This document shows positions 1-64,000 of a stretch of DNA of 64,000 bases, piece by piece. The translations under genes were made by a program, and so were the position numbers. Source of the stretch: Promethearchaeota archaeon (lineage in GTDB: Archaea; Asgardarchaeota; Lokiarchaeia; Sigyniarchaeales; SOKP01); contig JBHLOY010000004.1 in assembly GCA_048939995.1 (NCBI GenBank), positions 219,483-283,482 on the forward strand, given 5' to 3'. Numbering within the stretch: the stretch's first letter is position 1; every line of letters begins with the position of its first letter. A model generated the notes under the pieces. That model worked only from the letters and a program-made list of their open reading frames with translations, was not told the DNA's origin and made no database searches.

Positions 1-2
1 GA

Positions 3-440
3 AGTGCATCCTTATCATTACATGATAGAGAAAGTATTACAAGTTTTATAGCTGCAAAAGAAGCAGTAAGACAAGCGTATAAAATGTCTGGTTTAAAACC
101 AAATGAAATTCAGATAGCAGAAGTACACGACTGTTTTACTATAGCAGAGATAGTTGCTCTAGAAGATTTAGGCTTTTACGAAACAGGAAAAGCTGTAGAA
201 GCAATTAAAAATGGAGAAACAAGACGTGATGGGGCTTTACCAATTAATACTTCGGGTGGTTTGAAGAGTAAGGGCCATCCAGTTGGAGCTACGGGGGCAG
301 CAATGGTAGTTGAAACGTTTAAGCAGATGAGAGGTATTGCTGAAAGGAATAGACAAGTTAAATTCGACGTTGAAAGGGCTCTGACTCATAATTTAGGTGG
401 TAGTGGTGGAACCTGTGTTGTAACTATCTATCAAAAATGA
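3..440 (+). CDS. Thiolase (acetyl-CoA acetyltransferase, SCP-x/archaeal type), 3' part; begins before the window
   Basis: Frame is open from base 3 (SASLSLHDRESITSF...). Motifs EVHDCFT, NTSGGLKSKGHPVGATG and HNLGGSG. Followed by a DUF35 gene. Confidence 0.92.
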   Translation, partial: SASLSLHDRESITSFIAAKEAVRQAYKMSGLKPNEIQIAEVHDCFTIAEIVALEDLGFYETGKAVEAIKNGETRRDGALPINTSGGLKSKGHPVGATGAAMVVETFKQMRGIAERNRQVKFDVERALTHNLGGSGGTCVVTIYQK

Positions 441-450
441 GGTGAAAAAG

Positions 451-873
451 ATGTCTGAAGAAAAAGAAATTACGATTCAAAACTATTTAGATTATATGAC
501 GAATAATAGGCTTATGGGTTCTAAGTGCAAGAAATGTAGTGCTAATTATGTTCCTCCAAGAAAATTATGCACTAAATGTAACTCAACAGAGTTAGAATGG
601 GTAGAAATGTCTGGTAAGGGAAAAATTGCCGCATATTCTTGTATAGGCGTTGGAACAACCTTTATGGTGGGTAAGGGTTATTCTATGAAGAAACCTTATT
701 GTTTTTCAGTTATTAAACTTGATGAGGGTCCTATGGTATCGGGCCAATTAATCGGAGTAGATGAGACAAAACCGGAAACAATAAAGATAGAGACTCCTGT
801 GAAAGTTAGCTTTATAAAAACTGAGCTTCAAGGTGGAGAAACCAGAGTCGATCTAGGCTTTGAACCCATATGA
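451..873 (+). CDS. DUF35 Zn-ribbon/OB-fold protein (thiolase partner)
   Basis: CKKC...PPRKLCTKC, WVEMSGKGKI and LDEGP motifs. GAGGTGA RBS before ATG 451. Classic thiolase-DUF35 pair. Confidence 0.9.
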   Translation: MSEEKEITIQNYLDYMTNNRLMGSKCKKCSANYVPPRKLCTKCNSTELEWVEMSGKGKIAAYSCIGVGTTFMVGKGYSMKKPYCFSVIKLDEGPMVSGQLIGVDETKPETIKIETPVKVSFIKTELQGGETRVDLGFEPI

Positions 874-924
874 AAAATTAATATAAACCTTTTTTAATTT
901 TTTTTGAATTTAAAATTCTATTAG

Positions 925-2112
925 GTGGAGTCAATTAAAAGGACATATAAGATCATTTCTATAATCTTATTAATTTCAATAATAGCCAGTGGTTTTTTGT
1001 TACCTCTTGTCTTGGTAAATCGGAATTATATACAAAATATTGATATTGATTTGAAATTCGAAGGAGATAATGCATTTCTTTATGTTCAAGATCAAATAGA
1101 AATTAACCAAAGTCATTTTAGGATTCCTGGCACGCAAGGTAGAGAGAAATGTGCCCAATATTTTATAACTAAATTCCAAGAAATTGATATTAATATAACC
1201 TATATACTACATAATTTCACAGTTCATTCAATTGATTGTCAAAATGTTTTATTCAAGTTAAATGAAAATTATAACAATATAGTTATATTGGCATCTCATT
1301 ATGATTCTAGAGCAAAAGCAACAAAAGATCCAATAATTGGAAATAGAACAAAGCCAGTTCCAGGCGCTAATGACGGAGCAAGTGGATGCGGAGTTTTAGT
1401 TGAATTAGCCCGAGTTTTATATGAAAAAATAATGAATCTTAGCTGTCAAATCTGGTTTTTATTTTTAGATGGGGAAGATCAAGGCTTTGATTATGATGCT
1501 GGTATTGAGGGTTGGGATTGGTGCGAAGGATCAAAAGCTTTTGTGAATTCAATTAATAGTTTTTATAACTTCTCAAACGAGTATTTTGATTGCATGATCT
1601 TATTAGATATGGTTGGAGGGGTAAATCTTCAATTTATAAATGAACAGTATTCGACTTCGTCATTATTAGGCGAACTATTCGAAATTGGTCAGCAGTTAGG
1701 CTATACATCTCAATTTCCAAATGATGCATATTCAGCAAGGATAACTGATGACCATGTTGCTTTTGTAAACTATGGAATACCCTCAGCAGACTTAATTATA
1801 AAATTTTGGAATAATCCTGAATGGCCATATCATCATACAGTCCAAGATGATTTATCTAATATCTCAAATATGAGCCTAGACATTACAGGAGAAACAGTTG
1901 AACAATTTCTTTATAATAACTATCTGATTCTGTTATCTAATGATTATCAAGGCAATTATCCTTGGAAAGAAGATATTAATCTAGTAGATACTGATGTTAT
2001 AATTACTATAATAATAATATTAGCGTTAATTGGCGTGTCATTCTTATTAATTTTTTCAATAAAATGGATATCTAAGAAAAAAAGAAATGTAAATACCGAA
2101 AATACTTATTAG
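925..2112 (+). CDS. M28 family peptidase / glutaminyl cyclase-like, membrane anchored
   Basis: SHYDSR, GANDGASG, DGED, LDMVG, DDH and YHHT motifs; N- and C-terminal TM helices. Confidence 0.88.
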   Translation: MESIKRTYKIISIILLISIIASGFLLPLVLVNRNYIQNIDIDLKFEGDNAFLYVQDQIEINQSHFRIPGTQGREKCAQYFITKFQEIDINITYILHNFTVHSIDCQNVLFKLNENYNNIVILASHYDSRAKATKDPIIGNRTKPVPGANDGASGCGVLVELARVLYEKIMNLSCQIWFLFLDGEDQGFDYDAGIEGWDWCEGSKAFVNSINSFYNFSNEYFDCMILLDMVGGVNLQFINEQYSTSSLLGELFEIGQQLGYTSQFPNDAYSARITDDHVAFVNYGIPSADLIIKFWNNPEWPYHHTVQDDLSNISNMSLDITGETVEQFLYNNYLILLSNDYQGNYPWKEDINLVDTDVIITIIIILALIGVSFLLIFSIKWISKKKRNVNTENTY

Positions 2113-2930
2113 AAATACATTCTAAAAGCAAATCCTATCAAAGTTGCTGCTACCAATAGTTGAAGATAAAGATTTGGCATTCTCTTTGAAACATTGGCTC
2201 CCAGGAACGCCCCTATAATGGATCCTATGCCAAGTGTAAGTCCTAGAGCTAACTCTACTTGACCTATCAATAATTTTGTTATTGAATTATAAATTGCAGT
2301 AAAGAAAATTATTGAAGTGGAAACTGCTGTAGCATAATGAATTGGAAAATTCAAGACTAGATTTAATCCAGGAGTAATAATTACTCCACCTCCAATTCCC
2401 AAAAAGTTTGAAATAAAACCTGCCAATAAGAAAAGAGGAATAGTAACCCTCATTTTCTCCTTATAATCATAATCTCTCAAAAATGAGAAATCTTCATTAA
2501 AACTTATATTATTATTCTCTTTATGCTGATTATTTGATATTCTGTGATTATGAATACTTTTAAATACCATATATAATCCCGAAGTAAGCAATAAGGTGGC
2601 AAACAATATTCTTAGAATTACATTATTTATTTCTATAAATAGCAATATTAGTGTGCTTAGTAAACATCCAAGTATAGAAAATCCACTATATATCAAGGAA
2701 TTCTTTAAATCAGTTCTTTTCCCTTTTAAGTATGTTAAAAATCCTGAAGCTGAAGTTAATAAGATTATGAAATTTGAGGTATCAATTGAAACATTAATGG
2801 GGACTAGAAGGAATATAGTAATAAAACTAACATAAAAAATACCTCCTCCTTGTCCACTCATAACGCTTATTAATCCAAATATTAACCCACAAAATGATAA
2901 AATAATTATAATTTCCCATGTAAAATTCAT
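2109..2930 (-). CDS. TauE/SafE family sulfite exporter-like membrane protein
   Basis: Two repeats of the G-x-GGG motif (GQGGG, GIGGG), ATAVST, about 8 TM helices. Confidence 0.88.
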   Translation of the reverse strand: MNFTWEIIIILSFCGLIFGLISVMSGQGGGIFYVSFITIFLLVPINVSIDTSNFIILLTSASGFLTYLKGKRTDLKNSLIYSGFSILGCLLSTLILLFIEINNVILRILFATLLLTSGLYMVFKSIHNHRISNNQHKENNNISFNEDFSFLRDYDYKEKMRVTIPLFLLAGFISNFLGIGGGVIITPGLNLVLNFPIHYATAVSTSIIFFTAIYNSITKLLIGQVELALGLTLGIGSIIGAFLGANVSKRMPNLYLQLLVAATLIGFAFRMYF

Positions 2931-2989
2931 TATAAAATTTCAAATTATAAAAAAAATTTTAACTTTTCCTAAAAAAAATGTGATAAAGA

Positions 2990-3451
2990 GTGGTAAAATA
3001 CAAAGATATATTGAAAATTAGCGAAAATTTTGAGGAAGAATTTTGCAGCGCGATCAATAATAGTCAAGATTATAATCGGGCAGCAAAAGGGTGGGGAGTC
3101 GAATTTGAGGGGGCTTTACTATGGATGATGGGTGCTAGTGGTGAAATAATTGACAGTTTAAGAATCTTTCTAGATCTTAAGGATGGAAAGTGTTTAGGAA
3201 TAAACATTTTAGCTCCAAATGAAGATATTCCACGAGATGCTATATTAATCTTAAGTGCACCACTTAATATTTGGAAAGAAATGGGTACAAAAAGAATTAA
3301 TCCAAATCAATTTATTATGTCAGGTAGAGTGAAGATTGAGGGGAATATTGCTCTAATGATGAGATATTCTAAAGCTGCGCTTGAATTAGGAAAATTGGCG
3401 GGGAAACAAATCTTTTTCCGAAAACTATTTACTGAATATGATTTAGGCTAA
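2990..3451 (+). CDS. SCP2 sterol/lipid-binding domain protein
   Basis: INNS..Y..AAKGW N-terminus and the C-terminal NP..FIMSGRVKIEGN motif typical of SCP2. Confidence 0.8.
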   Translation: MVKYKDILKISENFEEEFCSAINNSQDYNRAAKGWGVEFEGALLWMMGASGEIIDSLRIFLDLKDGKCLGINILAPNEDIPRDAILILSAPLNIWKEMGTKRINPNQFIMSGRVKIEGNIALMMRYSKAALELGKLAGKQIFFRKLFTEYDLG

Positions 3452-3461
3452 ACTAGTAGTA

Positions 3462-4085
3462 TTATTCTTTAATTCCTAAAATAGCCCGATGTTTTGTTTT
3501 GTCAATATAAACTTTTAATATATCAAAAGAGTGAAAAACTTCATAAATTTCTTCTATTGTAAAAAAATGATGATATAGACCTTTTTCTGGACCTGATAAT
3601 GGAATAAATGTTCCTTTTTCTATTTCTTTTAGTTCCCACTCATCAACCTTAGTTCCACCGCTTAATATGGGAAAAGTTATAAATATATACCCCCCTTGTC
3701 TTAAAATTCTCTCGATTTCTTTTATAGTAAATAAGATATCTTTCATCAAATTATGATGAATAACTTGAGTTGAAATAATAGCATCAAAAAAGCCATTTTC
3801 AAAAGGAAATTTCTTCTCGATTCTATGTTGAATTAGTGTTGCTTTTAAATTTTCTTCAATTAACCACTTTCGAGCAATTTCCAAACCTTTAGGTGAAGCA
3901 TCTACTCCATAAACATCAAAACCATATTTAGAAAAATAAACTAAATGCCTTCCTGTACCACATCCAATATCGAGTATCTTCTTGCAATTATTTTTTTGAA
4001 AAAGTTCCTTTATTTCTCCCATATTTGGATGTGGTTCTAAGAATGTTTTACCATTCTTAGTAAAAATGAAATTCCAACTATCCAT
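3462..4085 (-). CDS. Class I SAM-dependent methyltransferase
   Basis: ILDIGCGTGRH, GVDAS, FDAIIS and RILRQGG motifs. Confidence 0.9.
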   Translation of the reverse strand: MDSWNFIFTKNGKTFLEPHPNMGEIKELFQKNNCKKILDIGCGTGRHLVYFSKYGFDVYGVDASPKGLEIARKWLIEENLKATLIQHRIEKKFPFENGFFDAIISTQVIHHNLMKDILFTIKEIERILRQGGYIFITFPILSGGTKVDEWELKEIEKGTFIPLSGPEKGLYHHFFTIEEIYEVFHSFDILKVYIDKTKHRAILGIKE

Positions 4086-4136
4086 ATTGATTTACTCTTT
4101 ATAATTATATATTAAGAATTAGGCAAAATTTAAGTA

Positions 4137-5117
4137 TTATTTACTTTTACGACTTTTTAATTCGTCCCAACATTCCCACATATAGTGACCATACTTTAAT
4201 TTGAATTCTTCAGCAAACTCATTTGTTCTTGGTCTAATAAATTCATAACCATTATGAATACACTCATATGTGACTGGAACTGGTCCTAATACTTCACCAT
4301 CAACTTGACTGAAATATGAATCGCCTTGTGAACCTCTCATTTCAACTCTTACTTTCTGACTTCGAAATTCTTTCACATTTGGATGTGGAAGAAGAGACGC
4401 AGAATACATTTTCCTAAATTGCCTAGCTAATTGAACCTTATCAATATTAACAACACTTATATCAAAAAGACCATCATTAATGTTAGCTCTTTGACAGATA
4501 AACATTCCACCTCCATATGCTCCAGAAAGTCCAACAGCAGCTAGATTTGCTTCTCCTTCATATGTGTCATTATCCATTTTAACTATAATTTCTTTGTTTT
4601 CCCATGATTTTAATGCACTAAGAATTATCATATTGTAGTCTTTTTCTTTATTTTCATTTGATAATCTTGCTACCTCTGAATCGAATCCTTGAGATCCTAT
4701 ACCAAGGAAATACCTTTCTACTCCAGCGTCAGTTCTTGCAAACCCAATGTCACATTTACTTGAATGTCCTTCAGCAATAATTTCACATGCCCTTTTAATA
4801 TCTGCTTTATACCCTACTGCCGCAGGAATGTCATTTCCGGAACCCATCGGAATAAAGCCACAAAGAGCACCTGAATTTGAGCTTATTGTTCCATGGAGTA
4901 CCTCATTTGCAGTTCCATCTCCACCTGCAGCTATCACTCTATAACCCTCTTTAGCAAGATTAATTGCTAATTCAATTGCATGACCCTCATGAGCAGTTGG
5001 GTAAAGCTTATATGAAACATTTAAATTATCCAGATATCGAGTTACTAATGCAATATCCTTGGCCACTTTTCCTTTATTTGCCATTGGATTGTAAATAACA
5101 GCATGATCTACTTCCAT
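4137..5117 (-). CDS. Diacylglycerol kinase family (YegS/DAGK) lipid kinase
   Basis: YNP, GGDGTANEV, PMGSGND, YGGG and QVDGE motifs. ATG 5117 preferred over TTG 5129. Confidence 0.88.
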   Translation of the reverse strand: MEVDHAVIYNPMANKGKVAKDIALVTRYLDNLNVSYKLYPTAHEGHAIELAINLAKEGYRVIAAGGDGTANEVLHGTISSNSGALCGFIPMGSGNDIPAAVGYKADIKRACEIIAEGHSSKCDIGFARTDAGVERYFLGIGSQGFDSEVARLSNENKEKDYNMIILSALKSWENKEIIVKMDNDTYEGEANLAAVGLSGAYGGGMFICQRANINDGLFDISVVNIDKVQLARQFRKMYSASLLPHPNVKEFRSQKVRVEMRGSQGDSYFSQVDGEVLGPVPVTYECIHNGYEFIRPRTNEFAEEFKLKYGHYMWECWDELKSRKSK

Positions 5118-5250
5118 TATAAAACCCAAAATAAAAACGTAAATTTAATTTGTAATATATTTTTAAATATCGATTTATTTAAATGTTTACTTAAGACGAG
5201 TTAATTTAATATACAGTAAAATTAAATCTTTATATATCAATATTGCTATC

Positions 5251-5757
5251 TTATCCTTCTCTCCATTGGCAACCACAGCCACTACATGAGTACTTCTTCC
5301 CATAAACACGCGGATAATGGCTTATTATGTAGTGTTTGTCTATAATTTCGTGGATTTTAAACCAACTTTCATTCCCACAAATAGGACAAGTCCGACGTCC
5401 ATTTGGTTTAGGAAGAGTTAAAATTTCTTCAGAATACTTAAACATCGGCTTCTTAGATATTGACTTTAGGATATTTTTCTTTTGAATGAAGTTTTTTATA
5501 ATTGGTTCCATTTGTTCAGAGACAGTTTTCTCTTTCTTAATAGATATATTCTCTTCCTTATCATCTTCAATTACTTTAATATAACTTTTAACAATAGAAT
5601 TAATCTCATTCTTTTGAGGTAATCGATGATACTCTTCTTGAAAGTTTTCAATGAAATGTTCCACGTACAATTTTTCAATATTAAAACCTCTATCTTCTAT
5701 TTCTTTTTTGATTTCGTTAACAATATAACCTTTTAAAACAGGGTTTTCTAAAAGCAA
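5251..5757 (-). CDS. Hypothetical protein with C-terminal Zn-ribbon (paralogous to 53863-54057)
   Basis: RRTCPICGN...YPRVYGKKYSCSGCGCQW; AGGTGG RBS before TTG. Confidence 0.75.
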   Translation of the reverse strand: MLLENPVLKGYIVNEIKKEIEDRGFNIEKLYVEHFIENFQEEYHRLPQKNEINSIVKSYIKVIEDDKEENISIKKEKTVSEQMEPIIKNFIQKKNILKSISKKPMFKYSEEILTLPKPNGRRTCPICGNESWFKIHEIIDKHYIISHYPRVYGKKYSCSGCGCQWREG

Positions 5758-6003
5758 ATTATTCCACCTAAACCTAGAAGGGATTTTATATATTCGATCT
5801 ACTAATATCTAAAGATTAGGATGTTATTATATAAAACATTTTCTTCCTTTGTTCAAACTTTTTTGATCTATTTTTTAATGTTTAAATAATATGAAAGCAA
5901 TTATTGCTAACATTTAATTTTAAGTCAGAATTTATTCTTTAAAACAAAATTTATATTCCTAAATTTATTTATTTAGACAAAAGAAACGATATATATTTGA
6001 AAT

Positions 6004-6621
6004 ATGAAAGAAAATGATCCAAAACTAGATTCTAAGAAAGAAAAAAAAGCAATATCTAAGAAAAAAGTTATAATTGCAGTAAGTATGATTTTTATTGCTT
6101 TCTTTGGCTCATTTTTACTTTATTTTATTTTGCAAGTTTCATTAAATACTCAAACTCCTGTTGTTGTTGTAGTTTCTGGATCAATGAAACCAGCTTTAAA
6201 CGAGGGGGATTTGCTTTTTGTAAGAGGAGTGAATCCTGCTTCTATTAGAAATGGTACAATTGAAGATAAGGATGGTGATATTATAGTATTTGACGCACAT
6301 GGAGTTTGGAGCTTCCCCCCAGCCGATCCAATAGTTCATCGAGTAGTTAACAAACATTATGCTGGTAGTTACTGGGAATTTCAAACAAAAGGAGATGCTA
6401 ATCCTTCTGTTGATGAAGGTTGGGTTCCTGATTATAAAATATATGGAATTGTATGTGGGGGCATACCATACATTGGTTGGGTAAAAATAATCCTTGCAGA
6501 CTCCGGTTTATTAATTCCCCTACTTGTCATTATTTCCGCTATTTTAATTATAAGTATAATTTGGGATGTAGTGAAAGAAGAAAAAAAGAAAAATGAACCT
6601 AAGCCAGAAAATTTAGAGTAA
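6004..6621 (+). CDS. sec11: Signal peptidase I, archaeal/SEC11 type (S26B)
   Basis: VVSGSMKP (catalytic Ser), IVHRV (His), TKGDAN, IPYIGW; two TM helices. Confidence 0.93.
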   Translation: MKENDPKLDSKKEKKAISKKKVIIAVSMIFIAFFGSFLLYFILQVSLNTQTPVVVVVSGSMKPALNEGDLLFVRGVNPASIRNGTIEDKDGDIIVFDAHGVWSFPPADPIVHRVVNKHYAGSYWEFQTKGDANPSVDEGWVPDYKIYGIVCGGIPYIGWVKIILADSGLLIPLLVIISAILIISIIWDVVKEEKKKNEPKPENLE

Positions 6622-6780
6622 TTTCGTAAGTTCTTTATTATTAAAGTCATAATAAGATTTTTATGAAATCAAATATTCAAAAGAAATGTTATTACTCGTA
6701 ATTTTATGATTACGATAGTACATGAGTACATACAAACAAAAAAACAAGTTATATAACAAACAAACATAGAGGTTTTAAAC

Positions 6781-7062
6781 ATGTCAAAAAAAGAAGAAAA
6801 CGCCGTGTTCGTGGGCCGTCGTCCTACTATGAATTATGTAATGGCGACTATGATGATCCTTAACAAGGGTGAGGAATGCACCGTTAAGGCCCGTGGAAGA
6901 GCAATCTCTCATGCAGTAGATGTGTGTGAGATTTTAAGAAACAGATTTCTAAAAGGCACAATATACAAAGATATTAAGCTCTCCACTGAACAATTAGAAG
7001 GTGAAAATGGTCAAAATAATAACGTCTCAAGCATTGAGATCGTTTTAGCACCACCAAAGTAA
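6781..7062 (+). CDS. albA: DNA/RNA-binding protein Alba
   Basis: VFVGRRPTMNYV, KARGRAISHAVDV and VSSIEIVL motifs; GAGG RBS. Confidence 0.95.
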   Translation: MSKKEENAVFVGRRPTMNYVMATMMILNKGEECTVKARGRAISHAVDVCEILRNRFLKGTIYKDIKLSTEQLEGENGQNNNVSSIEIVLAPPK

Positions 7063-7066
7063 ACTT

Positions 7067-7133
7067 ATAGAGAAAAAACTTTCTCTTCATCAATACTAAG
7101 AACCTTCAATCTCTATTTTTTTTATTTTTATTT
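7067..7133 (+). terminator. Probable terminator downstream of alba
   Basis: Short hairpin AGAGAAA-AAAC-TTTCTCT followed by an oligo-T tract (TTTTTTTATTTTTATTT). Confidence 0.45.
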
Positions 7134-7306
7134 GAAACTCGACCTCGCGGGGAGATTATGTAAATTTTAAAACTTGAATACTCTTATTGCTTTAAAAATG
7201 AGTGAATTGATATATTATTAAAAAAATAATATGAAACTTTAAAGATTTTAGATAAATCTTATTGTATTGTTAAATCTCAAATAATAAAAAAAATTCAGAT
7301 TCCAAA

Positions 7307-8437
7307 ATGAGATCTGTAAAAAAGCTGTCAGCACTTCAAGAATGTATAAAATTTATTGAAGAAAAGAAAACAGATTTTGTAGAAGATGACTCTGCTCTAA
7401 CAATAGAAGATGGTGAAGAATCATTCACAATCTCAGATGATCATATTTTTAAAATACCTGATGTTGAAGATCAAAGACCTATAGGATTTGTTGATGGAGG
7501 AACAGAACCTATAATAAAAGGTTCAGATTTTAGTATTAGTCTTTGCCGAGTGGCAGGAATCATATTTAATTCGAGAAATATAGTTATGCCCCAAAACATT
7601 CCTTTTATGATTGAGTTTTATTCGGCTACTATTTCTGAAAAAAATGATAAAGGCGAAATCGTTTTTAGAACGCGATATTTCTCAAAGGAATTTGATTATA
7701 ATAAGTATTTGCCTCAAAAAGATCTTATTATTCCCTATAAGGATCCATCAATTAGAATGCAAGGTAAGTTTATCATGCCTATTGAGAATCATGGTAGTAT
7801 TGCAATGCGATTTAGTGAATGGACATATGCTAACCAATTCATTCAAAATGAATTAAATAATGGGGAAATCTTTATTCGCGATGGATCGCTGCAAACTGGA
7901 TACCCTGGGGAAGCTAGACTGGCTAATGAAGTACATTCTGCTGGAATTAATAAAAATGTATATATTACTGGCTTGTCAAAGTCATGCCGATTACTAAATA
8001 GAGGAGGAACCTCTTTAAATGCTCAAATAAATATAATTGGTAATTCCAAATATCCTAAATCACGATGGTACTATTATCCTACGATAAGGTTTGCCAAAGC
8101 TGACAATCAAGCAGATCTTTTCTTTCTTAAGTTAAATAAGGATTCACCATATTCATTTCGATTTGATATTTACCTAGAGCAATCTAATTTACTTGATAAA
8201 AAAGAAAGGGAAATAATTATTTCTAATATCGCTAATAATGCAAATGATCCAGCATTTCTAGGATATCCTTATGGCTTTATCAAAGTAGATCAATTAGCAA
8301 GAATCTCGAAGAGGGAAGTGGAGTCTGAAAAAATTCAGTTATTAGTTGAATTTGATAAAGATATATTTAATAAACATATAGTATCACGATTGCGTTCAAT
8401 AGATGCTCATGATATTTTAAATAAAATAAGAAAATAA
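7307..8437 (+). CDS. nurA: DNA double-strand break repair nuclease NurA
   Basis: FVDGG, RDGSL, LSKS and GYPYG..KVDQLARI motifs; first gene of the nurA-herA-mre11-rad50 cluster. Confidence 0.9.
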   Translation: MRSVKKLSALQECIKFIEEKKTDFVEDDSALTIEDGEESFTISDDHIFKIPDVEDQRPIGFVDGGTEPIIKGSDFSISLCRVAGIIFNSRNIVMPQNIPFMIEFYSATISEKNDKGEIVFRTRYFSKEFDYNKYLPQKDLIIPYKDPSIRMQGKFIMPIENHGSIAMRFSEWTYANQFIQNELNNGEIFIRDGSLQTGYPGEARLANEVHSAGINKNVYITGLSKSCRLLNRGGTSLNAQINIIGNSKYPKSRWYYYPTIRFAKADNQADLFFLKLNKDSPYSFRFDIYLEQSNLLDKKEREIIISNIANNANDPAFLGYPYGFIKVDQLARISKREVESEKIQLLVEFDKDIFNKHIVSRLRSIDAHDILNKIRK

Positions 8438-8454
8438 TATAAAATGATATTAGA

Positions 8455-10014
8455 ATGATGGATTTAGGAAAAAAGATTGGTAGTTTTGTCTCTGGTTCTT
8501 TTGTTTCTCTTATTTTAAGGCAGAAGTCCAAGGAGGAATTTGAATTAGGGCAACTATTTATAGCTGGAACGCATAAAGATGATTATTCAATATTTCAGAT
8601 AAAGGATTTATTCTATGGGAGTCAAATTCCAGAAAGTTCTTTAGAATTAATAGCAGGATATGGATTAGAAAGAGAAGGTATGGATCTTAAGATATATGAA
8701 CCTGAGTTAAGAAATTACGTTTTAGCTCAAGCAAAACCCCTTATTAATGTCAAAAACCTTCAATTGTTTTTACCAAAAAAGCTTCCTCAATTTTTTGGAG
8801 CAATTTATGAAATTACTGAGGACCATCTACAATTTTTTAAGGAAAAGAGATTTGATGATCCTATAACCTTAGGAAAAGTTCGCTCTGGCTCTAAAGTATT
8901 AGATATAGATGTGAGTGTTAGTGCTTCAGAAGTTTTGCGCCATCATGTTCTGATTCCAGCTACAACAGGAAGAGGTAAAAGTAATCTGGTAAAAGTAATT
9001 TTATATAACATTATCGAAAATTTATCGTGTGGGAAGTTAGTATTCGATCCACATAATGAGTACTATGGAACTCCAAAAGTAAAGGGTCTTAAAGATCACC
9101 CAAAAAGTAATGAATATGTAAAATATTATACTTCTCGAAACATACCTAAGAAACTTGATTTAAAATTTAATGTAAAATATCTTTACCCAAGTCATGTTTT
9201 AGGGAGTATAGATCTGTCTCAAGCACAAAGTGATGCACTAACTCTATACTATAGATTATATAAAAAGCAATGGATACAAAAGATTTTTGATAAAAATGAG
9301 AAGTTACCTGAAGGGATAAATACGATTACAATATCAGTCCTACGCAGAAAGCTAGCATTATTGCTTGAATTTGGATTTGATGATGAAGACAATATTATTG
9401 AAAATGGAATTTACACCCTCGATAGCTACGAATCTACTATTGAAGATATGATAAGTTTCTTAGCTAACGGAAAAACAGTAATCATTGATACTTCTCTTTT
9501 TTCAGGAAATGAAGAAATATTCATTGCTACAATTATAGTTGAGAGTATATTTAATCGATATAAATATTATAAGTTTAAAGATGAATTAGAAGATAAACCT
9601 GTTATAACGATTGTGCTTGAAGAAGCTCCTCGAGTAATTGGAATTAAAGCATTAGAAGTTAAAGAGAATGTTTTTGGAAAAATTGCAAGAGAAGGAAGAA
9701 AATTTAAGATTGGTTTAATAGGAATTACTCAATTACCAAGCTTAATTCCTCGTGAAATACTTGCTAATATGAATACAAAGATAATACTTGGTAATGAAAT
9801 GGGTCCAGAAAGGCGCGTATTAATAGAAAGCTCAGCACAAGATTTATCTGACGATAGTCAGACCATAGCAAGCTTAGATATTGGTGAAGCAATTGTTACT
9901 TCTAACTTTACAAAGTTTGCGATACCAATTAAAATACCATTATTCGATAAGTTGATAAGGAGTAATCTTCAATCTGAAAAGAAAATAAAGAAAGCTTCGC
10001 CGGGATTCTCATAA
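8455..10014 (+). CDS. herA: HerA DNA translocase/helicase
   Basis: N-terminal HAS barrel, H...[19 protein letters not shown] and IAREGRKF..G....TQ motifs. Confidence 0.93.
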
Positions 10015-10038
10015 TAGAATAAAAAAAAAGGCTAGATT

Positions 10039-11319
10039 ATGAAAATCAAATTTGCTCATTTGTCAGATTGCCATTTAGGTGCGTGGAGAAATGAAAGATT
10101 AAACGTTCTTGGATATAGAGCTTTTGAAGAGGCAATTAATATAATCATCAAAGAAGACGTCGATTTCGTGATAATTAGTGGAGATTTATTTGATGTTAGC
10201 AATCCAAAAGTTGAGGTTGTGGATTTAACGGTTAGAGAGCTAAAGAAATTAAAGGATAATGGGATACCTGTTTATGGCATTATGGGATCACATGACTTTT
10301 CTCCCTCAAATAAATCTATGATTCGGCCTTTAGTAACTGCCGGACTTTTTATAAACGTATCAGAAGGAGAAACTATCGATGATAAACTAAAATTATCTTT
10401 TACTCAAGACCCAAAAACTCAAATTAAATTAACCGGATTAAGAGCGAGAAAGAGAAGTTTGGAAATTGAAGATTATGAGAGATTAGATAAGCAGTTTTTA
10501 GAAACTGAACCTGGAATTAAGATTTTTGTTTTCCATACAATGTTAAATGAATTAAAACCAATCGAATTTAAACAGATGGAATCTACTCCTAAATCTGGTT
10601 TACCCAAAAATTTTCATTATTACGCAGGGGGGCATCTTCATAAAACTGTTCCACAAGAATTAAGAGCGAACCCAATAAAAATATCATATAAAAATAATAT
10701 CATTTATCCAGGAGCTTTAAGTTTAACTAATTTTCGAGAAATCGAGAGTTATAAATTTGGAGGCTTTTGTATAGTCTCGGGGGATATGGATGATAATAAA
10801 TGTGACTTTAGCGTTAAATTTATTCCTTTAAAAATAAAAGATGTAATTACTATGGATTTTAATTGTGATAATAAGACTGCTTTACAAGTTCAAAGCATTC
10901 TTAAAGAGAAGTTTGAGACTCTCAGTGTCAAAGATAAAATCATCACACTGCGAATTCATGGAATTCTATCATCTGGTAAAACCTATGAAATTAAAACTAA
11001 TAGTTTTATCCAATCTTTAAAACAAAATGGCGCTTATGAGGTTTTAATAAATAAGTTTTCACTATCCTCAAAAGAATTTACCTCTATAAAGGTTCCAACT
11101 GGAAAAAAAAATGAAGAAATAGAAGATGTATTTATTCATGAACATGTTCAAAATACAAATATTAAAAATGTTACTAAAAAAGATTTAGAGAACAGGATAC
11201 ATGAGCTTATAGCGATAATTGGAAAGGAAAGAGAAGAAGGTACGAAAGTAAAAGACTATAATGATTTATTAGTAACTAATTTTAAAAGAATTTTTCAGAT
11301 AGATGAAAAAAAGGAATGA
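10039..11319 (+). CDS. mre11: Mre11 nuclease
   Basis: Metallophosphoesterase motifs DCHLG, GDLFD, GSHD, GHLH and YPG; operon context. Confidence 0.92.
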   Translation: MKIKFAHLSDCHLGAWRNERLNVLGYRAFEEAINIIIKEDVDFVIISGDLFDVSNPKVEVVDLTVRELKKLKDNGIPVYGIMGSHDFSPSNKSMIRPLVTAGLFINVSEGETIDDKLKLSFTQDPKTQIKLTGLRARKRSLEIEDYERLDKQFLETEPGIKIFVFHTMLNELKPIEFKQMESTPKSGLPKNFHYYAGGHLHKTVPQELRANPIKISYKNNIIYPGALSLTNFREIESYKFGGFCIVSGDMDDNKCDFSVKFIPLKIKDVITMDFNCDNKTALQVQSILKEKFETLSVKDKIITLRIHGILSSGKTYEIKTNSFIQSLKQNGAYEVLINKFSLSSKEFTSIKVPTGKKNEEIEDVFIHEHVQNTNIKNVTKKDLENRIHELIAIIGKEREEGTKVKDYNDLLVTNFKRIFQIDEKKE

Positions 11320-11323
11320 GAAA

Positions 11324-13426
11324 ATGATCATCGAATCAGTGAAAATAAAGAATATAAGAAGTATAATGAATTTAGAAAGAGAATTTCCTGCTTCAACAAT
11401 TCTATTCTATGGAGATATTGGAAGCGGCAAATCTTCAGTCTTAAAAGCAATAGAATTTGGATTATTCGGAACGTTGACTGCCGCAGACTTAGGGGGTGAT
11501 TCTCTCTTAAGAAGAGGTGAAAATAGAGGTTCAGTTGAATTAACCTTTCTTATTGATAATAAAAAATATACTATTAAAAGGAAATTGAAAAGATTTATTA
11601 AAGATAAAAAGTCCGCTGTTACTCAAGAAGAAGGCTCATTTATTGAATATACAGACAATAATGTGTCAGAAACTTCTTATGCCCCTACAGATCTAAGAAA
11701 AAAAGTATTAGCCCTTCTAAATTATTCAATAACTCGTTATGAGAAGGCTCAAAAGATTCCGATATTTCGTTATACAGTCTACACTCCACAAGAACAAGTA
11801 AAGGAAATACTACAAGCGAAACCAGATGAAAGATTTGAAATTTTAAAAGAAGTTTTTGGTATTGAAAAGTATGAAATTGCTCTAAAAAATGTTAACGTAA
11901 TTAATGATTATTTATATCATGAAGGGAAAGAAACACAAATCATTCTAGAGACGATTGGACAACCTGAGCTCTTGATCCCTATGAAAGAACAGGAAATAGA
12001 GGAACAAAAAAAGAAAATTGAAAAAATACAAGGTGTCATAAAAGAAAAAGCAAAAGAATTGGAAAGAGAGGAACTAAAAGGTGAAAAAATACAGTTAGAA
12101 TTAAATGAATATTCTAAGAAACTTATTCAAATAGAAAATTATCAAAAAACTATTATAAGTTCAACAGATTCTAAAACGCAAAACCAAAACTCATTAGATA
12201 TATTAATCAGAGAAATTTCAGATTCTGAAATAGAAATAAATAACTTACCTCAGATAAAAATAGAGGCTGATATGACTGAAGAGTACTTAGAGGCTCAACT
12301 TAAGAAATCAAATAAACTCCAATCTAATATAGAGAAAAAAAAAGCAGTTTTGGAGAAAAAAGTTGAAGATATAAATAATCTTTTGAAAGAAGGTAAATGT
12401 TCTTTATGTGGCCAAGAAATACACGAACAAGAAAGATTTGATTTAGAACTTAAAGAGATAAATGAAACAATTAAGCGATATTCAAGAGAATTCCAGGATT
12501 TGGAGACTCAAATACTTAAATATGAATTACATTTAAAAACTTTGAAAGAGTATAATAGTGTTAAAACACAGAAGGAAGCTTTATTAAAGTTACTTGAGGA
12601 AAAAAGGAAAAGAGAAGGCGCATTAAACAAAATTATCAATCAATATAATGAAATTATTGAACAGAACAAAAAATTAATAGTTGATGTTCTTAATAAGTAC
12701 GATATAACAGATTTAGAAAAGTTAAAAGAACTAGAAGCCAAATTGAATGCTAAATTTATAAACCAGAAGAATTTAATTAAGGAAATAAATGAAAAAAAGG
12801 TAGAATTTGAAAAAAGTTTAGTCGCTGAACAGACGAATCTTAAAGTCTTAAATTCAGAATTAATCACATTAAAAGATGATCTAAAAAGAAAAAATCTACT
12901 TAGAAAAAAACTTGAATATGTATCAGATTTAAGAGACTGGATTAGAGATAAATTCCAGATCCTTATAAGGGATATTGAAAGAGAAATTATATCTTCAAGT
13001 GCCCTTCAATTTAATGAATATTTTAGAGAGTGGTTTACAACTTTAGTAGAGGATCAAAATATTGAAGTAGAAATTCGATTAGATGATTTTGAGCCCGTAA
13101 TAACAGTGAATGGGTATGATTCACCATTTAATGATCTATCTGGAGGAGAAAAAAGCGCCTTATCTTTATCATACAGACTTGCTTTAAATAAGATAATCAA
13201 TGAACGATATCAAGAAGTTAAAACTAAGGATCTATTAATTTTAGATGAACCTACTGATGGATTCAGTCAAGAGCAAATTAATAAGATGCAAGAAGTATTT
13301 GAGAAACTAGATACTTCCCAAATGTTCATTATTTCTCATGAGAGGAATCTTGATTCATTTGTAACTGATATTTTTAACTTTAAAAAAGAAAGACATCAAA
13401 CAAAAGTTATACAAGAACAAATATGA
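11324..13426 (+). CDS. rad50: Rad50 SMC-like ATPase
   Basis: Walker A GDIGSGKSS, coiled coil with CSLCG zinc hook, LSGGE signature, LDEPT Walker B, ISH switch. Start at ATG 11324 (track 11303). Confidence 0.93.
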   Translation: MIIESVKIKNIRSIMNLEREFPASTILFYGDIGSGKSSVLKAIEFGLFGTLTAADLGGDSLLRRGENRGSVELTFLIDNKKYTIKRKLKRFIKDKKSAVTQEEGSFIEYTDNNVSETSYAPTDLRKKVLALLNYSITRYEKAQKIPIFRYTVYTPQEQVKEILQAKPDERFEILKEVFGIEKYEIALKNVNVINDYLYHEGKETQIILETIGQPELLIPMKEQEIEEQKKKIEKIQGVIKEKAKELEREELKGEKIQLELNEYSKKLIQIENYQKTIISSTDSKTQNQNSLDILIREISDSEIEINNLPQIKIEADMTEEYLEAQLKKSNKLQSNIEKKKAVLEKKVEDINNLLKEGKCSLCGQEIHEQERFDLELKEINETIKRYSREFQDLETQILKYELHLKTLKEYNSVKTQKEALLKLLEEKRKREGALNKIINQYNEIIEQNKKLIVDVLNKYDITDLEKLKELEAKLNAKFINQKNLIKEINEKKVEFEKSLVAEQTNLKVLNSELITLKDDLKRKNLLRKKLEYVSDLRDWIRDKFQILIRDIEREIISSSALQFNEYFREWFTTLVEDQNIEVEIRLDDFEPVITVNGYDSPFNDLSGGEKSALSLSYRLALNKIINERYQEVKTKDLLILDEPTDGFSQEQINKMQEVFEKLDTSQMFIISHERNLDSFVTDIFNFKKERHQTKVIQEQI

Positions 13427-13540
13427 TTTTAAATATTCTATTTAAAGCCTTTCATTAATAATAAGAAAATTGAAGATTTTTCAAGTACAAAAAGGTATTG
13501 TCCTAATTGCGGGACAATCCTAGATGAGGAATTTTAACTT

Positions 13541-14725
13541 TTATTTTAAGAACTCCTCTAAAGAATTAAATGTTTTTTCAAGTATTTCCTTATTAGGTAG
13601 GAATGTTAGTCTAATATGTCCTTTACCGTATTCTCCAAAACCAGAACCAAAAACAGTACACACTCCTTTTTCTTTAAGAAAACTGATAGCAAAATCCTTA
13701 TCATTCTTCCATTTAGAAAAATCCTGAAGTTCTATTTTTGGGAATAAGTAAAAAGCCCCACTAGCATTTACACAATTTATTCCTTCAATCTCTTTTAATC
13801 TTTTGTAGGAATAGTCACGCCGTTCTTTTAATTTTCTTACCATTTCTTTGGTGTGATTACTTTTAGTTCTAAAAATTTCAACAGCGGCATATTGAGCTAT
13901 TGTACTAGCAGATAAACGAGCTCTTGCCATTTTTGCTATACCTTCTTTTAACTCGGATAATTTATGTGCTGGATCATGGTAATATAAATAACCCAACCTC
14001 CAGCCAGTCATTAGATGTGCTTTTGAAAATCCATTCATCCCAATTATGGGGACATCCTTACTTAAACTAGCTGGACATACAAAATCCCTTTCATAGGTAA
14101 TTTGATCATAAATCTCATCTGACAATATTGGTAAATTAAACTCTCCTGCTAAGTCAATAATTTCTTTAACTCTCTTTTCTCTATATAAAACACCTGTAGG
14201 ATTGTTTGGACTACAAATTAAAATTCCTTTAGTTTTATTGGTAATTTTTTTTCTTAAATCATCAATATTAGGATCCCAATCATCTTTTTCGTCTAATTCA
14301 TATTCTACCGGAATTCCATCATAAAATCGCGTATTATTAATATATAGTGGATAAGTAGGGCCGGGTATAAGAAACTCATCGCTTTTCTCAACGAGTGCCG
14401 CCAAAAGAAAATAAATTGCTTCAGTTACACCTGTTGTAATTACAATATCACTAGAACTTATATTTAGATTATACTTACGTCTCATAAATTTACTAAGTTC
14501 TTCTCTTAGCTCCATAACCCCCATGGAATCAGCATAATAGTTCTTCCCATTAAGGCTTGCACTTGCTAATGCTTTAGAAATAAATTTAGGTGTCTCAAAG
14601 TCATAAATAGCGGGATCTCCAATATTTAGAGAAATAACCTCTTTTCCGGATTTTTTTACTTCATTTGCAATAACAGCAATATCTCTTATTGCATATTCTA
14701 TATCTTTTACTCTACGTGAAACCAA
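13541..14725 (-). CDS. PLP-dependent class I/II aminotransferase (alanine aminotransferase AlaA-like)
   Basis: EYAIRD, LNIGDP, PNNPTG, SDEIYD and FSK..MTGWRLG motifs. Confidence 0.9.
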   Translation of the reverse strand: MVSRRVKDIEYAIRDIAVIANEVKKSGKEVISLNIGDPAIYDFETPKFISKALASASLNGKNYYADSMGVMELREELSKFMRRKYNLNISSSDIVITTGVTEAIYFLLAALVEKSDEFLIPGPTYPLYINNTRFYDGIPVEYELDEKDDWDPNIDDLRKKITNKTKGILICSPNNPTGVLYREKRVKEIIDLAGEFNLPILSDEIYDQITYERDFVCPASLSKDVPIIGMNGFSKAHLMTGWRLGYLYYHDPAHKLSELKEGIAKMARARLSASTIAQYAAVEIFRTKSNHTKEMVRKLKERRDYSYKRLKEIEGINCVNASGAFYLFPKIELQDFSKWKNDKDFAISFLKEKGVCTVFGSGFGEYGKGHIRLTFLPNKEILEKTFNSLEEFLK

Positions 14726-14820
14726 TAAATATCACTTTATATTGTGAAAACCTTTTTGCAGTAAGTATTTTCTAAAATTAAATAAGTTTATTATTAGAAA
14801 AAGGGATAAATGATTATTGA

Positions 14821-15051
14821 TTAATAAAGCTCTAATTTAAGGTTATCAATTAGAGATGCTATATATTGAGCATTAAATGATTCTTTGTCTTCTAATTCAT
14901 CATAAGCTCTCATATACTCACTCAATTGTTTTTGTTTCTCAAAATATTCTAATTCAAGATACCCTATCGAAAATTCAGGTAAAAATTGCTTGCATGAATC
15001 ATCAATGACTTTTCTTTCCATTTCATCCAAATTTTTCACGTCAATTTCCAT
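14821..15051 (-). CDS. Small hypothetical protein homologous to the helical insert of the 18.5-19.9 kb paralogs
   Basis: LPEFSIGYL...KESFNAQYIASLIDNL aligns with IPDYAMGYL...KESYKGLSLKNWIDML of 19293-19910. Confidence 0.7.
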   Translation of the reverse strand: MEIDVKNLDEMERKVIDDSCKQFLPEFSIGYLELEYFEKQKQLSEYMRAYDELEDKESFNAQYIASLIDNLKLELY

Positions 15052-15128
15052 TAAAACCACAACCTTTTTAGAAAGTTTAAAATTTTGTTTTATCTGAGTA
15101 AATAACCATTATCTCTCAATTTAAAAAA

Positions 15129-15184
15129 TTTGATAAGAAGATTTTTTATAGGTTTGATAAATTTTTTTATCAAAATTATTTTTA
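15129..15184. promoter_or_regulatory. Operator-like element with perfect palindrome TTTGATAA-N6-TTATCAAA (15153-15174)
   Basis: Seen directly; ungapped similarity (42/56 by hand count) to 19995-20050. Confidence 0.6.
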
Positions 15185-15214
15185 AGTAATTTTTTTAAAA
15201 TAAGAATATAAAAG

Positions 15215-17470
15215 TTAGCGATAAAGATCCTCTGGTAGTTCCTTGATAGCTTCTTTATATGAGTGCTTAGCTTTATCTGCCCCCCTTTTTATTTTATCAG
15301 TTGCTTTTTCAAAATCCTCTTGAGAAATTTTGACTTTCGTATATGAGGCAGGATTTGTGAGATCGGCATTAGTATCGAATACTACTCTCCTAATTGCTAA
15401 AATTGAGGCTTCCTCGCATACTGCTTTAATATCAGCGCCAGTATATCCCTCTAACATTTCTGCTAATACTTCAATATCAACATTATTATCTATAGGACGA
15501 TTAGATAAATGAATCCCAAATATCTTCTTACGAGAAATTTTATTTGGTAATGGAATCTCTATGTGTCTTCCAAATCTACCTGATCTCAATAAAGCTGGAT
15601 CTAATAAATCGGGGCGATTTGTAGCAGCAATCAAGACTACATTCTTCAATTCTTCAAGTCCATCCATTTCTGTTAGAAGTTGAGCAACAACTTGTTCATT
15701 TACTCTTGAACTAGAAGATTCAGCCCGTCTTGAAGCTATAGCATCTATTTCATCAAAGAAAATTATGCAAGGCGCAGCAGATCTTGCCTTTCGAAAGGTT
15801 TCTCGAACCGCTTTAGCACTTTCACCTACCCATTTAGATAGAAATTCGGGACCTTTTACTGAAATAAAATTGATTTCGCTTTCGTGAGCAAGTGCTTTAG
15901 CCAATAAAGTTTTACCTGTCCCAGGGAGTCCAAACATTAAAATTCCACTTGGAGGTTTTGATTTCATGTATTTATAAAACTCTGGATATTTTAATGGCCA
16001 TTCTATCACTTCTCTTAATTGTTGTTTAACATCTTCTAAGCCGCCAATATCGTCCCAAGTTTCTGTTGGCTGAGTAATCAACACTTCCCTTAATGCAGAG
16101 GGCTCAATACTGTTTAAGGCTTCAATGAAATGATGCATTTTAATTTTTAATTTACTTAATACTTCTTCAGGGATAGGTTTATCTAAATCTATTTCGGGGA
16201 TAATTTCCTTAATAGCTAGCATTGCTCCTTCTCTACAGAGGGCTTTAATATCAGCACCAATAAATCCATGAGTCTTTTCAGCTAATTCTCTTAAATCTAC
16301 ACTTTCATCTAAGGGTATCCCTCGAGTATGAATTAATAAAATTTCATTTCGTCCATCAGTATCTGGAACCTTGATTTCAATTTCCCGATCAAATCTACCT
16401 GGTCTCCTTAAAGCATTATCAACATTATTAACTTTATTCGTCGCTCCTATAATTATCATTTCACCCCTTCCCTTTAAGCCATCCATTAGAGAAAGCAATT
16501 GAGCAACGACTCTTGATTCTGCTTGGTTTTTTCCTTCATCTCTTTTTGGAGCAAGAGAGTCCAATTCATCTAAAAAAATTATTGATGGAGCATTTTCTTT
16601 CCCCTCTTCGAAAATTTTTCTTAGATTTTCTTCACTTTGACCAAAAAATTTACTCATTATTTCAGGGCCACTGACACTTATAAAATGAGCATCAGTTTCA
16701 GAAGCAACAGCTTTTGCTATTAAGGTCTTTCCTGTACCAGGGGGGCCATGAAGTAAAACTCCTTTAGGAGGATCAATTCCTATCCTCTCAAATAGTTCTG
16801 GATGTCTTAATGGAAGTTCAATCATCTCTCTTATCTTCTGGATTGTATCTTCTAAACCCCCTATATCCTCATAAGTTATTCTTTCACGAATTTTTTGTAA
16901 TTTTTCCTCTATATCGCTGATTCCTTCATACTTTACCACTTTTCTTTTAATCTCAATTGAAGCTTGAGTATTTTCAGTAAAAATTATTTTTGTATTTAGA
17001 TTAATTCTAACAGCTTCTGTTTTAGGTGTATAATCCATAACAACTAAATCAATCCTATGAGCCATAGCATAGAAACTTAGACTATCACCCTTCATGATAA
17101 CTCGATTTTCTAATTTTCTTGCTAAAGCTTGGGGATCTCGTGGGACTAAAGAAGAATCTAAACCAGCAAAAGTTATCACTTCGGCTAAATCAGCCTTTAT
17201 TTTTTTTATTTCTACTAACTCATCAATGGAGGCATTTAGATTTCGTCTTAAAGAAGGATCCATTCTAATTATTCCCTTTCCTTTGTCTTCACTCCTTCCT
17301 GTAGATAATAAAGCAACAGTTTTTTTGTTTAATACCGGGTGGTTGATCCGTATTATATCACCAATTTTTAAATCTAATATGTTTATTACATTTGGATCAA
17401 TTCGAACAATTCCTCTGCCAGCATCTTCCTTAAACGCATCTTTAATTCTTAATTTTTTTTCTACTTCCAA
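15215..17470 (-). CDS. cdc48: CDC48/VAT/p97 family AAA+ ATPase
   Basis: N-domain DAGRGIVRID, D1 GPPGTGKT/LDELD, D2 GLPGTGKT/FDEID, C-terminal HbYX (LYR). GGGGTGA RBS favours TTG 17470. Confidence 0.95.
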   Translation of the reverse strand: MEVEKKLRIKDAFKEDAGRGIVRIDPNVINILDLKIGDIIRINHPVLNKKTVALLSTGRSEDKGKGIIRMDPSLRRNLNASIDELVEIKKIKADLAEVITFAGLDSSLVPRDPQALARKLENRVIMKGDSLSFYAMAHRIDLVVMDYTPKTEAVRINLNTKIIFTENTQASIEIKRKVVKYEGISDIEEKLQKIRERITYEDIGGLEDTIQKIREMIELPLRHPELFERIGIDPPKGVLLHGPPGTGKTLIAKAVASETDAHFISVSGPEIMSKFFGQSEENLRKIFEEGKENAPSIIFLDELDSLAPKRDEGKNQAESRVVAQLLSLMDGLKGRGEMIIIGATNKVNNVDNALRRPGRFDREIEIKVPDTDGRNEILLIHTRGIPLDESVDLRELAEKTHGFIGADIKALCREGAMLAIKEIIPEIDLDKPIPEEVLSKLKIKMHHFIEALNSIEPSALREVLITQPTETWDDIGGLEDVKQQLREVIEWPLKYPEFYKYMKSKPPSGILMFGLPGTGKTLLAKALAHESEINFISVKGPEFLSKWVGESAKAVRETFRKARSAAPCIIFFDEIDAIASRRAESSSSRVNEQVVAQLLTEMDGLEELKNVVLIAATNRPDLLDPALLRSGRFGRHIEIPLPNKISRKKIFGIHLSNRPIDNNVDIEVLAEMLEGYTGADIKAVCEEASILAIRRVVFDTNADLTNPASYTKVKISQEDFEKATDKIKRGADKAKHSYKEAIKELPEDLYR

Positions 17471-17486
17471 TTTAATCACCCCTTTT

Positions 17487-17500
17487 AAAAAAAAAAAAAA
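17487..17500 (-). terminator. T14 tract (minus strand) between the mtdB-like gene and cdc48
   Basis: A14 on the + strand about 11 nt after the mtd stop; oligo-T tracts act as archaeal terminators. Confidence 0.4.
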
Positions 17501-17511
17501 TAAGGTTATTT

Positions 17512-18498
17512 TTACTTATTAAGTAATCCCGATGCTATTTCAAAGGCATAATTATAATCAAATATCTTTAATCCCTTTGTTTTTGAAGCTTCTCTTAAAA
17601 TTTGACTCTCTGTATTCGCTTTCAGTGCTCCTAGCGCTAAAGCACCAATACAAAATACTCCTGGATAAATCTCATCATTTTTATGTTTTGGTTTAATACC
17701 TTCAATACCGTAGGGAGGTACAAGATTAATATCGATAACAATCTTTTTACCTGGTAATTTTTGCATCCATTCTGAACTTAATATTTCAACTCCCGCTGCT
17801 GCGAGAGACCATATTACAAGTGCATCTTCTGCGATTTCAAACCGTTGTTCTGGTCCTGGAGCAAATACTCCAAAAATCTTTTCTGATTCTCCTCCGGTTT
17901 CTTCATTAAGCTCTTTTGCTAAAGTATTTATGAAATCTTTATTAGATTTCTCCCAAGTCTCAACAATATAGGTTTTACACCCCATCTTTCCCGCTAAAAC
18001 TGCAGCAATTCTACCAACAGGTCCTGCACCAAATATCACCACTTTCTTATCTTTTAAATCTCTAATACCATGTTTCTTATTGGCAATACTAATTGTCATG
18101 GCGACGACCGCAGATGCAGTAGTGTGCGATCCTCTGGGGTCAATAATGATAGGACACTCGAAAGGTGGTACTAATGAATTTTTAACGGCTTTAGCTATTT
18201 TTTCGCCTTCTTTTACATCTGAACCACCAATAAAGAAAGCTGTAGGGGCACTAGGTTTCCTAGAAAATATTGCATCTTGAACTAATTTAGGAACATATTC
18301 TGCTTTCATTTTATTGAGAGGTATAACAATATCAAAACCAGCATCATAGGCCATATTTATATCAAATGGAGATGCATTATCGTCTGTATCAAAAAAGTAA
18401 CAAATTTTATCGGAGGTATCTTGTTTCTTTATAATAATTGGAGTTAATTCGATTATAGATTTTTTTCCTAAAATACTTTCCACACTTTTCTCAACCAT
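17512..18498 (-). CDS. mtdB: NAD(P)-dependent methylene-tetrahydromethanopterin dehydrogenase (MtdB/MtdA family)
   Basis: SPFDINMAYDAGF, QDAIFSR, FIGG, VPPF, DPRGSHTTA, Rossmann GAGPVG, AAAGV, DINLVPP.GIEG and IGALALG match the methylotroph Mtd family. ATG 18498 preferred. Confidence 0.85.
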   Translation of the reverse strand: MVEKSVESILGKKSIIELTPIIIKKQDTSDKICYFFDTDDNASPFDINMAYDAGFDIVIPLNKMKAEYVPKLVQDAIFSRKPSAPTAFFIGGSDVKEGEKIAKAVKNSLVPPFECPIIIDPRGSHTTASAVVAMTISIANKKHGIRDLKDKKVVIFGAGPVGRIAAVLAGKMGCKTYIVETWEKSNKDFINTLAKELNEETGGESEKIFGVFAPGPEQRFEIAEDALVIWSLAAAGVEILSSEWMQKLPGKKIVIDINLVPPYGIEGIKPKHKNDEIYPGVFCIGALALGALKANTESQILREASKTKGLKIFDYNYAFEIASGLLNK

Positions 18499-18541
18499 TT
18501 TTTTCAACTCATTTCGTAATTCAATTTTATAATAAAAAATT

Positions 18542-19273
18542 TTATTTTGAAATATCAATTTCTACATCTTTTTCGAAATCCTTTTCAAGTTCCTCAGTTT
18601 TAATAGTTCTTTTAATTTTAACTTGTTCCATTTCTATGCCTAAATCTTCTGATAGTTTTTCAATCCCATTAAAATGTCGAACATCGCATATAAACATCCC
18701 TTTCAACTTCTTTCCTTCTACATTCTTCGCAAGATTAAGAATATTCATCATCATCCATGCTTCTCTTACTTTATATCTTACTTCATCTTCTTGATTATCA
18801 TAATCCTTCTTTAAATACTCCTTCCATAATATTAACTTTTGAAACAGTTCATCATCTTCGGGAACTTTTCCTTGCTTTTGGATTAGTTCTCTAATTCTAC
18901 ATTCAAGATTTTTAATTGTAGATCTATGTTCATCTAAGGCTGATGAAAGATATAATTCAGCATTTTCAGAAATATCAGCAAGTTTGAAAGGAATCTTCCT
19001 TTTTTCAAATAGAGTTTTTAATGGATCATTTGCTTGATTTGCGTTATTCCAAAAATTCGGCTTTTCTTCCACAGCAAAATCAGGTTTATACTTTTCAATT
19101 AACGAATCAATCAATTGGAGGTATTCTTTTGAAATTAAATGAAGATTCCAAATAATATCTTCTTTAATTTCATCAGGAACTTCAAACCACCAATCAATTG
19201 GGAATTCACTCTCAACCATTATCAATTTTAAATATTTATCCTTTAATGATTTTAATTCTAACACTTCTGGCAT
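18542..19273 (-). CDS. Hypothetical protein, possible TraB/TIKI/ChaN-like fold
   Basis: KPDFAVEE, IPFKLADI, REAWMM and CDVRHFNGIEKL resemble TraB-family motifs; GGAGGAG RBS. Confidence 0.65.
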   Translation of the reverse strand: MPEVLELKSLKDKYLKLIMVESEFPIDWWFEVPDEIKEDIIWNLHLISKEYLQLIDSLIEKYKPDFAVEEKPNFWNNANQANDPLKTLFEKRKIPFKLADISENAELYLSSALDEHRSTIKNLECRIRELIQKQGKVPEDDELFQKLILWKEYLKKDYDNQEDEVRYKVREAWMMMNILNLAKNVEGKKLKGMFICDVRHFNGIEKLSEDLGIEMEQVKIKRTIKTEELEKDFEKDVEIDISK

Positions 19274-19292
19274 TTATTATCTCCTCCTTCTT

Positions 19293-19910
19293 TTAAAATA
19301 TTATATTTTGTATTGTATGTTTTTTATTATAAGAAACTACTTTTACACCTAATTCCCTCAAATTGTTTGTAATCTCTGGGCAAATATCTTCACAAATATC
19401 TTCTTGAACAAAATGTACAAAAGCAATGATGTCTTTTTCGTACTTTGACAATAAGTCTAACATTCTCTTAACAATCCATTGAGGTCTTAGTTTTAAACTT
19501 AGAAATATTTCTTTTTCCTGAATCTCTTCACCTAACATGTCAATCCAATTTTTTAAACTAAGCCCTTTATATGACTCTTTCTCAATCATATTTTCATATT
19601 CTTCAAATAATTCAGTTTGTAACTGTTGGTTTTCAATAATTTCTTGATATAAATATCCCATTGCATAATCTGGAATATCAACTTGGAAATAAGGGATTTT
19701 AAGCTCATTTAATGTTAGAGCAAACGGAGTTTTGCTAAATTCTTTCATATTAACTTGAAAATCTACTGTCACAAAATCTACATTGTTCTTTCTTAAAAAT
19801 TCTCTTAGTTTTGTGGTATCTTTATTTTGAAAATACTTAGCATTTTCTTTCGAGGAAATATAGGCAATAATTTTTTTATTTTTTATAGGCTTTAATTCCA
19901 AAACCTCCAT
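19293..19910 (-). CDS. Hypothetical protein, divergent paralog of 18542-19273
   Basis: Shared EVLELK start and DF, KIP(F/Y)..xDI, A..YL, W, R..W and LG anchors; GAGGTG RBS. Confidence 0.7.
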   Translation of the reverse strand: MEVLELKPIKNKKIIAYISSKENAKYFQNKDTTKLREFLRKNNVDFVTVDFQVNMKEFSKTPFALTLNELKIPYFQVDIPDYAMGYLYQEIIENQQLQTELFEEYENMIEKESYKGLSLKNWIDMLGEEIQEKEIFLSLKLRPQWIVKRMLDLLSKYEKDIIAFVHFVQEDICEDICPEITNNLRELGVKVVSYNKKHTIQNIIF

Positions 19911-19922
19911 TTTATAAAACAC

Positions 19923-20247
19923 CTCTCTCTAAACCTTTATTTAAAAGTTTAATATTACTCTAAGATTATAATCAAATTCTCAGAATAAAAAGAGTTTGAC
20001 AAGAAAATTTTGTGATAATTTGATAATTTTTTTAGTCAAGATTTCTTTTAACAAAATTTTATTTGTTATATGCAAAATCGAAATTTCTCCGACTGATAGC
20101 GCCATTCTCATTTTTGAAGTAGAAAATCTCATTGATCAAATCCTGACAAAGTTTAAATAGATCGATAACTATCATTATCATGAAGAGAAATAAAATTGTC
20201 AAATTTCAAAATTAACAAAAAATTTAATCAAAAGAGGAGATTTAACC
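19923..20247. promoter_or_regulatory. Divergent promoter region with several GA(T/C/G)AA-N6-TT(A/G)TC-like boxes and a TATA box
   Basis: Boxes at 20022-20037 (GATAA..TAGTC), 20164-20179 (perfect) and 20185-20200 (GAGAA..TTGTC); TTTAAATA at 20152-20159; RBS GAGGAG at 20234-20239. Confidence 0.6.
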
Positions 20248-22794
20248 ATAGGTATTTATAGTATCTTATCTCACCCTTTTCGACAAAAAATCCTACTCTT
20301 GTTAGAAAAAGAAGGATTCATCCCATACACCGATTTAATGGAAAAAATGGGTATCAATCAAACAGGTCAGTTAAATTTCCATTTGAAAAAATTAGGGTCC
20401 TTAATAAATAAAGATAAAAAATCTTATTATTTAAGTGAAGATGGCAAAAAAATTTTAAGAATTATGAATTTGAGCAAGCGTATTTTAGCAGGTGAAGAAA
20501 TAGAATACTTAGATAAAAAAGGGAGTGAAATTAGTAGAATAGGAGTGATTTTATGTGGTTGTAATACTGAAATATCCAATATAATAAATATCAATGCATT
20601 GGAAAGTCAAATTGAAAAATTAGATGGAGTAGTTTCAGTGAAGGTTTTTGATAATTTATGCCAAGAAAAAAATTTAAATAATATAACAAATTGGTCAAAA
20701 GAAAATTTTTTAAACAAAGTTGTTATAGCTGCTTGTTCCCCTAAAACTCATCAACATATTTTTGAGCGAATTTTCAAAGATGTGATTGATAATGCAAATA
20801 TTGAAATAGCAAATATTAGGGAACAATGTTGTTGGGTTCATCATTCAAATATTCAACAATTTGATCCTTTATTAGCATTAAAGAAAGCGAGTTTATTAAT
20901 TGAGGCTGCAGTTGAACGTGTAAGGCTTCAAAAAGAGGTTAAAATAAAAACTGTAGAAGTGGAAAAAAGCTGTGCAATATTAGGGGGTGGTATCGCAGGT
21001 ATGACATTAGCCCTTAATCTTTCACGTGCAGGGATAAAAGTATACCTAATTGAAAAATCACCTACTTTAGGCGGGAAAGTAGCCAGATGGCATCGGATTT
21101 CTAACATGGGGGATTGCTCTATATGTTTTATTTCCGAATTAATTGGTGAAATCGTAAAAGAAAAAAATATTGAAATTTTGACTAACACTGAAGTAGAAAC
21201 CGTTTCTGGAGAAGTAGGAAATTTTAGCTTAGATTTAATCAAGAAACCTCGATTTGTTGATGAGAAAAAGTGTACTGGGTGCAAACAATGCATAAATGTG
21301 TGTGGCAAAGAAAAGAAAAATCAGTATGAATTTGATTTAACTAATCGAAAAATAATATATATCCCCTTCCAAAATGCATATCCATATGCTCCTCTAATTG
21401 ACGAAGAAGATATTAATAATTGTTTAAACTGTAAGATATGTGAACGTGTTTGTATTAATAAAGCAATAGATCTAAGCCAAAAAGTTGAAAAAGTTCGAAT
21501 TAAAGTCGGAGTTAAAGTTATAGCTATAGGTGCTGACCTGTACTCCAATCTAGTGAAATATCTATATAATCCTCAAAAAGATATTATCACTTCTGCTGAA
21601 TTTGAGAGAATTCTATCTTCGGATGGCATTACTGAGGGAAAATTGCTAAGGTTATCAGATAAAAAACCGATAAATTCCATTTCAATCATTCAAGAAGTTG
21701 GTCCATCTAAATATCTTGCAGAATATTCTGAAAACTTAGCGCAAAAATATATTGAGGATATTAAAATAAGAAGTCCTGACTGTGAAGTAAATGTTTTTTA
21801 CGATTTAAGTAAATTAAAAAATAAAGATGAGATATTTCTAAAATCAACCAATCCAAGATTTCTTTACGCTAATAACATATCTATTGAGTCTAATGGTAAA
21901 ATTAACTATGTTATAGCCGATAATATTGAATTTCCAAGCGATCTGATAGTTTTAAATCTCAAATGTATACCTAATAAAGATCTAAAAATATTACGTAGAT
22001 TCATGGATTTTACATTGAATGATTACGGTTTTATGAGTGAAGAAACCCTAGCGTCAGGTATTTATGGAGTTGGAACAATATTTGGGGCTTTAAATTACCA
22101 AACTACCCTTTCTACAGTGAATACTGTTGCGTTAAAAATTATTGCACTACTCTCAAATGATTATTTATTAGCTGAATTTACTGGAATTGAAATTAATGAA
22201 GATAAATGTGGATTATGTGGATTATGTGAGAAAGCATGTCCTTATAATGCAATAACTATAGAATCGAATAAGATTAATATTGATAAATTTAAATGTAAAG
22301 GATGTGGTACATGCGCTGGAGTGTGTTCTACAAACGCCATTGAAATGAACATCGATACTTCAGAAAAGATTTTAAGAACAATTGAGATTTATTCAAAATT
22401 TGCTAAAAATCCTAAAATTATCGCTTTTTGTTGTTCTTCTTGTGGTTATGCCGCAGCTGATGATGCTGGTCTAAAAAAGGAGTTATATCAACCAAATATT
22501 TTTGTGATCCGCATTCCCTGTACTGGAAGATTAGATACTGAATTTATTTTTAAATCTTTTGAGGTCGGATTTGATGGAGTAATGGTAATAGGATGCAGGA
22601 AAGATGCTTGCAGATATATTGATGGTATTGAAAAAGCACAAAAAAAGATAACTCTCCTAAAAAGGATATTAAATCCCAAATATAGCAACCGAATTATATT
22701 TAAAAATTTAAATGCTGTAGAGGGCCATAAGTTTGCTGAGATCGCAAATAAATTTTATAATATTTTAAAGGAGGGGGCTACTAATCAAACTTAA
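20248..22794 (+). CDS. Fusion of ArsR-like winged-helix DNA-binding domain, degenerate HdrA (FAD/Fe-S) and MvhD
   Basis: N-terminal IYSILSHPFRQKILLLL...GQLNFHLKKL...YYLSEDGK; HdrA motifs RIGVILCGC, AACSPKTH, ANIREQCCWVH, GGGIAGM, DCSIC and two ferredoxin pairs; MvhD motifs FCC..C.YAAAD, RIPCTGR, GC....C. Start extended to ATA 20248 because helix 1 lies upstream of TTG 20299. Confidence 0.88.
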   Translation: MGIYSILSHPFRQKILLLLEKEGFIPYTDLMEKMGINQTGQLNFHLKKLGSLINKDKKSYYLSEDGKKILRIMNLSKRILAGEEIEYLDKKGSEISRIGVILCGCNTEISNIININALESQIEKLDGVVSVKVFDNLCQEKNLNNITNWSKENFLNKVVIAACSPKTHQHIFERIFKDVIDNANIEIANIREQCCWVHHSNIQQFDPLLALKKASLLIEAAVERVRLQKEVKIKTVEVEKSCAILGGGIAGMTLALNLSRAGIKVYLIEKSPTLGGKVARWHRISNMGDCSICFISELIGEIVKEKNIEILTNTEVETVSGEVGNFSLDLIKKPRFVDEKKCTGCKQCINVCGKEKKNQYEFDLTNRKIIYIPFQNAYPYAPLIDEEDINNCLNCKICERVCINKAIDLSQKVEKVRIKVGVKVIAIGADLYSNLVKYLYNPQKDIITSAEFERILSSDGITEGKLLRLSDKKPINSISIIQEVGPSKYLAEYSENLAQKYIEDIKIRSPDCEVNVFYDLSKLKNKDEIFLKSTNPRFLYANNISIESNGKINYVIADNIEFPSDLIVLNLKCIPNKDLKILRRFMDFTLNDYGFMSEETLASGIYGVGTIFGALNYQTTLSTVNTVALKIIALLSNDYLLAEFTGIEINEDKCGLCGLCEKACPYNAITIESNKINIDKFKCKGCGTCAGVCSTNAIEMNIDTSEKILRTIEIYSKFAKNPKIIAFCCSSCGYAAADDAGLKKELYQPNIFVIRIPCTGRLDTEFIFKSFEVGFDGVMVIGCRKDACRYIDGIEKAQKKITLLKRILNPKYSNRIIFKNLNAVEGHKFAEIANKFYNILKEGATNQT

Positions 22795-23530
22795 ATTTAT
22801 TGTAGCTTCATTAACTTCATGCAGTGGATGTATTTCAACATTGATGGCTTTAGATATGTTTTCTCAATTTTTAGAAAGGACCGAAATTTCATTTTTCCCA
22901 TTTATTTCAGACCAAATTGAAGTTAATGATTCAGATATCGCATTAATAGAGGGTTGTGTTTCAGAAATCAGTCAAATAGCAACTTTGAAGAATATTAGGA
23001 AACATGCAAAAAAAGTTTATGCTTTAGGTACCTGTGCTACTTTTGGGGGAATTTTGGGATTATCTAAAAGAAAAAATTCTGATCAAATCTCAAAATTTAT
23101 AGATATTGATGGATTTATACCTGGTTGCCCCCCTCCAACAAATCTGCTAGGAAATTCCTTAATGAGACTAATTGAAAATAAGAGCATTATTTTATCAGAA
23201 AAAAATATGTGTATTTCTTGTCCTCTCAAAGATGAAATGCATTTAAATTCTCAAATCTCAAAACTTAGTCCTTCTAATTCTGAAATTATGTCAGATAAAC
23301 GAGAATGCTTTTTAAATAATGGAATTTTATGTTTAGGACCGATTACTCGAGAAGGGTGTAATAATAAATGTATAGAACTGGGAATACCATGTGAGGGATG
23401 CTTAGGTCCTCCTAAAAAACAGTTTACTTCAAACCTAATTAATTTCTTAAGTCTGGTTCAACTATCCAATAAATTAAAGAGATATTCGGGTATTTTTTAC
23501 AGATTTTCAAAACCAACATTAAGAGGGTGA
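22784..23530 (+). CDS. Group 3 [NiFe]-hydrogenase small subunit (MvhG/HydD-like)
   Basis: (M)KLKFIVASLTSCSGC lies upstream of the track start; EG, GTCATFGG, PGCPP, CISCP, CLGPIT..GC...C and PCEGC motifs. Inferred ATC start after GGAGGGG. Confidence 0.88.
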   Translation: MKLKFIVASLTSCSGCISTLMALDMFSQFLERTEISFFPFISDQIEVNDSDIALIEGCVSEISQIATLKNIRKHAKKVYALGTCATFGGILGLSKRKNSDQISKFIDIDGFIPGCPPPTNLLGNSLMRLIENKSIILSEKNMCISCPLKDEMHLNSQISKLSPSNSEIMSDKRECFLNNGILCLGPITREGCNNKCIELGIPCEGCLGPPKKQFTSNLINFLSLVQLSNKLKRYSGIFYRFSKPTLRG

Positions 23531-23536
23531 GGAAGA

Positions 23537-24835
23537 GTACAGAAGGTAATAAATGTATGTTCAAGAGTTGAAGGCCATGGGAAAGTAAATTATTTCATAC
23601 AAAATGAGCATATTGACCATGTTGAATTCGAAATTTCTGCATTTAGGGGATTCGAAAACATTTTAATAGGTAAGAAATTAAGTGATATCCCTAAGATTGT
23701 TTCACGAATTTGCGGTCTATGTCATGCTTCCCAAACAATTGCTAGTTGTAAAGCAATTGAAAAAATTTATGAAATCCAACCTAGTTCTCAAGCTACTTTA
23801 CTTCGAAGATTATTAATGACGGGAGAATTAATTAAATCTCATATTATGCATTTTTTCTTTCAAACCTTACCAGATCTTTTAGAAATTTTTCAAGTGTTTA
23901 AAAATGGAATTGATTCATACAATTTAATTAGATTTGATTCTCAATTGAGTACTTGCGTTTTTGATTTAATTAAAGCAGGAACTGAGTTAAATAATCTTTT
24001 TGGAGGAAGGATAATTCATTTGATTACCCCTGTTCCCGGAGGAATGATCTACTACCCTTCAAAAAAGAAAATTCTACTTGCCCAAAAATATTTGCAGAAA
24101 TCTGCTTCTAATATACAATATGTTTTAGATCGCTTCGTTGAATTATTCTCTACTAAGAATCCTCCTTATGAATTTAATATATCGAATCTATCATATCTAG
24201 GAATGACTAATCAAGGAAAATATGATAGATATAATGGGACTCTAAGCATTATTCCTTTCAATCAGAATAGAATAAATTTTGAAATCAATGATTACGAAAA
24301 CTATTTTGATAAAGACTCTTGTTTGTTTGGAATAAAATTTTTATCTGATATAAAGAATATCTTAACTGGACCTATCGCAAGATTCTTTTTAGTAAAAAAT
24401 AATAATGAAATTGAAAAAAATACTATAATAAATAACTTTGATAATAATTGGAAAGAAAATCTATTACTTATGAACATTTTGCAACTATTAGAGATCTCTA
24501 ATGAAATAAAGGGTAGTCTAGAGATATTAAATAAACATAGTCTAGAAATTAAAGAACCACTTCCCTCTCTTAATTCCACTTTAAATCAAGAGGGTATTGG
24601 AATGGTTGAAGCTCCACGTGGGACCCTCATACACCACTACCATTTGAATAAATCTAAGGTTATTGATAATGTTAAACTCTTTATAGCCACTGAAATTAAT
24701 TTTCCCCTTTTGAATGAAAAAATTAAAAATTACGCTCAAGAGTTATACAAAAAAGAAGATTTAGAATCTCTCAATAGAAAAGTTCAAATTATGATAAGAG
24801 CTTTTGATCCATGTATCTCTTGTGCCACACATTAA
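23537..24835 (+). CDS. Group 3 [NiFe]-hydrogenase large subunit (MvhA/HydA-like), no C-terminal extension
   Basis: RVEGHG, RGFE and L1 RICGLC lie in frame upstream of the first ATG (23816); EAPRG; L2 DPCISCATH directly followed by the stop. Start uncertain (GTA 23537 inferred). Confidence 0.88.
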   Translation, partial: VQKVINVCSRVEGHGKVNYFIQNEHIDHVEFEISAFRGFENILIGKKLSDIPKIVSRICGLCHASQTIASCKAIEKIYEIQPSSQATLLRRLLMTGELIKSHIMHFFFQTLPDLLEIFQVFKNGIDSYNLIRFDSQLSTCVFDLIKAGTELNNLFGGRIIHLITPVPGGMIYYPSKKKILLAQKYLQKSASNIQYVLDRFVELFSTKNPPYEFNISNLSYLGMTNQGKYDRYNGTLSIIPFNQNRINFEINDYENYFDKDSCLFGIKFLSDIKNILTGPIARFFLVKNNNEIEKNTIINNFDNNWKENLLLMNILQLLEISNEIKGSLEILNKHSLEIKEPLPSLNSTLNQEGIGMVEAPRGTLIHHYHLNKSKVIDNVKLFIATEINFPLLNEKIKNYAQELYKKEDLESLNRKVQIMIRAFDPCISCATH

Positions 24836-24855
24836 AAAGATTTAGTGTTGATCTA

Positions 24856-25869
24856 ATGAATAATATCGAAACGATTCGCAAGGATAATGTAGAACCTGTG
24901 CAACTATGTGAAATTTTCTTACTCTACTTTGATGAGGAATTTGGCCCAATGCCACTTCTTATCACTCCGGATGAATCTTTAAAAAATAATCTCGATGTTA
25001 TGCGGTTAATTAGAATCCATTCCATTTGGTTTCTTGATATAAGCGATCAGACCTCTCCTGATCGTATGGATTTAGAATATAAGGAAAAAATCTATTTTGC
25101 AAAGAAATTTTTAGTACCTTCACAGAGAGAAAAACGACGGTCAGGTTCTGAAGGAGATACTTATGAAACACTCGTTTTAATTTTAGCTTTACCAGTTGAT
25201 ATGGATATCTTTGGAGGAGCTCTTCTCAAAAGAATGGCTGAACGATTAACAAAGCATTTTGCATTAAAATTCACTCGCTTGATAGATTCTGAAGTGGCAA
25301 AAATGAATGCCATAAAAACGCCTTCAACCTTAACTTTAATTCAGATCGGCGATACTATTAAAAAACGAATAAGCGTTTTAATCAAAAATACATGTGTCCA
25401 ATATTTTGATGCTGTAATCAAAAAAACGGATTCTACAACTTTCAAACTTCAAAAAGCTATATCATATTTATCGTTAAAAGGAGTCCCAATTAACTATATT
25501 GTAAGTGAAGAGGGAAATTTAGGCTTTTCAAATGTAAAACTGTTTGAATCAAAAGTTTTAGCAAATGACACATATGGAATTCGAAATCAATTTAAGATTT
25601 TAAGCACTGATATAGATCCAGATACTCAGGAAGTTGAAATCTTAATTAAAAATCAAACAAGTAAAGAATTTAATAACATATATGCAAAAGTTATTTCTAT
25701 TCAAGAATTCTTCGAAAAAGAGGTTTTACGTGAAAATATTGAAAAATGGCTTCCTGAAGAGGAATTAATTATTATTTTACCAAATATAATCTCAAATTTT
25801 GAATACTATTTTTCTATTCAAGATGTTAGTTCCAATCAGACTCTGTTTAAACAAAAACTAAGATTGTAA
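24856..25869 (+). CDS. Hypothetical protein with N-terminal uDENN/longin-like segment
   Basis: IFLLYFDEEFGPMPL resembles the first strands of uDENN/longin domains; beta-rich C-terminus. Confidence 0.55.
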   Translation: MNNIETIRKDNVEPVQLCEIFLLYFDEEFGPMPLLITPDESLKNNLDVMRLIRIHSIWFLDISDQTSPDRMDLEYKEKIYFAKKFLVPSQREKRRSGSEGDTYETLVLILALPVDMDIFGGALLKRMAERLTKHFALKFTRLIDSEVAKMNAIKTPSTLTLIQIGDTIKKRISVLIKNTCVQYFDAVIKKTDSTTFKLQKAISYLSLKGVPINYIVSEEGNLGFSNVKLFESKVLANDTYGIRNQFKILSTDIDPDTQEVEILIKNQTSKEFNNIYAKVISIQEFFEKEVLRENIEKWLPEEELIIILPNIISNFEYYFSIQDVSSNQTLFKQKLRL

Positions 25870-25882
25870 CTTCGAAAATTTC

Positions 25883-26251
25883 TTAAAATTGAAACTCGCG
25901 ATTTCTTAGTTTCGAAACTAAATGCCCCCTACTAAGAAGTTGTATCCCAAATTGATTAGAATAGTCGCGAGCAAAATCAGTTGCGATATTGCACACCATT
26001 ATTCCCCCTTCAATGTCCGGAACATCAAGGCATGCTTTATGGAGTTGTCGTAATTGAGTTATAGAGATTTCTCTTTTCCAATCTCGAATAAATATTCCAT
26101 ATTTTCCATATTTTCCATCATCCACAATAGCATTGAAATCCCATAGTTTTCCGGATTTTCCTTTTAATTTTTGAGGATTATTATTATACTGAAATTTTTC
26201 AGAAAAGACTTTTTTTGCTAATTCAGCTAAAGGGGTTTCATTAAATGACAT
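25883..26251 (-). CDS. Mrr-like PD-(D/E)XK restriction-endonuclease-fold protein, probably degenerate
   Basis: GKSG...F strand, GIMV....T..AR.Y....GIQL tail; catalytic D and E-x-K not conserved. Confidence 0.6.
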   Translation of the reverse strand: MSFNETPLAELAKKVFSEKFQYNNNPQKLKGKSGKLWDFNAIVDDGKYGKYGIFIRDWKREISITQLRQLHKACLDVPDIEGGIMVCNIATDFARDYSNQFGIQLLSRGHLVSKLRNREFQF

Positions 26252-26423
26252 GAAATCACGACTCTTTTTATTTAAATAAATCGTTTACGTATTATTTAAA
26301 TGTTAGTTGTATAATTCCTACTAATCATCATAAAAATATGTAATATATACATATTATGGGTGTATTTTTGAAAATCATTCGTTTATAAAGTAAGAGCTTT
26401 GAACCGACAAAAAATTTAAAAAA

Positions 26424-27287
26424 TCAATGTCGCAATTCCTTTCCTACCTTGAAATGGTTAAAGAGCTTATGTAATGGATATTCACCATTAACATCCATTC
26501 CATTCAGCTTAATAAAATCGATCAGATTTTGCTTTAAAAATAAAATTATGCGATTAGCTATTTTGTTACATACATACTTGCAATCTAAAAAATCGTGTGG
26601 GAGTAAAGGACAAGCTCTATTATTTTCTAGGCAGAATTTTTTCATCTGTAGTGAATAACCATCCACTAAAAGAATATTAAAATTATCCCATTTATCAATA
26701 AATCCTCCTAACCTACTTGGTGGAATACTTAGTATAGCTTGTTTTAAAATCTCAGTATTTCTACGCTCTTCAGTTGTAGAATTCAAACCTAAGCGATACC
26801 GAACCCTTTTCATTTCAGATTTGGCTTCTAACTTACATAAAAAATTGTAGATTTCTAACAATTTTTCAGCTTGAATTGTCTTTTCTGGATCACTTATTTC
26901 CCACTCTGCTGATTTTTTACATTTAATTACACCATTTTCTGGATTTGAGAAATTAGTAGGATATATCCAGCATTGAGGTGGTTTTATGCCAGAATTATGA
27001 ACTTTACATCCATTTAGTTTATTATCAAATAGAAAACATTTTCCATTTTTATCATTAAATCTTAATTCAAATGCAAAAACATCACTTCTAGTAAAGTCTC
27101 CTGTAGTTGCGTATCTTCTGCTAATGTATTCTTCAGCTAATACTTTAGGAACATCAATCTTTATAGAGCAACAACCACCTTTACAAATATTAGGATCTGT
27201 GCAATCTGGTCCTTCAATAGCAGATTTCATTAAACTATTGAAATTTCTAATAATAAACCAAAAGTAATTATTATTTTGATGCACCAA
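26424..27287 (-). CDS. YkgJ-like cysteine-cluster (Fe-S/Zn) protein
   Basis: C....C.G.CC, KCFLF, GCKVH...KPPQCWIYP motifs. Confidence 0.7.
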   Translation of the reverse strand: MVHQNNNYFWFIIRNFNSLMKSAIEGPDCTDPNICKGGCCSIKIDVPKVLAEEYISRRYATTGDFTRSDVFAFELRFNDKNGKCFLFDNKLNGCKVHNSGIKPPQCWIYPTNFSNPENGVIKCKKSAEWEISDPEKTIQAEKLLEIYNFLCKLEAKSEMKRVRYRLGLNSTTEERRNTEILKQAILSIPPSRLGGFIDKWDNFNILLVDGYSLQMKKFCLENNRACPLLPHDFLDCKYVCNKIANRIILFLKQNLIDFIKLNGMDVNGEYPLHKLFNHFKVGKELRH

Positions 27288-27373
27288 ATTATTATAATAA
27301 TCTTAACAAAATTTTTTATTTTTTACTATAAACAGAAAAACAATTATATTCAAAAATACAAAAGGTCTAAAAT

Positions 27374-28015
27374 ATGGTTATTTTAACAATTATCTTCGAA
27401 ATATTATTTATAATTAATTTTCCTCTCTATTGGGCAATTACTTTAAAAGTTAACCGAGTAAAAATAAAAAAATATTATACAAAATTCTTTGCAATATTAT
27501 GGACCTTTTTTATAATATTTATCTTGCTTCTTACATCTAATATTATTCAATTTATTTATAAAGAGAATCTCAGTTATTTTCAAGATTTCTGGGCATGGTT
27601 TTTAATTTTGGGAATCATTTTTACTATTGCAGGCTTTAAAATTACTTCCATAGCGCGGAAGCTATCTAAGGAAAAAGTTTCTAAACCTAAGGACTCGAAA
27701 TTAACAAAATATGGGATTTATAAAATAATTAGGCATCCTAATTATCTTTCTTGGTTCTTAATATTCATAGGTTTTAGCTTTATTTTTGATTCGTTTCTAA
27801 CCATCGTATTTGTGCCTATCTTTATTATTCTATTAGAATCACATGCAATTCTAGAGGAGAAATATATCCTTATACCTTTTTATGGGAATGAATATCTCGA
27901 TTACAAGAAAAAAACCCCTTTCCGCCTCGTTCCACGACCTTATAGCTACGTCTTTATAATACTTGCTGTTGTTATAGTTTATATAGGATTTTATAATTTC
28001 ATTTTAAAAAATTAA
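27374..28015 (+). CDS. Isoprenylcysteine carboxyl methyltransferase/PEMT family membrane protein
   Basis: GIYKIIRHPNY and EE..L...YG.EY..YKK.TP motifs. Confidence 0.85.
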   Translation: MVILTIIFEILFIINFPLYWAITLKVNRVKIKKYYTKFFAILWTFFIIFILLLTSNIIQFIYKENLSYFQDFWAWFLILGIIFTIAGFKITSIARKLSKEKVSKPKDSKLTKYGIYKIIRHPNYLSWFLIFIGFSFIFDSFLTIVFVPIFIILLESHAILEEKYILIPFYGNEYLDYKKKTPFRLVPRPYSYVFIILAVVIVYIGFYNFILKN

Positions 28016-28139
28016 TTTAATCCTAAGTCAAACGTCTATATATTAGCTTTATCGTATTAAATTCTAATAAATTATAACCCAAATTATAAAATATTTACAT
28101 ACTATTTGAAGAATAAAGATTAAGTGAGGGTTTGAAAAA

Positions 28140-28649
28140 ATGACTAAAAAAGTCGCAATCTTGGCAACTGATGGTTTTGAGGATGCTGAATTATTATATC
28201 CAAAATTAAGATTGGAAGAAGAAGGGATTGTTACAGAGTTGATCAGTTTACATAGAAGAGAAATCATAGGGAAACATGGATACCCATTAAAACCAGATAA
28301 ATTGGTTAGAGAAGCAAATACTCAGGATTATGATGGAGTGATAATACCTGGTGGTACTAAAAATCCTGATTATCTACGACGAGAAAAAGAAGTTTTAGAT
28401 TTCGTTGCAAAAATGGATGAACAAAAAAAACTAGTTGGTGCCGTGTGTCATGCGGGGTGGGTTTTAATTTCTGCTAAAATAATAAGAGACCGTAAAGCTA
28501 CAAGTTATTTTGCAATTAGAGATGATATGATAAACGCAGGTGCCAGATTTGAAGATAAATCTGTAGTGGTTGATAACAACTTAATAACGTCTCGAAAACC
28601 AGATGATCTACCTGATTTTATGAAAGAAGTTTTGAGATTTTTAAAATAA
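28140..28649 (+). CDS. pfpI: PfpI/DJ-1 family protein (type 1 glutamine amidotransferase-like)
   Basis: GFEDAE, IPGG, AVCHAG and LITSRKPDDLP motifs. Confidence 0.92.
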   Translation: MTKKVAILATDGFEDAELLYPKLRLEEEGIVTELISLHRREIIGKHGYPLKPDKLVREANTQDYDGVIIPGGTKNPDYLRREKEVLDFVAKMDEQKKLVGAVCHAGWVLISAKIIRDRKATSYFAIRDDMINAGARFEDKSVVVDNNLITSRKPDDLPDFMKEVLRFLK

Positions 28650-28670
28650 AGCTTTTTTTTAAAAATAGAT

Positions 28671-29879
28671 TTAGTTATCTTTTATTTTATTCATTTCAAT
28701 TTTGATATGTTTCTGTAACTTCTCTATTTCTTTTATTTGTTTCTGAAATAAATCAATCTTCTTATTTAGTAATTGCTCTTCTGAAATTTTATCTAATTCG
28801 ATGTTTTTTTCTACTATGAGATAAGACTTAATTTGATTTAATGAAATTTCTATATTTGTTACATTTACTTTAATTCCCCGTTTATATTTCCTAAAAATCT
28901 CGACTATTGTTCTACAGTTCTCAATAAAGTTAGTCCATTGTTCTAAATCTTGGACATTCTTCAACACTTCAATTGTATCATTCATATTTTCCAGAAAGGC
29001 TAAAAAAATGTTTTTAGGATGTATATCTATAGAAGGCTCTTTTGATTTTGGTTCCAAGTTTATATCTTCTATAATATCTTTCGTATAGGTGATAGAAATT
29101 TGGTTCATATGCTCTTTGGTTTCACTTTTAGAATCATTAAATTCTTCAATTTCATCAATATCAGTTATCAATCTTAACTCATCGAGTTCAATCTGGGTAA
29201 TTAATGGCGTAAATCTTACCGAGAGGTGTTTTTTTCCATAATAATGGTTATTAACTCTTAAAACCTGAGTATAAACCTGTATAAAATCCTCACCAATAGG
29301 GGCGAATAAAACACCATAATTATGATCGAGTTGATCTAACAAGGGATATATTTTTTCTTGCCTAATAGCACCTGTTACTAAAATCTTTTTCCAAGGGCTC
29401 ATCTCTGGTAGGCCATTTAAAGGATTCTTCACTAAAATTTGAATTTTATTGCTCAAACCATGACGTTCTAGATTTCCTTGAGTAATTTTTGCTATTCTAG
29501 AATTCGCTTCTAAAATTACAATTTTTCCTTTTGGAGCTAGTTTATGTGCCAAAGCTGCGATATATCCACTTTTTGCCCCTAATATCAATAAGTCGTCATT
29601 TTCATTTAAGATCAAATTTTGAAGCATTATGGTAATCATATGAGGCGCTGAAACTGTCCTTAAATTTTCAGGCCGTTCCTTCTCATAGTAAAAAAGAACA
29701 GGCGCGTCATCATAGATTCTTACAGATGGTAATATTTCCTTGGGGATAAAATTATCTAGTCTTACATCTAAAAACGCTTTGAATAATCTAAGATCTTTTA
29801 GATACCCATTATATAATAATGATAATAGTAGTTGTATTTTTGAATAGAAATTATTAGTATTTTCCATAATATCTAACAA
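28671..29879 (-). CDS. Protein-L-isoaspartate O-methyltransferase-like protein with C-terminal helical extension
   Basis: TVSAPHM, LILGAKSGY.AA, PW.KILVTGA, L.APIG and VRFTPL motifs. Confidence 0.75.
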   Translation of the reverse strand: MLDIMENTNNFYSKIQLLLSLLYNGYLKDLRLFKAFLDVRLDNFIPKEILPSVRIYDDAPVLFYYEKERPENLRTVSAPHMITIMLQNLILNENDDLLILGAKSGYIAALAHKLAPKGKIVILEANSRIAKITQGNLERHGLSNKIQILVKNPLNGLPEMSPWKKILVTGAIRQEKIYPLLDQLDHNYGVLFAPIGEDFIQVYTQVLRVNNHYYGKKHLSVRFTPLITQIELDELRLITDIDEIEEFNDSKSETKEHMNQISITYTKDIIEDINLEPKSKEPSIDIHPKNIFLAFLENMNDTIEVLKNVQDLEQWTNFIENCRTIVEIFRKYKRGIKVNVTNIEISLNQIKSYLIVEKNIELDKISEEQLLNKKIDLFQKQIKEIEKLQKHIKIEMNKIKDN

Positions 29880-29974
29880 AATTATGATAAATCATGTTAT
29901 TATATCTTTTTATAATAATATATTTATAAAGTTATTTAACTCCACAATTCAAAAAATTCCCACACATTAAAATT

Positions 29975-30553
29975 ATGTTTGTATTATCAACTGAAGGCTT
30001 TCGAGAAGCAAGAATCACTTTTATTTTAATCACAATTAATATTGTTTCCTTTATATCGATCAACTTTGCTCTTGAGCCGAGTATATTCCTTTTATTAGTA
30101 CAAGATAACGATCGAATCATTAACTATTATGAATTTTGGCGATTAATTTCTGCAATGTTTCTTCATAATGATATTCTCCATATATTTTCCAATATGTTTG
30201 CACTATTAATATTTGGAACATTTATTGAATCCAACTTTTCACGAATAGCTTATATTGGTTTATATCTTATTTCAGGATTAATCGGAAATCTTTTTTCACT
30301 AATTTTACTCCCTTTAAATACGATTAGCCTAGGAGCATCAGGTTGCATTTTTGGATTAATTGGAGCAGCTCTTGCTTTTATTATAAAACAAAAGAATAGG
30401 ATCTTATTAATACTAAGTGGGATATATATTGTATATTTTATAATATCATCATTTTCACCGGGAATAAATTTTTATGCACATATTTTTGGATTATTGGGAG
30501 GTTTCTTTTTTAGCCTTTTCCTAAAAAAAAAGAAAAAAGTGGATCAATATTAA
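29975..30553 (+). CDS. Rhomboid family intramembrane serine protease
   Basis: WRL, FLH...HI..NM, GASG and AHIFG motifs. Confidence 0.92.
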   Translation: MFVLSTEGFREARITFILITINIVSFISINFALEPSIFLLLVQDNDRIINYYEFWRLISAMFLHNDILHIFSNMFALLIFGTFIESNFSRIAYIGLYLISGLIGNLFSLILLPLNTISLGASGCIFGLIGAALAFIIKQKNRILLILSGIYIVYFIISSFSPGINFYAHIFGLLGGFFFSLFLKKKKKVDQY

Positions 30554-30567
30554 TAATTTGAAAGATA

Positions 30568-31239
30568 TTAGGAAGATTTGGTTTTATTACTTCTTTCCTT
30601 CTTAATTTCCATGGAAAAATCTTTCGGACAGGATTTGTTTAATGGACAAACATTACACTTAGGATTATTAGGTAAACAACATTCCTGACCAAATCTAACG
30701 AGTAAGCGATTAATACGAATCCATTCCCTCTTAGGAATTAATATTTTTAATTCTTTCTCAGTATCTTGAGGATTTTTAGTTTTAACCCATCCTAACCTAT
30801 TACTTATCCTATGTACATGTGTATCTACAGGAATAGCAGGAATCTTAAAGGCGTAAACTAAAACGCAATTTGCGGTTTTTGCCCCTACACCTGGGAGGGT
30901 TAATAAATCTTCGAATTTATCTGGAACTATCCCCTTAAATTGTTCTAATAATACCTTGGAAACTTCTTTTATGCGAGTAGCTTTTACTTTATAGAAACCA
31001 GATTTAAAAATAAGCTGTTCCAATTCCACGATATCTGCGTTGGCAATTTCTTGTGGAGTATGATATCTAGCGAATAACATTTCAGTTGCTTCCTTAGTAT
31101 TTGCATCTCGAGTTCTTGCCGATAGTATAGTTGATATTAAAATTTTAAAAGGATCTTGCTTTTTATTTGCTAATTCATCCAAATGAGCTTCTCCTTTAAG
31201 TGCCCCTTCTATATTATCTAAAATTTCTGTAATCTCCAT
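30568..31239 (-). CDS. nth: Endonuclease III
   Basis: Hh[18 protein letters not shown]-x6-C-x2-C-x5-C Fe-S motif. Confidence 0.93.
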
Positions 31240-31257
31240 ATAAAGCTCTTTTTAGGT

Positions 31258-32661
31258 TTATTTTTCAAATAAATAAATCTTCCTTTTAACGATTTGTCCT
31301 TTTTTAGCGTCAATCAACGCTCTTGTTTGGCTTTTTTGAAATTGTAACTTTCTATTGGACTTATTAATAATCCGATTAGTATCCAATAATGGAATTAACT
31401 TAAATTTATTTTCAATTGCGATCTTTTCGATATTTATTTGAACATCTCCTCCATCCAAAGTTTCGAAAATAGGAGAAATAATACAAATTCGCCCATTATC
31501 TTTAAGAACTTTATAACTTTCCTTAAATGTACTTTCATAGATTGGCTCTAGCTTAGATTCAATTAACGTTTTAGCCTCAGTATAGTATGGTTTTTCTGTA
31601 TAAAAAGGACCTAATTCTGGCTCGGTACATATTCCATCAAAAAACTTTTCTTTGAACACAACTGATAAGTTAACAATATCTGTCAAAATTATTTTATCCA
31701 TTAATAAGAGTGGGGTTGGTTCTTCAAGTTCATTTAATAACCAGTTTACATTTCTAATTGTATTATTAACCTTCACTTTATCTATGTCCGAACCATAAAT
31801 TTGAAAATCTTGAATTAAAGCAAACAAAAGAATAGTTCCATTTCCTACAAAAGGATCAAGGATGGTATTTTTATGCCTATTACCAAATAGATTCAAGAAA
31901 TTTAGCATAATCAGTGCTAATTTTGGTGATATACTACTCTTGAATTCTTTATATGGTCTCTCTTCATCAATCTTTTTTTTAAAATTTGGATCATCACAAG
32001 TATATGTTCTAGCAATATATACACCTTCTTCTGTAAAGCCAAAAATAATCTCAGCTCGATCTTTATTGAATAAACCATATTTAATAATATGATGTGGAAA
32101 AATAGGATTTAATGTTCCCTTTTTAATATATTCTTCTGGATATTGATAATATAATGCTTTTTTCACGCCCTTTTCTTTTAAAATATTCATTATTTCTTTA
32201 TTTAGAAAAGGTAAAAAATGTTTTACTAATACCTTTGAGTAATATTCCTCTTCATAAAGATTTGGGTATATGGAGACTGCATAAAATATACTTTCATTCT
32301 GTATTTTAAGAAATATTTTCTCTAAGCTAGCATCTAAGACTGATATAATCTTTTCTCGAACTTTTTGAATTTTTTTGAAATTATCAATCTTTAAAGGAAA
32401 CGCTTCAAATATATCATGAATATGGATGAAATCAAATATCCTTGCTACTTTTTGAGTCCCACCTAACATATATTGGAATTCCATGAGTTTATTAATATAA
32501 TGCTTATCTTTATGTAATTTCTCAAACTCAACAATGGCTATATTGGCTGAATAATCTGTAATTTTCCCCTTAAATTGGGAGTAATTCAAAACATTATCTA
32601 ATTCTGCTAAAGAAAGTTGCCAATTTGATCCTAAAACTATTAAAAATTTTTCCATCATCAA
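31258..32661 (-). CDS. TRM11-like SAM-dependent (tRNA) methyltransferase
   Basis: SISPKLA..M, LDPFVGNGT, GSDID and TEPELG motifs. Confidence 0.75.
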   Translation of the reverse strand: MMMEKFLIVLGSNWQLSLAELDNVLNYSQFKGKITDYSANIAIVEFEKLHKDKHYINKLMEFQYMLGGTQKVARIFDFIHIHDIFEAFPLKIDNFKKIQKVREKIISVLDASLEKIFLKIQNESIFYAVSIYPNLYEEEYYSKVLVKHFLPFLNKEIMNILKEKGVKKALYYQYPEEYIKKGTLNPIFPHHIIKYGLFNKDRAEIIFGFTEEGVYIARTYTCDDPNFKKKIDEERPYKEFKSSISPKLALIMLNFLNLFGNRHKNTILDPFVGNGTILLFALIQDFQIYGSDIDKVKVNNTIRNVNWLLNELEEPTPLLLMDKIILTDIVNLSVVFKEKFFDGICTEPELGPFYTEKPYYTEAKTLIESKLEPIYESTFKESYKVLKDNGRICIISPIFETLDGGDVQINIEKIAIENKFKLIPLLDTNRIINKSNRKLQFQKSQTRALIDAKKGQIVKRKIYLFEK

Positions 32662-32724
32662 TGTAATAACATTTTAGGGTTAAAAAAGAAGGATAAGATT
32701 TCTATTTTATTTTATTAAAATAAA

Positions 32725-33987
32725 TTATTCAATTCCAAATACAAATTTAATAACATCAATAATATCAGCCTTTCTTGCATTAGAAGGTAATTCTATCTCA
32801 TATTCACTGCAAAATTTTTTTAATTCCCTCACCGTCCAATCATTTAAATCTTCAGGTAATTTAGCCAATCCCTGCTTCATTTTCTCCTCTTTCTTAAAAT
32901 CAATTGTACGTTCTAATTTCTCCCCTGTCAAATCTTCAATTGCTCCCAGTATATCTTCTAAATCTTCTTTACTCCTTTCTGGAATAACCTCTAATAACTC
33001 TTCTTCGGGTTTTTCTTGATTTTCCAAAGCTTTTTTGATTGCTTCTAAATGTTCTTTTTTCCTTTCTAATTTATCTTTTTTTAATTTTTCAACTTCTTTC
33101 AAAATTTCATTATAATTATCCTTAAAATATTTTAGACTTGCATTAATCAGATCTGAAAAGTTATCCCAATCTTCTGCTCTTATAACAGAGCTAGCCCAAT
33201 GAAATAGATCTAATTGAAGATCAATTGTAATTACTTTTCCTTCCATTTCAATATCTGTGGTTAACCATCTCAAAATGTTAGCTATAATTAAATCATTATC
33301 AAATGCTGAAAAGCCATATTCACGTCCTAATGAAGATAAAATTGATAAAGTACCGAAAGCAACAACTTTTCCCTTGAAATACTCAACAGCTACCATTAAT
33401 GGAATTTTTGGGCAATCCTCCTCAATCCATTCCTCTCCATCAAATACATTTCTCCAGCAATTTAATCCTCCTTTAACAATCATTTCAATCCTAATGTTTT
33501 TTTCTTCTAAAAAGTCTAAAACTTCAATAGAGCATGGATTTGAGAGAACAATTTTCTTTATTTGTTCAGTTATAAAATGGGGTTTAAAATTTTGCAGTAA
33601 AGGGCGTTTTTGCAGATTAACATAAGTAACCGAATCAGATATTTCATCAGAAGCAAACTTAAACCCAAAATTACGTGTTAATTCATTTAAGTTGGTGCGG
33701 TTTAGATAATCTCCCCCTCTAGCTCCCATTATTAACAAACTTCCACCATTTCTTACAAAGTCCTCAAGAGTTTCTATCTCTTTCGGATTTAGACTAATAT
33801 TTTTAGGAGTTGATATAATTATTACATCATAATTTCCTAACTTCTCTGAGGAGAAACCAGCTTCAATTTTACCTAATTTATATCCAGAATTGAACAGGAA
33901 TTGGGTGAAATCAGCATAACTGGGAGCTTCTAGACTTAACATATTATTATGCGAGTAATCTAACCCAATTGCAATATCATTCTTCAT
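32725..33987 (-). CDS. GIFT (GldG/IFT52-like, DUF4350) domain protein with RHH-like and C-terminal HeH/SAP-like domains
   Basis: DYSHN, YDVIII..P, FVRNGGSLL, NLNELT..FG, GKVVAFG, DN....NILRWL; then ITIDL...SDLINASL; tail LNDWTVRELKKFC......ARKADII. Confidence 0.7.
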   Translation of the reverse strand: MKNDIAIGLDYSHNNMLSLEAPSYADFTQFLFNSGYKLGKIEAGFSSEKLGNYDVIIISTPKNISLNPKEIETLEDFVRNGGSLLIMGARGGDYLNRTNLNELTRNFGFKFASDEISDSVTYVNLQKRPLLQNFKPHFITEQIKKIVLSNPCSIEVLDFLEEKNIRIEMIVKGGLNCWRNVFDGEEWIEEDCPKIPLMVAVEYFKGKVVAFGTLSILSSLGREYGFSAFDNDLIIANILRWLTTDIEMEGKVITIDLQLDLFHWASSVIRAEDWDNFSDLINASLKYFKDNYNEILKEVEKLKKDKLERKKEHLEAIKKALENQEKPEEELLEVIPERSKEDLEDILGAIEDLTGEKLERTIDFKKEEKMKQGLAKLPEDLNDWTVRELKKFCSEYEIELPSNARKADIIDVIKFVFGIE

Positions 33988-34087
33988 AGTTTTTGATCAT
34001 TCCTTTTTACTCTGTTAAATAATAATACTTCTTATTTTTAAATTTCTTTTTAGCTCATTGTGTAATTTTTGATTAATCGAAGTAAAT

Positions 34088-34945
34088 CTAAGTCTTTAGG
34101 GCTAATATATCAATTACTGTATGGTATAAATTAGGTCCGTATGATTTAACAAATCGTTTCCCCAGAATTTTGCAATTTAAATTCTCTGTTTTAGCTATCG
34201 CTTTAAATTCCTCAAACAATAATAAATATTCTTCCTTTTTTGTGACTCCTTCATAGTGATATATCGTACCTTTTTCCTTTACAAGTGATAAAGCGTCTTT
34301 AACATAATCCTTTGGTGCAGGAAACACACCCATGATAACTCTATCTACTAATATTCCGGATTTACTTAATTTTATTACTTCTTGTTTACAATCCCCTTGA
34401 ATTGGAATGATAATATCCTCAAGATGATTAAGTTTAATATTTTCAACTAAATAGCGATACGCATCTGGATTTAATTCAATACTATAAATCCTTTTAGGTT
34501 TAGCATTTTTAGCAATCGGTAGAGAAAAATAACCTATTCCAGCAAACATATCCACGATAATTTCATTTTCTTTGACTAAAGTTGCCAAATACTTCCTCTC
34601 GTTCACATTGCCTTTACTAAACATTAATTTTGTAATATCAAATTTATATATCACATTATGTTCCTTATGTTCAACTATGGGGTTGTCTTCTCCTGCAATC
34701 AATTCCATTTTTTCTGGAGTTCTAAACTTTCCAACTATTTTACCAGAATTAAGATACACAGATCTATAATTGGGAAAAATATCTAAACATGCTTCCCCAA
34801 TCAAAAATCTGCTTTCAAAGAGTTTTGAGTCCAATCGCAATATTATAACCTTACCTAAATTTTGAAATCCGCTAGGTAGATAAGAAAGTTCTTGTTCTGT
34901 TAATACAGATTTTAGTTTTTGTTTAAGATTGTCTTTAAAACCCAT
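34088..34945 (-). CDS. Trm5/TYW2 (Taw2) family tRNA modification enzyme
   Basis: MFSKGNVNER, VDMFAGIGYF, IELNP and DRVIMG motifs. Confidence 0.85.
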   Translation of the reverse strand: MGFKDNLKQKLKSVLTEQELSYLPSGFQNLGKVIILRLDSKLFESRFLIGEACLDIFPNYRSVYLNSGKIVGKFRTPEKMELIAGEDNPIVEHKEHNVIYKFDITKLMFSKGNVNERKYLATLVKENEIIVDMFAGIGYFSLPIAKNAKPKRIYSIELNPDAYRYLVENIKLNHLEDIIIPIQGDCKQEVIKLSKSGILVDRVIMGVFPAPKDYVKDALSLVKEKGTIYHYEGVTKKEEYLLLFEEFKAIAKTENLNCKILGKRFVKSYGPNLYHTVIDILALKT

Positions 34946-35040
34946 GAATTATCATATAGGTGATTTATTCAATAATAAATTTATAAAATTGTCAAGTTAA
35001 ATTATTATATAATCATAAATCATTCATATTATTAGAATAT

Positions 35041-36945
35041 ATGAAAATTAAATTTAATAAAAAACAAAAAAATAATGAGTTTAATATGCCAAGCATAGAA
35101 GATGAAGAATTCCATATAGATGAATCGAAAGTATGGTTTACTGGTGGTTATTGGCCAGAAGGAGTTCCGCACCAATTAAAGGATATAGAAGATGTTGTAG
35201 TTTTGCCATTATGGGACTACTTTATAGATGCTGCTAACAGATATGAAACCTGGGACAAACATATTTGCGATTTTGTCTATGGTTCATATATTGAGCGCGT
35301 AACACTTAGAACTTTATTTGATTACGCTAAACGATTTGGGTCATTCCTCTATGATGATTTAGGTATCAGAAAGGGCGATGTAGTAGCAATAGACCTGCCA
35401 AATTCTATCAATTTTGTCGTAGCTTATATGGGATGTCAATATATAGGAGCTATTGCTCAAGGTATCAATCCTACTTATAGACCAATGGAACTTTTACACT
35501 CCTTAAACATGACTAACGCTAAAGTATTTGTAATGATGGATATGCTTTATATCGCAGGACCTAAGGATATCCTACCTAAAACAAGTGTGAAGTATGTAAT
35601 TCCTTCGAATTTTGCTGATTTTCTGACTGCTGATGAAGCCACAATCGAAAAATTAGGAATTCCAAATGCTAGAGATAAGATCCCAAATGAAACAGAACAC
35701 TATAAAGTATATTGGATGGATAAAATTATCAAGAATACAAAACCAATTGAAATAGAAACCAGAATTGATCCTTGGGTGGATCCAGCTGTCTATTTAATGA
35801 CGGGAGGAACTACTGGATTGCCAAAGGTGGCTATGCTCTCCCATGCGAATCTCAGCTGTAATCTTAATATGGCGAAACCTTGGACAAATCTGAAGGCGGG
35901 AATGATAACCATCGGATCTATTCCGTTTTTCCATAGCTTCGGTTTGACATGTGTTATGAATGCAGCTCTTGGTTTGGGAATGGTTATGCTTTTATTCCCA
36001 AAACCACCTTCAGATGATGTTTTGTGTGAAGCGATAAATAAAATAGATGCTCCTGAAGGAATAATGTATGTTGGTGTTGAAATGTTATTTAAAAGACTTA
36101 CCGATTTTGTAAATGAAATGGGAGTAGATGAATTCAAGAAAAAGTACGATTTTTGGAAGAAATTGAGATATGCAAATCAAGGTGCTGGACCTCTCCACGA
36201 CTATGTGCGAATTCCATTTGAAGAGATTTTCTGTTCAATACGTTCTGGTTATGGATTGACTGAGACATCTCCCATGCAAAGTATTGCTCCTTTTTGGGGA
36301 CCTACTAAAACTGGAAAATTAGGATTACCAATTCCTGGTGCTGATTGGGCTATTTTTGATTCTGAAAATTTTGAAGCAGGTCCAATCTGTGATGGCACCA
36401 AAGAAAGAGGCGGATTTGGAATAGAAAATACAGGAGAGATATGTTGCGCAGGACCGCATATTATGTTAGGCTATTTAGGTAAACAAAAAGAACAGGAAGA
36501 TAATATAAAGTATTGGGGTGGGAAGCGCTGGCTTCTTACGGGAGATATCGGATTCATGGATGAGCATGGATGGGTTGAAATACGAGATCGTAAGAAATCT
36601 CTAATAAAAGTTTCTGGTCATTCTGTATTTCCAAAAGAAGTGGAAGAGCTCATGGGTCATCATGAAATGATTGATGAAGTGGCTGTTGTTGGTTTACCTG
36701 ATGTAGAAAGAGGTGAACAAGTTAAGGCTTACATAACTTTAAAGAAGGGATTTAAAATCGATAGAGATATTACGATCGATGAATTAAAAGAATGGTGCTT
36801 AAATAATATGGCGAAATGGAAAGCCCCTAGTTTAATTGAAGTTATTAGGAAGATGCCTATAAGTATGACGGGTAAAGTACAACGGAGAGAGCTCCAAGAG
36901 AAAGATTTAGATAAAATTAAAGAAGGAAAAGAGATAAGAGGATAG
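35041..36945 (+). CDS. Long-chain fatty acid--CoA ligase
   Basis: MTGGTTGLPK, GYGLTE, TGDIG, DRKK.LI..SG and GKV.RR motifs; start may be ATG 35086. Confidence 0.92.
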   Translation: MKIKFNKKQKNNEFNMPSIEDEEFHIDESKVWFTGGYWPEGVPHQLKDIEDVVVLPLWDYFIDAANRYETWDKHICDFVYGSYIERVTLRTLFDYAKRFGSFLYDDLGIRKGDVVAIDLPNSINFVVAYMGCQYIGAIAQGINPTYRPMELLHSLNMTNAKVFVMMDMLYIAGPKDILPKTSVKYVIPSNFADFLTADEATIEKLGIPNARDKIPNETEHYKVYWMDKIIKNTKPIEIETRIDPWVDPAVYLMTGGTTGLPKVAMLSHANLSCNLNMAKPWTNLKAGMITIGSIPFFHSFGLTCVMNAALGLGMVMLLFPKPPSDDVLCEAINKIDAPEGIMYVGVEMLFKRLTDFVNEMGVDEFKKKYDFWKKLRYANQGAGPLHDYVRIPFEEIFCSIRSGYGLTETSPMQSIAPFWGPTKTGKLGLPIPGADWAIFDSENFEAGPICDGTKERGGFGIENTGEICCAGPHIMLGYLGKQKEQEDNIKYWGGKRWLLTGDIGFMDEHGWVEIRDRKKSLIKVSGHSVFPKEVEELMGHHEMIDEVAVVGLPDVERGEQVKAYITLKKGFKIDRDITIDELKEWCLNNMAKWKAPSLIEVIRKMPISMTGKVQRRELQEKDLDKIKEGKEIRG

Positions 36946-37103
36946 TTGTTCTTTTTTAATTAATTTTCTTTTTTTGACATAATTTTTAATACTAGTTTTT
37001 TTATTATACTTTTGTTATATATTTCGAGTGTTTTATACAAATTTTATTTCTAAATTTTAGGTTTAAGAATATATTTTCATCTTTATAAGTTGGTGGGGTT
37101 GAA

Positions 37104-37955
37104 ATGGAACAAGCTGTTAAAGAGTTAGAAATAGCATGTCCTGCTTGTGGGACTGCAAAAAGTTTAAGAATTCCACTAAAAGTTTTTTCTCAAAAGAAGT
37201 ATGGTTTCATAAAGATTCAAGTACCTCAGGGAGCTGTATGTGAAGATCGCTTCATGATTTTAGCAGATCCAACCGGTAAAATCTTAGGATATGAAACTAT
37301 AGATATGTTCATTTCGAAAATAAAACCTGGAGAAGAGGTTCAAGAAGAACAACCAAAAGAGTCTTCTATTAGAAACTTTATTCGTGAATTCGGTTTCAAT
37401 TGTGTCGCTGGATTAATCCACGCTAATTTATTTGGCTATCCATGCTTTATTATCAGTAAAATGAATGAGAATATAAATGTAGATTCTCTAAATCATATTA
37501 TTGATGAATTAATTCCTGAAAATTATAGAAATTCTCATGTATTAGAAAAAATTGAATATGATCCGGAAATATATCCAAATCCTGGTTTTTATTACGCTAT
37601 GGTTGCTGATCAACAGAAATTAGATTTTCTAATAAATTCTTACAAGCATGTGATACAAGATCCTTTTGAGACGGATATAAAATATGAACAAGTAATTCTA
37701 AGAAATGCACTAAAAGAGAAGAATGAAAATGGAATTCAATTCAAGGTAATAGCAGATTCTATTCTGCGATTTATAAGAGACGTTGAATTTGCGGTTTCAA
37801 TCCTTAATGCCTGTAATAAAATATCAGAGAAAGATTTAATTAAAGAAATGAATGATCGCTTAACGTTTTCTTCAGTTAATAAATCACGTATGAGATATAT
37901 TAAAGAATTTATTAGTCGAAGAGTTTCGCCTATTTTAGTTTCAAAAATTAAATAA
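37104..37955 (+). CDS. Hypothetical protein with N-terminal Zn-binding-like motif
   Basis: CPACG...VCEDRF; good RBS (GGTGGGG); no further motifs recognised. Confidence 0.65.
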   Translation: MEQAVKELEIACPACGTAKSLRIPLKVFSQKKYGFIKIQVPQGAVCEDRFMILADPTGKILGYETIDMFISKIKPGEEVQEEQPKESSIRNFIREFGFNCVAGLIHANLFGYPCFIISKMNENINVDSLNHIIDELIPENYRNSHVLEKIEYDPEIYPNPGFYYAMVADQQKLDFLINSYKHVIQDPFETDIKYEQVILRNALKEKNENGIQFKVIADSILRFIRDVEFAVSILNACNKISEKDLIKEMNDRLTFSSVNKSRMRYIKEFISRRVSPILVSKIK

Positions 37956-37978
37956 GAAAAAAATAATTTATTATGAAT

Positions 37979-39607
37979 TCATTGGAAGTTAAGTCTCTTA
38001 TAGATTTTTCTCATAATCTTATAAATATTTAAATATTCATTGAAGAGTTTATCATAGATTTCTCTATTATCTGGATCTGGTTTAAAGATATTTGAATACT
38101 CAATATGCTTTGGAATGTGATCCCAATCAATATAACCAAGCCCAACTGAAGCAATAAATGCTGCTCCACGAGCATTTGCTTGTATAGGATTTTCTACTTG
38201 CTTTATTGTTCGATTTAATACATCAGCAAAAATCTGACACCATATATTGCTGCTAGCTCCTCCTCCAATGATATTTATTTCTGGAATAACAACTTGCTTC
38301 TTTGGTATACTAATTCCTCCCTTTTTCTTTAATTTTCTTACAAATCTTTCGACATACATAAAAAGCCATCTAACATTATAAGCTACACCTTCAAAAATTG
38401 CCCTAATTAAATGCTTCCTCGACATTTCTAAAGATATGTTATATAATCCTCCTCTAATTGTGTGATCATCTATAGGCGCTCTCTCTCCTATAAGCCATGG
38501 AGTAAAAATAAGATCATTTGAACCAGGTGGCGTTTCTTCAACAATCTTATCAAAGATTTTATAGACATCAGGAACAGCTTCTTCCCTTAAAAGTTCATCT
38601 TTATGGTAAAGTATTTTATCCCTAAGAAACGATAAAGTGCCACCTGCTATTTCTTGTTCATTGATTATCATATATCTACCAGGAATTCCTGAAGCAATAG
38701 CGCCCATATTATGAAAAATATCGGTCTTTTTGAAAGGAATATGACAAACTAACCAATCACTAGTTCCAATGTATAAATGTGTCTCATAATCCCGAACAGC
38801 CCCTGAACCAATAGCAGCAGATGGGACATCAGGAGCTCCAGCAACGACTTTTGTGTTCTTATCTAATCCTAATTCATCAGCTATCTCATTCTTTATTGGA
38901 CCTAGAATATCAGTCGAATTTAATAACTCAGAAGGAAATTTTTCCATATCTATTTTTAGCATTTTGATTAATTTTTTAGAATAACTAATATTGTTAATAT
39001 CTCTAATATCAGTTAACCAATGAATTCCTATAGTTGTATATGATGAGGCAAATTTTCCAGTTAATCTTAGATTAATATAATCTTGAGGCTCTAAAAACAT
39101 AAATGACTTTTCATAAATCTCTGGATGTTCATTTTTAAGCCATAATATATGTGCAACAGGATCTTTTCCACTTAAGGTTGGAGCTCCACCAGTTCTTTTA
39201 ACAAACTTTAATGCTTTAATTACATTTACTCCTCCAAATTGAAGTAGACCCTTATAAAACTTTTGAATCTCGGATGCTCCGCGAATATCCATCCAAATTA
39301 TCGCGTTCATTAAATGATTACCATCTTTATCTAATGGCACTGTACCACTCCATTGACTTGTAGTACATACTCCTACAATGTCTTCCACAGGAACGCATCC
39401 ACTATCAATTACTTGTTTAGCTGTTTTTAATATAGCATCCCACCATTGATCTGGATTTTGCTCCGCTCCTCCTCCTTTTGTTACATGCAAAGGGACCTCT
39501 TGGAAAGCCCATTCAAGTACATCCCCGTGAGTGGACACGATTGCACTTTTAGGTCCTCCTGTTCCATTATCTATAGCAAGTATATATTTTTTTTCAGTAT
39601 TCGTCAT
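37979..39607 (-). CDS. FGGY family carbohydrate kinase (xylulokinase-like)
   Basis: AIDNGTGGPK, AEQNP, WMDIR, GERAP, RAIFEGVA and GGGA.S..WCQIFADV motifs; ATG 39607. Confidence 0.9.
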   Translation of the reverse strand: MTNTEKKYILAIDNGTGGPKSAIVSTHGDVLEWAFQEVPLHVTKGGGAEQNPDQWWDAILKTAKQVIDSGCVPVEDIVGVCTTSQWSGTVPLDKDGNHLMNAIIWMDIRGASEIQKFYKGLLQFGGVNVIKALKFVKRTGGAPTLSGKDPVAHILWLKNEHPEIYEKSFMFLEPQDYINLRLTGKFASSYTTIGIHWLTDIRDINNISYSKKLIKMLKIDMEKFPSELLNSTDILGPIKNEIADELGLDKNTKVVAGAPDVPSAAIGSGAVRDYETHLYIGTSDWLVCHIPFKKTDIFHNMGAIASGIPGRYMIINEQEIAGGTLSFLRDKILYHKDELLREEAVPDVYKIFDKIVEETPPGSNDLIFTPWLIGERAPIDDHTIRGGLYNISLEMSRKHLIRAIFEGVAYNVRWLFMYVERFVRKLKKKGGISIPKKQVVIPEINIIGGGASSNIWCQIFADVLNRTIKQVENPIQANARGAAFIASVGLGYIDWDHIPKHIEYSNIFKPDPDNREIYDKLFNEYLNIYKIMRKIYKRLNFQ

Positions 39608-39809
39608 AATTAAATTAAATGTTGTACACCTAAATAAAGGTTCTTTACCAAGAATCAAAGAAGTATTGTTTTAAACCTTTTTTTGAATTCAAATCAATGA
39701 AAAATGATCATATATAAATATGTCAAATTTTATCATTAGGTCAAGGTTAAGGCGTTAATAAGTCGGCTTTCTCTAATTTTAAGATATTAAGTCAGATTAA
39801 TTTTGAATA

Positions 39810-41987
39810 ATGATCCGTAATCAAATTGAATGTTTAAGTGGAAGAAAATTAATTGGATTATTTAGTTTTCTAATTCTGCTCTGCTGTTCTTCTTTTATCT
39901 TTATAAATAATTTAAGGCCTAAAATTGAAACAAAAGAGACAATAATTCTTCAATCGTCCTCCACTGAGCATTATACACAACAATGGATAGATAATGGATC
40001 ATTTGAAAATTCAACTGATAGTTGGTATTCTGTTATTGAAGGCGATTCAACAGATTTAAATATGAATGTATGCGAGGGATGTGCAAATTTTGAAATATTA
40101 GGAGAAAAAAACGTATTTTCGATTATTTCTGATCCTCCATCTGCTTCAGATTGGGCGGCCACAGTTAATCCTAATTTTCCAAATCAAACTGATATCTTTG
40201 AAATCACTAATTATGGATGCAGAATCTCTCATGAGTTTGATGATGTCACTGCTGTTCAAAACCCATGTGTCCATTGGGATCAAAATATCACGTTACCCAT
40301 AAATATATCAGATTATATAATTACATCCGCCTCTATTCAAGCTATCGTAAATGCAACAGTTGATGAAAATTTAGACCGTAGTAGTGATAATTTGTTTCAT
40401 AGATTCGCAAGAATTAACCCTAGTGATCCAATAGATACCTATAGTATTGGAGATTTCATAAGATTTTACGTATTGATTTCAGATTTAGCAAAAAATAAGA
40501 TTTATGAGATTTCTTATTTCCAAACAGAAGAAATTGGAACTGGTAATCCACCTGGAAAAGATTATTTATTCGACACCTATATGATATCAGTTCCAGAAGA
40601 ATTATTAATTTTTTACCTTACCTCTGTGTTAAGCACCGATAACTCAAATTTCACAATCACGTTAGGAATCAGACTTCATACTGAAGATAATTTGGCTGAT
40701 TTCTGGGATATTGATACTTTTGATGAAGCAATAATTAAATATGTTAATTTAACATTTACTTACGAGAAAAAGATTGATCGTTTAACATACATTTACTGGA
40801 ATCAAATAGGAGATTCTCTGGAAGGTAATAACCTTGAAGTATCTGCTGCTTACCTTAATTTTAATTATAAGATTGACCCAGATTGGAGGACTTCATTTAC
40901 TCCTAATTCTAGACTAAAAGTTTTAGTAAACAATTATGAAAGTGATATAAGCCTTGTTTTAAATTCAATGAATGCTACTTTTCAAGACTTAGGAGCGGGT
41001 GGAATGGATATTACATCTCTTATATTAAAGAATATTAATATTACTCTTTCATTTCAAATCTTTATTGCTGATACCTTTGTTTTAGATAGAGTTATCAAAA
41101 TTTCAATTGATGATGTCAATTTTGTGATATCATATTTGGTATATTTTGAAGACTCCCAATTTCCAATATTTCTTTTTATAACTTTAATAATATCACTAAT
41201 TCTTATTGCAATATTAGGATCATTGAGCCTTAGAGCCTATATATGGACACCAAGAAAAATTAGGAATAAAAACTTGTTATTAAGAAGAACTCAAAAATTT
41301 AAGGATATAAATAATATTCAAGCTCTCTTTTTGATACATAAACCAAGCGGACTTGCAATTTTTACACACAGTTATTCTAAGCAATTAGAAGGTAAGGATG
41401 TAATTTTTTCAGGATTTATACAAGCAATTTCTATAATAGGTCAGAATATTGCTGATGAATTACCTGCTAATCGTTCGTTAAATCAACCCAAAAGCAAGAT
41501 TGAGGAACATAAGATAATAGAATTAGATTTAAAGTCATTTCATTGTCTTATCTTGGATATAGGAGATTTGCGTACAGTATTGGTTATTTTAACAAAAGCA
41601 TCTAAGAGATTAAAACAAGTCTTATTTAATTTTGCTCTAAAGGTGTTTTTTGAAATAGAAGATAAAATTAAAAATTTTAATCATAATTTAAGTTACTTTC
41701 GAGAAGTAATCCCTCTTTATCTTGACGAATATTTCGAATTATATTATAAGCATCAGTTTAAAATTAATAATATGGAAAAAAATTTAGATTCGATAAAAAA
41801 GAAATACCATCTAAATCATCAACAATATCGCGTATTAAAAATTATTTTTCAGATTTTAAAAGATAACAATTCCTTTAAACTCTTAGAAATCATCCAACAA
41901 ATGAGTAGGTATAATGAAGATTTAATAATTGATGCTATCGAATTATTAATTGCGAAAAAAATTATTGTCCCAATAACCAATTTTTGA
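39810..41987 (+). CDS. Single-pass membrane protein: extracellular beta-rich domain, TM helix, cytoplasmic longin-like domain
   Basis: Signal/TM at the N-terminus, many NxS/T sequons, TM near aa 450-475, then IHKPSGLAIF...FSGFIQAIS. Confidence 0.7.
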   Translation: MIRNQIECLSGRKLIGLFSFLILLCCSSFIFINNLRPKIETKETIILQSSSTEHYTQQWIDNGSFENSTDSWYSVIEGDSTDLNMNVCEGCANFEILGEKNVFSIISDPPSASDWAATVNPNFPNQTDIFEITNYGCRISHEFDDVTAVQNPCVHWDQNITLPINISDYIITSASIQAIVNATVDENLDRSSDNLFHRFARINPSDPIDTYSIGDFIRFYVLISDLAKNKIYEISYFQTEEIGTGNPPGKDYLFDTYMISVPEELLIFYLTSVLSTDNSNFTITLGIRLHTEDNLADFWDIDTFDEAIIKYVNLTFTYEKKIDRLTYIYWNQIGDSLEGNNLEVSAAYLNFNYKIDPDWRTSFTPNSRLKVLVNNYESDISLVLNSMNATFQDLGAGGMDITSLILKNINITLSFQIFIADTFVLDRVIKISIDDVNFVISYLVYFEDSQFPIFLFITLIISLILIAILGSLSLRAYIWTPRKIRNKNLLLRRTQKFKDINNIQALFLIHKPSGLAIFTHSYSKQLEGKDVIFSGFIQAISIIGQNIADELPANRSLNQPKSKIEEHKIIELDLKSFHCLILDIGDLRTVLVILTKASKRLKQVLFNFALKVFFEIEDKIKNFNHNLSYFREVIPLYLDEYFELYYKHQFKINNMEKNLDSIKKKYHLNHQQYRVLKIIFQILKDNNSFKLLEIIQQMSRYNEDLIIDAIELLIAKKIIVPITNF

Positions 41988-42072
41988 CTTTTTTTAATGG
42001 CTTCTCTCAAAAAATAAACTTCTTTTTTGATGAAATTATTAAATTATTAAACATAATAACGAGTTTTTAAAT

Positions 42073-43473
42073 ATGAAGTACGAAGAGCAAATTACTAAGA
42101 TTGAAAATATAGTAAGCCAACCTTTGAGAAGATTTAAGCCCAAAGAATTAAAAGGTATTATAGAAAGATACGAGAAAAAGCACCCAAAATCGAAAGACGC
42201 TTTTGAAAGAGCAAAGAAGGTGATTCCAGGTGGAGTGGAGCATAATTTAGCTTTCAATTATCCGTTTCCTTTAACAAGTAAGCGTGTTTACGATTGCTTT
42301 ATGCAAACAATAGACAATGTTGTTCTTTTAGATTATTTAATGTGTGGAGGCCCCATTATATTAGGACATAATTATAAGCCATTAACAGATAAAATTTTAG
42401 ATGTTATTGGAGAGACAGGTCCTTGCCATGGAATAACGCACGAATATGAGTATTTAGCAGCAGAACAATTATATAAGCATTTTCCATCTTGTGAGTCTAT
42501 CAGATGGCTGCAGAGTGGAACAGAAGCAGATATGTTAGCAATTCGAGTTGCACGTGTATTTACTGGGAAAAAATATGTCATCAAGATAGGAGGGAGCTAT
42601 CATGGATGGTCAGATCAGCTTGTTTATGATATGCATATACCAGGTACAAAAAGAATGGAGTCACATGGGATTCCTAAAGAAATCTTCAAGAATATTGAGT
42701 CTGTTCCTCCTAATGATATTGAAGCTTTGAGAGAGTCGTTTAGAGAAAAAAAGAAAGTTGCAGCAGTAATATTAGAACCAATGGGGGGAGAAAGTGGCGC
42801 AATACCCATAAGGCCAGAATTTAATAAAGAGGCAGAAGAACTTTGTCATCAAAATGACACTCTCTTAATCAGTGATGAAGTGGTATGTGCATTTAGACTT
42901 CATATGGGGGGAGGTCAAGGTTATTTTGGGTATACTCCAGATCTCTCTGTGTTTGGTAAGATTGTAGGTCATGGATATCCTTCTGCTGCGGCTTTAGGTG
43001 GACGATCAGATGTTATGGCTACTGTAGCAGCAGGAGTCGGTGGAGGGGCTAAAAGAGCTTATTGCGGTGGCACTTTAGCCGCAAATCCTTTAACATGTGC
43101 GGCTGCTTATTGGGCAATTAAATTTGTTGAAGAAACTAATGCTACTGAGATTGCAGGAATTGCTGCTGCAAAAATCTCGGCAGGATTAAATAAAATATTT
43201 GAAAAATACAACCTACCATGGTTCTCATATAATTATGGCGGAACGGTACATTTTCATACTTCTTGTGTTTTTGGAATAAATATAACAGATCCCAGCCAAG
43301 CACCACAAATTAAAGAAAGAAAGGAATTTATGGATCAAATGGGAGCGGCTCTAGTGGATCAGGAAATCATTTCAGTAGCGGGAAGTCGTTTTTATACTTG
43401 TATACTCCATACAGACGACATAATTAATAATACCTTTGAAAAGATCGAAAACATCTGCAAAAAAGTTTTATAA
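42073..43473 (+). CDS. Class III PLP aminotransferase (GSA-aminomutase-like)
   Basis: SGTEA, YHGW, ILEP, SDEV..FR, FGK...G.P and GT.AANP motifs. Confidence 0.88.
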   Translation: MKYEEQITKIENIVSQPLRRFKPKELKGIIERYEKKHPKSKDAFERAKKVIPGGVEHNLAFNYPFPLTSKRVYDCFMQTIDNVVLLDYLMCGGPIILGHNYKPLTDKILDVIGETGPCHGITHEYEYLAAEQLYKHFPSCESIRWLQSGTEADMLAIRVARVFTGKKYVIKIGGSYHGWSDQLVYDMHIPGTKRMESHGIPKEIFKNIESVPPNDIEALRESFREKKKVAAVILEPMGGESGAIPIRPEFNKEAEELCHQNDTLLISDEVVCAFRLHMGGGQGYFGYTPDLSVFGKIVGHGYPSAAALGGRSDVMATVAAGVGGGAKRAYCGGTLAANPLTCAAAYWAIKFVEETNATEIAGIAAAKISAGLNKIFEKYNLPWFSYNYGGTVHFHTSCVFGINITDPSQAPQIKERKEFMDQMGAALVDQEIISVAGSRFYTCILHTDDIINNTFEKIENICKKVL

Positions 43474-43582
43474 ATCCTAAAATTTTGATTTTATTTTGGG
43501 TTGAAAATGAAATAAAGCTATAGATATTTATTTTTTCATGAATTAAATCTTTAGTAAGATTAAAAGCGTAAATTGTTAATTA

Positions 43583-45541
43583 ATGAAAGCAAACAAAATA
43601 AGCAAGTATGCTGTAGCTAAAAATATATCATATGAAATAATAATAGAGGAACAGCTACAACTAAAAAGTGAAGCAACAAGCACAATATTGGAAAAGTATA
43701 AGAAGAAAAGAATTTCTCTTAAGTTAAAATTTATTTCATATAAAATCATCAACGCTATTATCTTTATACTTTTACCATTATTCCCGATCTTATCCTTTTT
43801 AGACAGTACTTCCTCACTTACAAACGCTGGAGCAGACGTACAAATTATTATGTTTATCCAAAGTCTAGTTCTCCAAACCTTTATTATAGTTCAATTTTTC
43901 GACTTTTTTTTAATGGGGGTATTTAATTTAATTAATATCATGTCAGGAGAGATTTTTGATTGGTTTAAAACCCTCCCCTTCTCCCGGAAGGAACTAAAGC
44001 GATTGACGTTATTAACAATTTTTCATAATTTCGATATCCCAATTTTAGCAAATATTTTTTCATTTCCGATAATGATTCTCGTGGTTACCCAAAATTTCAT
44101 TGTTTTTCTTATCTCTTTAGGATGTTCTGTTCTTAATGTACTGTTTTCAATTACCATTTTAATTATCCTTGGTGAAAAAATAGGTAATGTGATAAGATTA
44201 AAGAATAAAAGTATGAGAAAATCATTGTTCCTCCAAATTTTGAACGTATTTAGTTATGCTATAATAATATTCGGTACTATTTTTGCTATTCAATTAATTT
44301 TAAGCTCTATGATCTCTTTTATCATTGCTTCTGCTGATTTATATTATTCTCCTCTTTATAACCTCATTTTAAGTTCTATTCCATTTCCTTTCAGTCCGGT
44401 TTATTCAATTATCTATTTTATCAATTTTCCAGAGATGGTAATTAATCTCTGGCTTAGTCCTCTAATTGGTATGGTTTTATACGCAATATTGATCTATTTC
44501 TTTTTTAGTAAGGCAATGAAATCTATTGACAATATTTTATCATTAACACCTAAATTCAACGAATCGGTTTTATTAAATGAGGATTATATATTAAAAGTTC
44601 ATAAACTTTCACCTTTTAAAGCTTTTCTTAAAAAAGATTTATTAATTGCATCAAGAAATTTGCAAACTTTCATGTATTTCATAATGCCCTTGGTCATGTC
44701 ATTTGTTTTTACGATTTTTTTTAATATTAGTTATGCTGGACAAGGAGCATTATTAGGAGGTGATCTATTTTATAATTGGCTAGTAATGGTCGGTTTTGGT
44801 CCCATCATTTCTGGTACAATTGTATATAATATCTTGAGTATAGAAAATACAGGAAAAAGCATAATTGGTGCACTTCCTATTGTAAATCGTGATCAAGCTA
44901 AAGCAAAACTGGTTATAATGATCCTGATTCAATTTATTGCCACATTAACTCCAACTTTAATTTACATATTGCACCCTAGATTTATATATTTGCTATTAAC
45001 CACTTTTGCGACCTTACCATTTATATTTATTTTTCTTATATCGATTTTTTTATTTAGAGTCAGACTATTTGGGAAAAAGAAGTCTAGTTATGTTTTTGAT
45101 GAATTTGCACCTGGAAATAAATTAAGCAAGTGGATAATTATTTTCTTTATACAATATTCCACATACCTTTTACTCGTTTCAATAGTTTATTTCCTTTATT
45201 TTTATTTTGATATATTCATTTTAGTAATAAATTTAGTGATAATTTATTTAATTCTGATGATTGTCCTGAAAGGTTTCTTCGATAAGTACTTTCCAAAAAT
45301 CATATTTAAGAAAATTTCGGAAATTAGAAAATCTTCAAAAGCTTCTAAGTGGCCAATAATAATATCACTTGTTGTCATCATTTATTATTTGATTTCAATA
45401 TTTTTTTTGATTGACCCTACTCTTTTTTTCTTTTTTTCTGTCAATCCGCAATTATTTACGGGGGTATTTTTTGTGGTAGTGGCTATCCTACTTCTAATAG
45501 TTTCTTTAAAAATTCCAAAAAAGAAACAGGCTTCAAAATAA
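43583..45541 (+). CDS. Polytopic membrane protein, ABC-2 permease-like
   Basis: About 14-16 TM helices; TLP, KKDLLIASRN and ALPI motifs typical of ABC-2 permeases. Confidence 0.65.
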   Translation: MKANKISKYAVAKNISYEIIIEEQLQLKSEATSTILEKYKKKRISLKLKFISYKIINAIIFILLPLFPILSFLDSTSSLTNAGADVQIIMFIQSLVLQTFIIVQFFDFFLMGVFNLINIMSGEIFDWFKTLPFSRKELKRLTLLTIFHNFDIPILANIFSFPIMILVVTQNFIVFLISLGCSVLNVLFSITILIILGEKIGNVIRLKNKSMRKSLFLQILNVFSYAIIIFGTIFAIQLILSSMISFIIASADLYYSPLYNLILSSIPFPFSPVYSIIYFINFPEMVINLWLSPLIGMVLYAILIYFFFSKAMKSIDNILSLTPKFNESVLLNEDYILKVHKLSPFKAFLKKDLLIASRNLQTFMYFIMPLVMSFVFTIFFNISYAGQGALLGGDLFYNWLVMVGFGPIISGTIVYNILSIENTGKSIIGALPIVNRDQAKAKLVIMILIQFIATLTPTLIYILHPRFIYLLLTTFATLPFIFIFLISIFLFRVRLFGKKKSSYVFDEFAPGNKLSKWIIIFFIQYSTYLLLVSIVYFLYFYFDIFILVINLVIIYLILMIVLKGFFDKYFPKIIFKKISEIRKSSKASKWPIIISLVVIIYYLISIFFLIDPTLFFFFSVNPQLFTGVFFVVVAILLLIVSLKIPKKKQASK

Positions 45542-45601
45542 GGAATTCTTTATATTTTTTTATCAATTTTTATTATATTACTAAACCAATAGTTGTTATG
45601 C

Positions 45602-46627
45602 ATGGGAAAACAACAAGAAATAACAGAACCATCTAATCTACTTAATGAAGATGGTACATTAGTTCAAAAAGGATGGTCCAAGAAACCAATATTAACCTAT
45701 AATAAAAAAAACATTGGTAAAGGCTGGGCAAGAATTAAAGAATGGGATCATTTTTCAATTTTAAACAAGGAATTTGGATTTCAATTAACTATAGGAGATA
45801 TTGGATATTTAACCCAGATGAGTTATGTTTGGCTTGATTTTATCAATGGGAAAAGATATAGCAAAGCACCGATGAAATTCTTTACTAAATCAAAACTTTT
45901 GCCTTTAAGCTCTATGAATGACTTTTTCATAGAATTTCCTACTCCGAAATTTAAAGCCACTATTGAAAGGAAAGGACATAATAGAATTCTTACTATTGAT
46001 GATAAAAATTTCTTAGATAAGGGTATAAAAGGTAAGATCACTCTCTTTGATAATCCTAATTGGGATAATACAGTAGTTGTAACAGGCTATAAGGAAAATC
46101 CAAAATTATTTTACTATAACCATAAAATAAATATGATGCCTGCTGAAGGAAAAATAAAAATAGGAGAAAAATATTATAGTTTTGAGCCTGAATCATCCTT
46201 TGGACTAATGGATTGGGGAAGAGGAATTTGGCCGTATAAAACTCATTGGTTATGGGGATCAGCATGTGGAATTATCGGTGAGGTTCCTGTTGCATTTAAT
46301 ATTGGTTATGGATTTGGAGATCTCTCAACACACACAGAAAACCTTATTTTCTATGACGGTAAGGCTCATAAAATTGATGAAATCTACTTTCATTATGAGA
46401 ACCGAGACCCAACAAAACCGTGGAAAATCAGCAGCAATGATAACCGTTTTAATATGACGCTAAAACCCTTAATTCCTCATCGTGAAAAAATTAATTTTGG
46501 ATTAATATATTTAAATTCTTCTTTATTACATGGATTATATTCAGGTGATTTAGTTTTGGACAATGGAGAGAGGATTTATATAAAGGATATGCTTGGACAT
46601 GCTGAAGATATCTACTGGCGTTGGTAA
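45602..46627 (+). CDS. DUF2804 family protein
   Basis: LL.EDG.L...GW, KEWD, FYYNHK, DWGRG.W.Y.T.W.W, TEN and AE....W motifs. Confidence 0.8.
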   Translation: MGKQQEITEPSNLLNEDGTLVQKGWSKKPILTYNKKNIGKGWARIKEWDHFSILNKEFGFQLTIGDIGYLTQMSYVWLDFINGKRYSKAPMKFFTKSKLLPLSSMNDFFIEFPTPKFKATIERKGHNRILTIDDKNFLDKGIKGKITLFDNPNWDNTVVVTGYKENPKLFYYNHKINMMPAEGKIKIGEKYYSFEPESSFGLMDWGRGIWPYKTHWLWGSACGIIGEVPVAFNIGYGFGDLSTHTENLIFYDGKAHKIDEIYFHYENRDPTKPWKISSNDNRFNMTLKPLIPHREKINFGLIYLNSSLLHGLYSGDLVLDNGERIYIKDMLGHAEDIYWRW

Positions 46628-46654
46628 AGTTTATTTATACTTATTTTTAAAGAC

Positions 46655-47317
46655 TTAAAATTGTTTCTTTTTTAATATAACAATTGCTATTATAAGAAAG
46701 GTTAATGTCAAGCTTATTCCTACAATAGATGTTAATAATATCGGATTTATAATTTGAATAAATAGTGTTACAAGGACAGAAATAGCAGATAATTGATTTC
46801 CAACATAAACTGATAATATAGCTGCTGCTGCTACAGAACGAATTAATGTTCCGAAGAAAACTCCTATTGAACAAGAAATTGCCATTGCTGCCATACTCGT
46901 TACAAGAGATTCAAACGTCAACTTAATGAATGTTGGCGACAGAATGCCAATTGTGAAGTAATCAATAATTAAACCAGCGATTAATGAAAATATTGCTGCT
47001 ATAAATAAACACAGATACACAGCAAAAAATTTTGCTAATATAAGGTTATATCTTTTAACAGGCCTAATTAGAAATAATTCATAGACATGATAGCTCATCT
47101 CATTTGCCATAGAAGTGCCTAACATCGCGGATCCTAGCGTTCCTCCAATAGTTGCTGTAACTATAGCAACTAGAGTAGTAAATGGAAATCCTTCAGTGTC
47201 TGGTTGTATAAAATGCATAATTATGGTTAGCAGAGGCATACCAATCCATAAAATTATCATAACCTTTGATTTGTAGAAACCCTTTAACTCATCAAAAAAT
47301 AAAATTTTTAAGCTCAT
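46655..47317 (-). CDS. ABC-2 type transporter permease
   Basis: 6 TM helices, E......LFLIRPV.R....AKF; ATGA overlap with the ATPase stop. Confidence 0.85.
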   Translation of the reverse strand: MSLKILFFDELKGFYKSKVMIILWIGMPLLTIIMHFIQPDTEGFPFTTLVAIVTATIGGTLGSAMLGTSMANEMSYHVYELFLIRPVKRYNLILAKFFAVYLCLFIAAIFSLIAGLIIDYFTIGILSPTFIKLTFESLVTSMAAMAISCSIGVFFGTLIRSVAAAAILSVYVGNQLSAISVLVTLFIQIINPILLTSIVGISLTLTFLIIAIVILKKKQF

Positions 47318-48261
47318 TTCATTTTCCCTCCGACATAATTTAAATATACTTCTTCTAAACTGGGGGTTACTAAAGATATGTTTCTGAATTTGCAATTTTC
47401 ATTGATAATTTTCTTTAAAATGTGATGCATGCAAATATCAACATCAAAATTTGATTTTAAGTGGATTTTTTGTATAATTTGATCAAATAATTCGACTTTT
47501 TCCACAAATTCAAGTTCTTCTAATTCTTCACACATTTTTTCATCTTTAGCATAGATAATTTGAACAATATTTCCTATGTGGAAATCAAGTTGGAGCTCTG
47601 TTGGAGTTCCTATTCTTTTAATTTTACCTTGATGTAAAATTCCTATTTTAATGGCAACATCTTGGACATCACTTAAAATATGAGAAGAAAATAAAATGGT
47701 TTTTCCTTCAGATCCTAGCTGTTTAACCAAATTCTTGAGTTGATATCTGCTCATTGGATCTAATCCTGAAAGTGGCTCATCTAAAATGAGAATTTCTGGA
47801 TCACTTAATAATGCTTGCGCTAATCTTAATTTTTGGACCATCCCTCCCGATAAATGAACAACTTTTTTATCTTGAAATTCTTTTAAGTTTACAAATTCTA
47901 ATATCTCATTAATTTTAGATTTTAAAAATTCACTTTCCAGACCAGAGAGTTTTCCAAAGGTTGTTAGAGTATGATTGACTGTTCTCCATGATTGAAACCC
48001 AACTTCTTGAGGGTGATATCCCAAAATCCTTGAGAGTTCATTATAATGAAGTTTTAAATCTTCTCCATTAATAAGAACTTTTCCTTTATAATCTCTTATT
48101 AGTCCAACTAATATCTTAATTGTAGTTGTTTTACCAGCTCCATTAGGGCCAATATATCCAAAAACGTCTCCTTTATTGATAGAGAATGATACTTTATCTA
48201 AAGCAAGTAATTCTTTATATTTTTTAGAGACATTACGAAATTCTATAAAAATTTCTTCCAT
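47314..48261 (-). CDS. ABC transporter ATP-binding protein
   Basis: GPNGAGKTT, LSGGM, LDEP and SSH motifs. Confidence 0.95.
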   Translation of the reverse strand: MEEIFIEFRNVSKKYKELLALDKVSFSINKGDVFGYIGPNGAGKTTTIKILVGLIRDYKGKVLINGEDLKLHYNELSRILGYHPQEVGFQSWRTVNHTLTTFGKLSGLESEFLKSKINEILEFVNLKEFQDKKVVHLSGGMVQKLRLAQALLSDPEILILDEPLSGLDPMSRYQLKNLVKQLGSEGKTILFSSHILSDVQDVAIKIGILHQGKIKRIGTPTELQLDFHIGNIVQIIYAKDEKMCEELEELEFVEKVELFDQIIQKIHLKSNFDVDICMHHILKKIINENCKFRNISLVTPSLEEVYLNYVGGKMK

Positions 48262-48777
48262 ATTTTCTAAATATAAGTTTCAATAAACTAATTATAATTT
48301 ATAAGAGTATTTAGTATTCTAATGAGACAGCATTTTAAAACTTTAAGTGAATTTAAACATAGAACTAGAATTGAGTGTTATAATTTATATTAGTGCTTTT
48401 TATTGCTTTTCTGATACAAATTATTAGTCATTTTTTAGATTGATCTCTTTATGAAAAAATAATAATTTAAGATTTTAGTAAAAAATAGGGCAATCTTTAA
48501 CCAATTGGGGATTTAGAGAAGAAAAACCCCATAATTGGATTAACTCCAGTTATATCTCATTTATCTGAGAAACATTTAAGGCATTTTAAAAAAATAAAAA
48601 TATTTAAATATTTAATATCACTCTCAAATTGGGATTCTAATTCAGTAAGTTGACACATTGAATCAATAATATCAAGACTATTTAGAAAGTCTTAATCTGA
48701 TTCTAGGACTCTTTAATGCTATAAGAAAAGTATAGGAGCCCTTATACAATATAAAACTAAAGACCATCAGTTCAAAA

Positions 48778-49749
48778 ATGTCAGAGATAGGTACATTTAT
48801 ACTTGCTATTTTCGTGCTGATAGGAGGATTAGGCTTAATAATTTATAGTAGTATAAAAGCAGTTAAACATTCAGCTATCCTTGCTGCAGCACTAGGAGTT
48901 TCTCCACTGGTAATTGGAGTAGCATTAGTCTCAATTGGGACTGATATCTCAGAAATCTTTAATTCAATCATATCATGTGCGCTTGGTCATGGAGACATAG
49001 ATGTAGGAGACAGTGTAGGTTCAGATTTAACTCAACTTACACTAGTATTTGGGTTATTACCATTAATATCTGGTGTTTTTTATGTTCATAGAAAAGATAT
49101 TATCATCTTAGGCGCATGTGAGGTTTTATCATTGATATTAATATTTACAGTGGTTGAAAAAGGTTATTTTACTAGACTTGATGCTATACTTATGATGTCT
49201 TGTTTGGGTATATACATATGGTTAATATATAATGCTAATAAGGAAAGTATTCTCCAAAGAGTGGGTATGATTCAAAAATTAAAGGCTCCCAAACCTAAAA
49301 AGTACCATCTATTAATTGCTGCATTAGGTTTTGGAGGGGTTACAATCAGTTCTTACATGATAGTTAATTCTGTTATAATAATATCCAGCGTACTAAATGT
49401 GCATGAATACATTATTAGTTTCTTTATAGTTTCTGTAGGAACTTCTTTACCTGAATTAGCTGTAGATATTAACGCATTAAGATTAAAGCATCATGAAATA
49501 GCCATTGGAGATATAATCGGCTCTTGTATCGTAGATTCTACTCTCTCAATCGCGATTGGTCAGGCCCTTTTTCCACAAAGTGTAACAGCAAGGCTAATTG
49601 TGCCAACTGTCCTATATACTTTAATTGCAAGTTTTATTGTTATAACTATAGTTGCAGTTAGAAAAAAAGTAGATCGCCGAGCAGGAGCGATATTTGTATC
49701 AATTTATGCGTTTTCTTATATCTTTCTATTTTTCTTTGGATTTTGGTAA
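48778..49749 (+). CDS. Sodium:calcium antiporter (CaCA/YrbG family)
   Basis: Two alpha repeats: GTDISE...GDSVGS and GTSLPE...GDIIGS. Confidence 0.88.
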   Translation: MSEIGTFILAIFVLIGGLGLIIYSSIKAVKHSAILAAALGVSPLVIGVALVSIGTDISEIFNSIISCALGHGDIDVGDSVGSDLTQLTLVFGLLPLISGVFYVHRKDIIILGACEVLSLILIFTVVEKGYFTRLDAILMMSCLGIYIWLIYNANKESILQRVGMIQKLKAPKPKKYHLLIAALGFGGVTISSYMIVNSVIIISSVLNVHEYIISFFIVSVGTSLPELAVDINALRLKHHEIAIGDIIGSCIVDSTLSIAIGQALFPQSVTARLIVPTVLYTLIASFIVITIVAVRKKVDRRAGAIFVSIYAFSYIFLFFFGFW

Positions 49750-49780
49750 TATTAATTAAGTAAGTGGTATTTTTTTCTGG

Positions 49781-50128
49781 TTATAATGGCATGTAGAACT
49801 TACATAATATGCATTGTTTTGCTTTTAAACGTCTTTCTGGTCCTAAGATAATATATTTAGTTTGCATTGAACCACCACACTTAGGACAACTTTTAGCAAA
49901 ATTTTCTTTTATTGAATCCAATACTTTCTGAATGTTTTTTTCTAATCTGAGGAGTTCATTAGCATTTTCAATAATTTTCTTGGCAGAAATCAGTCCTATT
50001 CCTTTGATCCAAGCTAGCTCTTCGGGTTTTGCATTTGCAATATCCTCAATTGAACTAACACCTGCTTTATTCAAATTAATAGCAGCTACTGGCCCAATTC
50101 CCCTTATTCGCTCAAGCTCATTAGACAT
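49781..50128 (-). CDS. Helix-hairpin-helix domain protein with C-terminal Zn ribbon
   Basis: IRGIGP and IKGIG HhH motifs; CPKC...CILC. Confidence 0.8.
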   Translation of the reverse strand: MSNELERIRGIGPVAAINLNKAGVSSIEDIANAKPEELAWIKGIGLISAKKIIENANELLRLEKNIQKVLDSIKENFAKSCPKCGGSMQTKYIILGPERRLKAKQCILCKFYMPL

Positions 50129-50292
50129 AATGCAGAAACTAAAAATATTTACTTTGAAATATATCTCTCTGAAGTTCTTATCAGGTATTTTAAATCTATT
50201 TGTATTAATCGAATATATTTATGCTTTATATAATCTTATTAATACGGAAAAAAAAAATTTTATAATTTAAAAAATTCTCTCTAATTAAAATA

Positions 50293-51024
50293 TTATTTCT
50301 CTATTTGACGCCCCACACCATAGTACATTAAATATCCTCCTGCTAATCCTAAGATCACTCCTATTGCACTTATAATGGTTCTGAATGTTGGGACATCAAG
50401 AGTGTTCGATACAAAAATACCGTACATGAACAAACTGAGAGCACAAAATCCTAATATAAAAAATTTCCACTTTTTTTTTAAATTTATATCTTCGAATTTT
50501 CTATAAATTTGAAATGATAAATAGAGTAAAGGCAGAATTAGTATAGTTTCGACTATTAACAGATATATAAAGAATTGAATACTCCAAACTGGAGAAAAGT
50601 TAGGATTCAGAGTAACTCCAGGTATAGGAGTGAAATAAAAGATTATCATTCCAAACATTGCGATCCCATAAACAAAAAAGATAATTAATTGCTTACTGGT
50701 TGTTATCACCATCTCAGATTTTAAAAGTATCAAATTAAAAACAAAAAGGAATATTGGTGCATAGAATATGCAGAAATTAGTAATAAAGTTCAAGATAAGA
50801 ATTGTAGATACATCTGTAAGAAATACATAAACAAAATTCACAAATGAGCCAAATATAGCAAATATATAAAAAGCTGAGAAGATTATATTCAATCTTTTTG
50901 TATCTCGTTTAAGAGTCTTAATTGCTAAAAAGAGGAAGAAAGCAAAAACTAGTCCTTGTGCAACAAATACAGTGAGAATTCTTGTTGGATCTAATTGATA
51001 TAATACCATAATCTTATCACTCAC
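50293..51024 (-). CDS. 7-TM membrane protein (HisKA_7TM-like sensor fold), paralog 1
   Basis: Seven hydrophobic segments; similar to its neighbour. Confidence 0.65.
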   Translation of the reverse strand: MSDKIMVLYQLDPTRILTVFVAQGLVFAFFLFLAIKTLKRDTKRLNIIFSAFYIFAIFGSFVNFVYVFLTDVSTILILNFITNFCIFYAPIFLFVFNLILLKSEMVITTSKQLIIFFVYGIAMFGMIIFYFTPIPGVTLNPNFSPVWSIQFFIYLLIVETILILPLLYLSFQIYRKFEDINLKKKWKFFILGFCALSLFMYGIFVSNTLDVPTFRTIISAIGVILGLAGGYLMYYGVGRQIEK

Positions 51025-51135
51025 ATTGAATTTTTTTTTGAAATTTGTAATTATTATTGTAATTTAATAATTTAAATGCATTTAACATTTGCTATTATTT
51101 AAAAAATACAACAGATTTAGAAAAATACTTGAGAT

Positions 51136-51846
51136 TTATAGTTGTTTCGCGACACCGTAATATATAAAGTAAAGGGCAATTAACGTAGGTAGTGATATAA
51201 TTGACCAAATGCCCCTAAATGCAGGATCCGCTAATGTATTTGAAAGAGATGTACCATAATATAGAAAGAAATAAGCAAATATTCCTATCAAGAAATATTT
51301 CCATTTCTTTTTAAGTTCTTGATGTTCTAATTTAAGATAGATCCTTAATGCAAAAAATATTGTAGGAAGAATAGTGACAAAACTACAAAGAATAGTACTG
51401 TATATAAAAAATGGCCAATTCCAATCAGGTTTCCAATTAGTGGAGGAGTCAATCGTAATTCCCCCAGGAATAAGTAATAATCCAAATAAAGTTATCCCAA
51501 AAATAATAATAATTAATACTTGAGCAGGTAAAGTAATTATCTTTTCTGATTTCCAAAGAATTAAGACAAATATGAGTAAAAATCCGAGCGAAATGCATAA
51601 AAGATAGTATGTTATAAAATGGAGGATGAATACTATAAGTTCATTAAAAATGAAAGCATAAATTATGTTTATAATAACTCCTGCAGCAGCAGTAAAATAA
51701 AATAAGCTTAAAATTAAGTTTAAACCTTTATATTCTCTTTTTAAAATCTTATAGGTCATGAATAGGAAAAATAAACCAGAAAAGCCTTGTACTATGAATA
51801 TTTGTATAAATCTGGGTAAATCTATTACTTGTAGGATTGTAAACAA
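51136..51846 (-). CDS. 7-TM membrane protein, paralog 2
   Basis: Shares QG, K.LKR...LN, KSE..IT, P.W, LKKKWK.F..G, SNTL..P.FR and YYGV with its neighbour. Confidence 0.65.
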   Translation of the reverse strand: MFTILQVIDLPRFIQIFIVQGFSGLFFLFMTYKILKREYKGLNLILSLFYFTAAAGVIINIIYAFIFNELIVFILHFITYYLLCISLGFLLIFVLILWKSEKIITLPAQVLIIIIFGITLFGLLLIPGGITIDSSTNWKPDWNWPFFIYSTILCSFVTILPTIFFALRIYLKLEHQELKKKWKYFLIGIFAYFFLYYGTSLSNTLADPAFRGIWSIISLPTLIALYFIYYGVAKQL

Positions 51847-52050
51847 GTTTATATCCCCGTAATTTTATCAAAAATTAACTTACTAACTAATGTTTTTTTT
51901 TGTTTTTAATATATAATAAATCTTTTGCAATTGAAATATTGTTCATCAAATTAAGATATATTAATTAATTTTAAATAAATCGATTCAATATTATCTTAAA
52001 TCTCAATTTAATTAGGAAATAATTTCAACTAAAAATTTCTGGTAGTTATT

Positions 52051-53523
52051 TTGAAACATTATGATCTAATTTTCATTCATCCCCCTAGATTATTAAAACC
52101 GGATTATGGTAGAGTCGTGAAATTTATTAGAGGAGCCTTTATTTTCATTCCTATGGGGGTTTTTGCAATAGGTGATAAGCTTAAAAAAGAGGGTTTTGGT
52201 GTTAAAATCATTAATTACCCTTTAGAACAATATTTGGAAAAAAATTGGAATCTGAAGACTTATCTTAAGAGTATTGATTTTGATGTATGTGCAATAGACT
52301 TACATTGGATACATCATTCTCACGGTGCTATTGAAGTATCTAAAATAGTTAAAAATATAAATCCTAACGCTAAAATACTGCTGGGAGGTTTCAGCGCTTC
52401 ATACTACCATAGAGAAATCCTTGAATACTATCCCTCTATAGACGGCATAGTCAGAGGTGAGGGTGAAATTCCTCTTTTAAAGTACGTTGAGAATATAAAT
52501 CATAATTCTTTCGATTCTGTCCCCAATTTATCTTATCGAGACTCTAGCAAGCACATAAAGAAAAATCCTTTATCCTATGTAGCAAAAGATTTAGATGATT
52601 TAGAGTTTACTAATGTATCACTCCTAAAAAATGCAAAAAAGTATCTTGAATGTAGTAGAAAGCTTATGGGTATCTCTTTCAATCTTCCTATCGGAAGAGG
52701 TTGTCCTTTCAATTGTCCTCTTTGTGGGGGTGGTCAAAGAGCTCAACAAAGCTACATGGGTCGAGAATCAGTAATTCTCAGATCACCAGAAAAAATAGTA
52801 AATGATATACATAAAATAAGTTCTAAATATAAAATTCCTAGTGTCTTTTTTGGACATGGTTCTTATCAAAGTAATTTAAAGTATTGGAAAAGACTATTTG
52901 GTCTAATACAGAAAGAGAGTTTTGATCTTGGAGGAGATTTAGAGATATGGCGACTCCCATTCCCTAAAGAAATGTGGAAGATATTTTATAAAACCTTTAT
53001 AAGAAGATATTCTTCGATTAGTATTTCTCCTCGGACAATTTCACCAAAAGTCCATCAAAAAGTTGCTAAAGTCTGTGATCCAACTTTTAGATTTCCAGAA
53101 AACCAAATTAATGATTTAATCAAAAATGCCAACCTATTTAGAATGATACTTAGAATTTGGTTAACAATTGGATATCCTTTTCAAACACGCCTAGATTTCG
53201 TTAATGACTTTAAATTTGCAATGAAATGTCTCTTCAAATATGGAAAATCAACCGCTAAACCAATAACAATTATGAATGAACCTTATTTTGCTTTCCCTGG
53301 TTCTCCCGCGTTTCAATTTCCTGAGAAATTTGGAATACACTTTAGGTATCATTCCTTCCCTGAGATTGTTTATGCTTTTAAGCAAGCTAAGATATCTTCA
53401 TTAAACAATGTAATAAATTACAACACTAAATATTTTTCTGGAATGGATATTCATCGTCTTAATAGGTTATTCTTTCTAAGTACAGCACCCATGTTTCTCA
53501 CAACAGGCTCCAAAAAGCCATAA
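52051..53523 (+). CDS. Cobalamin-binding radical SAM protein
   Basis: B12-binding N-domain (LHW..H, LGGFSAS, RGEGE) and GRGCPFNCPLC. Confidence 0.88.
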   Translation: MKHYDLIFIHPPRLLKPDYGRVVKFIRGAFIFIPMGVFAIGDKLKKEGFGVKIINYPLEQYLEKNWNLKTYLKSIDFDVCAIDLHWIHHSHGAIEVSKIVKNINPNAKILLGGFSASYYHREILEYYPSIDGIVRGEGEIPLLKYVENINHNSFDSVPNLSYRDSSKHIKKNPLSYVAKDLDDLEFTNVSLLKNAKKYLECSRKLMGISFNLPIGRGCPFNCPLCGGGQRAQQSYMGRESVILRSPEKIVNDIHKISSKYKIPSVFFGHGSYQSNLKYWKRLFGLIQKESFDLGGDLEIWRLPFPKEMWKIFYKTFIRRYSSISISPRTISPKVHQKVAKVCDPTFRFPENQINDLIKNANLFRMILRIWLTIGYPFQTRLDFVNDFKFAMKCLFKYGKSTAKPITIMNEPYFAFPGSPAFQFPEKFGIHFRYHSFPEIVYAFKQAKISSLNNVINYNTKYFSGMDIHRLNRLFFLSTAPMFLTTGSKKP

Positions 53524-53560
53524 ATTAATTTAAGCAATTCCTTTCTGGTTTTAGAATAAT

Positions 53561-53812
53561 TTGCCGCATTCTAGTTTAATATGGGAACATGAAACTAAAA
53601 GGATTTTCGATGAGTTAATAAACATATCACCCCCTCAGTTTCAATCTATGGCACGAATGGCAATCTCCTCTCTTGCAACAGAAAAAGCAAAAAAGACAGG
53701 CTCTAGAGAGGTGCAAAATCAGGTCATCCTAGAAATATTTATAAAGGGAACCCCAGGACCATTTCAAGCAGATATGAGGGAAGGTTTTAAGAAATCTGGA
53801 CTTCTAAAATAA
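53561..53812 (+). CDS. Small helical protein, DUF2621/PCP-reductase-like
   Basis: W..E....F..L....P..F...A...I and TP.PF pattern. Confidence 0.55.
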   Translation: MPHSSLIWEHETKRIFDELINISPPQFQSMARMAISSLATEKAKKTGSREVQNQVILEIFIKGTPGPFQADMREGFKKSGLLK

Positions 53813-53862
53813 AATGTAATTTTAAAAATTAAAAAAAGAGTAAAAAAAATTCAAGAATATAC

Positions 53863-54057
53863 CTACTTTTCACGCCATTCAGTTCCACATTTTCCACATC
53901 TATATTTCTTACCATAAACTCTAGGATAATCACTAATTATATTTGTTTTATCAGTTGATTCATGAATCATATTCTTCTCTTCATTCGCGCACATGGGACA
54001 TTTACGGCGACCATCAGTTTTTTCAATAGTTAAAAGATTATTTGTACGTTCTCCCAT
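53863..54057 (-). CDS. Stand-alone Zn-ribbon protein
   Basis: GRRKCPMC...YPRVYGKKYRCGKCGTEW. Confidence 0.75.
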   Translation of the reverse strand: MGERTNNLLTIEKTDGRRKCPMCANEEKNMIHESTDKTNIISDYPRVYGKKYRCGKCGTEWREK

Positions 54058-54153
54058 AAACAGATCTCAACTTTAAGTTATTTTGTTTGTGTTATTATTA
54101 TTTCTGATTATATTATGAGAATTGTAATTATTAAATCTTTACAAGTAGATGAA

Positions 54154-54765
54154 TTAAAAATTAGTATGCTTTTTTAATTCTTTTCCATAAGAAATGGCAT
54201 TTTTTAATAATTCTGGATTGATATTACCCAATTTCAATATAAAATTATCAAAAATTTTATTAAAGAGTTCTAAAAGATCTTGTTTTTTATTCTGAATTTC
54301 AAAACAATATAAAAAACCTAATTCTTTGGTTTTTCTGATAAGATCAATAGTAGTTATTCTCTCTCGGTTTGAAACAATTTTTTTTTCAATTAAGTCTTTA
54401 TTTACTCCTAAAAGAATAGAAATCCCATGAAACATGTAAATCTTGTTGAAAGTTTCAAACTCTTCAAATTTGATGTCTTCTAAAGAATTGAGACTAAAAA
54501 TGTCCACAACATTAATAAGTACATCAAGTCTCTTAATTTTTGAATAATTATCTGACAAATGGTTATAATTTAGAGCATTAAATAGTTCAACTTTGATCGG
54601 AACATCTTTAAATACAACTAAAAACTCGATTGATATGTCATGTGCATTCGAGTTTAATGCCATTTGCTTTAAGTATTCAATAATAAGTTCATTTCCATAA
54701 TTATCTCTGTCAATAACCCCAAGATTCAAAGAAAATTTAATCTTTTTCAAAGTGTCACGTTCCAA
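54154..54765 (-). CDS. Degenerate Ras/Rab-like small GTPase-fold protein
   Basis: Topology and residual motifs (LINVVDI...SL, ILLGVNKD, CFEI....LLELF), but no GxxxxGK[ST] P-loop and no DxxG. Confidence 0.55.
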   Translation of the reverse strand: MERDTLKKIKFSLNLGVIDRDNYGNELIIEYLKQMALNSNAHDISIEFLVVFKDVPIKVELFNALNYNHLSDNYSKIKRLDVLINVVDIFSLNSLEDIKFEEFETFNKIYMFHGISILLGVNKDLIEKKIVSNRERITTIDLIRKTKELGFLYCFEIQNKKQDLLELFNKIFDNFILKLGNINPELLKNAISYGKELKKHTNF

Positions 54766-54846
54766 AAATAATAATTACAACTATTAATTTTACAAATATA
54801 GATAAAACTTAGTAATATAAAATCTTGTTTGTAAAGCCTTTTTCTA

Positions 54847-55779
54847 ATGTTAGCAATATATTTTCTGTTAATCTTAATGATAAGCATTTGGAGTTTTTCA
54901 TTTATCGTAGTAGATGTATTAATTGAATTTATACCTTCGCTTTCAATAGCATTTTATAGGTTCACTATTGCTTCAATTGCCTATCTCTTGATAGATTTAT
55001 ACCAAACGCTTAATAAGAGAAAAATTGATGAGAATAACAATCTTAATTTGAATAAAGCTTATTCAAAAAGAGATTGGATTTACATTTTCATTTCAAGCCT
55101 TTTTGGAGTTTCATTATTTTTCTTTACTCAATATTCATCTATCAATTTAATTGGACCGTCGATTCCAGCTCTATTTGTATGTTTATTAGCACCTGTTATA
55201 ATCGCGACATTAGCAATTATCTTTTTTAAAGAAAAACTAGGTAAAATAAAGATTTTTGGTTTTATAATTGCCACTTTTGGGGGTTTTTTGTTAATATCAG
55301 GAGGAACTATTGAAAATTTAACCCCCTTGTCTCCTAATTTCTTAGGATATATGTTTGCGCTCATGACACCAGTATTTTGGGCAATCTATTCTACTATAAG
55401 TAAAAAAATAGGTAAAACGAGTTCTGCTAACAGAATGAATAAATATATATGTTATTTAGGAACGATAGAATTATTAATCTTACTTTTAATCAATCAAGAA
55501 CTTGAAATACTCATCCAAAATCTTTCGAATCCAGTTCTATTATTATCCTCTATATATCTAGGAGTAGGTTGCTATGTCATAGGATATTATATATGGCAAT
55601 ACGCTCAAAAGAAATTAAAATCAGCTAAAGTAGCTTCATTTTTATATATTGAGCCCTTTCTTACATTATTTTTTTCATTAATTTTTCAAAGGAGTGACGA
55701 AGTCGTAATTTGGAACGTATTAGGAGGGATTATTGTATTGATAGCAGTTCTTCTCATTAATTATGAAAGGATACATTAG
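54847..55779 (+). CDS. DMT/EamA family transporter
   Basis: 10 TM helices; W..SF, FYRF, KEKL and LYIEP motifs. Confidence 0.88.
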   Translation: MLAIYFLLILMISIWSFSFIVVDVLIEFIPSLSIAFYRFTIASIAYLLIDLYQTLNKRKIDENNNLNLNKAYSKRDWIYIFISSLFGVSLFFFTQYSSINLIGPSIPALFVCLLAPVIIATLAIIFFKEKLGKIKIFGFIIATFGGFLLISGGTIENLTPLSPNFLGYMFALMTPVFWAIYSTISKKIGKTSSANRMNKYICYLGTIELLILLLINQELEILIQNLSNPVLLLSSIYLGVGCYVIGYYIWQYAQKKLKSAKVASFLYIEPFLTLFFSLIFQRSDEVVIWNVLGGIIVLIAVLLINYERIH

Positions 55780-55781
55780 TA

Positions 55782-57206
55782 TTACAAATTATCCTTAACG
55801 ATTTCATTTAATTCATTAGCTAAATTTTCATCGATAGTTTTTATAAATGGTTTATTTTCCAAAGTTAATGCCTGTTCCCTTGCTCTTATCCTTATAGATT
55901 TAGATCCTAATTCCTTCCATGTATCGCGTGTTGATCTATCAATAATCGAACTTGGTATAAACAATTCTTTCTTAAATAACCTTAATGTCAATGGATGAGA
56001 TAATAGTTCATGTTTTACCTCATATGCTTTAAGAATATCAGAGGCAAATGGTGTTCCGTGGTCCTCAATCCCTCTTAAAAATCTTCTCGCCATCCCAATT
56101 ATCTCATTATCAATTATTAGTTTTTCAATACTCTGCGTAGATTCAAAATCTATCATACCTGGCCCAGAAACCATGTTTACACCTGCTAAAGTTGCTAAGA
56201 GAGCACCAATTCCCGCTTCAAACCCTGCCTGCGCATCTGGTACTTTTGAATCACTTAAACTCATATAAGCATGAGTTGGGAGATTTAGGAATTTTCCCAT
56301 TTCAATATCTCCTATATTTATCATCATAGTTTCAATAGCTCCCATTGGTGTAGTACCACTTTTCATATCCAAAATTGCAGGGGATCCCCCCCATATTAAT
56401 GGAGCCTTTTTCCTTGTCAATTGAACAATTACTACTCCTGCTAAGGACTCAGCACAGTGTTGTGTTATTGAACCAATCAAAGTTATTGGAGCATTAGCAC
56501 CTGCCAATGGCATTGAAACAAATTCGGATGGGATCATACTTTTAGCAGCATCAATAAGAGATTGAGTGGTTAGATCTGACCACTTTAATGGAGGACTGGG
56601 ACAGGCATCAAATATAGCAAGTGGTTTCTTAGCCAAATCTTGCTCTGATGATCTACAAGCTAACAAAAGCTCCTTCATAATTCTAAAACTTTCTTTACGA
56701 AATGTTCCAGTAATAATAGGCTTATAACAATGAGACAATGCAAGATATAATCTATGCCAATCTTGAGCCTCTTTTGGCACGTCTTGATAAATGATTGCAG
56801 TACTCTGGGCATCAATGAATGGAAGTTGTTCAACTATTTTTGAAAAGCGTACAAAATCTTTTGAAAGCGCTTCCCTTATTTCTCCCGTATTTTCATCTAA
56901 TAAAAAAATTGCAGCCGATCCAGGATCGTAATGGACATTGTCATCACTTAATGAAAGGTAGTTTTGACCCTCTCGATCATATAATTTGATTTCAGATGGA
57001 GCCGACCTCAAACATTTATCTACTAAATCTGATGGTATATAATAACGAGAATCTTTTTCTGGAATACCTTGCGCTTTAAATATTTCACTTGCTTCTTTAT
57101 TTTCCAAAAAAATTCCTTGAGTTTCAAGAATGTCTTTTGCTTCGCTAAAGATTTGAAGCTTGTGTTCTTGATCTAATAACTGGATATTAGGTTTTAAGAT
57201 GGTCAT
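55782..57206 (-). CDS. Trimethylamine methyltransferase (MttB) superfamily, non-pyrrolysine
   Basis: APS...LYDR, SPPL.W, GANAPITL.G, DSKVPDAQAG.E and S.EKL.IDNE motifs; no in-frame TAG. Confidence 0.9.
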   Translation of the reverse strand: MTILKPNIQLLDQEHKLQIFSEAKDILETQGIFLENKEASEIFKAQGIPEKDSRYYIPSDLVDKCLRSAPSEIKLYDREGQNYLSLSDDNVHYDPGSAAIFLLDENTGEIREALSKDFVRFSKIVEQLPFIDAQSTAIIYQDVPKEAQDWHRLYLALSHCYKPIITGTFRKESFRIMKELLLACRSSEQDLAKKPLAIFDACPSPPLKWSDLTTQSLIDAAKSMIPSEFVSMPLAGANAPITLIGSITQHCAESLAGVVIVQLTRKKAPLIWGGSPAILDMKSGTTPMGAIETMMINIGDIEMGKFLNLPTHAYMSLSDSKVPDAQAGFEAGIGALLATLAGVNMVSGPGMIDFESTQSIEKLIIDNEIIGMARRFLRGIEDHGTPFASDILKAYEVKHELLSHPLTLRLFKKELFIPSSIIDRSTRDTWKELGSKSIRIRAREQALTLENKPFIKTIDENLANELNEIVKDNL

Positions 57207-57213
57207 ATTTAAA

Positions 57214-58113
57214 TCACTTTTTAATATAAGAATCTATACGATCTTTAACATCTCTTATAGTTTTAGGAGATGTACCGCAACATCCTCCAACAATTTTAGC
57301 ACCAGCTTCAATTATTTCAAGAATATCCTTTCCAAATTCTTTTTCTGACTGATCATAATACGTTAGTCCTCCCGGTTTCACTCTAGGTTTGCCTGCATTT
57401 GGTTTAATAGATAAAGGTTTTGTTGTAAATTTACTCATTTCTCCAACCAATTCAATCATATCTTTCGAAGCTAACGTACAGTTACTTCCTATTACTTCTA
57501 CTTTTTCGTCTTCAACTTTTTCTATACATTGTTGCAATGAGTGTCCCATAATAGTAAAAAAGCCCCGTTTAGTTTTCTTATAAGTCATAGAGCTGATGAT
57601 TGGTTTGTTAGAAAGTTTTTTTATTGCTTTTATAGCTGCAATCATTTCATCAATATCAGAAATAGTTTCAATATGCCATAAATCAACACCAGCTTCCAGA
57701 TGTTTCACCTGCTCCAAATAGCTTGAGTACCATTGATCAAATGTTGCTTTTCCGATGGGAGGTTTATATTCACCGGAGGGCCCAATATCTCCTACCATTA
57801 AATGTTCAGGTGGACACGCTTTCTTTAAATTTTCAAGAGCTTTCTCATTTATTTCTTTAATACGATTTTCAAGTTTGTATTTTTGAAGATTCAAGAAATT
57901 AGATCCAAAAGTATTAGTTTGACACATATCTGAACCAGCAAGGTAATACGATTTATGAATTTCTGAGATTACATCAGGTTGTTCAATATTTAACAGATCT
58001 GGAAGTTTTCCAGGTGTGATCCCATATTTGAAAATTTCTGTGCCCATTCCGCCATCAAATAAAATTATTTTTGAAGGATTTCTTAACCAACTTTCAAATA
58101 TATTAATAACAAT
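57214..58113 (-). CDS. Homocysteine S-methyltransferase domain (MetH N-terminal/Bmt-like)
   Basis: ILFDGGMGT (begins upstream of ATG 58047), TNTFG, IET, GSNC, PNAG and GGCCGT motifs. Inferred ATT start (58113 or 58107) after AGGAGATGA. Confidence 0.88.
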   Translation of the reverse strand: MVINIFESWLRNPSKIILFDGGMGTEIFKYGITPGKLPDLLNIEQPDVISEIHKSYYLAGSDMCQTNTFGSNFLNLQKYKLENRIKEINEKALENLKKACPPEHLMVGDIGPSGEYKPPIGKATFDQWYSSYLEQVKHLEAGVDLWHIETISDIDEMIAAIKAIKKLSNKPIISSMTYKKTKRGFFTIMGHSLQQCIEKVEDEKVEVIGSNCTLASKDMIELVGEMSKFTTKPLSIKPNAGKPRVKPGGLTYYDQSEKEFGKDILEIIEAGAKIVGGCCGTSPKTIRDVKDRIDSYIKK

Positions 58114-58127
58114 TTCATCTCCTTATG

Positions 58128-58781
58128 TTAATTGGCATGTTTTAGTAGACTTTTCACTAATTTGACAGCTTCAATGGCATTATCTGCATAGCCATCTGCA
58201 TTACATTCTTCAACCCAAGACTTGGTCACTGGAGCACCACCAAATATTACCTTAAATCTATCCCGTATGCCTCTTTCCTTTAATTTATCAATTAATTCTC
58301 TTTGACCAACCATGGTGGTTGTTAATAAAGCTGAAACACCAATTATATCCGCATCTTTGTCTAGAGCAGATTTGATAATTTTATCAATCGCAACATCAGC
58401 TCCTAAATCATATACCTCAAATCCATTGGCACTAAGCATTGTTGCCACAATAGTTTTACCAATAGAATGAATATCCCCTTCGATTGTAGCAATTACCACT
58501 TTTCCCGATTTTATATTTGTTTTATTTTCTCTTAAATGTGGTAAAAGTATTTCCATTGATTCTTGAACTATATTTCCCCCCAACATCAACTCGGGTAAAA
58601 AAAAATCACCCTCTTCCCATAAATTTCCTATACGACGGATTCCTGATCCAAAACCTTTTTCTATTACGCTCAATAGGTCCATGCCTTCATTTACTGCTTT
58701 TTCTGCCAAGTAGATCGCTTTATCTCTTTCTAGACTCACAATTGCATTTGAAATTTCTTTAAAAAATTCCTCTTGGGCCAA
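58128..58781 (-). CDS. Corrinoid (B12-binding) protein, MttC-like
   Basis: FLPEL, GDIHSIGK, SALLTTTM and GGAP motifs; GGAG RBS before TTG. Confidence 0.92.
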   Translation of the reverse strand: MAQEEFFKEISNAIVSLERDKAIYLAEKAVNEGMDLLSVIEKGFGSGIRRIGNLWEEGDFFLPELMLGGNIVQESMEILLPHLRENKTNIKSGKVVIATIEGDIHSIGKTIVATMLSANGFEVYDLGADVAIDKIIKSALDKDADIIGVSALLTTTMVGQRELIDKLKERGIRDRFKVIFGGAPVTKSWVEECNADGYADNAIEAVKLVKSLLKHAN

Positions 58782-58983
58782 ATTAATCTCCTAAAAGTTG
58801 TAAATTGTATTAACTAATTAAAACTTCTAAAGTTTAAAAAATTATAACTTAACTTCTAGTAAAACCTAATAATAACTACTAATTATTTATCGATTATTAT
58901 TAGGATATTTAACTGAAAAAATTATATATTTCTACACTATATGCAAATAAAAACAATAATTTAGGATTAAAGGTGAATTTAAT

Positions 58984-59472
58984 ATTCCAAGACGTTATTA
59001 TGCCAAAGCAAAAAAGACTTATGCCAAAGATCAAACATTTGATCAAGATCAAGTAGGAAAAGAGAAGGAGCGTTATCTAATAAGCATAGAGCTTATGAGC
59101 TTAAAAACTCTTAAGGATTATGATATTCTTGGCTGGCGAGGCGAATTCTATTTCAAGATTGATGGACCTAAGCTATTTAAAGCTAGATGGCCTAATAAAG
59201 GAACAATCAAATTGCAGAGAAATCAAGAATTTACTTCCAAAGCTGATATGTCCCTTTGGTCTCAATTTAAAACCGTGAGGGCTGATAAACCGACTACCGA
59301 AAAAATTAAAGTAATATTGAGGGAACGAGATGATCTAAAAAAAGATCATACAGTTACAGAACAAGAGTTCGAAATCAAATTGCCCTTTCCAACACAATAT
59401 GTAATTTTACAGGATGAAAAAGAAAACACTAAAGCTAAACTTCGAATTCAGGCGACGAGAACAAGATACTAA
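58984..59472 (+). CDS. Hypothetical protein, possible C2-like beta-sandwich
   Basis: Frame open upstream of ATG 59095 to ATT 58984, 7 nt after AGGTGA; DYDILGWRGEFYFKI and VILRERDDLKKDH patterns. Confidence 0.6.
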   Translation: MPRRYYAKAKKTYAKDQTFDQDQVGKEKERYLISIELMSLKTLKDYDILGWRGEFYFKIDGPKLFKARWPNKGTIKLQRNQEFTSKADMSLWSQFKTVRADKPTTEKIKVILRERDDLKKDHTVTEQEFEIKLPFPTQYVILQDEKENTKAKLRIQATRTRY

Positions 59473-59517
59473 TTTAACACAAAAAATCAAAACTTTTTAT
59501 TTTTAAATGAAATAACC

Positions 59518-60666
59518 CTATAAGGAAAATTTCTGATATTCCGTTTTGCATGGATGATTATCAGTAACCCAAAATTCTTTCTCATTTGGTAAAACAATTA
59601 TCGAACCTAAAGTACCTGCAGAAGGACCATGTGTACATACAGTAAAATCATCCGGTTCTCTATTACCATGATCTCTTAATATCATTTTAATAGTGTCAAT
59701 ATTGATTTGCCCCTTCTTTTCTGTTAATAACTCAATTTCTCTCTTATAACGTCTAATAGGAGATTCTATGGGTGAAATATCCATATTCTCCATTTTAAAT
59801 CTTACATAATCTGGTAAATTGGCATCTTTAAGCTTATCTGTTTGATAATGGTTAGTATGGGCTAAAATATCATCTTCAGGTCGACGAATTGCGTATCTTG
59901 TACTAGTTGTTTCAATAACACAGGTATCTCCCAAGGTATCCATAAGTCCATAATGGCAACCATTTGCTCGTGCTTGAAATTTAGTAATAAAATCGACGGC
60001 TTCTTGAGTGGTTCCACAGGTTTCTAGCACTTCTTGCACAATAAAAGTTCCCGGAATGCCTTTCAACCTAAAATCTAAAGGGTCTTTTTTCCAAGAACGT
60101 CCATAATTATAGCCAATTGTTAATCCTCTTTCATTGATTCCCATATGTGAACCTCCCAGGGGATATTGAGTGAAATTAAGATTATTATAACCATTTTCAG
60201 GTATTTCTTCACGAACAACTTGAAATGGTTGCAGAACGTTAGGAAAATCATAATTACGACCGAAGATCATTGAATTGTTTGATGTGGCATTTGGAAGTGC
60301 AAAGATCATAGAACATGCTTGAATAGGGGGATTCTTGTATACTGATTTCGGGTTTCCTGACATAATTTCCATGAAATGAGCTCCATAGATTACAGCTTTT
60401 TTTATATCAGCACCTTTGCTTAAACCAATCATTTTTTCATATTGATTTGGAAGAAATCTTTCCGTAGCTTTTTTAATATTCTTCTTTCCTAAAACTCCTA
60501 AAGCAAACTTAATTATTGAAAGTGGTATTAATTTGGAAGTAACTTCAGAGAACATAGTTGAATGAAAAACAATATCAAACATATTATGTATTTTATCTTT
60601 CAATATTTCTCCTTGCTGGTTTCCTCTTTCAGTAGCATTTCCTTCTACTTTAATAAAGTCTACCAT
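59518..60666 (-). CDS. C45 family Ntn acyltransferase/hydrolase
   Basis: ERG.QQG, ACS (nucleophile Cys), GRNYD, GINE.GL and HTNH motifs. Confidence 0.88.
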   Translation of the reverse strand: MVDFIKVEGNATERGNQQGEILKDKIHNMFDIVFHSTMFSEVTSKLIPLSIIKFALGVLGKKNIKKATERFLPNQYEKMIGLSKGADIKKAVIYGAHFMEIMSGNPKSVYKNPPIQACSMIFALPNATSNNSMIFGRNYDFPNVLQPFQVVREEIPENGYNNLNFTQYPLGGSHMGINERGLTIGYNYGRSWKKDPLDFRLKGIPGTFIVQEVLETCGTTQEAVDFITKFQARANGCHYGLMDTLGDTCVIETTSTRYAIRRPEDDILAHTNHYQTDKLKDANLPDYVRFKMENMDISPIESPIRRYKREIELLTEKKGQINIDTIKMILRDHGNREPDDFTVCTHGPSAGTLGSIIVLPNEKEFWVTDNHPCKTEYQKFSL

Positions 60667-60788
60667 AATTGTGCTCGTATCAATATTTTTGATTATTTGA
60701 GATAAGAGAGTTTGGATTAATAGATTAAGGAATCAACAAAATAAATATTCTAAAATCCTTAAATAAAGATTAATTATTAGATTAAACT

Positions 60789-61487
60789 TTATACTTCATC
60801 AGGTTCCGGTTTTACTTTTAATGATTCAATGATATTAATGATATCTTCAGCTAATTCATACCTTTGGGCCCTATACTTATCTCGGTTTAAATGTTTTTCA
60901 ATCTTCAATGGTGTTCCAACTTTTACACGTATTCCAGAAGAACTTATCATATTAAATAGTTTTGTTTTTTCAGTGTATATTGCTAATGGAATAATTGGTG
61001 CCATTCCTGCAACAGCAAACTTAATAATACCTGCCATAGCTTTAACTTGTGTTTCACGATCCAATTTAGATTCCGGCGTCATAGCCACAAGATCTCCTAC
61101 TTCATTCAGGTAATGAAACACTTTATCAATCGGTTCAGTATCTTCTTTATCATAGGTACTTCTGAACATGCCAAGTGCTTTCAACACTGGTCCATAAAGC
61201 TGATGCTTCATTAGTTTATGATGTACCATAAAATGAATTCGTCTTCCAGATACTTGACTGATTATTGCCATATCTCTTAAGGCATTATCACTAATTGTTG
61301 TTAAAATAGCCTTATTTCTTAATGGAATGTTTTCTCTTCCATCAATTTTTAAGTCCGCAAAAAGCGCTAAACCTGCCCAGCTAAGCCCTTTTACTGAAGC
61401 ATAAAGCACATCGTTCATTAATTCCTTACTAAAAAGCTTATCTTTTCCTTTTGTTTCTGCTTCCGGCTCTTGAGTTGTTTCTGCCAT
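60789..61487 (-). CDS. PlsC/lysophospholipid acyltransferase-fold protein lacking the catalytic His
   Basis: GRENIP, RIHFM, MTPE, APIIPLAI and VKVGTP motifs; NHxxxxD replaced by ISDNALRD. Confidence 0.7.
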   Translation of the reverse strand: MAETTQEPEAETKGKDKLFSKELMNDVLYASVKGLSWAGLALFADLKIDGRENIPLRNKAILTTISDNALRDMAIISQVSGRRIHFMVHHKLMKHQLYGPVLKALGMFRSTYDKEDTEPIDKVFHYLNEVGDLVAMTPESKLDRETQVKAMAGIIKFAVAGMAPIIPLAIYTEKTKLFNMISSSGIRVKVGTPLKIEKHLNRDKYRAQRYELAEDIINIIESLKVKPEPDEV

Positions 61488-61510
61488 TTTTATCCTCTTT
61501 TTTTTAATTT

Positions 61511-61705
61511 TTATAATTTATCTATAAAATCATTAACCTCCTCCATTCGTCTTTCATAATAATCCTTCAATTCCTTCTCAGATACGAATGTTGGAATTAC
61601 TTTCTCTAAAAAAATATCAAATATTGTTGATAATTTAGTCTTATGGTGAAGAGTCTCAAGAAACTCCTCGCCTAATTCTTTTAAATTTTTAATAAATTCT
61701 GTCAA
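61511..61705 (-). CDS. Small hypothetical protein within the operon
   Basis: GGAGGT RBS before TTG; tight spacing to both neighbours. Confidence 0.6.
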   Translation of the reverse strand: MTEFIKNLKELGEEFLETLHHKTKLSTIFDIFLEKVIPTFVSEKELKDYYERRMEEVNDFIDKL

Positions 61706-61723
61706 ATTACCTCCTACACCTCC

Positions 61724-62749
61724 CTAAGTTAGGTTATCCCATTTACCGCATCTAGATCCCCATCTAGCGATTACTTGATTGCCATATTCTGGCATTTTGA
61801 CCTGTACTATTTCGCATTGATTGGGACAATCCCCGCAATTAAAAGCAGAGGTTTTAAACTCGATTTCTGCCACTTCCAAACCTCTAAAACTTGTTTCATG
61901 TTCATGCTCCAAATAATAATCCCTAACAAGTATCGCCATGCCTAATGCGCCCATGAGAACATTGTATTTTGGTACAATAATTTTAACCTTTAAATGACGT
62001 TCGAAAGCCTCTATCATTCCTTTGTTGTAGGAAACTCCTCCTTGGAACACAATTGGCTCTTCTAATTCTTTCGCTTTAGCTAAATTATTCAAATAATTAC
62101 GAACCAAGGAATCACATAACCCTGCAATTATATCTTCTTTACTATATCCAGCATTTTGTTTATGAATCATATCAGATTCAGCGAAAACTGTACACCTGCC
62201 TGCAATACTCAAAGGGTTTTTTGATCGAATTGCATAATCTCCAAAATCTTCAATGGGTATTCCAAGCCTTGTTGCTTGGTGGTCTAAAAATGAACCCGTT
62301 CCAGCGGCACATATTGAATTCATCGCAAAATCTACAATAATTCCATCTCTAAGGATGATAATCTTTGAATCTTGACCGCCTATCTCAAGAATAGTTCGTA
62401 CATCGGGATACATGGATTGTGCTGCAACAGCATGAGCGATAATTTCTGTCTTTGCAAGATCTCCTCCCACCACTGCCTTTGTTAGATATCTTGCTGAACC
62501 GGTCGTACCACAACAACGTATTGCATAATTTTTTAATTCAGGCTTTTCTTCAATCTTATTCCGTAACTCAGACATACCCACTTTAGCAGAATCAATAGGG
62601 GAACCTTCATTACGTAAAAAAACACTTGTTAAAACCTTTCCATCAGTATCCATTAATACAAATTTACAACTAACACTTCCAATATCAATACCTAAAAAAC
62701 AATCCTTCTTCTCTTTTTCTATTCTTACATCATCAGAAACTTCAACCAT
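61724..62749 (-). CDS. ATP-dependent acyl-CoA dehydratase activase (HgdC/BadFG; PlsA activation-domain-like)
   Basis: GIDIGSVS.K, TTGS.R, EIGGQDSK, MNSICAAGTGSF, RCTVFAESD, FQGG; C-terminal CGDCPNQC...GSRC. Confidence 0.92.
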   Translation of the reverse strand: MVEVSDDVRIEKEKKDCFLGIDIGSVSCKFVLMDTDGKVLTSVFLRNEGSPIDSAKVGMSELRNKIEEKPELKNYAIRCCGTTGSARYLTKAVVGGDLAKTEIIAHAVAAQSMYPDVRTILEIGGQDSKIIILRDGIIVDFAMNSICAAGTGSFLDHQATRLGIPIEDFGDYAIRSKNPLSIAGRCTVFAESDMIHKQNAGYSKEDIIAGLCDSLVRNYLNNLAKAKELEEPIVFQGGVSYNKGMIEAFERHLKVKIIVPKYNVLMGALGMAILVRDYYLEHEHETSFRGLEVAEIEFKTSAFNCGDCPNQCEIVQVKMPEYGNQVIARWGSRCGKWDNLT

Positions 62750-62761
62750 AGCATCACTTTA

Positions 62762-63949
62762 TCATTGACTTTGAATAATTTGATAACATTCTTTATAAAA
62801 ACTACTTCCATAATCATGATAAACATTTTCTAAATCTCGCTTCAAATAATCTCTCTTCTGGCTGAGTTTATGCTCACGACGAGCATACATGAGGTCTACA
62901 AATGCCTCTAACCTTGTTTTAAAGCCTTCCATCCCAGATTGCTCATCGAATGAAAAGTAAATGATAGGTAAGTCGTATACACTTTTTAACTTATTTGTTA
63001 TAATCGTTCTAGCAGTTACTTCTGGCATACAAGTAAATGGGTACTGGTGAACAAAACCATCGAAACCTGCACGGGCTCTATCAATGTATTCTCCAAGAAC
63101 CCACACACACTCACCTCCTATATCCATTGGAAGATAAGGTTTTGCTAAATACTCTAGCCACTTTCTGTGATAATTTAGATGGAACTTATGTACAACCCAG
63201 TCCCATAAACTCAAATTTTGATGGATTTCCACTTGCATTTCACCTAATTTGCGTCTAATATCAAGATTTACATAAGGTTCAAGAGAGATGTGGATTTCTC
63301 CCGATATAGCGACCTTTAAGGGGTCTCGAGTTTTATCAACATCAATTTGATTAAAATCTTCTTTAATAACATGTTTAAAATTTCTTAAACCTTTCAATGT
63401 ATTAGTTTCATCAAGCTTGATTAATAATTCTTTTACAATATTGGTAGTGTCTCCTTGGTTGCGTTCATACGCTCGAAAAAGACCTTCTGCTGTTTGTATA
63501 TCATTCAATAATTTTGCTTTTTTCAAAAAAAATATAACGGCTTTAATAAATTTTGAGTAAATAAAGGGATCTCTTCTCCCTGTTACCTCCTGAAGAGTTT
63601 TAACCCAATGAAACTCCAGAAGATCAGCCTGGTCTAGAGGAATCATGATAAAATCCTTGTAACCCATATCCCTTAATATTCGTTCTTGCACGCTTGCATA
63701 GAAACCAAATCGACATGGTCCGCAGTCAATAGCCATAACTAATACGTCTGCACCTTTATCTAGAGCATTCTTGAAGTCTCCGATTGTTGCTTTAAAGGGA
63801 AAACACACAAATTCAGGGCTATGTTTTACTCCGATTTTGACAGCTTCACGGTTGGTAGGATCAGGGAGAATTACCTCTAAATCTAATGATTCAAATAAAG
63901 TTTTGAATGCAACCCAATTTGGTCCCATATTAGGGAAGGAAATTAACAT
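62762..63949 (-). CDS. 2-hydroxyacyl-CoA dehydratase/reductase-like Fe-S subunit (PlsR/DUF2229-related)
   Basis: FPNMG, SPEFVCFPFK, GPCRFG.Y, GEI, PFTCMPE and DEQSG..G.KTRLEAFVD motifs. Confidence 0.82.
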   Translation of the reverse strand: MLISFPNMGPNWVAFKTLFESLDLEVILPDPTNREAVKIGVKHSPEFVCFPFKATIGDFKNALDKGADVLVMAIDCGPCRFGFYASVQERILRDMGYKDFIMIPLDQADLLEFHWVKTLQEVTGRRDPFIYSKFIKAVIFFLKKAKLLNDIQTAEGLFRAYERNQGDTTNIVKELLIKLDETNTLKGLRNFKHVIKEDFNQIDVDKTRDPLKVAISGEIHISLEPYVNLDIRRKLGEMQVEIHQNLSLWDWVVHKFHLNYHRKWLEYLAKPYLPMDIGGECVWVLGEYIDRARAGFDGFVHQYPFTCMPEVTARTIITNKLKSVYDLPIIYFSFDEQSGMEGFKTRLEAFVDLMYARREHKLSQKRDYLKRDLENVYHDYGSSFYKECYQIIQSQ

Positions 63950-63970
63950 TTTAATTCTAAGAAATTTTAC

Positions 63971-64000
63971 CTAGTCAAGTATTTGATCAAAACTATGAAA
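63971..64000 (-). CDS. 3' end of an upstream gene of the same operon (partial)
   Basis: Open frame ...FHSFDQILD-TAG ending 21 nt before the next start. Confidence 0.45.
   Translation of the reverse strand, partial: FHSFDQILD

Follow-up and report, generated by a model that had tools for sequence, protein, structure and literature searches.

Enzyme-regulator fusions are known from proteins of the PutA/BirA type, and the Thermococcales have an ArsR-type redox switch, SurR, which can either activate or repress energy genes. It is a free-standing protein with a CxxC thiol switch that responds to sulfur, and it has no hydrogenase attached. In HdrA, the HA4 cluster feeds HdrB, and the N-terminal domain sits in a mobile arm (PMC12350162, PMC13580544). 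A 2011 review stated that no H2 sensor had been found in Methanothermobacter (PMC3087415), and the literature that we searched described neither an archaeal H2 sensor nor a wHTH-HdrA-MvhD fusion, in line with the first-pass annotation of this locus, which knew of no such architecture. The passages that name the Asgard hydrogenase subgroups 3e-3l do so without mention of a wHTH, HdrA or sensing (bioRxiv 10.1101/2024.07.04.601786). The locus resembles the MvhAGD-HdrABC complex of group 3c (PDB 5ODC, 8RVU; HdrA2, NF040770) in its homologous HdrA, MvhD, MvhG and MvhA and in most of the cofactor ligands, and an HdrA-MvhD fusion is also found in HdrA2. In contrast to that complex, the Promethearchaeota locus has an N-terminal wHTH, no HA4, an operon without hdrBC and no cleavable extension on the large subunit, which belongs to a separate long-branch clade apart from the canonical group 3 copies.

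The fusion gene lies at positions 20248-22794 on the forward strand of the window, which is the whole 64,000-nt stretch of DNA that was analysed. It encodes 848 aa from an ATA start preceded by GAGGAG, is uninterrupted by stops, and has at least 119 orthologs that are 66-85% identical. Domain matches to the DUF7347 wHTH (E 1.5e-10), HdrA (E 2e-97 to 8RVU) and FlpD/MvhD (E 1e-33) confirmed that one reading frame joins the three modules ahead of mvhG and mvhA, as first annotated. The ArsR-like winged helix (aa 1-82; 20248-20493) has the order alpha1-4, wing, alpha5, with the conserved recognition helix TGQLNFHL, and its AF2 model reached a pLDDT of 88.6. The nearest folds were ArsR/HxlR regulators (Foldseek E ~2e-3, prob 1.0; HMM match to 1Y0U, E 3e-6). 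When modelled as a homodimer, the wHTH scored 0.50 compared to 0.00 for the best control, with a contact agreement of at least 75% and a pLDDT of at least 84, a mark that was reached by 20 of 30 solved pairs and by one of 23 single chains; this score may stem from likeness to solved ArsR dimers. The predicted interface involves alpha1/alpha5 (residues 2-13 and 65-87). Together, the models support an intact ArsR-like fold that is predicted to dimerize. The full-length AF2 model of the fusion, with a pTM of 0.31, was of too low quality to be interpreted.

About 15 residues separate the wHTH from the HA3 domain of the HdrA module (20533-22392), which keeps HA3, the DCSIC pair, the HA5/6 and HA1/2 ligands, GGGIAG, EFER and the conserved Lys. 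Trp281 and Tyr617 in this module are specific to the wHTH-fusion family, and the HdrA score of 550 is far below the NCBIfam cut-off of 1100 for HdrA2. Where the HA4 [4Fe-4S] motif once lay (21685-21747), no cysteine remains, and the MvhD/FlpD domain (22411-22770) has its four [2Fe-2S] cysteines. The MvhG-like small subunit (22784-23530, forward strand; best match 5ODC_E, 2e-33) overlaps the fusion stop, begins with ATC and has intact cluster cysteines. The MvhA-like [NiFe] large subunit (23537-24835, forward strand; 5ODC_F, 1e-48) begins with GTA, carries RVEGH, RICGLC, APRG and DPCISCATH, and stops directly after the last of these, without a C-terminal extension. The best matches of both subunits were to group 3, not to group 2, and in the Promethearchaeota protein the RxEG/APRG residues and all non-HA4 ligands are intact. 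The four metal cysteines of the large subunit are invariant across the family, although four Thorarchaeia-family members have lost the RxEG glutamate and Borrarchaeum-family members have lost the terminal His. Selenocysteine read-through joining mvhG and mvhA at an in-frame TGA was ruled out, as the frames differ in most orthologs.

Of 400 Asgard genomes, 121 carried the fusion, which also occurred in Bathyarchaeia. The wHTH is therefore widespread among orthologs, and an assembly chimera, a doubt raised in the first-pass annotation, is ruled out. Wherever the contig continued, the fusion was followed by mvhG(-mvhA), with one exception (L042, a truncated fusion), and hdrBC never followed it in the approximately 60 loci examined. 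This distribution supports an ancient origin for the fusion, spanning several Asgard classes and Bathyarchaeia. The wHTH matches the cofactor domains in conservation (dN/dS 0.04-0.09), which in sequence comparisons places the fusion under purifying selection; a pseudogene was ruled out, with dN/dS below 0.15 throughout. The degenerate HdrA, the missing maturation extension and the weak starts had been taken as signs of a regulatory role. All three hold for this locus but turned out to be lineage-specific rather than family-wide. Neither this protein nor its orthologs in Loki-, Hel- and Sigynarchaeia have any of the four HA4 cysteines, but deep-branching members in Thor-, Hermod- and Borrarchaeia and in Bathyarchaeia keep them all. 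Likewise, His is the last residue of MvhA in all Lokiarchaeia orthologs, while the deep members (Thor-, Hermod-, Borrarchaeia, Bathyarchaeia) have a short tail of 5-13 further residues. The weak starts cluster in the fusion, mvhG and mvhA (ATA, ATC and GTA), and most orthologs have ATG, TTG or GTG at the same positions.

The window contained no hdrB, hdrC or protease gene, as had been noted for hdrB and hdrC, and hdrBC, hyp genes, a protease and a canonical selenocysteine Vhu hydrogenase (Vhu-HdrCB) occur elsewhere in the same genome. This genome also encodes about 14 other HdrA-like genes, many HdrB/C partners and cysteine-type HdrABC operons. Across five genomes, the canonical Vhu large subunits were 79-91% identical compared to 49-79% for the wHTH-linked ones, which thus evolve much faster, and a 99/97 branch of an unrooted tree with long branches split 24 wHTH-linked from 17 canonical group 3 copies. 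The wHTH-linked clade may be one of the new Asgard group 3 clades among subgroups 3e-3l. These comparisons support a wHTH-linked complex that duplicates the catabolic Mvh-Hdr machinery rather than supplying it, and that is not the main enzyme. A selenium-free backup of Vhu-Hdr was disfavoured because the fusion lacks HA4 and the genome already has HdrABC operons of the cysteine type.

A conserved palindrome, TTGAYAA-N6-TTRTCAA, accompanies the fusion. An operator matrix trained without the Promethearchaeota genome and its two closest relatives placed the top three intergenic matches of the 3.75-Mb genome at 20020-20039, at 20162-20181 and at the site at 15154, and the operator-like palindromes suspected in the adjacent promoter were thus real and top-ranked genome-wide. 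At the fusion operon (20152-20202, forward strand), a TATA box (20152-20159) precedes tandem candidate operators (20162-20181 and 20183-20202) in a repressor geometry. On the reverse strand of the same intergenic region (19984-20039), a candidate pair (20020-20039 and 19996-20015; 38.9 bits) precedes a TATA-like box (19984-19991) in an activator geometry for the divergent operon. The best score in the genome, 49.3 bits, was obtained for a candidate pair with the perfect site 15154-15173 and a TATA box (15118-15173, reverse strand) upstream of a 79-aa gene; the next-best match outside the locus scored 13.1 bits. Across genomes, the palindrome stood directly after the TATA box, the repressor position, at 23 of 25 fusion operons and directly before it, the activator position, at 34 of 40 targets. 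It preceded up1/up2-mtd in 21 of 23 fusion-positive versus 2 of 15 fusion-negative genomes, counts in which related genomes are not independent and most motif-negative genomes lack up1 and may hold paralogs.

The predicted targets are all on the reverse strand. They comprise up1 (19293-19910), an uncharacterised paralog of up2 and orf79; up2 (18542-19273), which most relatives have as a fusion with the MtdA-like gene; the gene for an MtdA-like NAD(P)-dependent methylene-H4MPT dehydrogenase (17512-18498; E 3e-29 to 6TGE), included by co-occurrence; and orf79 (14821-15060), the 79-aa up1-like gene with its own candidate operator pair. A CDC48-family ATPase gene on the same strand (15215-17479) ends the divergent run and is probably co-transcribed. 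Atlas matches of up1 and up2 to TraB/GumN scored only 0.82-0.83. Further predicted targets were a Sec-hdrA in relatives and a NuoEFG-like module in Bathyarchaeia. Weaker matches, among them one at C23:175934 close to an RFAP-synthase-like gene, failed the composite matrix. No candidate operator preceded vhu, hdr, hyp, hycI or F420-mtd in the Promethearchaeota genome, so a global H2 regulon was rejected there, and neither the catabolic hydrogenase nor the hyp genes belong to the predicted regulon.

These results strongly suggest that a wHTH dimer binds the palindrome, with repression at its own operon and activation at the up1-up2-mtdA operon and at orf79. We somewhat favour a dual repressor/activator whose DNA binding would be set by the H2-determined redox state of the hydrogenase complex. 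The transcription factor would derive from a duplicated Mvh-HdrA module in which the wire is intact in sequence, from NiFe via the MvhG clusters, HA1/2, the MvhD [2Fe-2S] cluster and the FAD site to HA3 and HA5/6, and from which the HA4 exit to HdrCB was deleted in this lineage. H2 turnover at the NiFe site would determine how reduced or oxidised the dead-ended flavin/Fe-S chain is. The HA3 domain is part of the mobile arm of HdrA, and redox-linked arm motion would therefore shift the wHTH pair and alter DNA binding, so that C1 and redox routes linked to NAD(P) and Hdr would be tuned to H2 status. Whether this amounts to a kinase-free archaeal H2 sensor, with H2 directly switching a dual regulator of C1 and Hdr genes through a dead-ended HdrA and a wHTH on the mobile arm, is in our view evenly balanced. 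The catalytic residues and ferredoxin-exit clusters are intact, deep members keep HA4, no candidate operator precedes vhu, hdr, hyp or F420-mtd, and the motif occurs in G257, where no fusion was found, all of which counts against a sensor; about ten Fe-S clusters are also costly for a pure one. The first-pass term 'one-component' applies only in the sense that no kinase is involved, because the complex is made of three genes.

A bifunctional enzyme-regulator of the RbkR/PutA kind, with real flux and gene regulation as a second job, is rather unlikely. Reduced ferredoxin could drive H2 formation via HA6/HA5/HA3 without bifurcation, or HA4-keeping lineages could bifurcate with HdrBC in trans. 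The intact non-HA4 ligands and RxEG/APRG, the HA4 of deep lineages, the dN/dS below 0.15 and the many HdrB/C partners encoded in the genome are consistent with such flux, and RbkR shows that an active enzyme can carry a wHTH (PMC5397151). However, a slow-evolving canonical Vhu-Hdr is present in the same genome, whereas RbkR is never found alongside its unfused counterpart, the catalytic glutamate is missing in some members, and a low abundance of the complex is implied by the weak starts and the self-repressing operator position. It is more doubtful still that the regulator responds not to H2 but to the redox state of ferredoxin, F420 or thiols at FAD/DCSIC, or to nickel supply via MvhA maturation, with the hydrogenase pair as a reset or reference. 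The targets are C1 and Hdr redox genes rather than hydrogenases, G357 has the wHTH joined directly to up2-Mtd, large-subunit motifs are eroded in Thorarchaeia, and a nickel-linked swap of Mtd and Elp routes is known in methanogens (PMC3087415, PMC12350162), but mvhG-mvhA stays beside the fusion with all metal ligands kept across Asgard classes and Bathyarchaeia. That the wHTH is a structural or non-specific DNA binder and another regulator owns the sites is very improbable: the genome has six DUF7347-like matches, and another protein of this kind might be the reader, and the motif occurs without a detected fusion in G257 (99% complete) and G173, but it has stayed with the fusion across several rearrangements and also accompanies it in Bathyarchaeia, with an identical 20-mer twice in the locus, and is absent from four genomes of the same genus (g12) that lack the fusion and from G180.

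H2 exchange is central to models of Asgard syntrophy and to hypotheses on the origin of eukaryotes. The locus provides a defined protein, a candidate operator sequence and a list of predicted targets, and H2 sensing by the proposed dual regulator can therefore be tested in vitro. If the proposal is true, H2 sensing was invented independently, from bifurcation machinery, and direct H2-dependent DNA binding would be a new kind of signalling architecture. Where Asgard annotations list a second 'group 3c hydrogenase', it should not be taken as evidence of catabolic capacity, and a natural HA4-less HdrA is a tool for bifurcation studies. By description, SurR is likewise an ArsR-type dual redox regulator, but it lacks the attached hydrogenase. 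RbkR (PMC5397151) also combines a wHTH with an enzyme, has operators just upstream of TATA that are read as activation, and includes its own gene in its regulon; here, in contrast, the sensor would be a multi-subunit Fe-S/flavin/NiFe wire instead of a ligand pocket, and the unfused enzyme co-exists. The group 2b systems HoxBC-HoxJ-HoxA and HupUV-HupT (PMC8229454) share the proposed H2 sensing, the extension-less large subunit and the presence of energy-converting hydrogenases alongside. No histidine kinase or response regulator, a group 2b trait, was conserved beside the operon in the loci compared, and the complex described here differs from group 2b in its group 3 ancestry, in a DNA-binding domain within the complex itself and in a predicted regulon without the catabolic hydrogenase.

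The fusion was found in a single frame (20248-22794) with DUF7347 (the winged-helix domain, wHTH), HdrA and MvhD domains. It was directly followed by mvhG and mvhA, whose best PDB matches were to the Mvh-Hdr complex 5ODC, which confirmed the arrangement described in the first-pass annotation. Neither hdrB nor hdrC was found within the window, as had been reported, nor was a protease, and the mvhA stop codon comes right after the terminal His, so that the maturation extension is indeed missing. The hydrogenase in the window (C13:219483-283482) is a second hydrogenase of the source genome (3.75 Mb, 98% complete; homologs carry the label Promethearchaeota), which also encodes a canonical VhuG-VhuA-VhuU(Sec, with extension)-HdrC-HdrB cluster and, elsewhere, further hdrABC operons, hyp genes and a protease. 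Across five relatives, identity was 79-91% for VhuA versus 49-79% for the window MvhA. In an unrooted tree in which long branches meet, 24 wHTH-linked large subunits formed one side of a 99/97 branch, and this clade may be one of groups 3e-3l, whose functions are unnamed. The canonical locus (L071:1465-5760; G000 C17:418964-423259) has a split VhuA and a selenocysteine VhuU with extension, and adjoins hdrC-hdrB. Several hdrA genes were split by an in-frame TGA, likely Sec, and two MvhG-like genes of 460-500 aa (C17:206245-207750 and C17:395844-397223) had no adjoining large subunit.

The proposed architecture search with synteny to mvhGA, using a profile of the wHTH and HdrA N-domain (E < 1e-40), detected the fusion in 121 of 400 Asgard genomes, with mvhG-mvhA downstream at every locus on a long enough contig, one truncated copy excepted. 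At least 119 other homologs, 66-85% identical, were among the matches listed; cluster names included Sigynarchaeum, Helarchaeota, Frey/Jordarchaeia, Borrarchaeum, Hermodarchaeota, Thorarchaeota and Bathyarchaeia, and a handful of clusters among 1.8 billion representatives gave matches covering both domains. Three single-contig genomes (G135, G143, G117) had neither the fusion nor its MvhG nor the MtdA-like gene; the module is therefore patchy across Asgard genomes, and cultured strains may be without it. One Borrarchaeum-family genome (G304) had two diverged operon copies (L044, L045), one near fwdD/fwdB-like genes. Column conservation in close homologs was highest in the wHTH (0.885), on par with other domains at depth, and its dN/dS was 0.04-0.09.

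The HdrA part had been called degenerate. The HA4 cysteines are lost, whereas the protein retains the ligands of HA3, HA1/2, HA5/6, the DCSIC pair and MvhD, together with the FAD-binding GGGIAG, EFER and a conserved Lys. The HA4 motif lacked cysteines altogether in Loki-, Hel- and Sigynarchaeia, whereas Freyarchaeia had one and deeper members had four; the HA4 loop was shortened in all members, cysteines or not. Three genomes with HA4-keeping versions (G099, G121, G330) also carry canonical hydrogenase copies. In solved complexes, HdrB receives the high-potential electron from HA4, and the HdrA N-terminal domain belongs to a mobile arm (PMC12350162, PMC13580544). The known route of bifurcation to HdrBC is therefore predicted to be closed to the window fusion. 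The invariant Trp281 and Tyr617, standing where the genome's other HdrAs have L/F of LDKTF and I of GPKDI, suggest a remodelled flavin pocket.

Operator palindromes had also been noted near the promoter. With a matrix trained on other genomes, three sites at the fusion locus (consensus TTGAYAA-N6-TTRTCAA) took the top intergenic ranks genome-wide, and a composite matrix gave just two strong matches, both at this locus (49.3 and 38.9 bits; next 13.1). In 23 of 25 fusion operon promoters the predicted TATA box begins ~10 nt before the operator, which would thus overlie the expected start region, and at target promoters the operator pair ends ~4 nt ahead of the predicted TATA box (34/40). In archaea, an operator just past the TATA box usually represses and one just before it usually activates. 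RbkR sites 1-12 nt upstream were interpreted as activating in the same manner (PMC5397151). Promoter geometry points to a regulator that acts on genes outside its own operon, and not to an enzyme that merely curbs its own synthesis. Predicted targets in the source genome were up1-up2-mtdA-cdc48 and orf79; in genus g12 Sec-hdrA was a predicted target, and in Bathyarchaeia a GcvH-NuoEFG-like operon. In the source genome no palindrome preceded catabolic hydrogenase, hyp or F420-mtd genes. At the Bathyarchaeia locus (L115:4378-14443), GcvH, NuoE/F/G-like and NuoB-ferredoxin genes lie ahead of the fusion operon, and their operator occupies the activator position; hypA and hypF are nearby. The uncharacterised up1, up2 and orf79 (18542-19910, 14821-15060) form one paralogous family, with a TraB/GumN-like resemblance that is a lead only; up2 is usually the N-terminal domain of the MtdA-like enzyme. 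In G357 (L089:1563-2900) up2-MtdA carries the same wHTH in direct fusion, as though a deletion had removed hdrA-mvhG-mvhA and brought the regulator up against its target.

The weak start codons held up, as ortholog comparison set the starts at ATA, ATC and GTA. Non-canonical starts occurred in 5 of 31 fusion, 6 of 35 mvhG and 3 of 32 mvhA orthologs, and TTG starts mvhG in 21 of 35; up1, up2, mtdA and the gene at 25883 had ATG in 47 of 51 copies and a canonical start in all. That several different odd codons occur suggests that low translation is tolerated. The gene after mvhA (24859-25869), linked to the operon only in some relatives, had no Pfam match and a YFDEEFGP motif, which we take to be reminiscent of uDENN/longin domains. 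HerA, Mre11-like phosphoesterase and Rad50-like ATPase genes (7307-13426) form an ordinary archaeal repair operon.

Activator geometry, the rate contrast between VhuA and MvhA and the start-codon pattern make us lean towards a regulator over an autoregulated enzyme. The complex probably has a mainly regulatory role, in which H2 would be the input and redox state would be coupled to the wHTH through the HdrA mobile arm. A bifunctional enzyme-regulator appears doubtful. The four metal cysteines of MvhA were present in all full-length sequences; four Thorarchaeia-family loci lacked the RxEG glutamate, and loci of the Borrarchaeum family lacked the terminal His. A regulator responding to a signal other than H2 is unlikely.

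The palindrome accompanies the fusion where frhB or hdrA is the upstream gene, as well as into Frey-, Hermod- and Thorarchaeia, and an identical 20-mer is present twice at the Bathyarchaeia locus. The MtdA-like gene (E 3e-29 to 6TGE) was found in 113 of 121 fusion-positive versus 31 of 279 other genomes, and the palindrome lay upstream of it in 21/23 versus 2/15, kin not being independent; in fusion-positive genomes this palindrome-bearing gene was mostly unlinked from the fusion. AF2 gave a confident winged helix (pLDDT 88.6) with ArsR/HxlR regulators as nearest folds, at weak E-values typical for small domains. The homodimer model scored 0.50 versus 0.00 for the best control; 20 of 30 solved pairs attained this mark, as did 1 of 23 single chains. 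Contact agreement was at least 75% and pLDDT at least 84; the modelled homodimer is supported, which may only mirror likeness to solved ArsR dimers. We infer that the wHTH very probably binds the palindrome; ownership by a different regulator, as the exceptional G257 with palindrome and no fusion found might suggest, is highly improbable.

No description of the fusion was found in the literature, of which the coverage took in few subscription papers. By the tests that define each, the complex falls outside both Mvh-HdrABC and the group 2b sensors; by analogy, its mode of action would combine those of HoxBC and RbkR.

Follow-up and report, generated by a model that had tools for sequence, protein, structure and literature searches.

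Five genes within a 64,000-nt stretch of an Asgard archaeal genome (hereafter the window) raise the question of where translation begins when the conserved protein and the stop upstream of it have no in-frame ATG, GTG or TTG between them. The original prediction placed these starts at ATA, ATC, GTA or ATT codons preceded by Shine-Dalgarno (SD) motifs (Table 1). Conserved domains were located using Pfam and NCBIfam profiles, and the first canonical codons of the five genes proved to lie inside or after these domains, at 17, 19, 93, 20–22 and 37 codons past the proposed starts (HdrA fusion, hydrogenase small subunit, hydrogenase large subunit, homocysteine (Hcy) S-methyltransferase-domain gene and 162-aa ORF, respectively). 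An SD precedes the proposed codon at the spacing usual for the genome in 5/5 genes. Comparison with same-genus and same-order genomes (individual genomes are labelled G006, G007 and so on) aligned each proposed start with the canonical start codon of orthologs, such that a single alignment column is occupied by a canonical codon (ATG, GTG or TTG) in part of the species and by ATA, ATT, ATC, ACG, CTG or GTA in the rest. A stop directly precedes the near-cognate codon in several relatives, so that no other start is possible there. Furthermore, the N-terminal segments upstream of the first canonical codon are conserved like the rest of each protein (44–72% of codon differences are synonymous). 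Judged from sequence, the five genes have no normal start codon and most likely begin at ATA, ATC, GTA or ATT behind an SD.

Table 1 Proposed starts, SD motifs and gene extents in the window
Feature	Position	Strand	Remark	Basis
SD-like GAGGAG	20234..20239	+	precedes wHTH-HdrA/MvhD fusion gene	sequence
wHTH(DUF7347)-HdrA-like-MvhD fusion gene	20248..22794	+	proposed ATA start 20248	
SD GGAGGGGG	22770..22777	+	within 3′ end of HdrA gene	sequence
MvhG/VhuG-like [NiFe]-hydrogenase small subunit	22784..23530	+	proposed ATC start 22784	
SD GGTGA	23526..23530	+	includes small-subunit stop TGA (23528–23530)	sequence
MvhA/VhuA-like [NiFe]-hydrogenase large subunit	23537..24835	+	proposed GTA start 23537, least certain of the five	
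SD AGGAGATGA	58115..58123	-	precedes Hcy S-methyltransferase-domain gene	sequence
Homocysteine S-methyltransferase-domain gene	57214..58113	-	ATT start 58113 or 58107	
SD AGGTGA	58971..58976	+	precedes conserved 162-aa ORF	sequence
Conserved 162-aa protein of unknown function	58984..59472	+	ATT start 58984	

Three of these genes form an operon that appears to encode an Mvh/Vhu-type (group 3c-like) [NiFe]-hydrogenase with an HdrA partner; this subgroup assignment is approximate, since the top NCBIfam matches (VhuA/ShyA, VhuG, HdrA2 and VhuD) all fall under their equivalog cut-offs. Pfam matches comprise NiFeSe_Hases, Oxidored_q6 and FlpD. Both nickel-binding motifs are found in the large subunit (RICGLCHASQ for the N-terminal RxCGxCxxxH and DPCISCATH for the C-terminal DPCxxCxxH), alongside an N-terminal CxxC in the small subunit and an MvhD domain.

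For the first gene of this operon, the HdrA fusion, a long intergenic region lies upstream and the open frame runs stop-to-stop from 20194 to 22794, with TTG 20299 (codon 18) as its earliest canonical codon. The 5′ edge of AGGAG stands 13 nt upstream of ATA 20248, inside the modal range of the genome, and positions 5–76 of the DUF7347 profile match residues 4–72 as numbered from this ATA, that is, the domain begins before the first canonical codon. The ortholog start column holds ATA in the window, G019 and G010 (in the last of which a stop codon immediately precedes it), while 17 genomes show ATG and G033 shows ACG, and the predicted ATA start behind GAGGAG is well supported by this combination. 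The small-subunit frame (22769..23530, stop-to-stop) gives a similar picture, as predicted for an ATC start ahead of the CSGC motif: the earliest canonical codon, TTG 22841, is codon 20 and comes only after CSGC, the 5′ edge of GGAGG lies at a normal distance of 14 nt upstream of ATC 22784, and Oxidored_q6 profile position 1 corresponds to residue 13 counted from ATC. Small-subunit orthologs share the start column (ATC in three, ATT in three, GTA in one, GTG in five, TTG in four and ATG in G006). Within this set, G007 has an ATG one codon downstream of the column, G010 has a stop immediately before its ATC, and G011, which carries the GTA, reads on for 116 codons before any canonical one.

The large subunit is the least secure of the five calls, because GTA mismatches ATG at two positions, against one for ATA, ATC and ATT, and shows no SD enrichment genome-wide (3/180). 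The predicted coordinates were exact here, as for the other four genes: in the frame 23531..24835 (stop-to-stop), ATG 23816 is the first canonical codon, exactly 93 codons past GTA 23537, and both RVEGHG and RICGLCH lie upstream of it. NCBIfam profiles align from residue 4–7, and the 5′ edge of GGTGA stands 11 nt upstream of GTA, the modal offset. In orthologs, the column nine codons before R[VI]EGHG is filled by GTA (window), ATT (G010), ATA (G007), ATG (G019 and three others) or GTG. Based on SD spacing and orthology, GTA 23537 is probably the start. A single metagenome scan for the large-subunit start region, run as a check on independent assemblies, gave no match. We considered it unlikely, though the strongest of the competing readings, that translation starts at another nearby codon, ATA 23549 for example, or, given a 1-nt assembly error in the spacer, at the out-of-frame GTG 23527. 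The lack of genome-wide GTA enrichment speaks for such a displacement, as do the in-frame GTG (GTGA overlap) found three codons upstream in G010 and G019 and the one extra base of the window spacer relative to these two genomes. On the other side, GTA occupies the exact ortholog column at the modal offset, whereas ATA 23549 would stand 23 nt from GGTGA; G007 likewise lacks an in-frame GTG, with a run of 84 codons free of any canonical start, and the GTA in the small-subunit column of G011 supplies a second instance of this codon.

Both remaining genes were predicted to start at ATT. The Hcy methyltransferase frame extends from 58122 to 57214 on the minus strand (stop-to-stop), and its first canonical codon, ATG 58047, falls within the DGGMGT motif. 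The 5′ edge of AGGAG is 10 nt upstream of ATT 58113 (16 nt upstream of ATT 58107), the S-methyl_trans profile (positions 2–282) matches from residue 18, and orthologs carry ATT in G010 and G018 with a stop immediately before it; in G021, G007 and G024 an ATG follows one codon further on. Either ATT may be the start. For the 162-aa ORF near 59 kb (stop-to-stop frame 58960..59472, preceded by a long intergenic region), whose ATT had been proposed only as probable, the first canonical codon is ATG 59095 and the 5′ edge of AGGTG lies 13 nt before ATT 58984. Orthologs align from residue 1–3 at 74–95% identity, with ATT in seven, ATG in 11, GTG in three, and TTG, ACG and CTG in two each at the start column; the first 37 codons retain 83% protein identity, and 72% of their differences are synonymous. 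Gene callers were expected to truncate these genes, which held for the 162-aa ORF, represented for this contig in the public collection only by a 125-aa form from ATG 59095, and in part for the Hcy gene, for which a truncated 277-aa form stands beside one of 299 aa, given in the NCBI record of this contig and already begun at ATT 58113.

To describe start-codon use across the genome, we surveyed in-frame ATT, ATA, ATC and CTG codons lying at least eight codons ahead of the earliest canonical start for a well-spaced strong SD. Because no 16S rRNA gene was found in the metagenome-assembled genome (MAG) that contains the window, the SD consensus (GGAGGTGA) was derived empirically from the MAG itself. 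The dominant signal upstream of starts is GGTG at −11 to −8; leaderless initiation was discarded as an explanation, as no TATA-type positional signal was present upstream of ATG starts. A well-spaced strong SD preceded 92/1833 (5.0%) of the in-frame near-cognate codons, compared to about 1% in the other two frames (13/1770 and 12/1115) and to 182/10416 other in-frame codons (Fisher P = 6e-15), and the SD link is restricted to the reading frame. These sites correspond to 83 distinct ORFs. SD-led near-cognate codons lie within five codons of the upstream stop in 63% of cases (43% for all such codons), and their SDs are longer than those at ATG starts (mean 5.70 vs 5.34 nt, P = 0.001). TTG is also frequent, as had been remarked: it is the first canonical codon in 674 of 3220 cases, and in 89 of the 351 with a linked SD. 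Of eight genome-wide candidates tested, seven have a Pfam domain that starts ahead of the first canonical codon and no more than 10 residues from the near-cognate one (ABCE1, a Vps4-like ATPase, a Ras-like GTPase, a RagA-like GTPase, APS kinase, a flavodoxin and Pol X); the ABCE1 start column reads ATT in the window's genome, ATA in G103 and ATG or TTG elsewhere. Collectively, near-cognate codons are estimated to start no less than about 2% of the ORFs that reach 100 codons and to make up roughly one-fifth to one-quarter of strongly SD-led starts; the underlying count of about 65–75 genes depends on a hand-made SD definition and is a strong-SD lower bound. A PWM mixture estimate of the near-cognate total (200–380) was unstable per codon and was dropped.

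The same enrichment appears in a second genus of the window's family (12/189, vs 0/176 and 1/121 in the other frames), whereas four further Asgard families, sampled at 400–800 kb per outgroup, did not show it. Together with the flipping ortholog columns and the in-frame genome-wide SD link, this supports relaxed initiator-codon use in the family, across two genera, in line with the relaxed initiator selection first proposed for the lineage. Literature searches on non-canonical start codons in Asgard archaea and Lokiarchaeota found no paper describing the phenomenon.

We weighed other explanations against the reading that these are intact genes initiated at near-cognates of AUG (AUA, AUC, AUU and, in one case, probably GUA) behind a strong SD, to which we assign a probability of about 0.85. 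Termination-reinitiation, in which codon identity would matter little at the operon-internal genes (small subunit, large subunit and Hcy), could explain the GTA in particular and draws on gene arrangement: ATC 22784 overlaps the HdrA stop (22792–22794), GTA 23537 lies 6 nt past the small-subunit stop, and ATT 58113/58107 lie 15–21 nt past the stop of the corrinoid gene. However, the HdrA fusion and the 162-aa ORF use ATA and ATT after long intergenic regions, and an upstream same-strand stop within 30 nt is no commoner for near-cognate than for canonical SD-led starts (36% vs 37%), which leaves reinitiation improbable. That sequencing or assembly errors altered ATG or GTG codons, or that the genes are untranslated pseudogenes, might be suspected of a MAG with 38 contigs and 5.3% contamination. 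Such an origin is hardly credible given identical ATA and ATC codons in two other independently assembled genomes (G010 and G019) and a signal that spans 83 ORFs confined to the reading frame; the frames are likewise intact, the catalytic motifs are kept, and the N-terminal segments show substitutions of the coding type.

A change in the initiation machinery itself was also considered. An additional initiator-type tRNA, dedicated to reading AUH at initiation through a changed anticodon, might have escaped notice, as most tRNA genes of the MAG, including the initiator tRNA, were not found (23 Rfam matches). The only initiator tRNA found in the family (G078, second enriched genus) is canonical (anticodon CAU, A1:U72, anticodon stem with three G-C pairs), so an altered initiator tRNA was rejected as the cause; the accepted codons moreover mismatch AUG at any of its three positions (AUH, CUG, ACG), a pattern that fits mismatch tolerance better than one new anticodon and renders a second tRNA very improbable. 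Neither the PF01253 profile nor tblastn found aIF1 in the MAG. As aIF1 is present in 18/24 same-genus genomes, its absence is most likely an assembly gap, and loss of aIF1 was rejected as the cause. By eye, aIF1 loop residues appeared to differ in no family-specific way between the enriched family and its sister family. In four same-genus genomes the aIF1 gene has ATT behind GGTGA or GTGA, and in two of these the first canonical codon comes only 57–61 codons later. TTG stands at this place in two genomes of another family.

Known systems offer both precedents and contrasts. The AUU starts of E. coli infC (IF3) and pcnB, and the alternative initiators ATT, ATC, ATA and CTG of NCBI translation table 11, are likewise cases of an intact gene that truly begins at a near-cognate codon preceded by an SD. 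Confirmed examples in E. coli are limited to infC and pcnB, and AUA, AUC, AUU and CUG yield about 0.1–3% of AUG output (10.1101/063800). Here, in contrast, at least about 2% of ORFs appear involved, including essential genes (ABCE1, for instance), and ACG and probably GUA are used too. The putative ATT start of aIF1 in genus mates recalls infC, as a fidelity factor whose own gene would have a near-cognate start. Autoregulation of infC is established. Work on Pyrococcus abyssi describes an initiator tRNA that samples P-site triplets and an aIF1 that destabilises complexes formed at codons other than AUG (PMC6237735). P. abyssi and Saccharolobus solfataricus use the same SD type (GGAGGUGA) to pre-position the 30S subunit and are described as AUG/GUG/UUG-selective, whereas the window's family appears much more permissive. 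Ribosome profiling of Haloferax volcanii found about 30% of putative alternative initiation sites to be near-cognate to AUG, sites that its authors set aside, limiting false positives (PMC7261190). Those are extra or alternative sites, whereas here the main, conserved protein could have no start other than the near-cognate codon. Eukaryotic non-AUG initiation (CUG, ACG, GUG) operates under eIF1 control through scanning and Kozak context, mostly at uORFs or N-terminal extensions. Its single-mismatch codon spectrum and homologous fidelity factor (eIF1/aIF1) resemble the present case, but the sites described here are SD-directed primary starts.

To account for near-cognate initiation in these genes, we propose that a strong SD would position the small ribosomal subunit with the near-cognate codon in the P site, where the ordinary initiator Met-tRNA (CAU) would be accepted despite the mismatch and would decode it; the proteins would therefore most likely still begin with Met. 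This Loki-type Asgard family would tolerate near-cognate starts far more than other prokaryotes studied, and the start could therefore drift among ATG, GTG, TTG, ATT, ATA, ATC, CTG and ACG at one position between close species. Output from near-cognate starts would presumably be lower than from ATG, and the three operon genes may be translationally damped, as first proposed; aIF1, itself apparently ATT-started in genus mates, may set the stringency of start-codon choice. A bolder and tentative extension, which we think possible though doubtful, is a global lowering of stringency (any single mismatch, and even the double variant GUA, accepted behind a strong SD) that would combine with a feedback loop through ATT-started aIF1 to create an aIF1-level-tuned regulon of several percent of the proteome (ABCE1, the Vps4-like ATPase, small GTPases and the hydrogenase operon).

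In these Asgard genomes, a few percent of genes have their N-termini clipped or overlooked by gene finders restricted to ATG, GTG and TTG. Small GTPases lose their P-loops in this way, the Vps4-like ATPase its MIT domain and ABCE1 its Fe-S domain. As the affected proteins feature in arguments on the origin of eukaryotes, domain inventories, structure predictions and phylogenies built on such calls are affected in turn. The lineage further offers a comparative system for start-codon fidelity in archaeal and eukaryotic-type machinery (aIF1, aIF1A, aIF2, initiator tRNA and the 16S P site), in which the search for the cause is narrowed by setting the enriched family beside a sister family that shows no clear enrichment.

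The window (G000:C13:219483-283482) belongs to the MAG G000 (3.75 Mb, 38 contigs, ~30% G+C), and five of its genes had been predicted to begin at codons other than the canonical ATG, GTG and TTG. The predicted coordinates all proved correct when the frames and first canonical codons were checked again. The genome's Shine-Dalgarno (SD) signal, derived empirically from 1,744 and 1,396 unambiguous ATG genes, takes the form of a GGAGGTGA-type motif whose GGTG falls at -11 to -8, and a motif of this type stands at the genome's own spacing before all five proposed codons, bearing out the good ribosome-binding sites of the original prediction. Likewise as proposed, conserved N-terminal parts precede the first canonical codons: counted from the proposed starts, Pfam domains begin at residue 4 in the HdrA fusion (DUF7347, a wHTH), 13 in the hydrogenase small subunit (Oxidored_q6), 37 in the large subunit (NiFeSe_Hases) and 18 in the Hcy methyltransferase (S-methyl_trans). 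Furthermore, the first positions of NCBIfam profiles align from residues 3-7 in both hydrogenase subunits and from residue 12 in the Hcy methyltransferase, so that the proposed N-termini are full length.

Reading frames (stop-to-stop for the five genes), start codons, ortholog start columns and neighbouring features in the window
Feature	Coordinates	Strand	Proposed start	First canonical codon	Start column in orthologs
HdrA fusion	20194..22794	+	ATA 20248	TTG 20299	ATA G010, G019; ATG 17 genomes; ACG G033
Small subunit	22769..23530	+	ATC 22784	TTG 22841	ATC x3, ATT x3, GTA G011, GTG x5, TTG x4, ATG G006
Large subunit	23531..24835	+	GTA 23537	ATG 23816 (93 codons on)	ATT G010; ATA G007; ATG G019 and three others; GTG x1
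Hcy methyltransferase	58122..57214	-	ATT 58113/58107	ATG 58047 (Met of DGGMGT)	ATT G010, G018 (stop directly before); three others ATG one codon downstream
59 kb ORF	58960..59472	+	ATT 58984	ATG 59095	ATT x7 in all, ATG x11, GTG x3, TTG x2, ACG x2, CTG x2
395-codon ORF, start region	925-940	+	ATT 934 (candidate)	GTG 925	
11-codon out-of-frame ORF	58118-58083	-		ATG 58118	
18-codon out-of-frame ORF	59000-59056	+		ATG 59000	
MttB-family ORF	55782-57233				
PYLIS_3 match	56159-56258	-			
Corrinoid protein	58781-58128			TTG	
352-aa ORF	24811-25869	+			

Each protein was searched in genomes of the same genus and order, and the N-terminal DNA was aligned on conserved motifs. Identical near-cognate codons (ATT, ATA, ATC, CTG or ACG) recur in independently assembled genomes; in the HdrA fusion, an in-frame stop lies directly 5' of the ATA in G010 and of the ACG in G033, and in G007 the small subunit has ATG one codon downstream of the start column while the large subunit continues from ATA for 84 codons without a canonical codon. 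From proposed start to first canonical codon, amino-acid identity is 65-83% (50-85% in the remainder) and 44-72% of codon differences are synonymous (33-66% in the remainder); in every protein the stretch matches the remainder in conservation. Such recurrence across assemblies, together with N-terminal conservation, leaves in practice no room for assembly errors or pseudogenes.

For the large subunit, the start might instead be ATA 23549, or the spacer might contain an error. GTA is two substitutions away from ATG and shows no SD enrichment genome-wide in the MAG (3/180). GTA 23537 is nonetheless the best candidate and probably the start, because it lies 11 nt after GGTGA, because its column holds ATG, ATT, ATA or GTG in orthologs, and because the single base by which its spacer departs from those of G010 and G019 is immaterial unless their in-frame GTG, part of the SD, is the start; as G007 shows, that GTG is dispensable. 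A second start-column GTA, in the small subunit of G011 (L052), where the closest relatives have GTG and 116 codons pass without a canonical codon, speaks for tolerance of GUA, perhaps aided by the stop codon 6 nt upstream. Scanning a metagenome for the large-subunit start region gave no match.

Across the MAG, we scored 3,221 non-overlapping stop-to-stop ORFs of at least 100 codons for in-frame codons that stand 8 or more codons ahead of the first canonical start and carry a strong SD 5-mer at the proper offset. An SD preceded 48/879 ATT (5.5%), 29/669 ATA (4.3%), 9/237 ATC (3.8%) and 6/48 CTG (12.5%) codons, against 182/10416 other in-frame codons (Fisher p = 6e-15); the figures for AAA, AAT, TTA and TAT were 23/1140 (2.0%), 8/842 (1.0%), 10/792 (1.3%) and 5/591 (0.8%), and in the two other frames ATT/ATA/ATC/CTG had an SD at 13/1770 and 12/1115. 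The 92 SD-led matches fall in 83 ORFs and, since roughly 18 are expected by chance at a ~1% background, there is good support for ~65-75 near-cognate-start genes, or at least 2% of ORFs. Set beside 351 SD-linked canonical first codons (~80 expected by chance), near-cognates make up between about a fifth and a quarter of the starts with a strong SD. More of them lie within 5 codons of the upstream stop than do all such codons (63% vs 43%), and their SD is slightly longer than that of ATG starts (mean 5.70 vs 5.34 nt, p = 0.001). They are not preferentially operon-internal: 36% have a same-strand stop no more than 30 nt upstream, vs 37% of canonical SD-led starts.

Candidates in the MAG include ABCE1, the PheRS beta chain, a Vps4-like ATPase, Ras- and RagA-like GTPases, APS kinase, ABC ATPases, Pol X and a flavodoxin with a CTG start, whose first canonical codon lies 101 codons downstream; in 7 of 8 candidates tested, a Pfam domain begins no more than 10 residues from the near-cognate and ahead of the first canonical codon. 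The ABCE1 start column reads ATT in the MAG, ATA in G103 and ATG or TTG in 14 other genomes. Within the window, the GTG of a 395-codon ORF directly follows a stop but lies within an SD-like motif, AGGTGGAG, and ATT 934, which has the modal 11-nt offset, is a possible sixth near-cognate start. Out-of-frame ATGs stand beside the ATTs of the Hcy methyltransferase (58118, directly 3' of AGGAG) and the 59 kb ORF (59000). These ATGs may have arisen by chance in AT-rich sequence, or the ORFs they open may be small overlapping decoys.

The expectation that gene callers would truncate these genes holds for the 59 kb ORF, present in the public collection only as a 125-aa form from the window's own contig, and in part for the Hcy methyltransferase, which exists as a truncated 277-aa form but also as an NCBI 299-aa form already beginning at ATT 58113. 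This Hcy-methyltransferase-domain gene clusters with genes for an MttB-family protein and a corrinoid protein. The MttB-family ORF has no in-frame TAG, and its match to Rfam PYLIS_3, the mttB element for pyrrolysine insertion, seems to reflect sequence homology within a non-Pyl MttB paralog. Overlapping the 3' end of the large-subunit gene, a conserved 352-aa ORF without a Pfam match holds the same place in orthologous loci L001 and L003.

The arrangement of SD and codon is consistent with ordinary SD-directed initiation that would accept a mismatched codon in the P site. aIF1 makes initiation complexes on non-AUG codons less stable (PMC6237735); its gene (PF01253) was not found in the MAG, almost certainly an assembly gap, since 18 of 24 genus mates have it. 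In four of these (G022 L039, G016 L040, G005 L035, G007 L038) the aIF1 gene itself appears to start at an ATT behind GGTGA/GTGA, the first canonical codon in G022 and G016 lying 57-61 codons downstream, past the zinc-knuckle motif; TTG is the start in two genomes of the sister family f2. The ATT start recalls infC, which with pcnB makes up the confirmed non-canonical starts of E. coli, where AUA/AUC/AUU/CUG give 0.1-3% of AUG output (10.1101/063800). In Haloferax, near-cognates turned up only at putative alternative sites (PMC7261190), and a literature search found no paper on near-cognate starts of this kind. The MAG yielded no 16S rRNA gene, despite 98% estimated completeness, and no initiator tRNA among only ~23 tRNA matches; many of the tRNA genes found there have introns. 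The initiator tRNA of G078, from another genus of the family, is canonical (CAU anticodon, A1:U72, three G-C pairs, 21-nt intron).

The same statistic, applied to samples of 400-800 kb per genome, gave clear enrichment in G078 (12/189 in frame; 0/176 and 1/121 out of frame) and none clear in G032 (800 kb; same order, family f2; 8/355; 6/324, 3/247), G033 (f4; 7/218; 6/263, 2/163), G077 (f19; 2/201; 3/208, 4/146) or G066 (f7; 5/137; 3/140, 3/95). Single cases occur outside the window's family, for example ATT in f4 small subunits, ACG in the G033 HdrA gene and CTG in f2 orthologs of the 59 kb ORF. In the G077 sample (L189-L208; concatenated strand position 154915), where 26% of first canonical codons are SD-linked, a CTG behind GGAGGTG appears to be the start of a protein whose first residues, LGKIRPSYIKR..., read by eye like those of an S17e-type ribosomal protein.

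Mixed ortholog columns, the genome-wide in-frame SD excess and its presence in G078 support the proposal of relaxed initiator selection in this lineage. Judging from small outgroup samples, the elevated near-cognate rate seems to characterise the window's family. Only the window, G010 and G019 have near-cognates in most or all of the operon's three genes (HdrA fusion, small and large subunit), other genus members having ATG, GTG or TTG. This putative sensor operon may be translationally damped, as was proposed.

Follow-up and report, generated by a model that had tools for sequence, protein, structure and literature searches.

The window analysed here, a 64,000-nt stretch of contig JBHLOY010000004.1 from a Promethearchaeota archaeon of the class Lokiarchaeia, closes with a cluster of four complete genes. 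An ORF check of the window placed all four co-directionally on the minus strand, spaced 12, 18 and 23 nt apart, in agreement with an earlier note on this DNA that had described a tight operon. The features, in order of transcription, are:

63950..64000, minus strand: non-coding spacer upstream of D2, at the contig end
62762..63949, minus strand: D2 (P0001), 395 aa, DUF2229-branch Fe-S catalytic subunit of the BCR/HAD superfamily
61724..62749, minus strand: B (P0002), 341 aa, HgdC-type ATP-dependent activase with a C-terminal Cys4 tail
61739..61837, minus strand: Cys4 tail of B, residues 305-337, CGDCPNQC...RWGSRCGKW
61511..61705, minus strand: s64 (P0003), 64 aa, conserved small protein with a TTG start
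60789..61487, minus strand: PlsCx (P0004), 232 aa, PlsC fold without the catalytic His

The end of the window coincides with the end of the contig, and the 51 nt preceding D2, which had been taken for a partial gene, are a conserved non-coding spacer. They are identical to the last 51 nt of the 185-nt non-coding spacer upstream of the orthologue at locus L003 and align to AT-rich blocks conserved in the spacers of congeneric genomes; this segment is probably the promoter region of D2. We considered the C45/AAT-family gene P0005 as a further member of the operon and left it out, as it lies 121 nt away and is replaced by another gene at L014. An orthologue of P0005 is found nearby in genome G104. 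For the operon, no RNA sequencing datasets are listed, only DNA from sediment, mangrove and soil metagenomes, and all cluster members that we looked up are MAGs.

Catalytic subunits and activase

D2 matches Pfam DUF2229 (PF09989) with 41.8 bits against a gathering cut-off of 29.4, and its partner D1 (P0126), encoded on another contig of this genome, matches it with 150.7 bits. Each reads D+H (DUF2229 + HGD-D) in its Pfam string. The HGD-D profile (PF06050) gave no full-length match above its cut-off in D2; it covers residues 294-352 only (the last ~59), at 22 bits against a cut-off of 28.4. D1 and D2 are paralogues, and each has three conserved Cys: C49, C79 and C307 of D2 are invariant in 63 relatives and 99-100% conserved in 124, and C63, C101 and C289 of D1 are invariant. 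The AF2 model of D2 (pLDDT 92) returned only HadBC, DCCP, BzdNO and MbdON among its top 20 PDB fold matches (prob 1.0), the best being HadBC 3O3M, DCCP 7YYL/6ENO, BzdNO and MbdON. A phmmer search of D2 against PDB sequences gave no significant match, and the link to HadBC and DCCP comes from the fold search only.

B is a BcrAD_BadFG protein (PF01869, 6.7e-49) that also matches TIGR00241 (2e-60, 204 bits against a cut-off of 125), and its relatives in the PDB are HadI and HgdC (both 1e-37), MbdQ and DCCP-R. By fold, Cys ligands and cognate ATPase, D2, D1 and B are members of the BCR/HAD superfamily. B carries a single BcrAD_BadFG domain rather than a fused BB pair, and the Asgard operons we read hold one B per D1/D2 pair.

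At its C-terminus B bears the motif C305-x2-C-x-N-x-C...G-S-R-C-G-K-W, which is kept in split-type activases of Asgard archaea, Bacillota and Monoglobus. The earlier note had likened this tail to the linker of multidomain enzymes, and the likeness holds: the same motif occurs near residue 600, in the B2-D1 interval, of the Pls-type proteins of Listeria, Collinsella and Fusobacterium, and at the B2-D1 linker of ten ~1400-aa B-B-D1-D2 proteins and of BBD972 from this same genome. We know of no such Cys4 tail in HgdC or HadI.

These comparisons bear on one alternative, a CoA-thioester dehydratase or reductase of fermentation of the HgdAB/HadBC kind, with acyltransferases that merely use its acyl-CoA product or are co-regulated with it. 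HgdAB-HgdC and HadBC-HadI (PDB 3O3M, 4EHT, 1HUX) share the subunit fold (TM ~0.5-0.57), the three-Cys site and the ATP-dependent activase with the present proteins; HadBC and BzdNO/MbdON are the best solved folds; the NCBI names of relatives read '2-hydroxyacyl-CoA dehydratase' and 'acyl-CoA dehydratase activase-related'; and no lipid genes were seen near bacterial split-type loci in four contexts (Nitrospirota, Bacillota, Monoglobus and one further contig). However, identity to HgdAB/HadBC is 12-15%, DUF2229 passes its cut-off where the partial PF06050 match does not, neither a CoA-transferase nor a 2-hydroxyacid dehydrogenase was seen in the seven Asgard loci read, and the activase has the additional Cys4 tail with its PlsA-type motif. 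We therefore consider a fermentative enzyme of this kind quite improbable.

Relationship to PlsA/PlsR and Ger

PlsA/PlsR and Ger are enzymes that make vinyl or alkyl ethers out of sn-1 esters (PMC9702350, PMC13159169), and PlsA/PlsR belongs to the oxygen-sensitive BCR/HAD family (PMC12838417). HMMs of D1 and D2 cover residues ~650-990 and ~1000-1400, respectively, of 16 B-B-D1-D2 proteins and of a 1475-aa Listeria protein, in the same order. By these profiles and the shared linker motif, the split set of D1, D2 and tailed B is collinear with ~1400-aa B-B-D1-D2 enzymes of PlsA/Ger architecture, and the proposed homology to this enzyme type is thus borne out domain by domain. PlsA/PlsR (C. perfringens CPE1194/1195; a single gene in Listeria, Enterococcus and Lactococcus) has the same blocks in the same order: HgdC-type activase, Cys4 linker, D1, D2. 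In the predicted Lokiarchaeial system, by contrast, a single unfused activase takes the place of the fused pair, D1 and D2 are encoded separately, and the genes share an operon with those for PlsC-type proteins, a catalytically dead PlsC fold and the 64-aa s64. The published Pfam string of Ger, BBDHDDH (PMC13159169), fits B, B, D1 (D+H) and D2 (D+H) as read in P0126 and P0001, whereas Ger itself (T. maritima Tmari_0479; D. alkenivorans SHJ90043) has all of these in one ~1400-aa chain and the present system is split.

The phylogenetic position of D2 is less close than its architecture. In a tree in which PlsA/PlsR and Ger are represented by stand-in sequences only (the Listeria 1475-aa protein, the Fusobacterium BBD+404 pair and the Collinsella 1479-aa protein, from tblastn against a plasmid collection, plus ~1400-aa B-B-D1-D2 proteins), D2 fell outside the 100/100 clade of the Listeria, Fusobacterium and Collinsella Pls-type D2 domains and those of the B-B-D1-D2 proteins. 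The PlsA-type kinship suggested earlier thus stands by architecture but not as placement within the stand-in PlsA-type clade. An AU test did not reject the Asgard D2s as sister of the PlsA-type clade, and that tree scored better; a firm split-type D2 clade with 95% support from a first quick tree was dropped after this test, and support for a position within the split-type group is 90/88. D2 appears to fall in or beside a split-type subfamily, common among bacteria too and widespread overall (1533 representatives at E<=1e-3). To our knowledge, this split-type DUF2229 subfamily has no studied member and no known function.

The genome also encodes a separate pair, BBD972+471, which falls inside the PlsA-type clade. 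Ger homologues have already been reported in Lokiarchaeota (PMC13159169), and this pair is a likelier match to them than the split D2 system.

Acyltransferase-fold proteins and the seven-gene operon

PlsCx matches PF01553 (31.6 bits against a cut-off of 23), and its best fold match is T. maritima PlsC (PDB 5KYM, 3.5e-7). Its HX4D position reads D67-x4-D72, and the catalytic His is absent. Among 36 family members the His position is D, K, P or S and D72 is invariant. Block III is likewise degenerate: P0004 has TPESK and the family TPE(S/A)(K/R), with Pro and Glu kept and Gly and Thr lost relative to (F/Y)PEGT. Judging from these motifs, PlsCx cannot be a conventional acyltransferase, so the PlsC-like protein of the earlier note retains its fold and family but lacks the catalytic His. 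The upstream tandem protein P0125, on the other hand, has two canonical HX4D and (F/Y)PEGT motifs and passes the cut-off of the NCBIfam AGPAT domain (161.5 against 102.95 bits). All three PF01553 domains of the genome sit in this cluster.

The small protein s64 has no Pfam or NCBIfam match. It is 58-98% identical in four orthologues across genera, and we therefore regard it as a real gene; at orthologous loci it always lies between B and the PlsC-like gene. Complex predictions among D1, D2, s64 and P0004, with P0004 as the partner, gave a score of 0.00 ('no answer'), which counts neither way.

Comparison with relatives indicates that D2, B, s64 and PlsCx are only the distal half of a seven-gene operon, whose full order is HAD phosphatase, tandem canonical PlsC, D1, D2, B, s64 and the His-less PlsC-like protein. 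In this genome the proximal genes are found where contig C17 begins, and the operon is uninterrupted in G147, G040 and G104. As to which gene lies upstream of the cluster, then, the spacer is directly upstream of D2 here, and relatives place D1, the tandem PlsC and the HAD phosphatase before it. The seven-gene order is best explained as the ancestral form of the Lokiarchaeial operon.

The plsC linkage proposed from the window alone is kept across two GTDB families, and the operon includes a canonical tandem PlsC and a HAD phosphatase as well. In family f1 the tandem PlsC adjoins D1 in 24/24 genomes where both occur (this genome and 23 sampled relatives). Family f2 has its acyltransferases as two genes, and there a single-domain PlsC homologue adjoins D1 in 2/2 genomes. 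In about 17/22 genomes, D2 and PlsCx share a contig and are 1.3-7 kb apart. Across seven genera, the PlsC-D1-D2 linkage has persisted despite rearrangements, acyltransferase fusion or splitting, and insertions. Natural variants of the operon carry one, two or three reductase modules, and one variant carries none. In G113, a PlsA-clade BBD+469 pair is inserted between D1 and D2. G083 has the HAD phosphatase, tandem PlsC and PlsCx and lacks D1, D2, B and s64; judging from this genome, the tie of PlsCx to the reductase is no closer than its tie to the PlsC module.

In some genera, the locus holds an extra module: a D1 fused to an FAD domain, together with a B and a D2 of its own. We ruled out an AGPS-like FAD domain in the neighbouring 813-aa fusion, as cytokinin dehydrogenases (8e-20), EncM and DprE1 are its top relatives in the PDB and AGPS reaches only 4.7e-4.

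The breadth of the linkage also weighs on a second alternative, a DCCP-like ATP-driven reductase of a small molecule whose association with PlsC in Lokiarchaeia is a lineage-specific accident. DCCP and DCCP-R (PDB 6ENO, 7YYL), alike in fold and activase kinship, are among the best structural and sequence matches, and the widespread split-type subfamily has no neighbourhood in common among the bacterial loci examined. The homodimeric DCCP has a six-Cys [8Fe-9S] double-cubane site, whereas the enzyme described here has two paralogous subunits, D2 with three conserved Cys, not six. With the linkage retained over two families as well, we regard this alternative as very improbable.

Candidate reaction and its implications

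Our proposed mechanism is as follows. D1 and D2 would form a heterodimer like HgdA/HgdB, and B, as a homodimer, would use ATP to pass a low-potential electron to it. The Cys4 tail of B, the counterpart of the PlsA-type B2-D1 linker, may dock the activase or relay the electron. The upstream gene encodes two canonical PlsC domains, and the substrate would most likely be an acyl ester of glycerol-phosphate lipid that they produce. If the chemistry follows that of PlsA/PlsR and Ger, reduction of the ester carbonyl would proceed via a ketyl-type radical and yield an alk-1-enyl or alkyl ether. PlsCx and s64 may serve as lipid-binding or lipid-presenting components or fix the complex to the membrane, without acyl transfer.

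The earlier note had inferred a lipid substrate from the acyltransferase link. The conserved linkage, the shared linker motif and the PlsA-clade pair inserted in G113 speak for the proposed mechanism, and the position of D2 outside the stand-in PlsA-type clade and the lack of lipid genes near the four bacterial split-type loci speak against it; we grade a lipid ester substrate as likely and, by analogy, ether formation as plausible. That the Fe-S reductase of this operon is a split PlsA-like enzyme converting a PlsC-made glycerolipid ester to an ether, with complex assembly, substrate and product all inferred, is a reading to which we give about an even chance.

The same PlsC linkage would be expected if the enzyme acted on PlsC-made acyl lipids by other chemistry, such as hydroxyacyl dehydration, double-bond reduction or reductive release of a fatty aldehyde or alcohol, with no conversion of ester to ether. 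Since D2 lies outside the PlsA-type clade, the reaction need not be conserved, and PDB titles show that the superfamily performs dehydrations, ring reductions and small-molecule reductions. Nevertheless, ester-to-ether conversion is the reaction of the nearest functionally characterised enzymes with the same D1-D2 order and linker motif (PMC13159169, PMC9702350), and no hydroxylase or other chain-modifying gene occurs in the conserved operon in the Asgard genomes read. Such other chemistry seems to us unlikely.

Lipid analysis of a cultured Lokiarchaeon found archaeal lipids only, although esters may have been missed (PMC13400652), and this result counts against an ether or ester reading. More tentatively than the split-reductase reading itself, we suggest as a possibility that Lokiarchaeia make non-isoprenoid alkenyl or alkyl glycerol ethers by a self-contained operon, in which the tandem PlsC would make the ester, the split reductase, as a sister to PlsA/Ger, would act on it, and the dead PlsC and the 64-aa protein would present the lipid. 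The extra modules (the FAD-fused D1 with B and D2, and the PlsA-clade BBD+469 pair) could act on a second ester or saturate a vinyl ether.

Eukaryotic membranes are of bacterial type, though eukaryotes are thought to derive from Asgard-like archaea, and the operon bears on the question of whether fatty-acyl lipids are produced in any Asgard archaeon. The literature treats the PlsC/PlsY and the 'Ger homologues' of Asgard genomes as separate findings (PMC6737245, PMC13159169, PMC13400652), and our literature search found no paper describing PlsC and Ger-like genes as one Asgard operon. As a short, defined set of seven genes, the operon is a candidate route to non-isoprenoid lipids in close relatives of eukaryotes, and it offers a first functional handle on the large split-type DUF2229 subfamily.

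The gene array at the contig end

The window (G000:C13:219483-283482) ends where contig C13 ends, and its last genes form a tight array of four ORFs, all on the minus strand and separated by gaps of 12, 18 and 23 nt, as the earlier note had seen.

63949..62762, minus strand: P0001 (D2), 395 aa, with DUF2229 above the Pfam cut-off and a match to the last part of HGD-D
62749..61724, minus strand: P0002 (B), 341 aa, a BcrAD_BadFG/TIGR00241 activase
61705..61511, minus strand: P0003 (s64), 64 aa, an ORF with no family match in Pfam or NCBIfam profile searches
61487..60789, minus strand: P0004 (PlsCx), 232 aa, with a PF01553 match

What had been taken for an additional partial gene is non-coding: the final 51 nt of the window match exactly the end of the 185-nt non-coding spacer that precedes the P0001 orthologue in L003, a relative with 91% identity, and they also align with AT-rich blocks conserved elsewhere in the genus. 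At 59518-60666 on the minus strand, 121 nt downstream of P0004, lies the gene for P0005, which belongs to the C45 family of autoproteolytic acyltransferases/hydrolases (NF040521, 153.6 bits); its orthologue (75% identical) lies ~1.3 kb downstream of the PlsC-like gene in G104 and is absent there in L014.

The full operon and its conservation

P0001 is strongly conserved, with 74-91% identity across more than 120 clusters from MAGs labelled Promethearchaeota or Lokiarchaeota. Three genomes from its GTDB family carry the complete, uninterrupted operon, two from another genus (G147 and G040) and one from the same genus (G104). The order is HAD-type phosphatase, tandem PlsC (~555 aa), D1 (a canonical DUF2229 with an HGD-D tail), D2, B, the 64-aa gene and finally the PlsC-like gene. 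In the genome under study (G000), the proximal half is found at the beginning of contig C17 and consists of the HAD phosphatase, P0125 (tandem PlsC) and P0126 (D1). Following P0126 are a 69-aa chimeric relic ORF and then the first 110 residues of a FAD_binding_4-D1 fusion that runs off the contig. This fusion belongs to a second reductase module, present in some genomes of the genus and located between D1 and D2 in the close relatives L003/L014 and L004/L017.

L004 3037-7825; L003 1-4158; G000:C17:2-340: second module
L009 (G000:C17) 333-542, minus strand: 69-aa chimeric ORF between D1 and the FAD-D1 fusion gene

The second module consists of an 813-aa FAD_binding_4-DUF2229-HGD-D fusion, an activase (343 aa) with the same Cys tail as P0002, and a 441-aa D2 paralogue that reads DHGPC where D2 has DCGPC. 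The FAD domain is of the VAO/PCMH type, its closest solved relatives being cytokinin dehydrogenases. To our knowledge, a flavin reductase fused to a BCR/HAD-type Fe-S subunit has no described counterpart. As the module was not found in the G000 assembly beyond the 110-residue fusion start, an assembly gap very probably separates the start of C17 from the end of C13. Residues 1-29 of the 69-aa ORF duplicate the P0001 start (79% identical), and the remainder duplicates part of D1 (75%). Similar copies of the P0001 start, 63 residues long, occur in G121, G141, G071 and G077. The arrangement looks like a scar of module insertion and is a likely reason why contigs so often break immediately upstream of D2.

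Across 151 sampled genomes of the phylum, D2 orthologues were detected in 22/25 genomes of family f1 and 2/2 of f2, with more distant forms in f5 (10/13) and in the one f27 genome sampled (1/1). PlsCx is present in 23/25 f1 genomes, and one f22 genome carries a 93-residue fragment of it at a contig start. The linkage to an acyltransferase fold that the earlier note had relied on is conserved: tandem PlsC adjoins D1 in all 24 f1 genomes with both genes (23 sampled relatives and G000), and a single-domain PlsC homologue adjoins D1 in both f2 genomes. PlsCx itself lies 1.3-7 kb from D2 on the same contig in ~17 of 22 genomes. One locus (L026, G083:C6, 5142-9421) retains the HAD phosphatase, tandem PlsC and His-less PlsC-like gene, but a single 204-aa ORF without a known family takes the place of D1, D2, B and the 64-aa gene. 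No lipid genes were found near four bacterial loci of the split-type subfamily (Nitrospirota, Bacillota, Monoglobus and one further contig).

Reductase subunits and their kinship to PlsA/PlsR and Ger

D2 has three Cys residues, C49, C79 and C307, that never vary among 63 diverse relatives and reach 99-100% conservation in a set of 124, and D1 has three invariant Cys as well. For the AlphaFold model of P0001 (pLDDT 92), the top 20 matches among solved structures were all HadBC, DCCP, BzdNO or MbdON. Because the D2 HMM detects D1 at 5e-37, the two are paralogues, as are the subunits HgdA and HgdB.

The C-terminus of P0002 reads C-x2-C-x-N-x-C...G-x-R-C-G-K-W, a motif that also ends split-type activases from Monoglobus and from a Bacillota MAG. 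It recurs near residue 600, in the stretch that separates the second activase domain from D1, in a 1475-aa Listeria monocytogenes protein, in the Collinsella and Fusobacterium Pls-type proteins, in nine ~1400-aa B-B-D1-D2 proteins and in the genome's own BBD972 (two activase domains plus D1). The earlier remark that this tail resembles the linker of the multidomain enzymes is therefore correct. We regard it as secure that the machine is an ATP-driven Fe-S enzyme of the BCR/HAD type, in the DUF2229 branch, built of the same parts as PlsA/PlsR/Ger.

A D1-D2 fusion can be aligned over 95-98% of its length with the ~1400-aa proteins, whose source MAGs carry labels such as Deltaproteobacteria/Desulfobaccales, Planctomycetota, Spirochaetota and Actinomycetota. 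The two C-terminal domains of these proteins match the D1 and then the D2 HMM. The published Pfam string of Ger, BBDHDDH (PMC13159169), fits the same order of B, B, D1 (D+H) and D2 (D+H).

D1 and D2 were separated with full support in the D-domain trees, and a careful D2 tree was rooted on D1. Its Pls-type references, Listeria (taken as a Pls orthologue; PMC9702350), Fusobacterium, Collinsella and the B-B-D1-D2 proteins, stood in for the verified enzymes of C. perfringens, T. maritima and D. alkenivorans. The D2 domains of these references formed a 100/100 clade without P0001, which falls in an Asgard clade (100/100) inside a split-type group of moderate support (90/88) that also includes bacterial D2 singles and D1-D2 fusions. 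A sister relationship between the Asgard D2s and the PlsA-type clade was not rejected by an AU test. The only firm point of placement, on these sequences, is that P0001 lies outside the PlsA-type clade. The proposed kinship holds for the shared parts, the D1-D2 order and the Cys linker, but not for membership of the Pls-type clade.

A separate pair in the genome does fall within the PlsA-type clade, on long branches.

L008 (G000:C28) 3603-7946, minus strand: BBD972, followed by a 471-aa protein without a Pfam match

Ger homologues have been published from Lokiarchaeota (PMC13159169), and this pair is their likelier counterpart. Its G113 orthologue (BBD+469) lies inside the acyltransferase locus, where it shares the interval from D1 to D2 with the FAD module; that locus therefore holds three reductase modules. 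The G000 genome encodes more HgdC-type activases, paralogues with 26-40% identity to P0002 and to the 343-aa activase B343, and therefore holds several other BCR/HAD-type systems.

G000:C13:172071-173703; C13:191288-192091; C3:138642-139400: HgdC-type activase paralogues, two in tandem

PlsC-type proteins and the candidate reaction

All three PF01553 domains of G000 are in the acyltransferase/reductase cluster. P0125 scores above the NCBIfam AGPAT domain cut-off and has canonical HX4D and (F/Y)PEGT motifs in both of its domains. The closest structural match of P0004 is T. maritima PlsC; the catalytic His of its HX4D motif is replaced by Asp (Lys, Pro or Ser in relatives), the motif Asp is invariant and block III is degenerate. 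In f2, each acyltransferase has its own gene. One of the two is canonical; the other (NFQSVLD; L018, G089:C6, 10428-11252) again lacks the catalytic His and may be a second, independent dead PlsC fold retained in the operon. We interpret the dead PlsC fold and the 64-aa protein most readily as subunits for lipid binding or docking. Far from this cluster, a PlsY (PF02660) homologue (118.8 bits) lies in a 410-aa open frame at G000:C11:48065-48595.

PlsC and PlsY in Asgard genomes, like the Ger homologues, are already published (PMC6737245, PMC13159169, PMC13400652); our literature search found no account of the two being coupled in an operon, of the split-type subfamily or of a PlsC fold without the His. 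The conserved operon structure suggests as substrate an acyl ester produced by the PlsC domains, and by analogy with relatives in a different clade, the product would be an alkenyl or alkyl ether. We give about an even chance to the combined reading, in which a BCR/HAD-type enzyme would convert a PlsC-made acyl ester to an ether.
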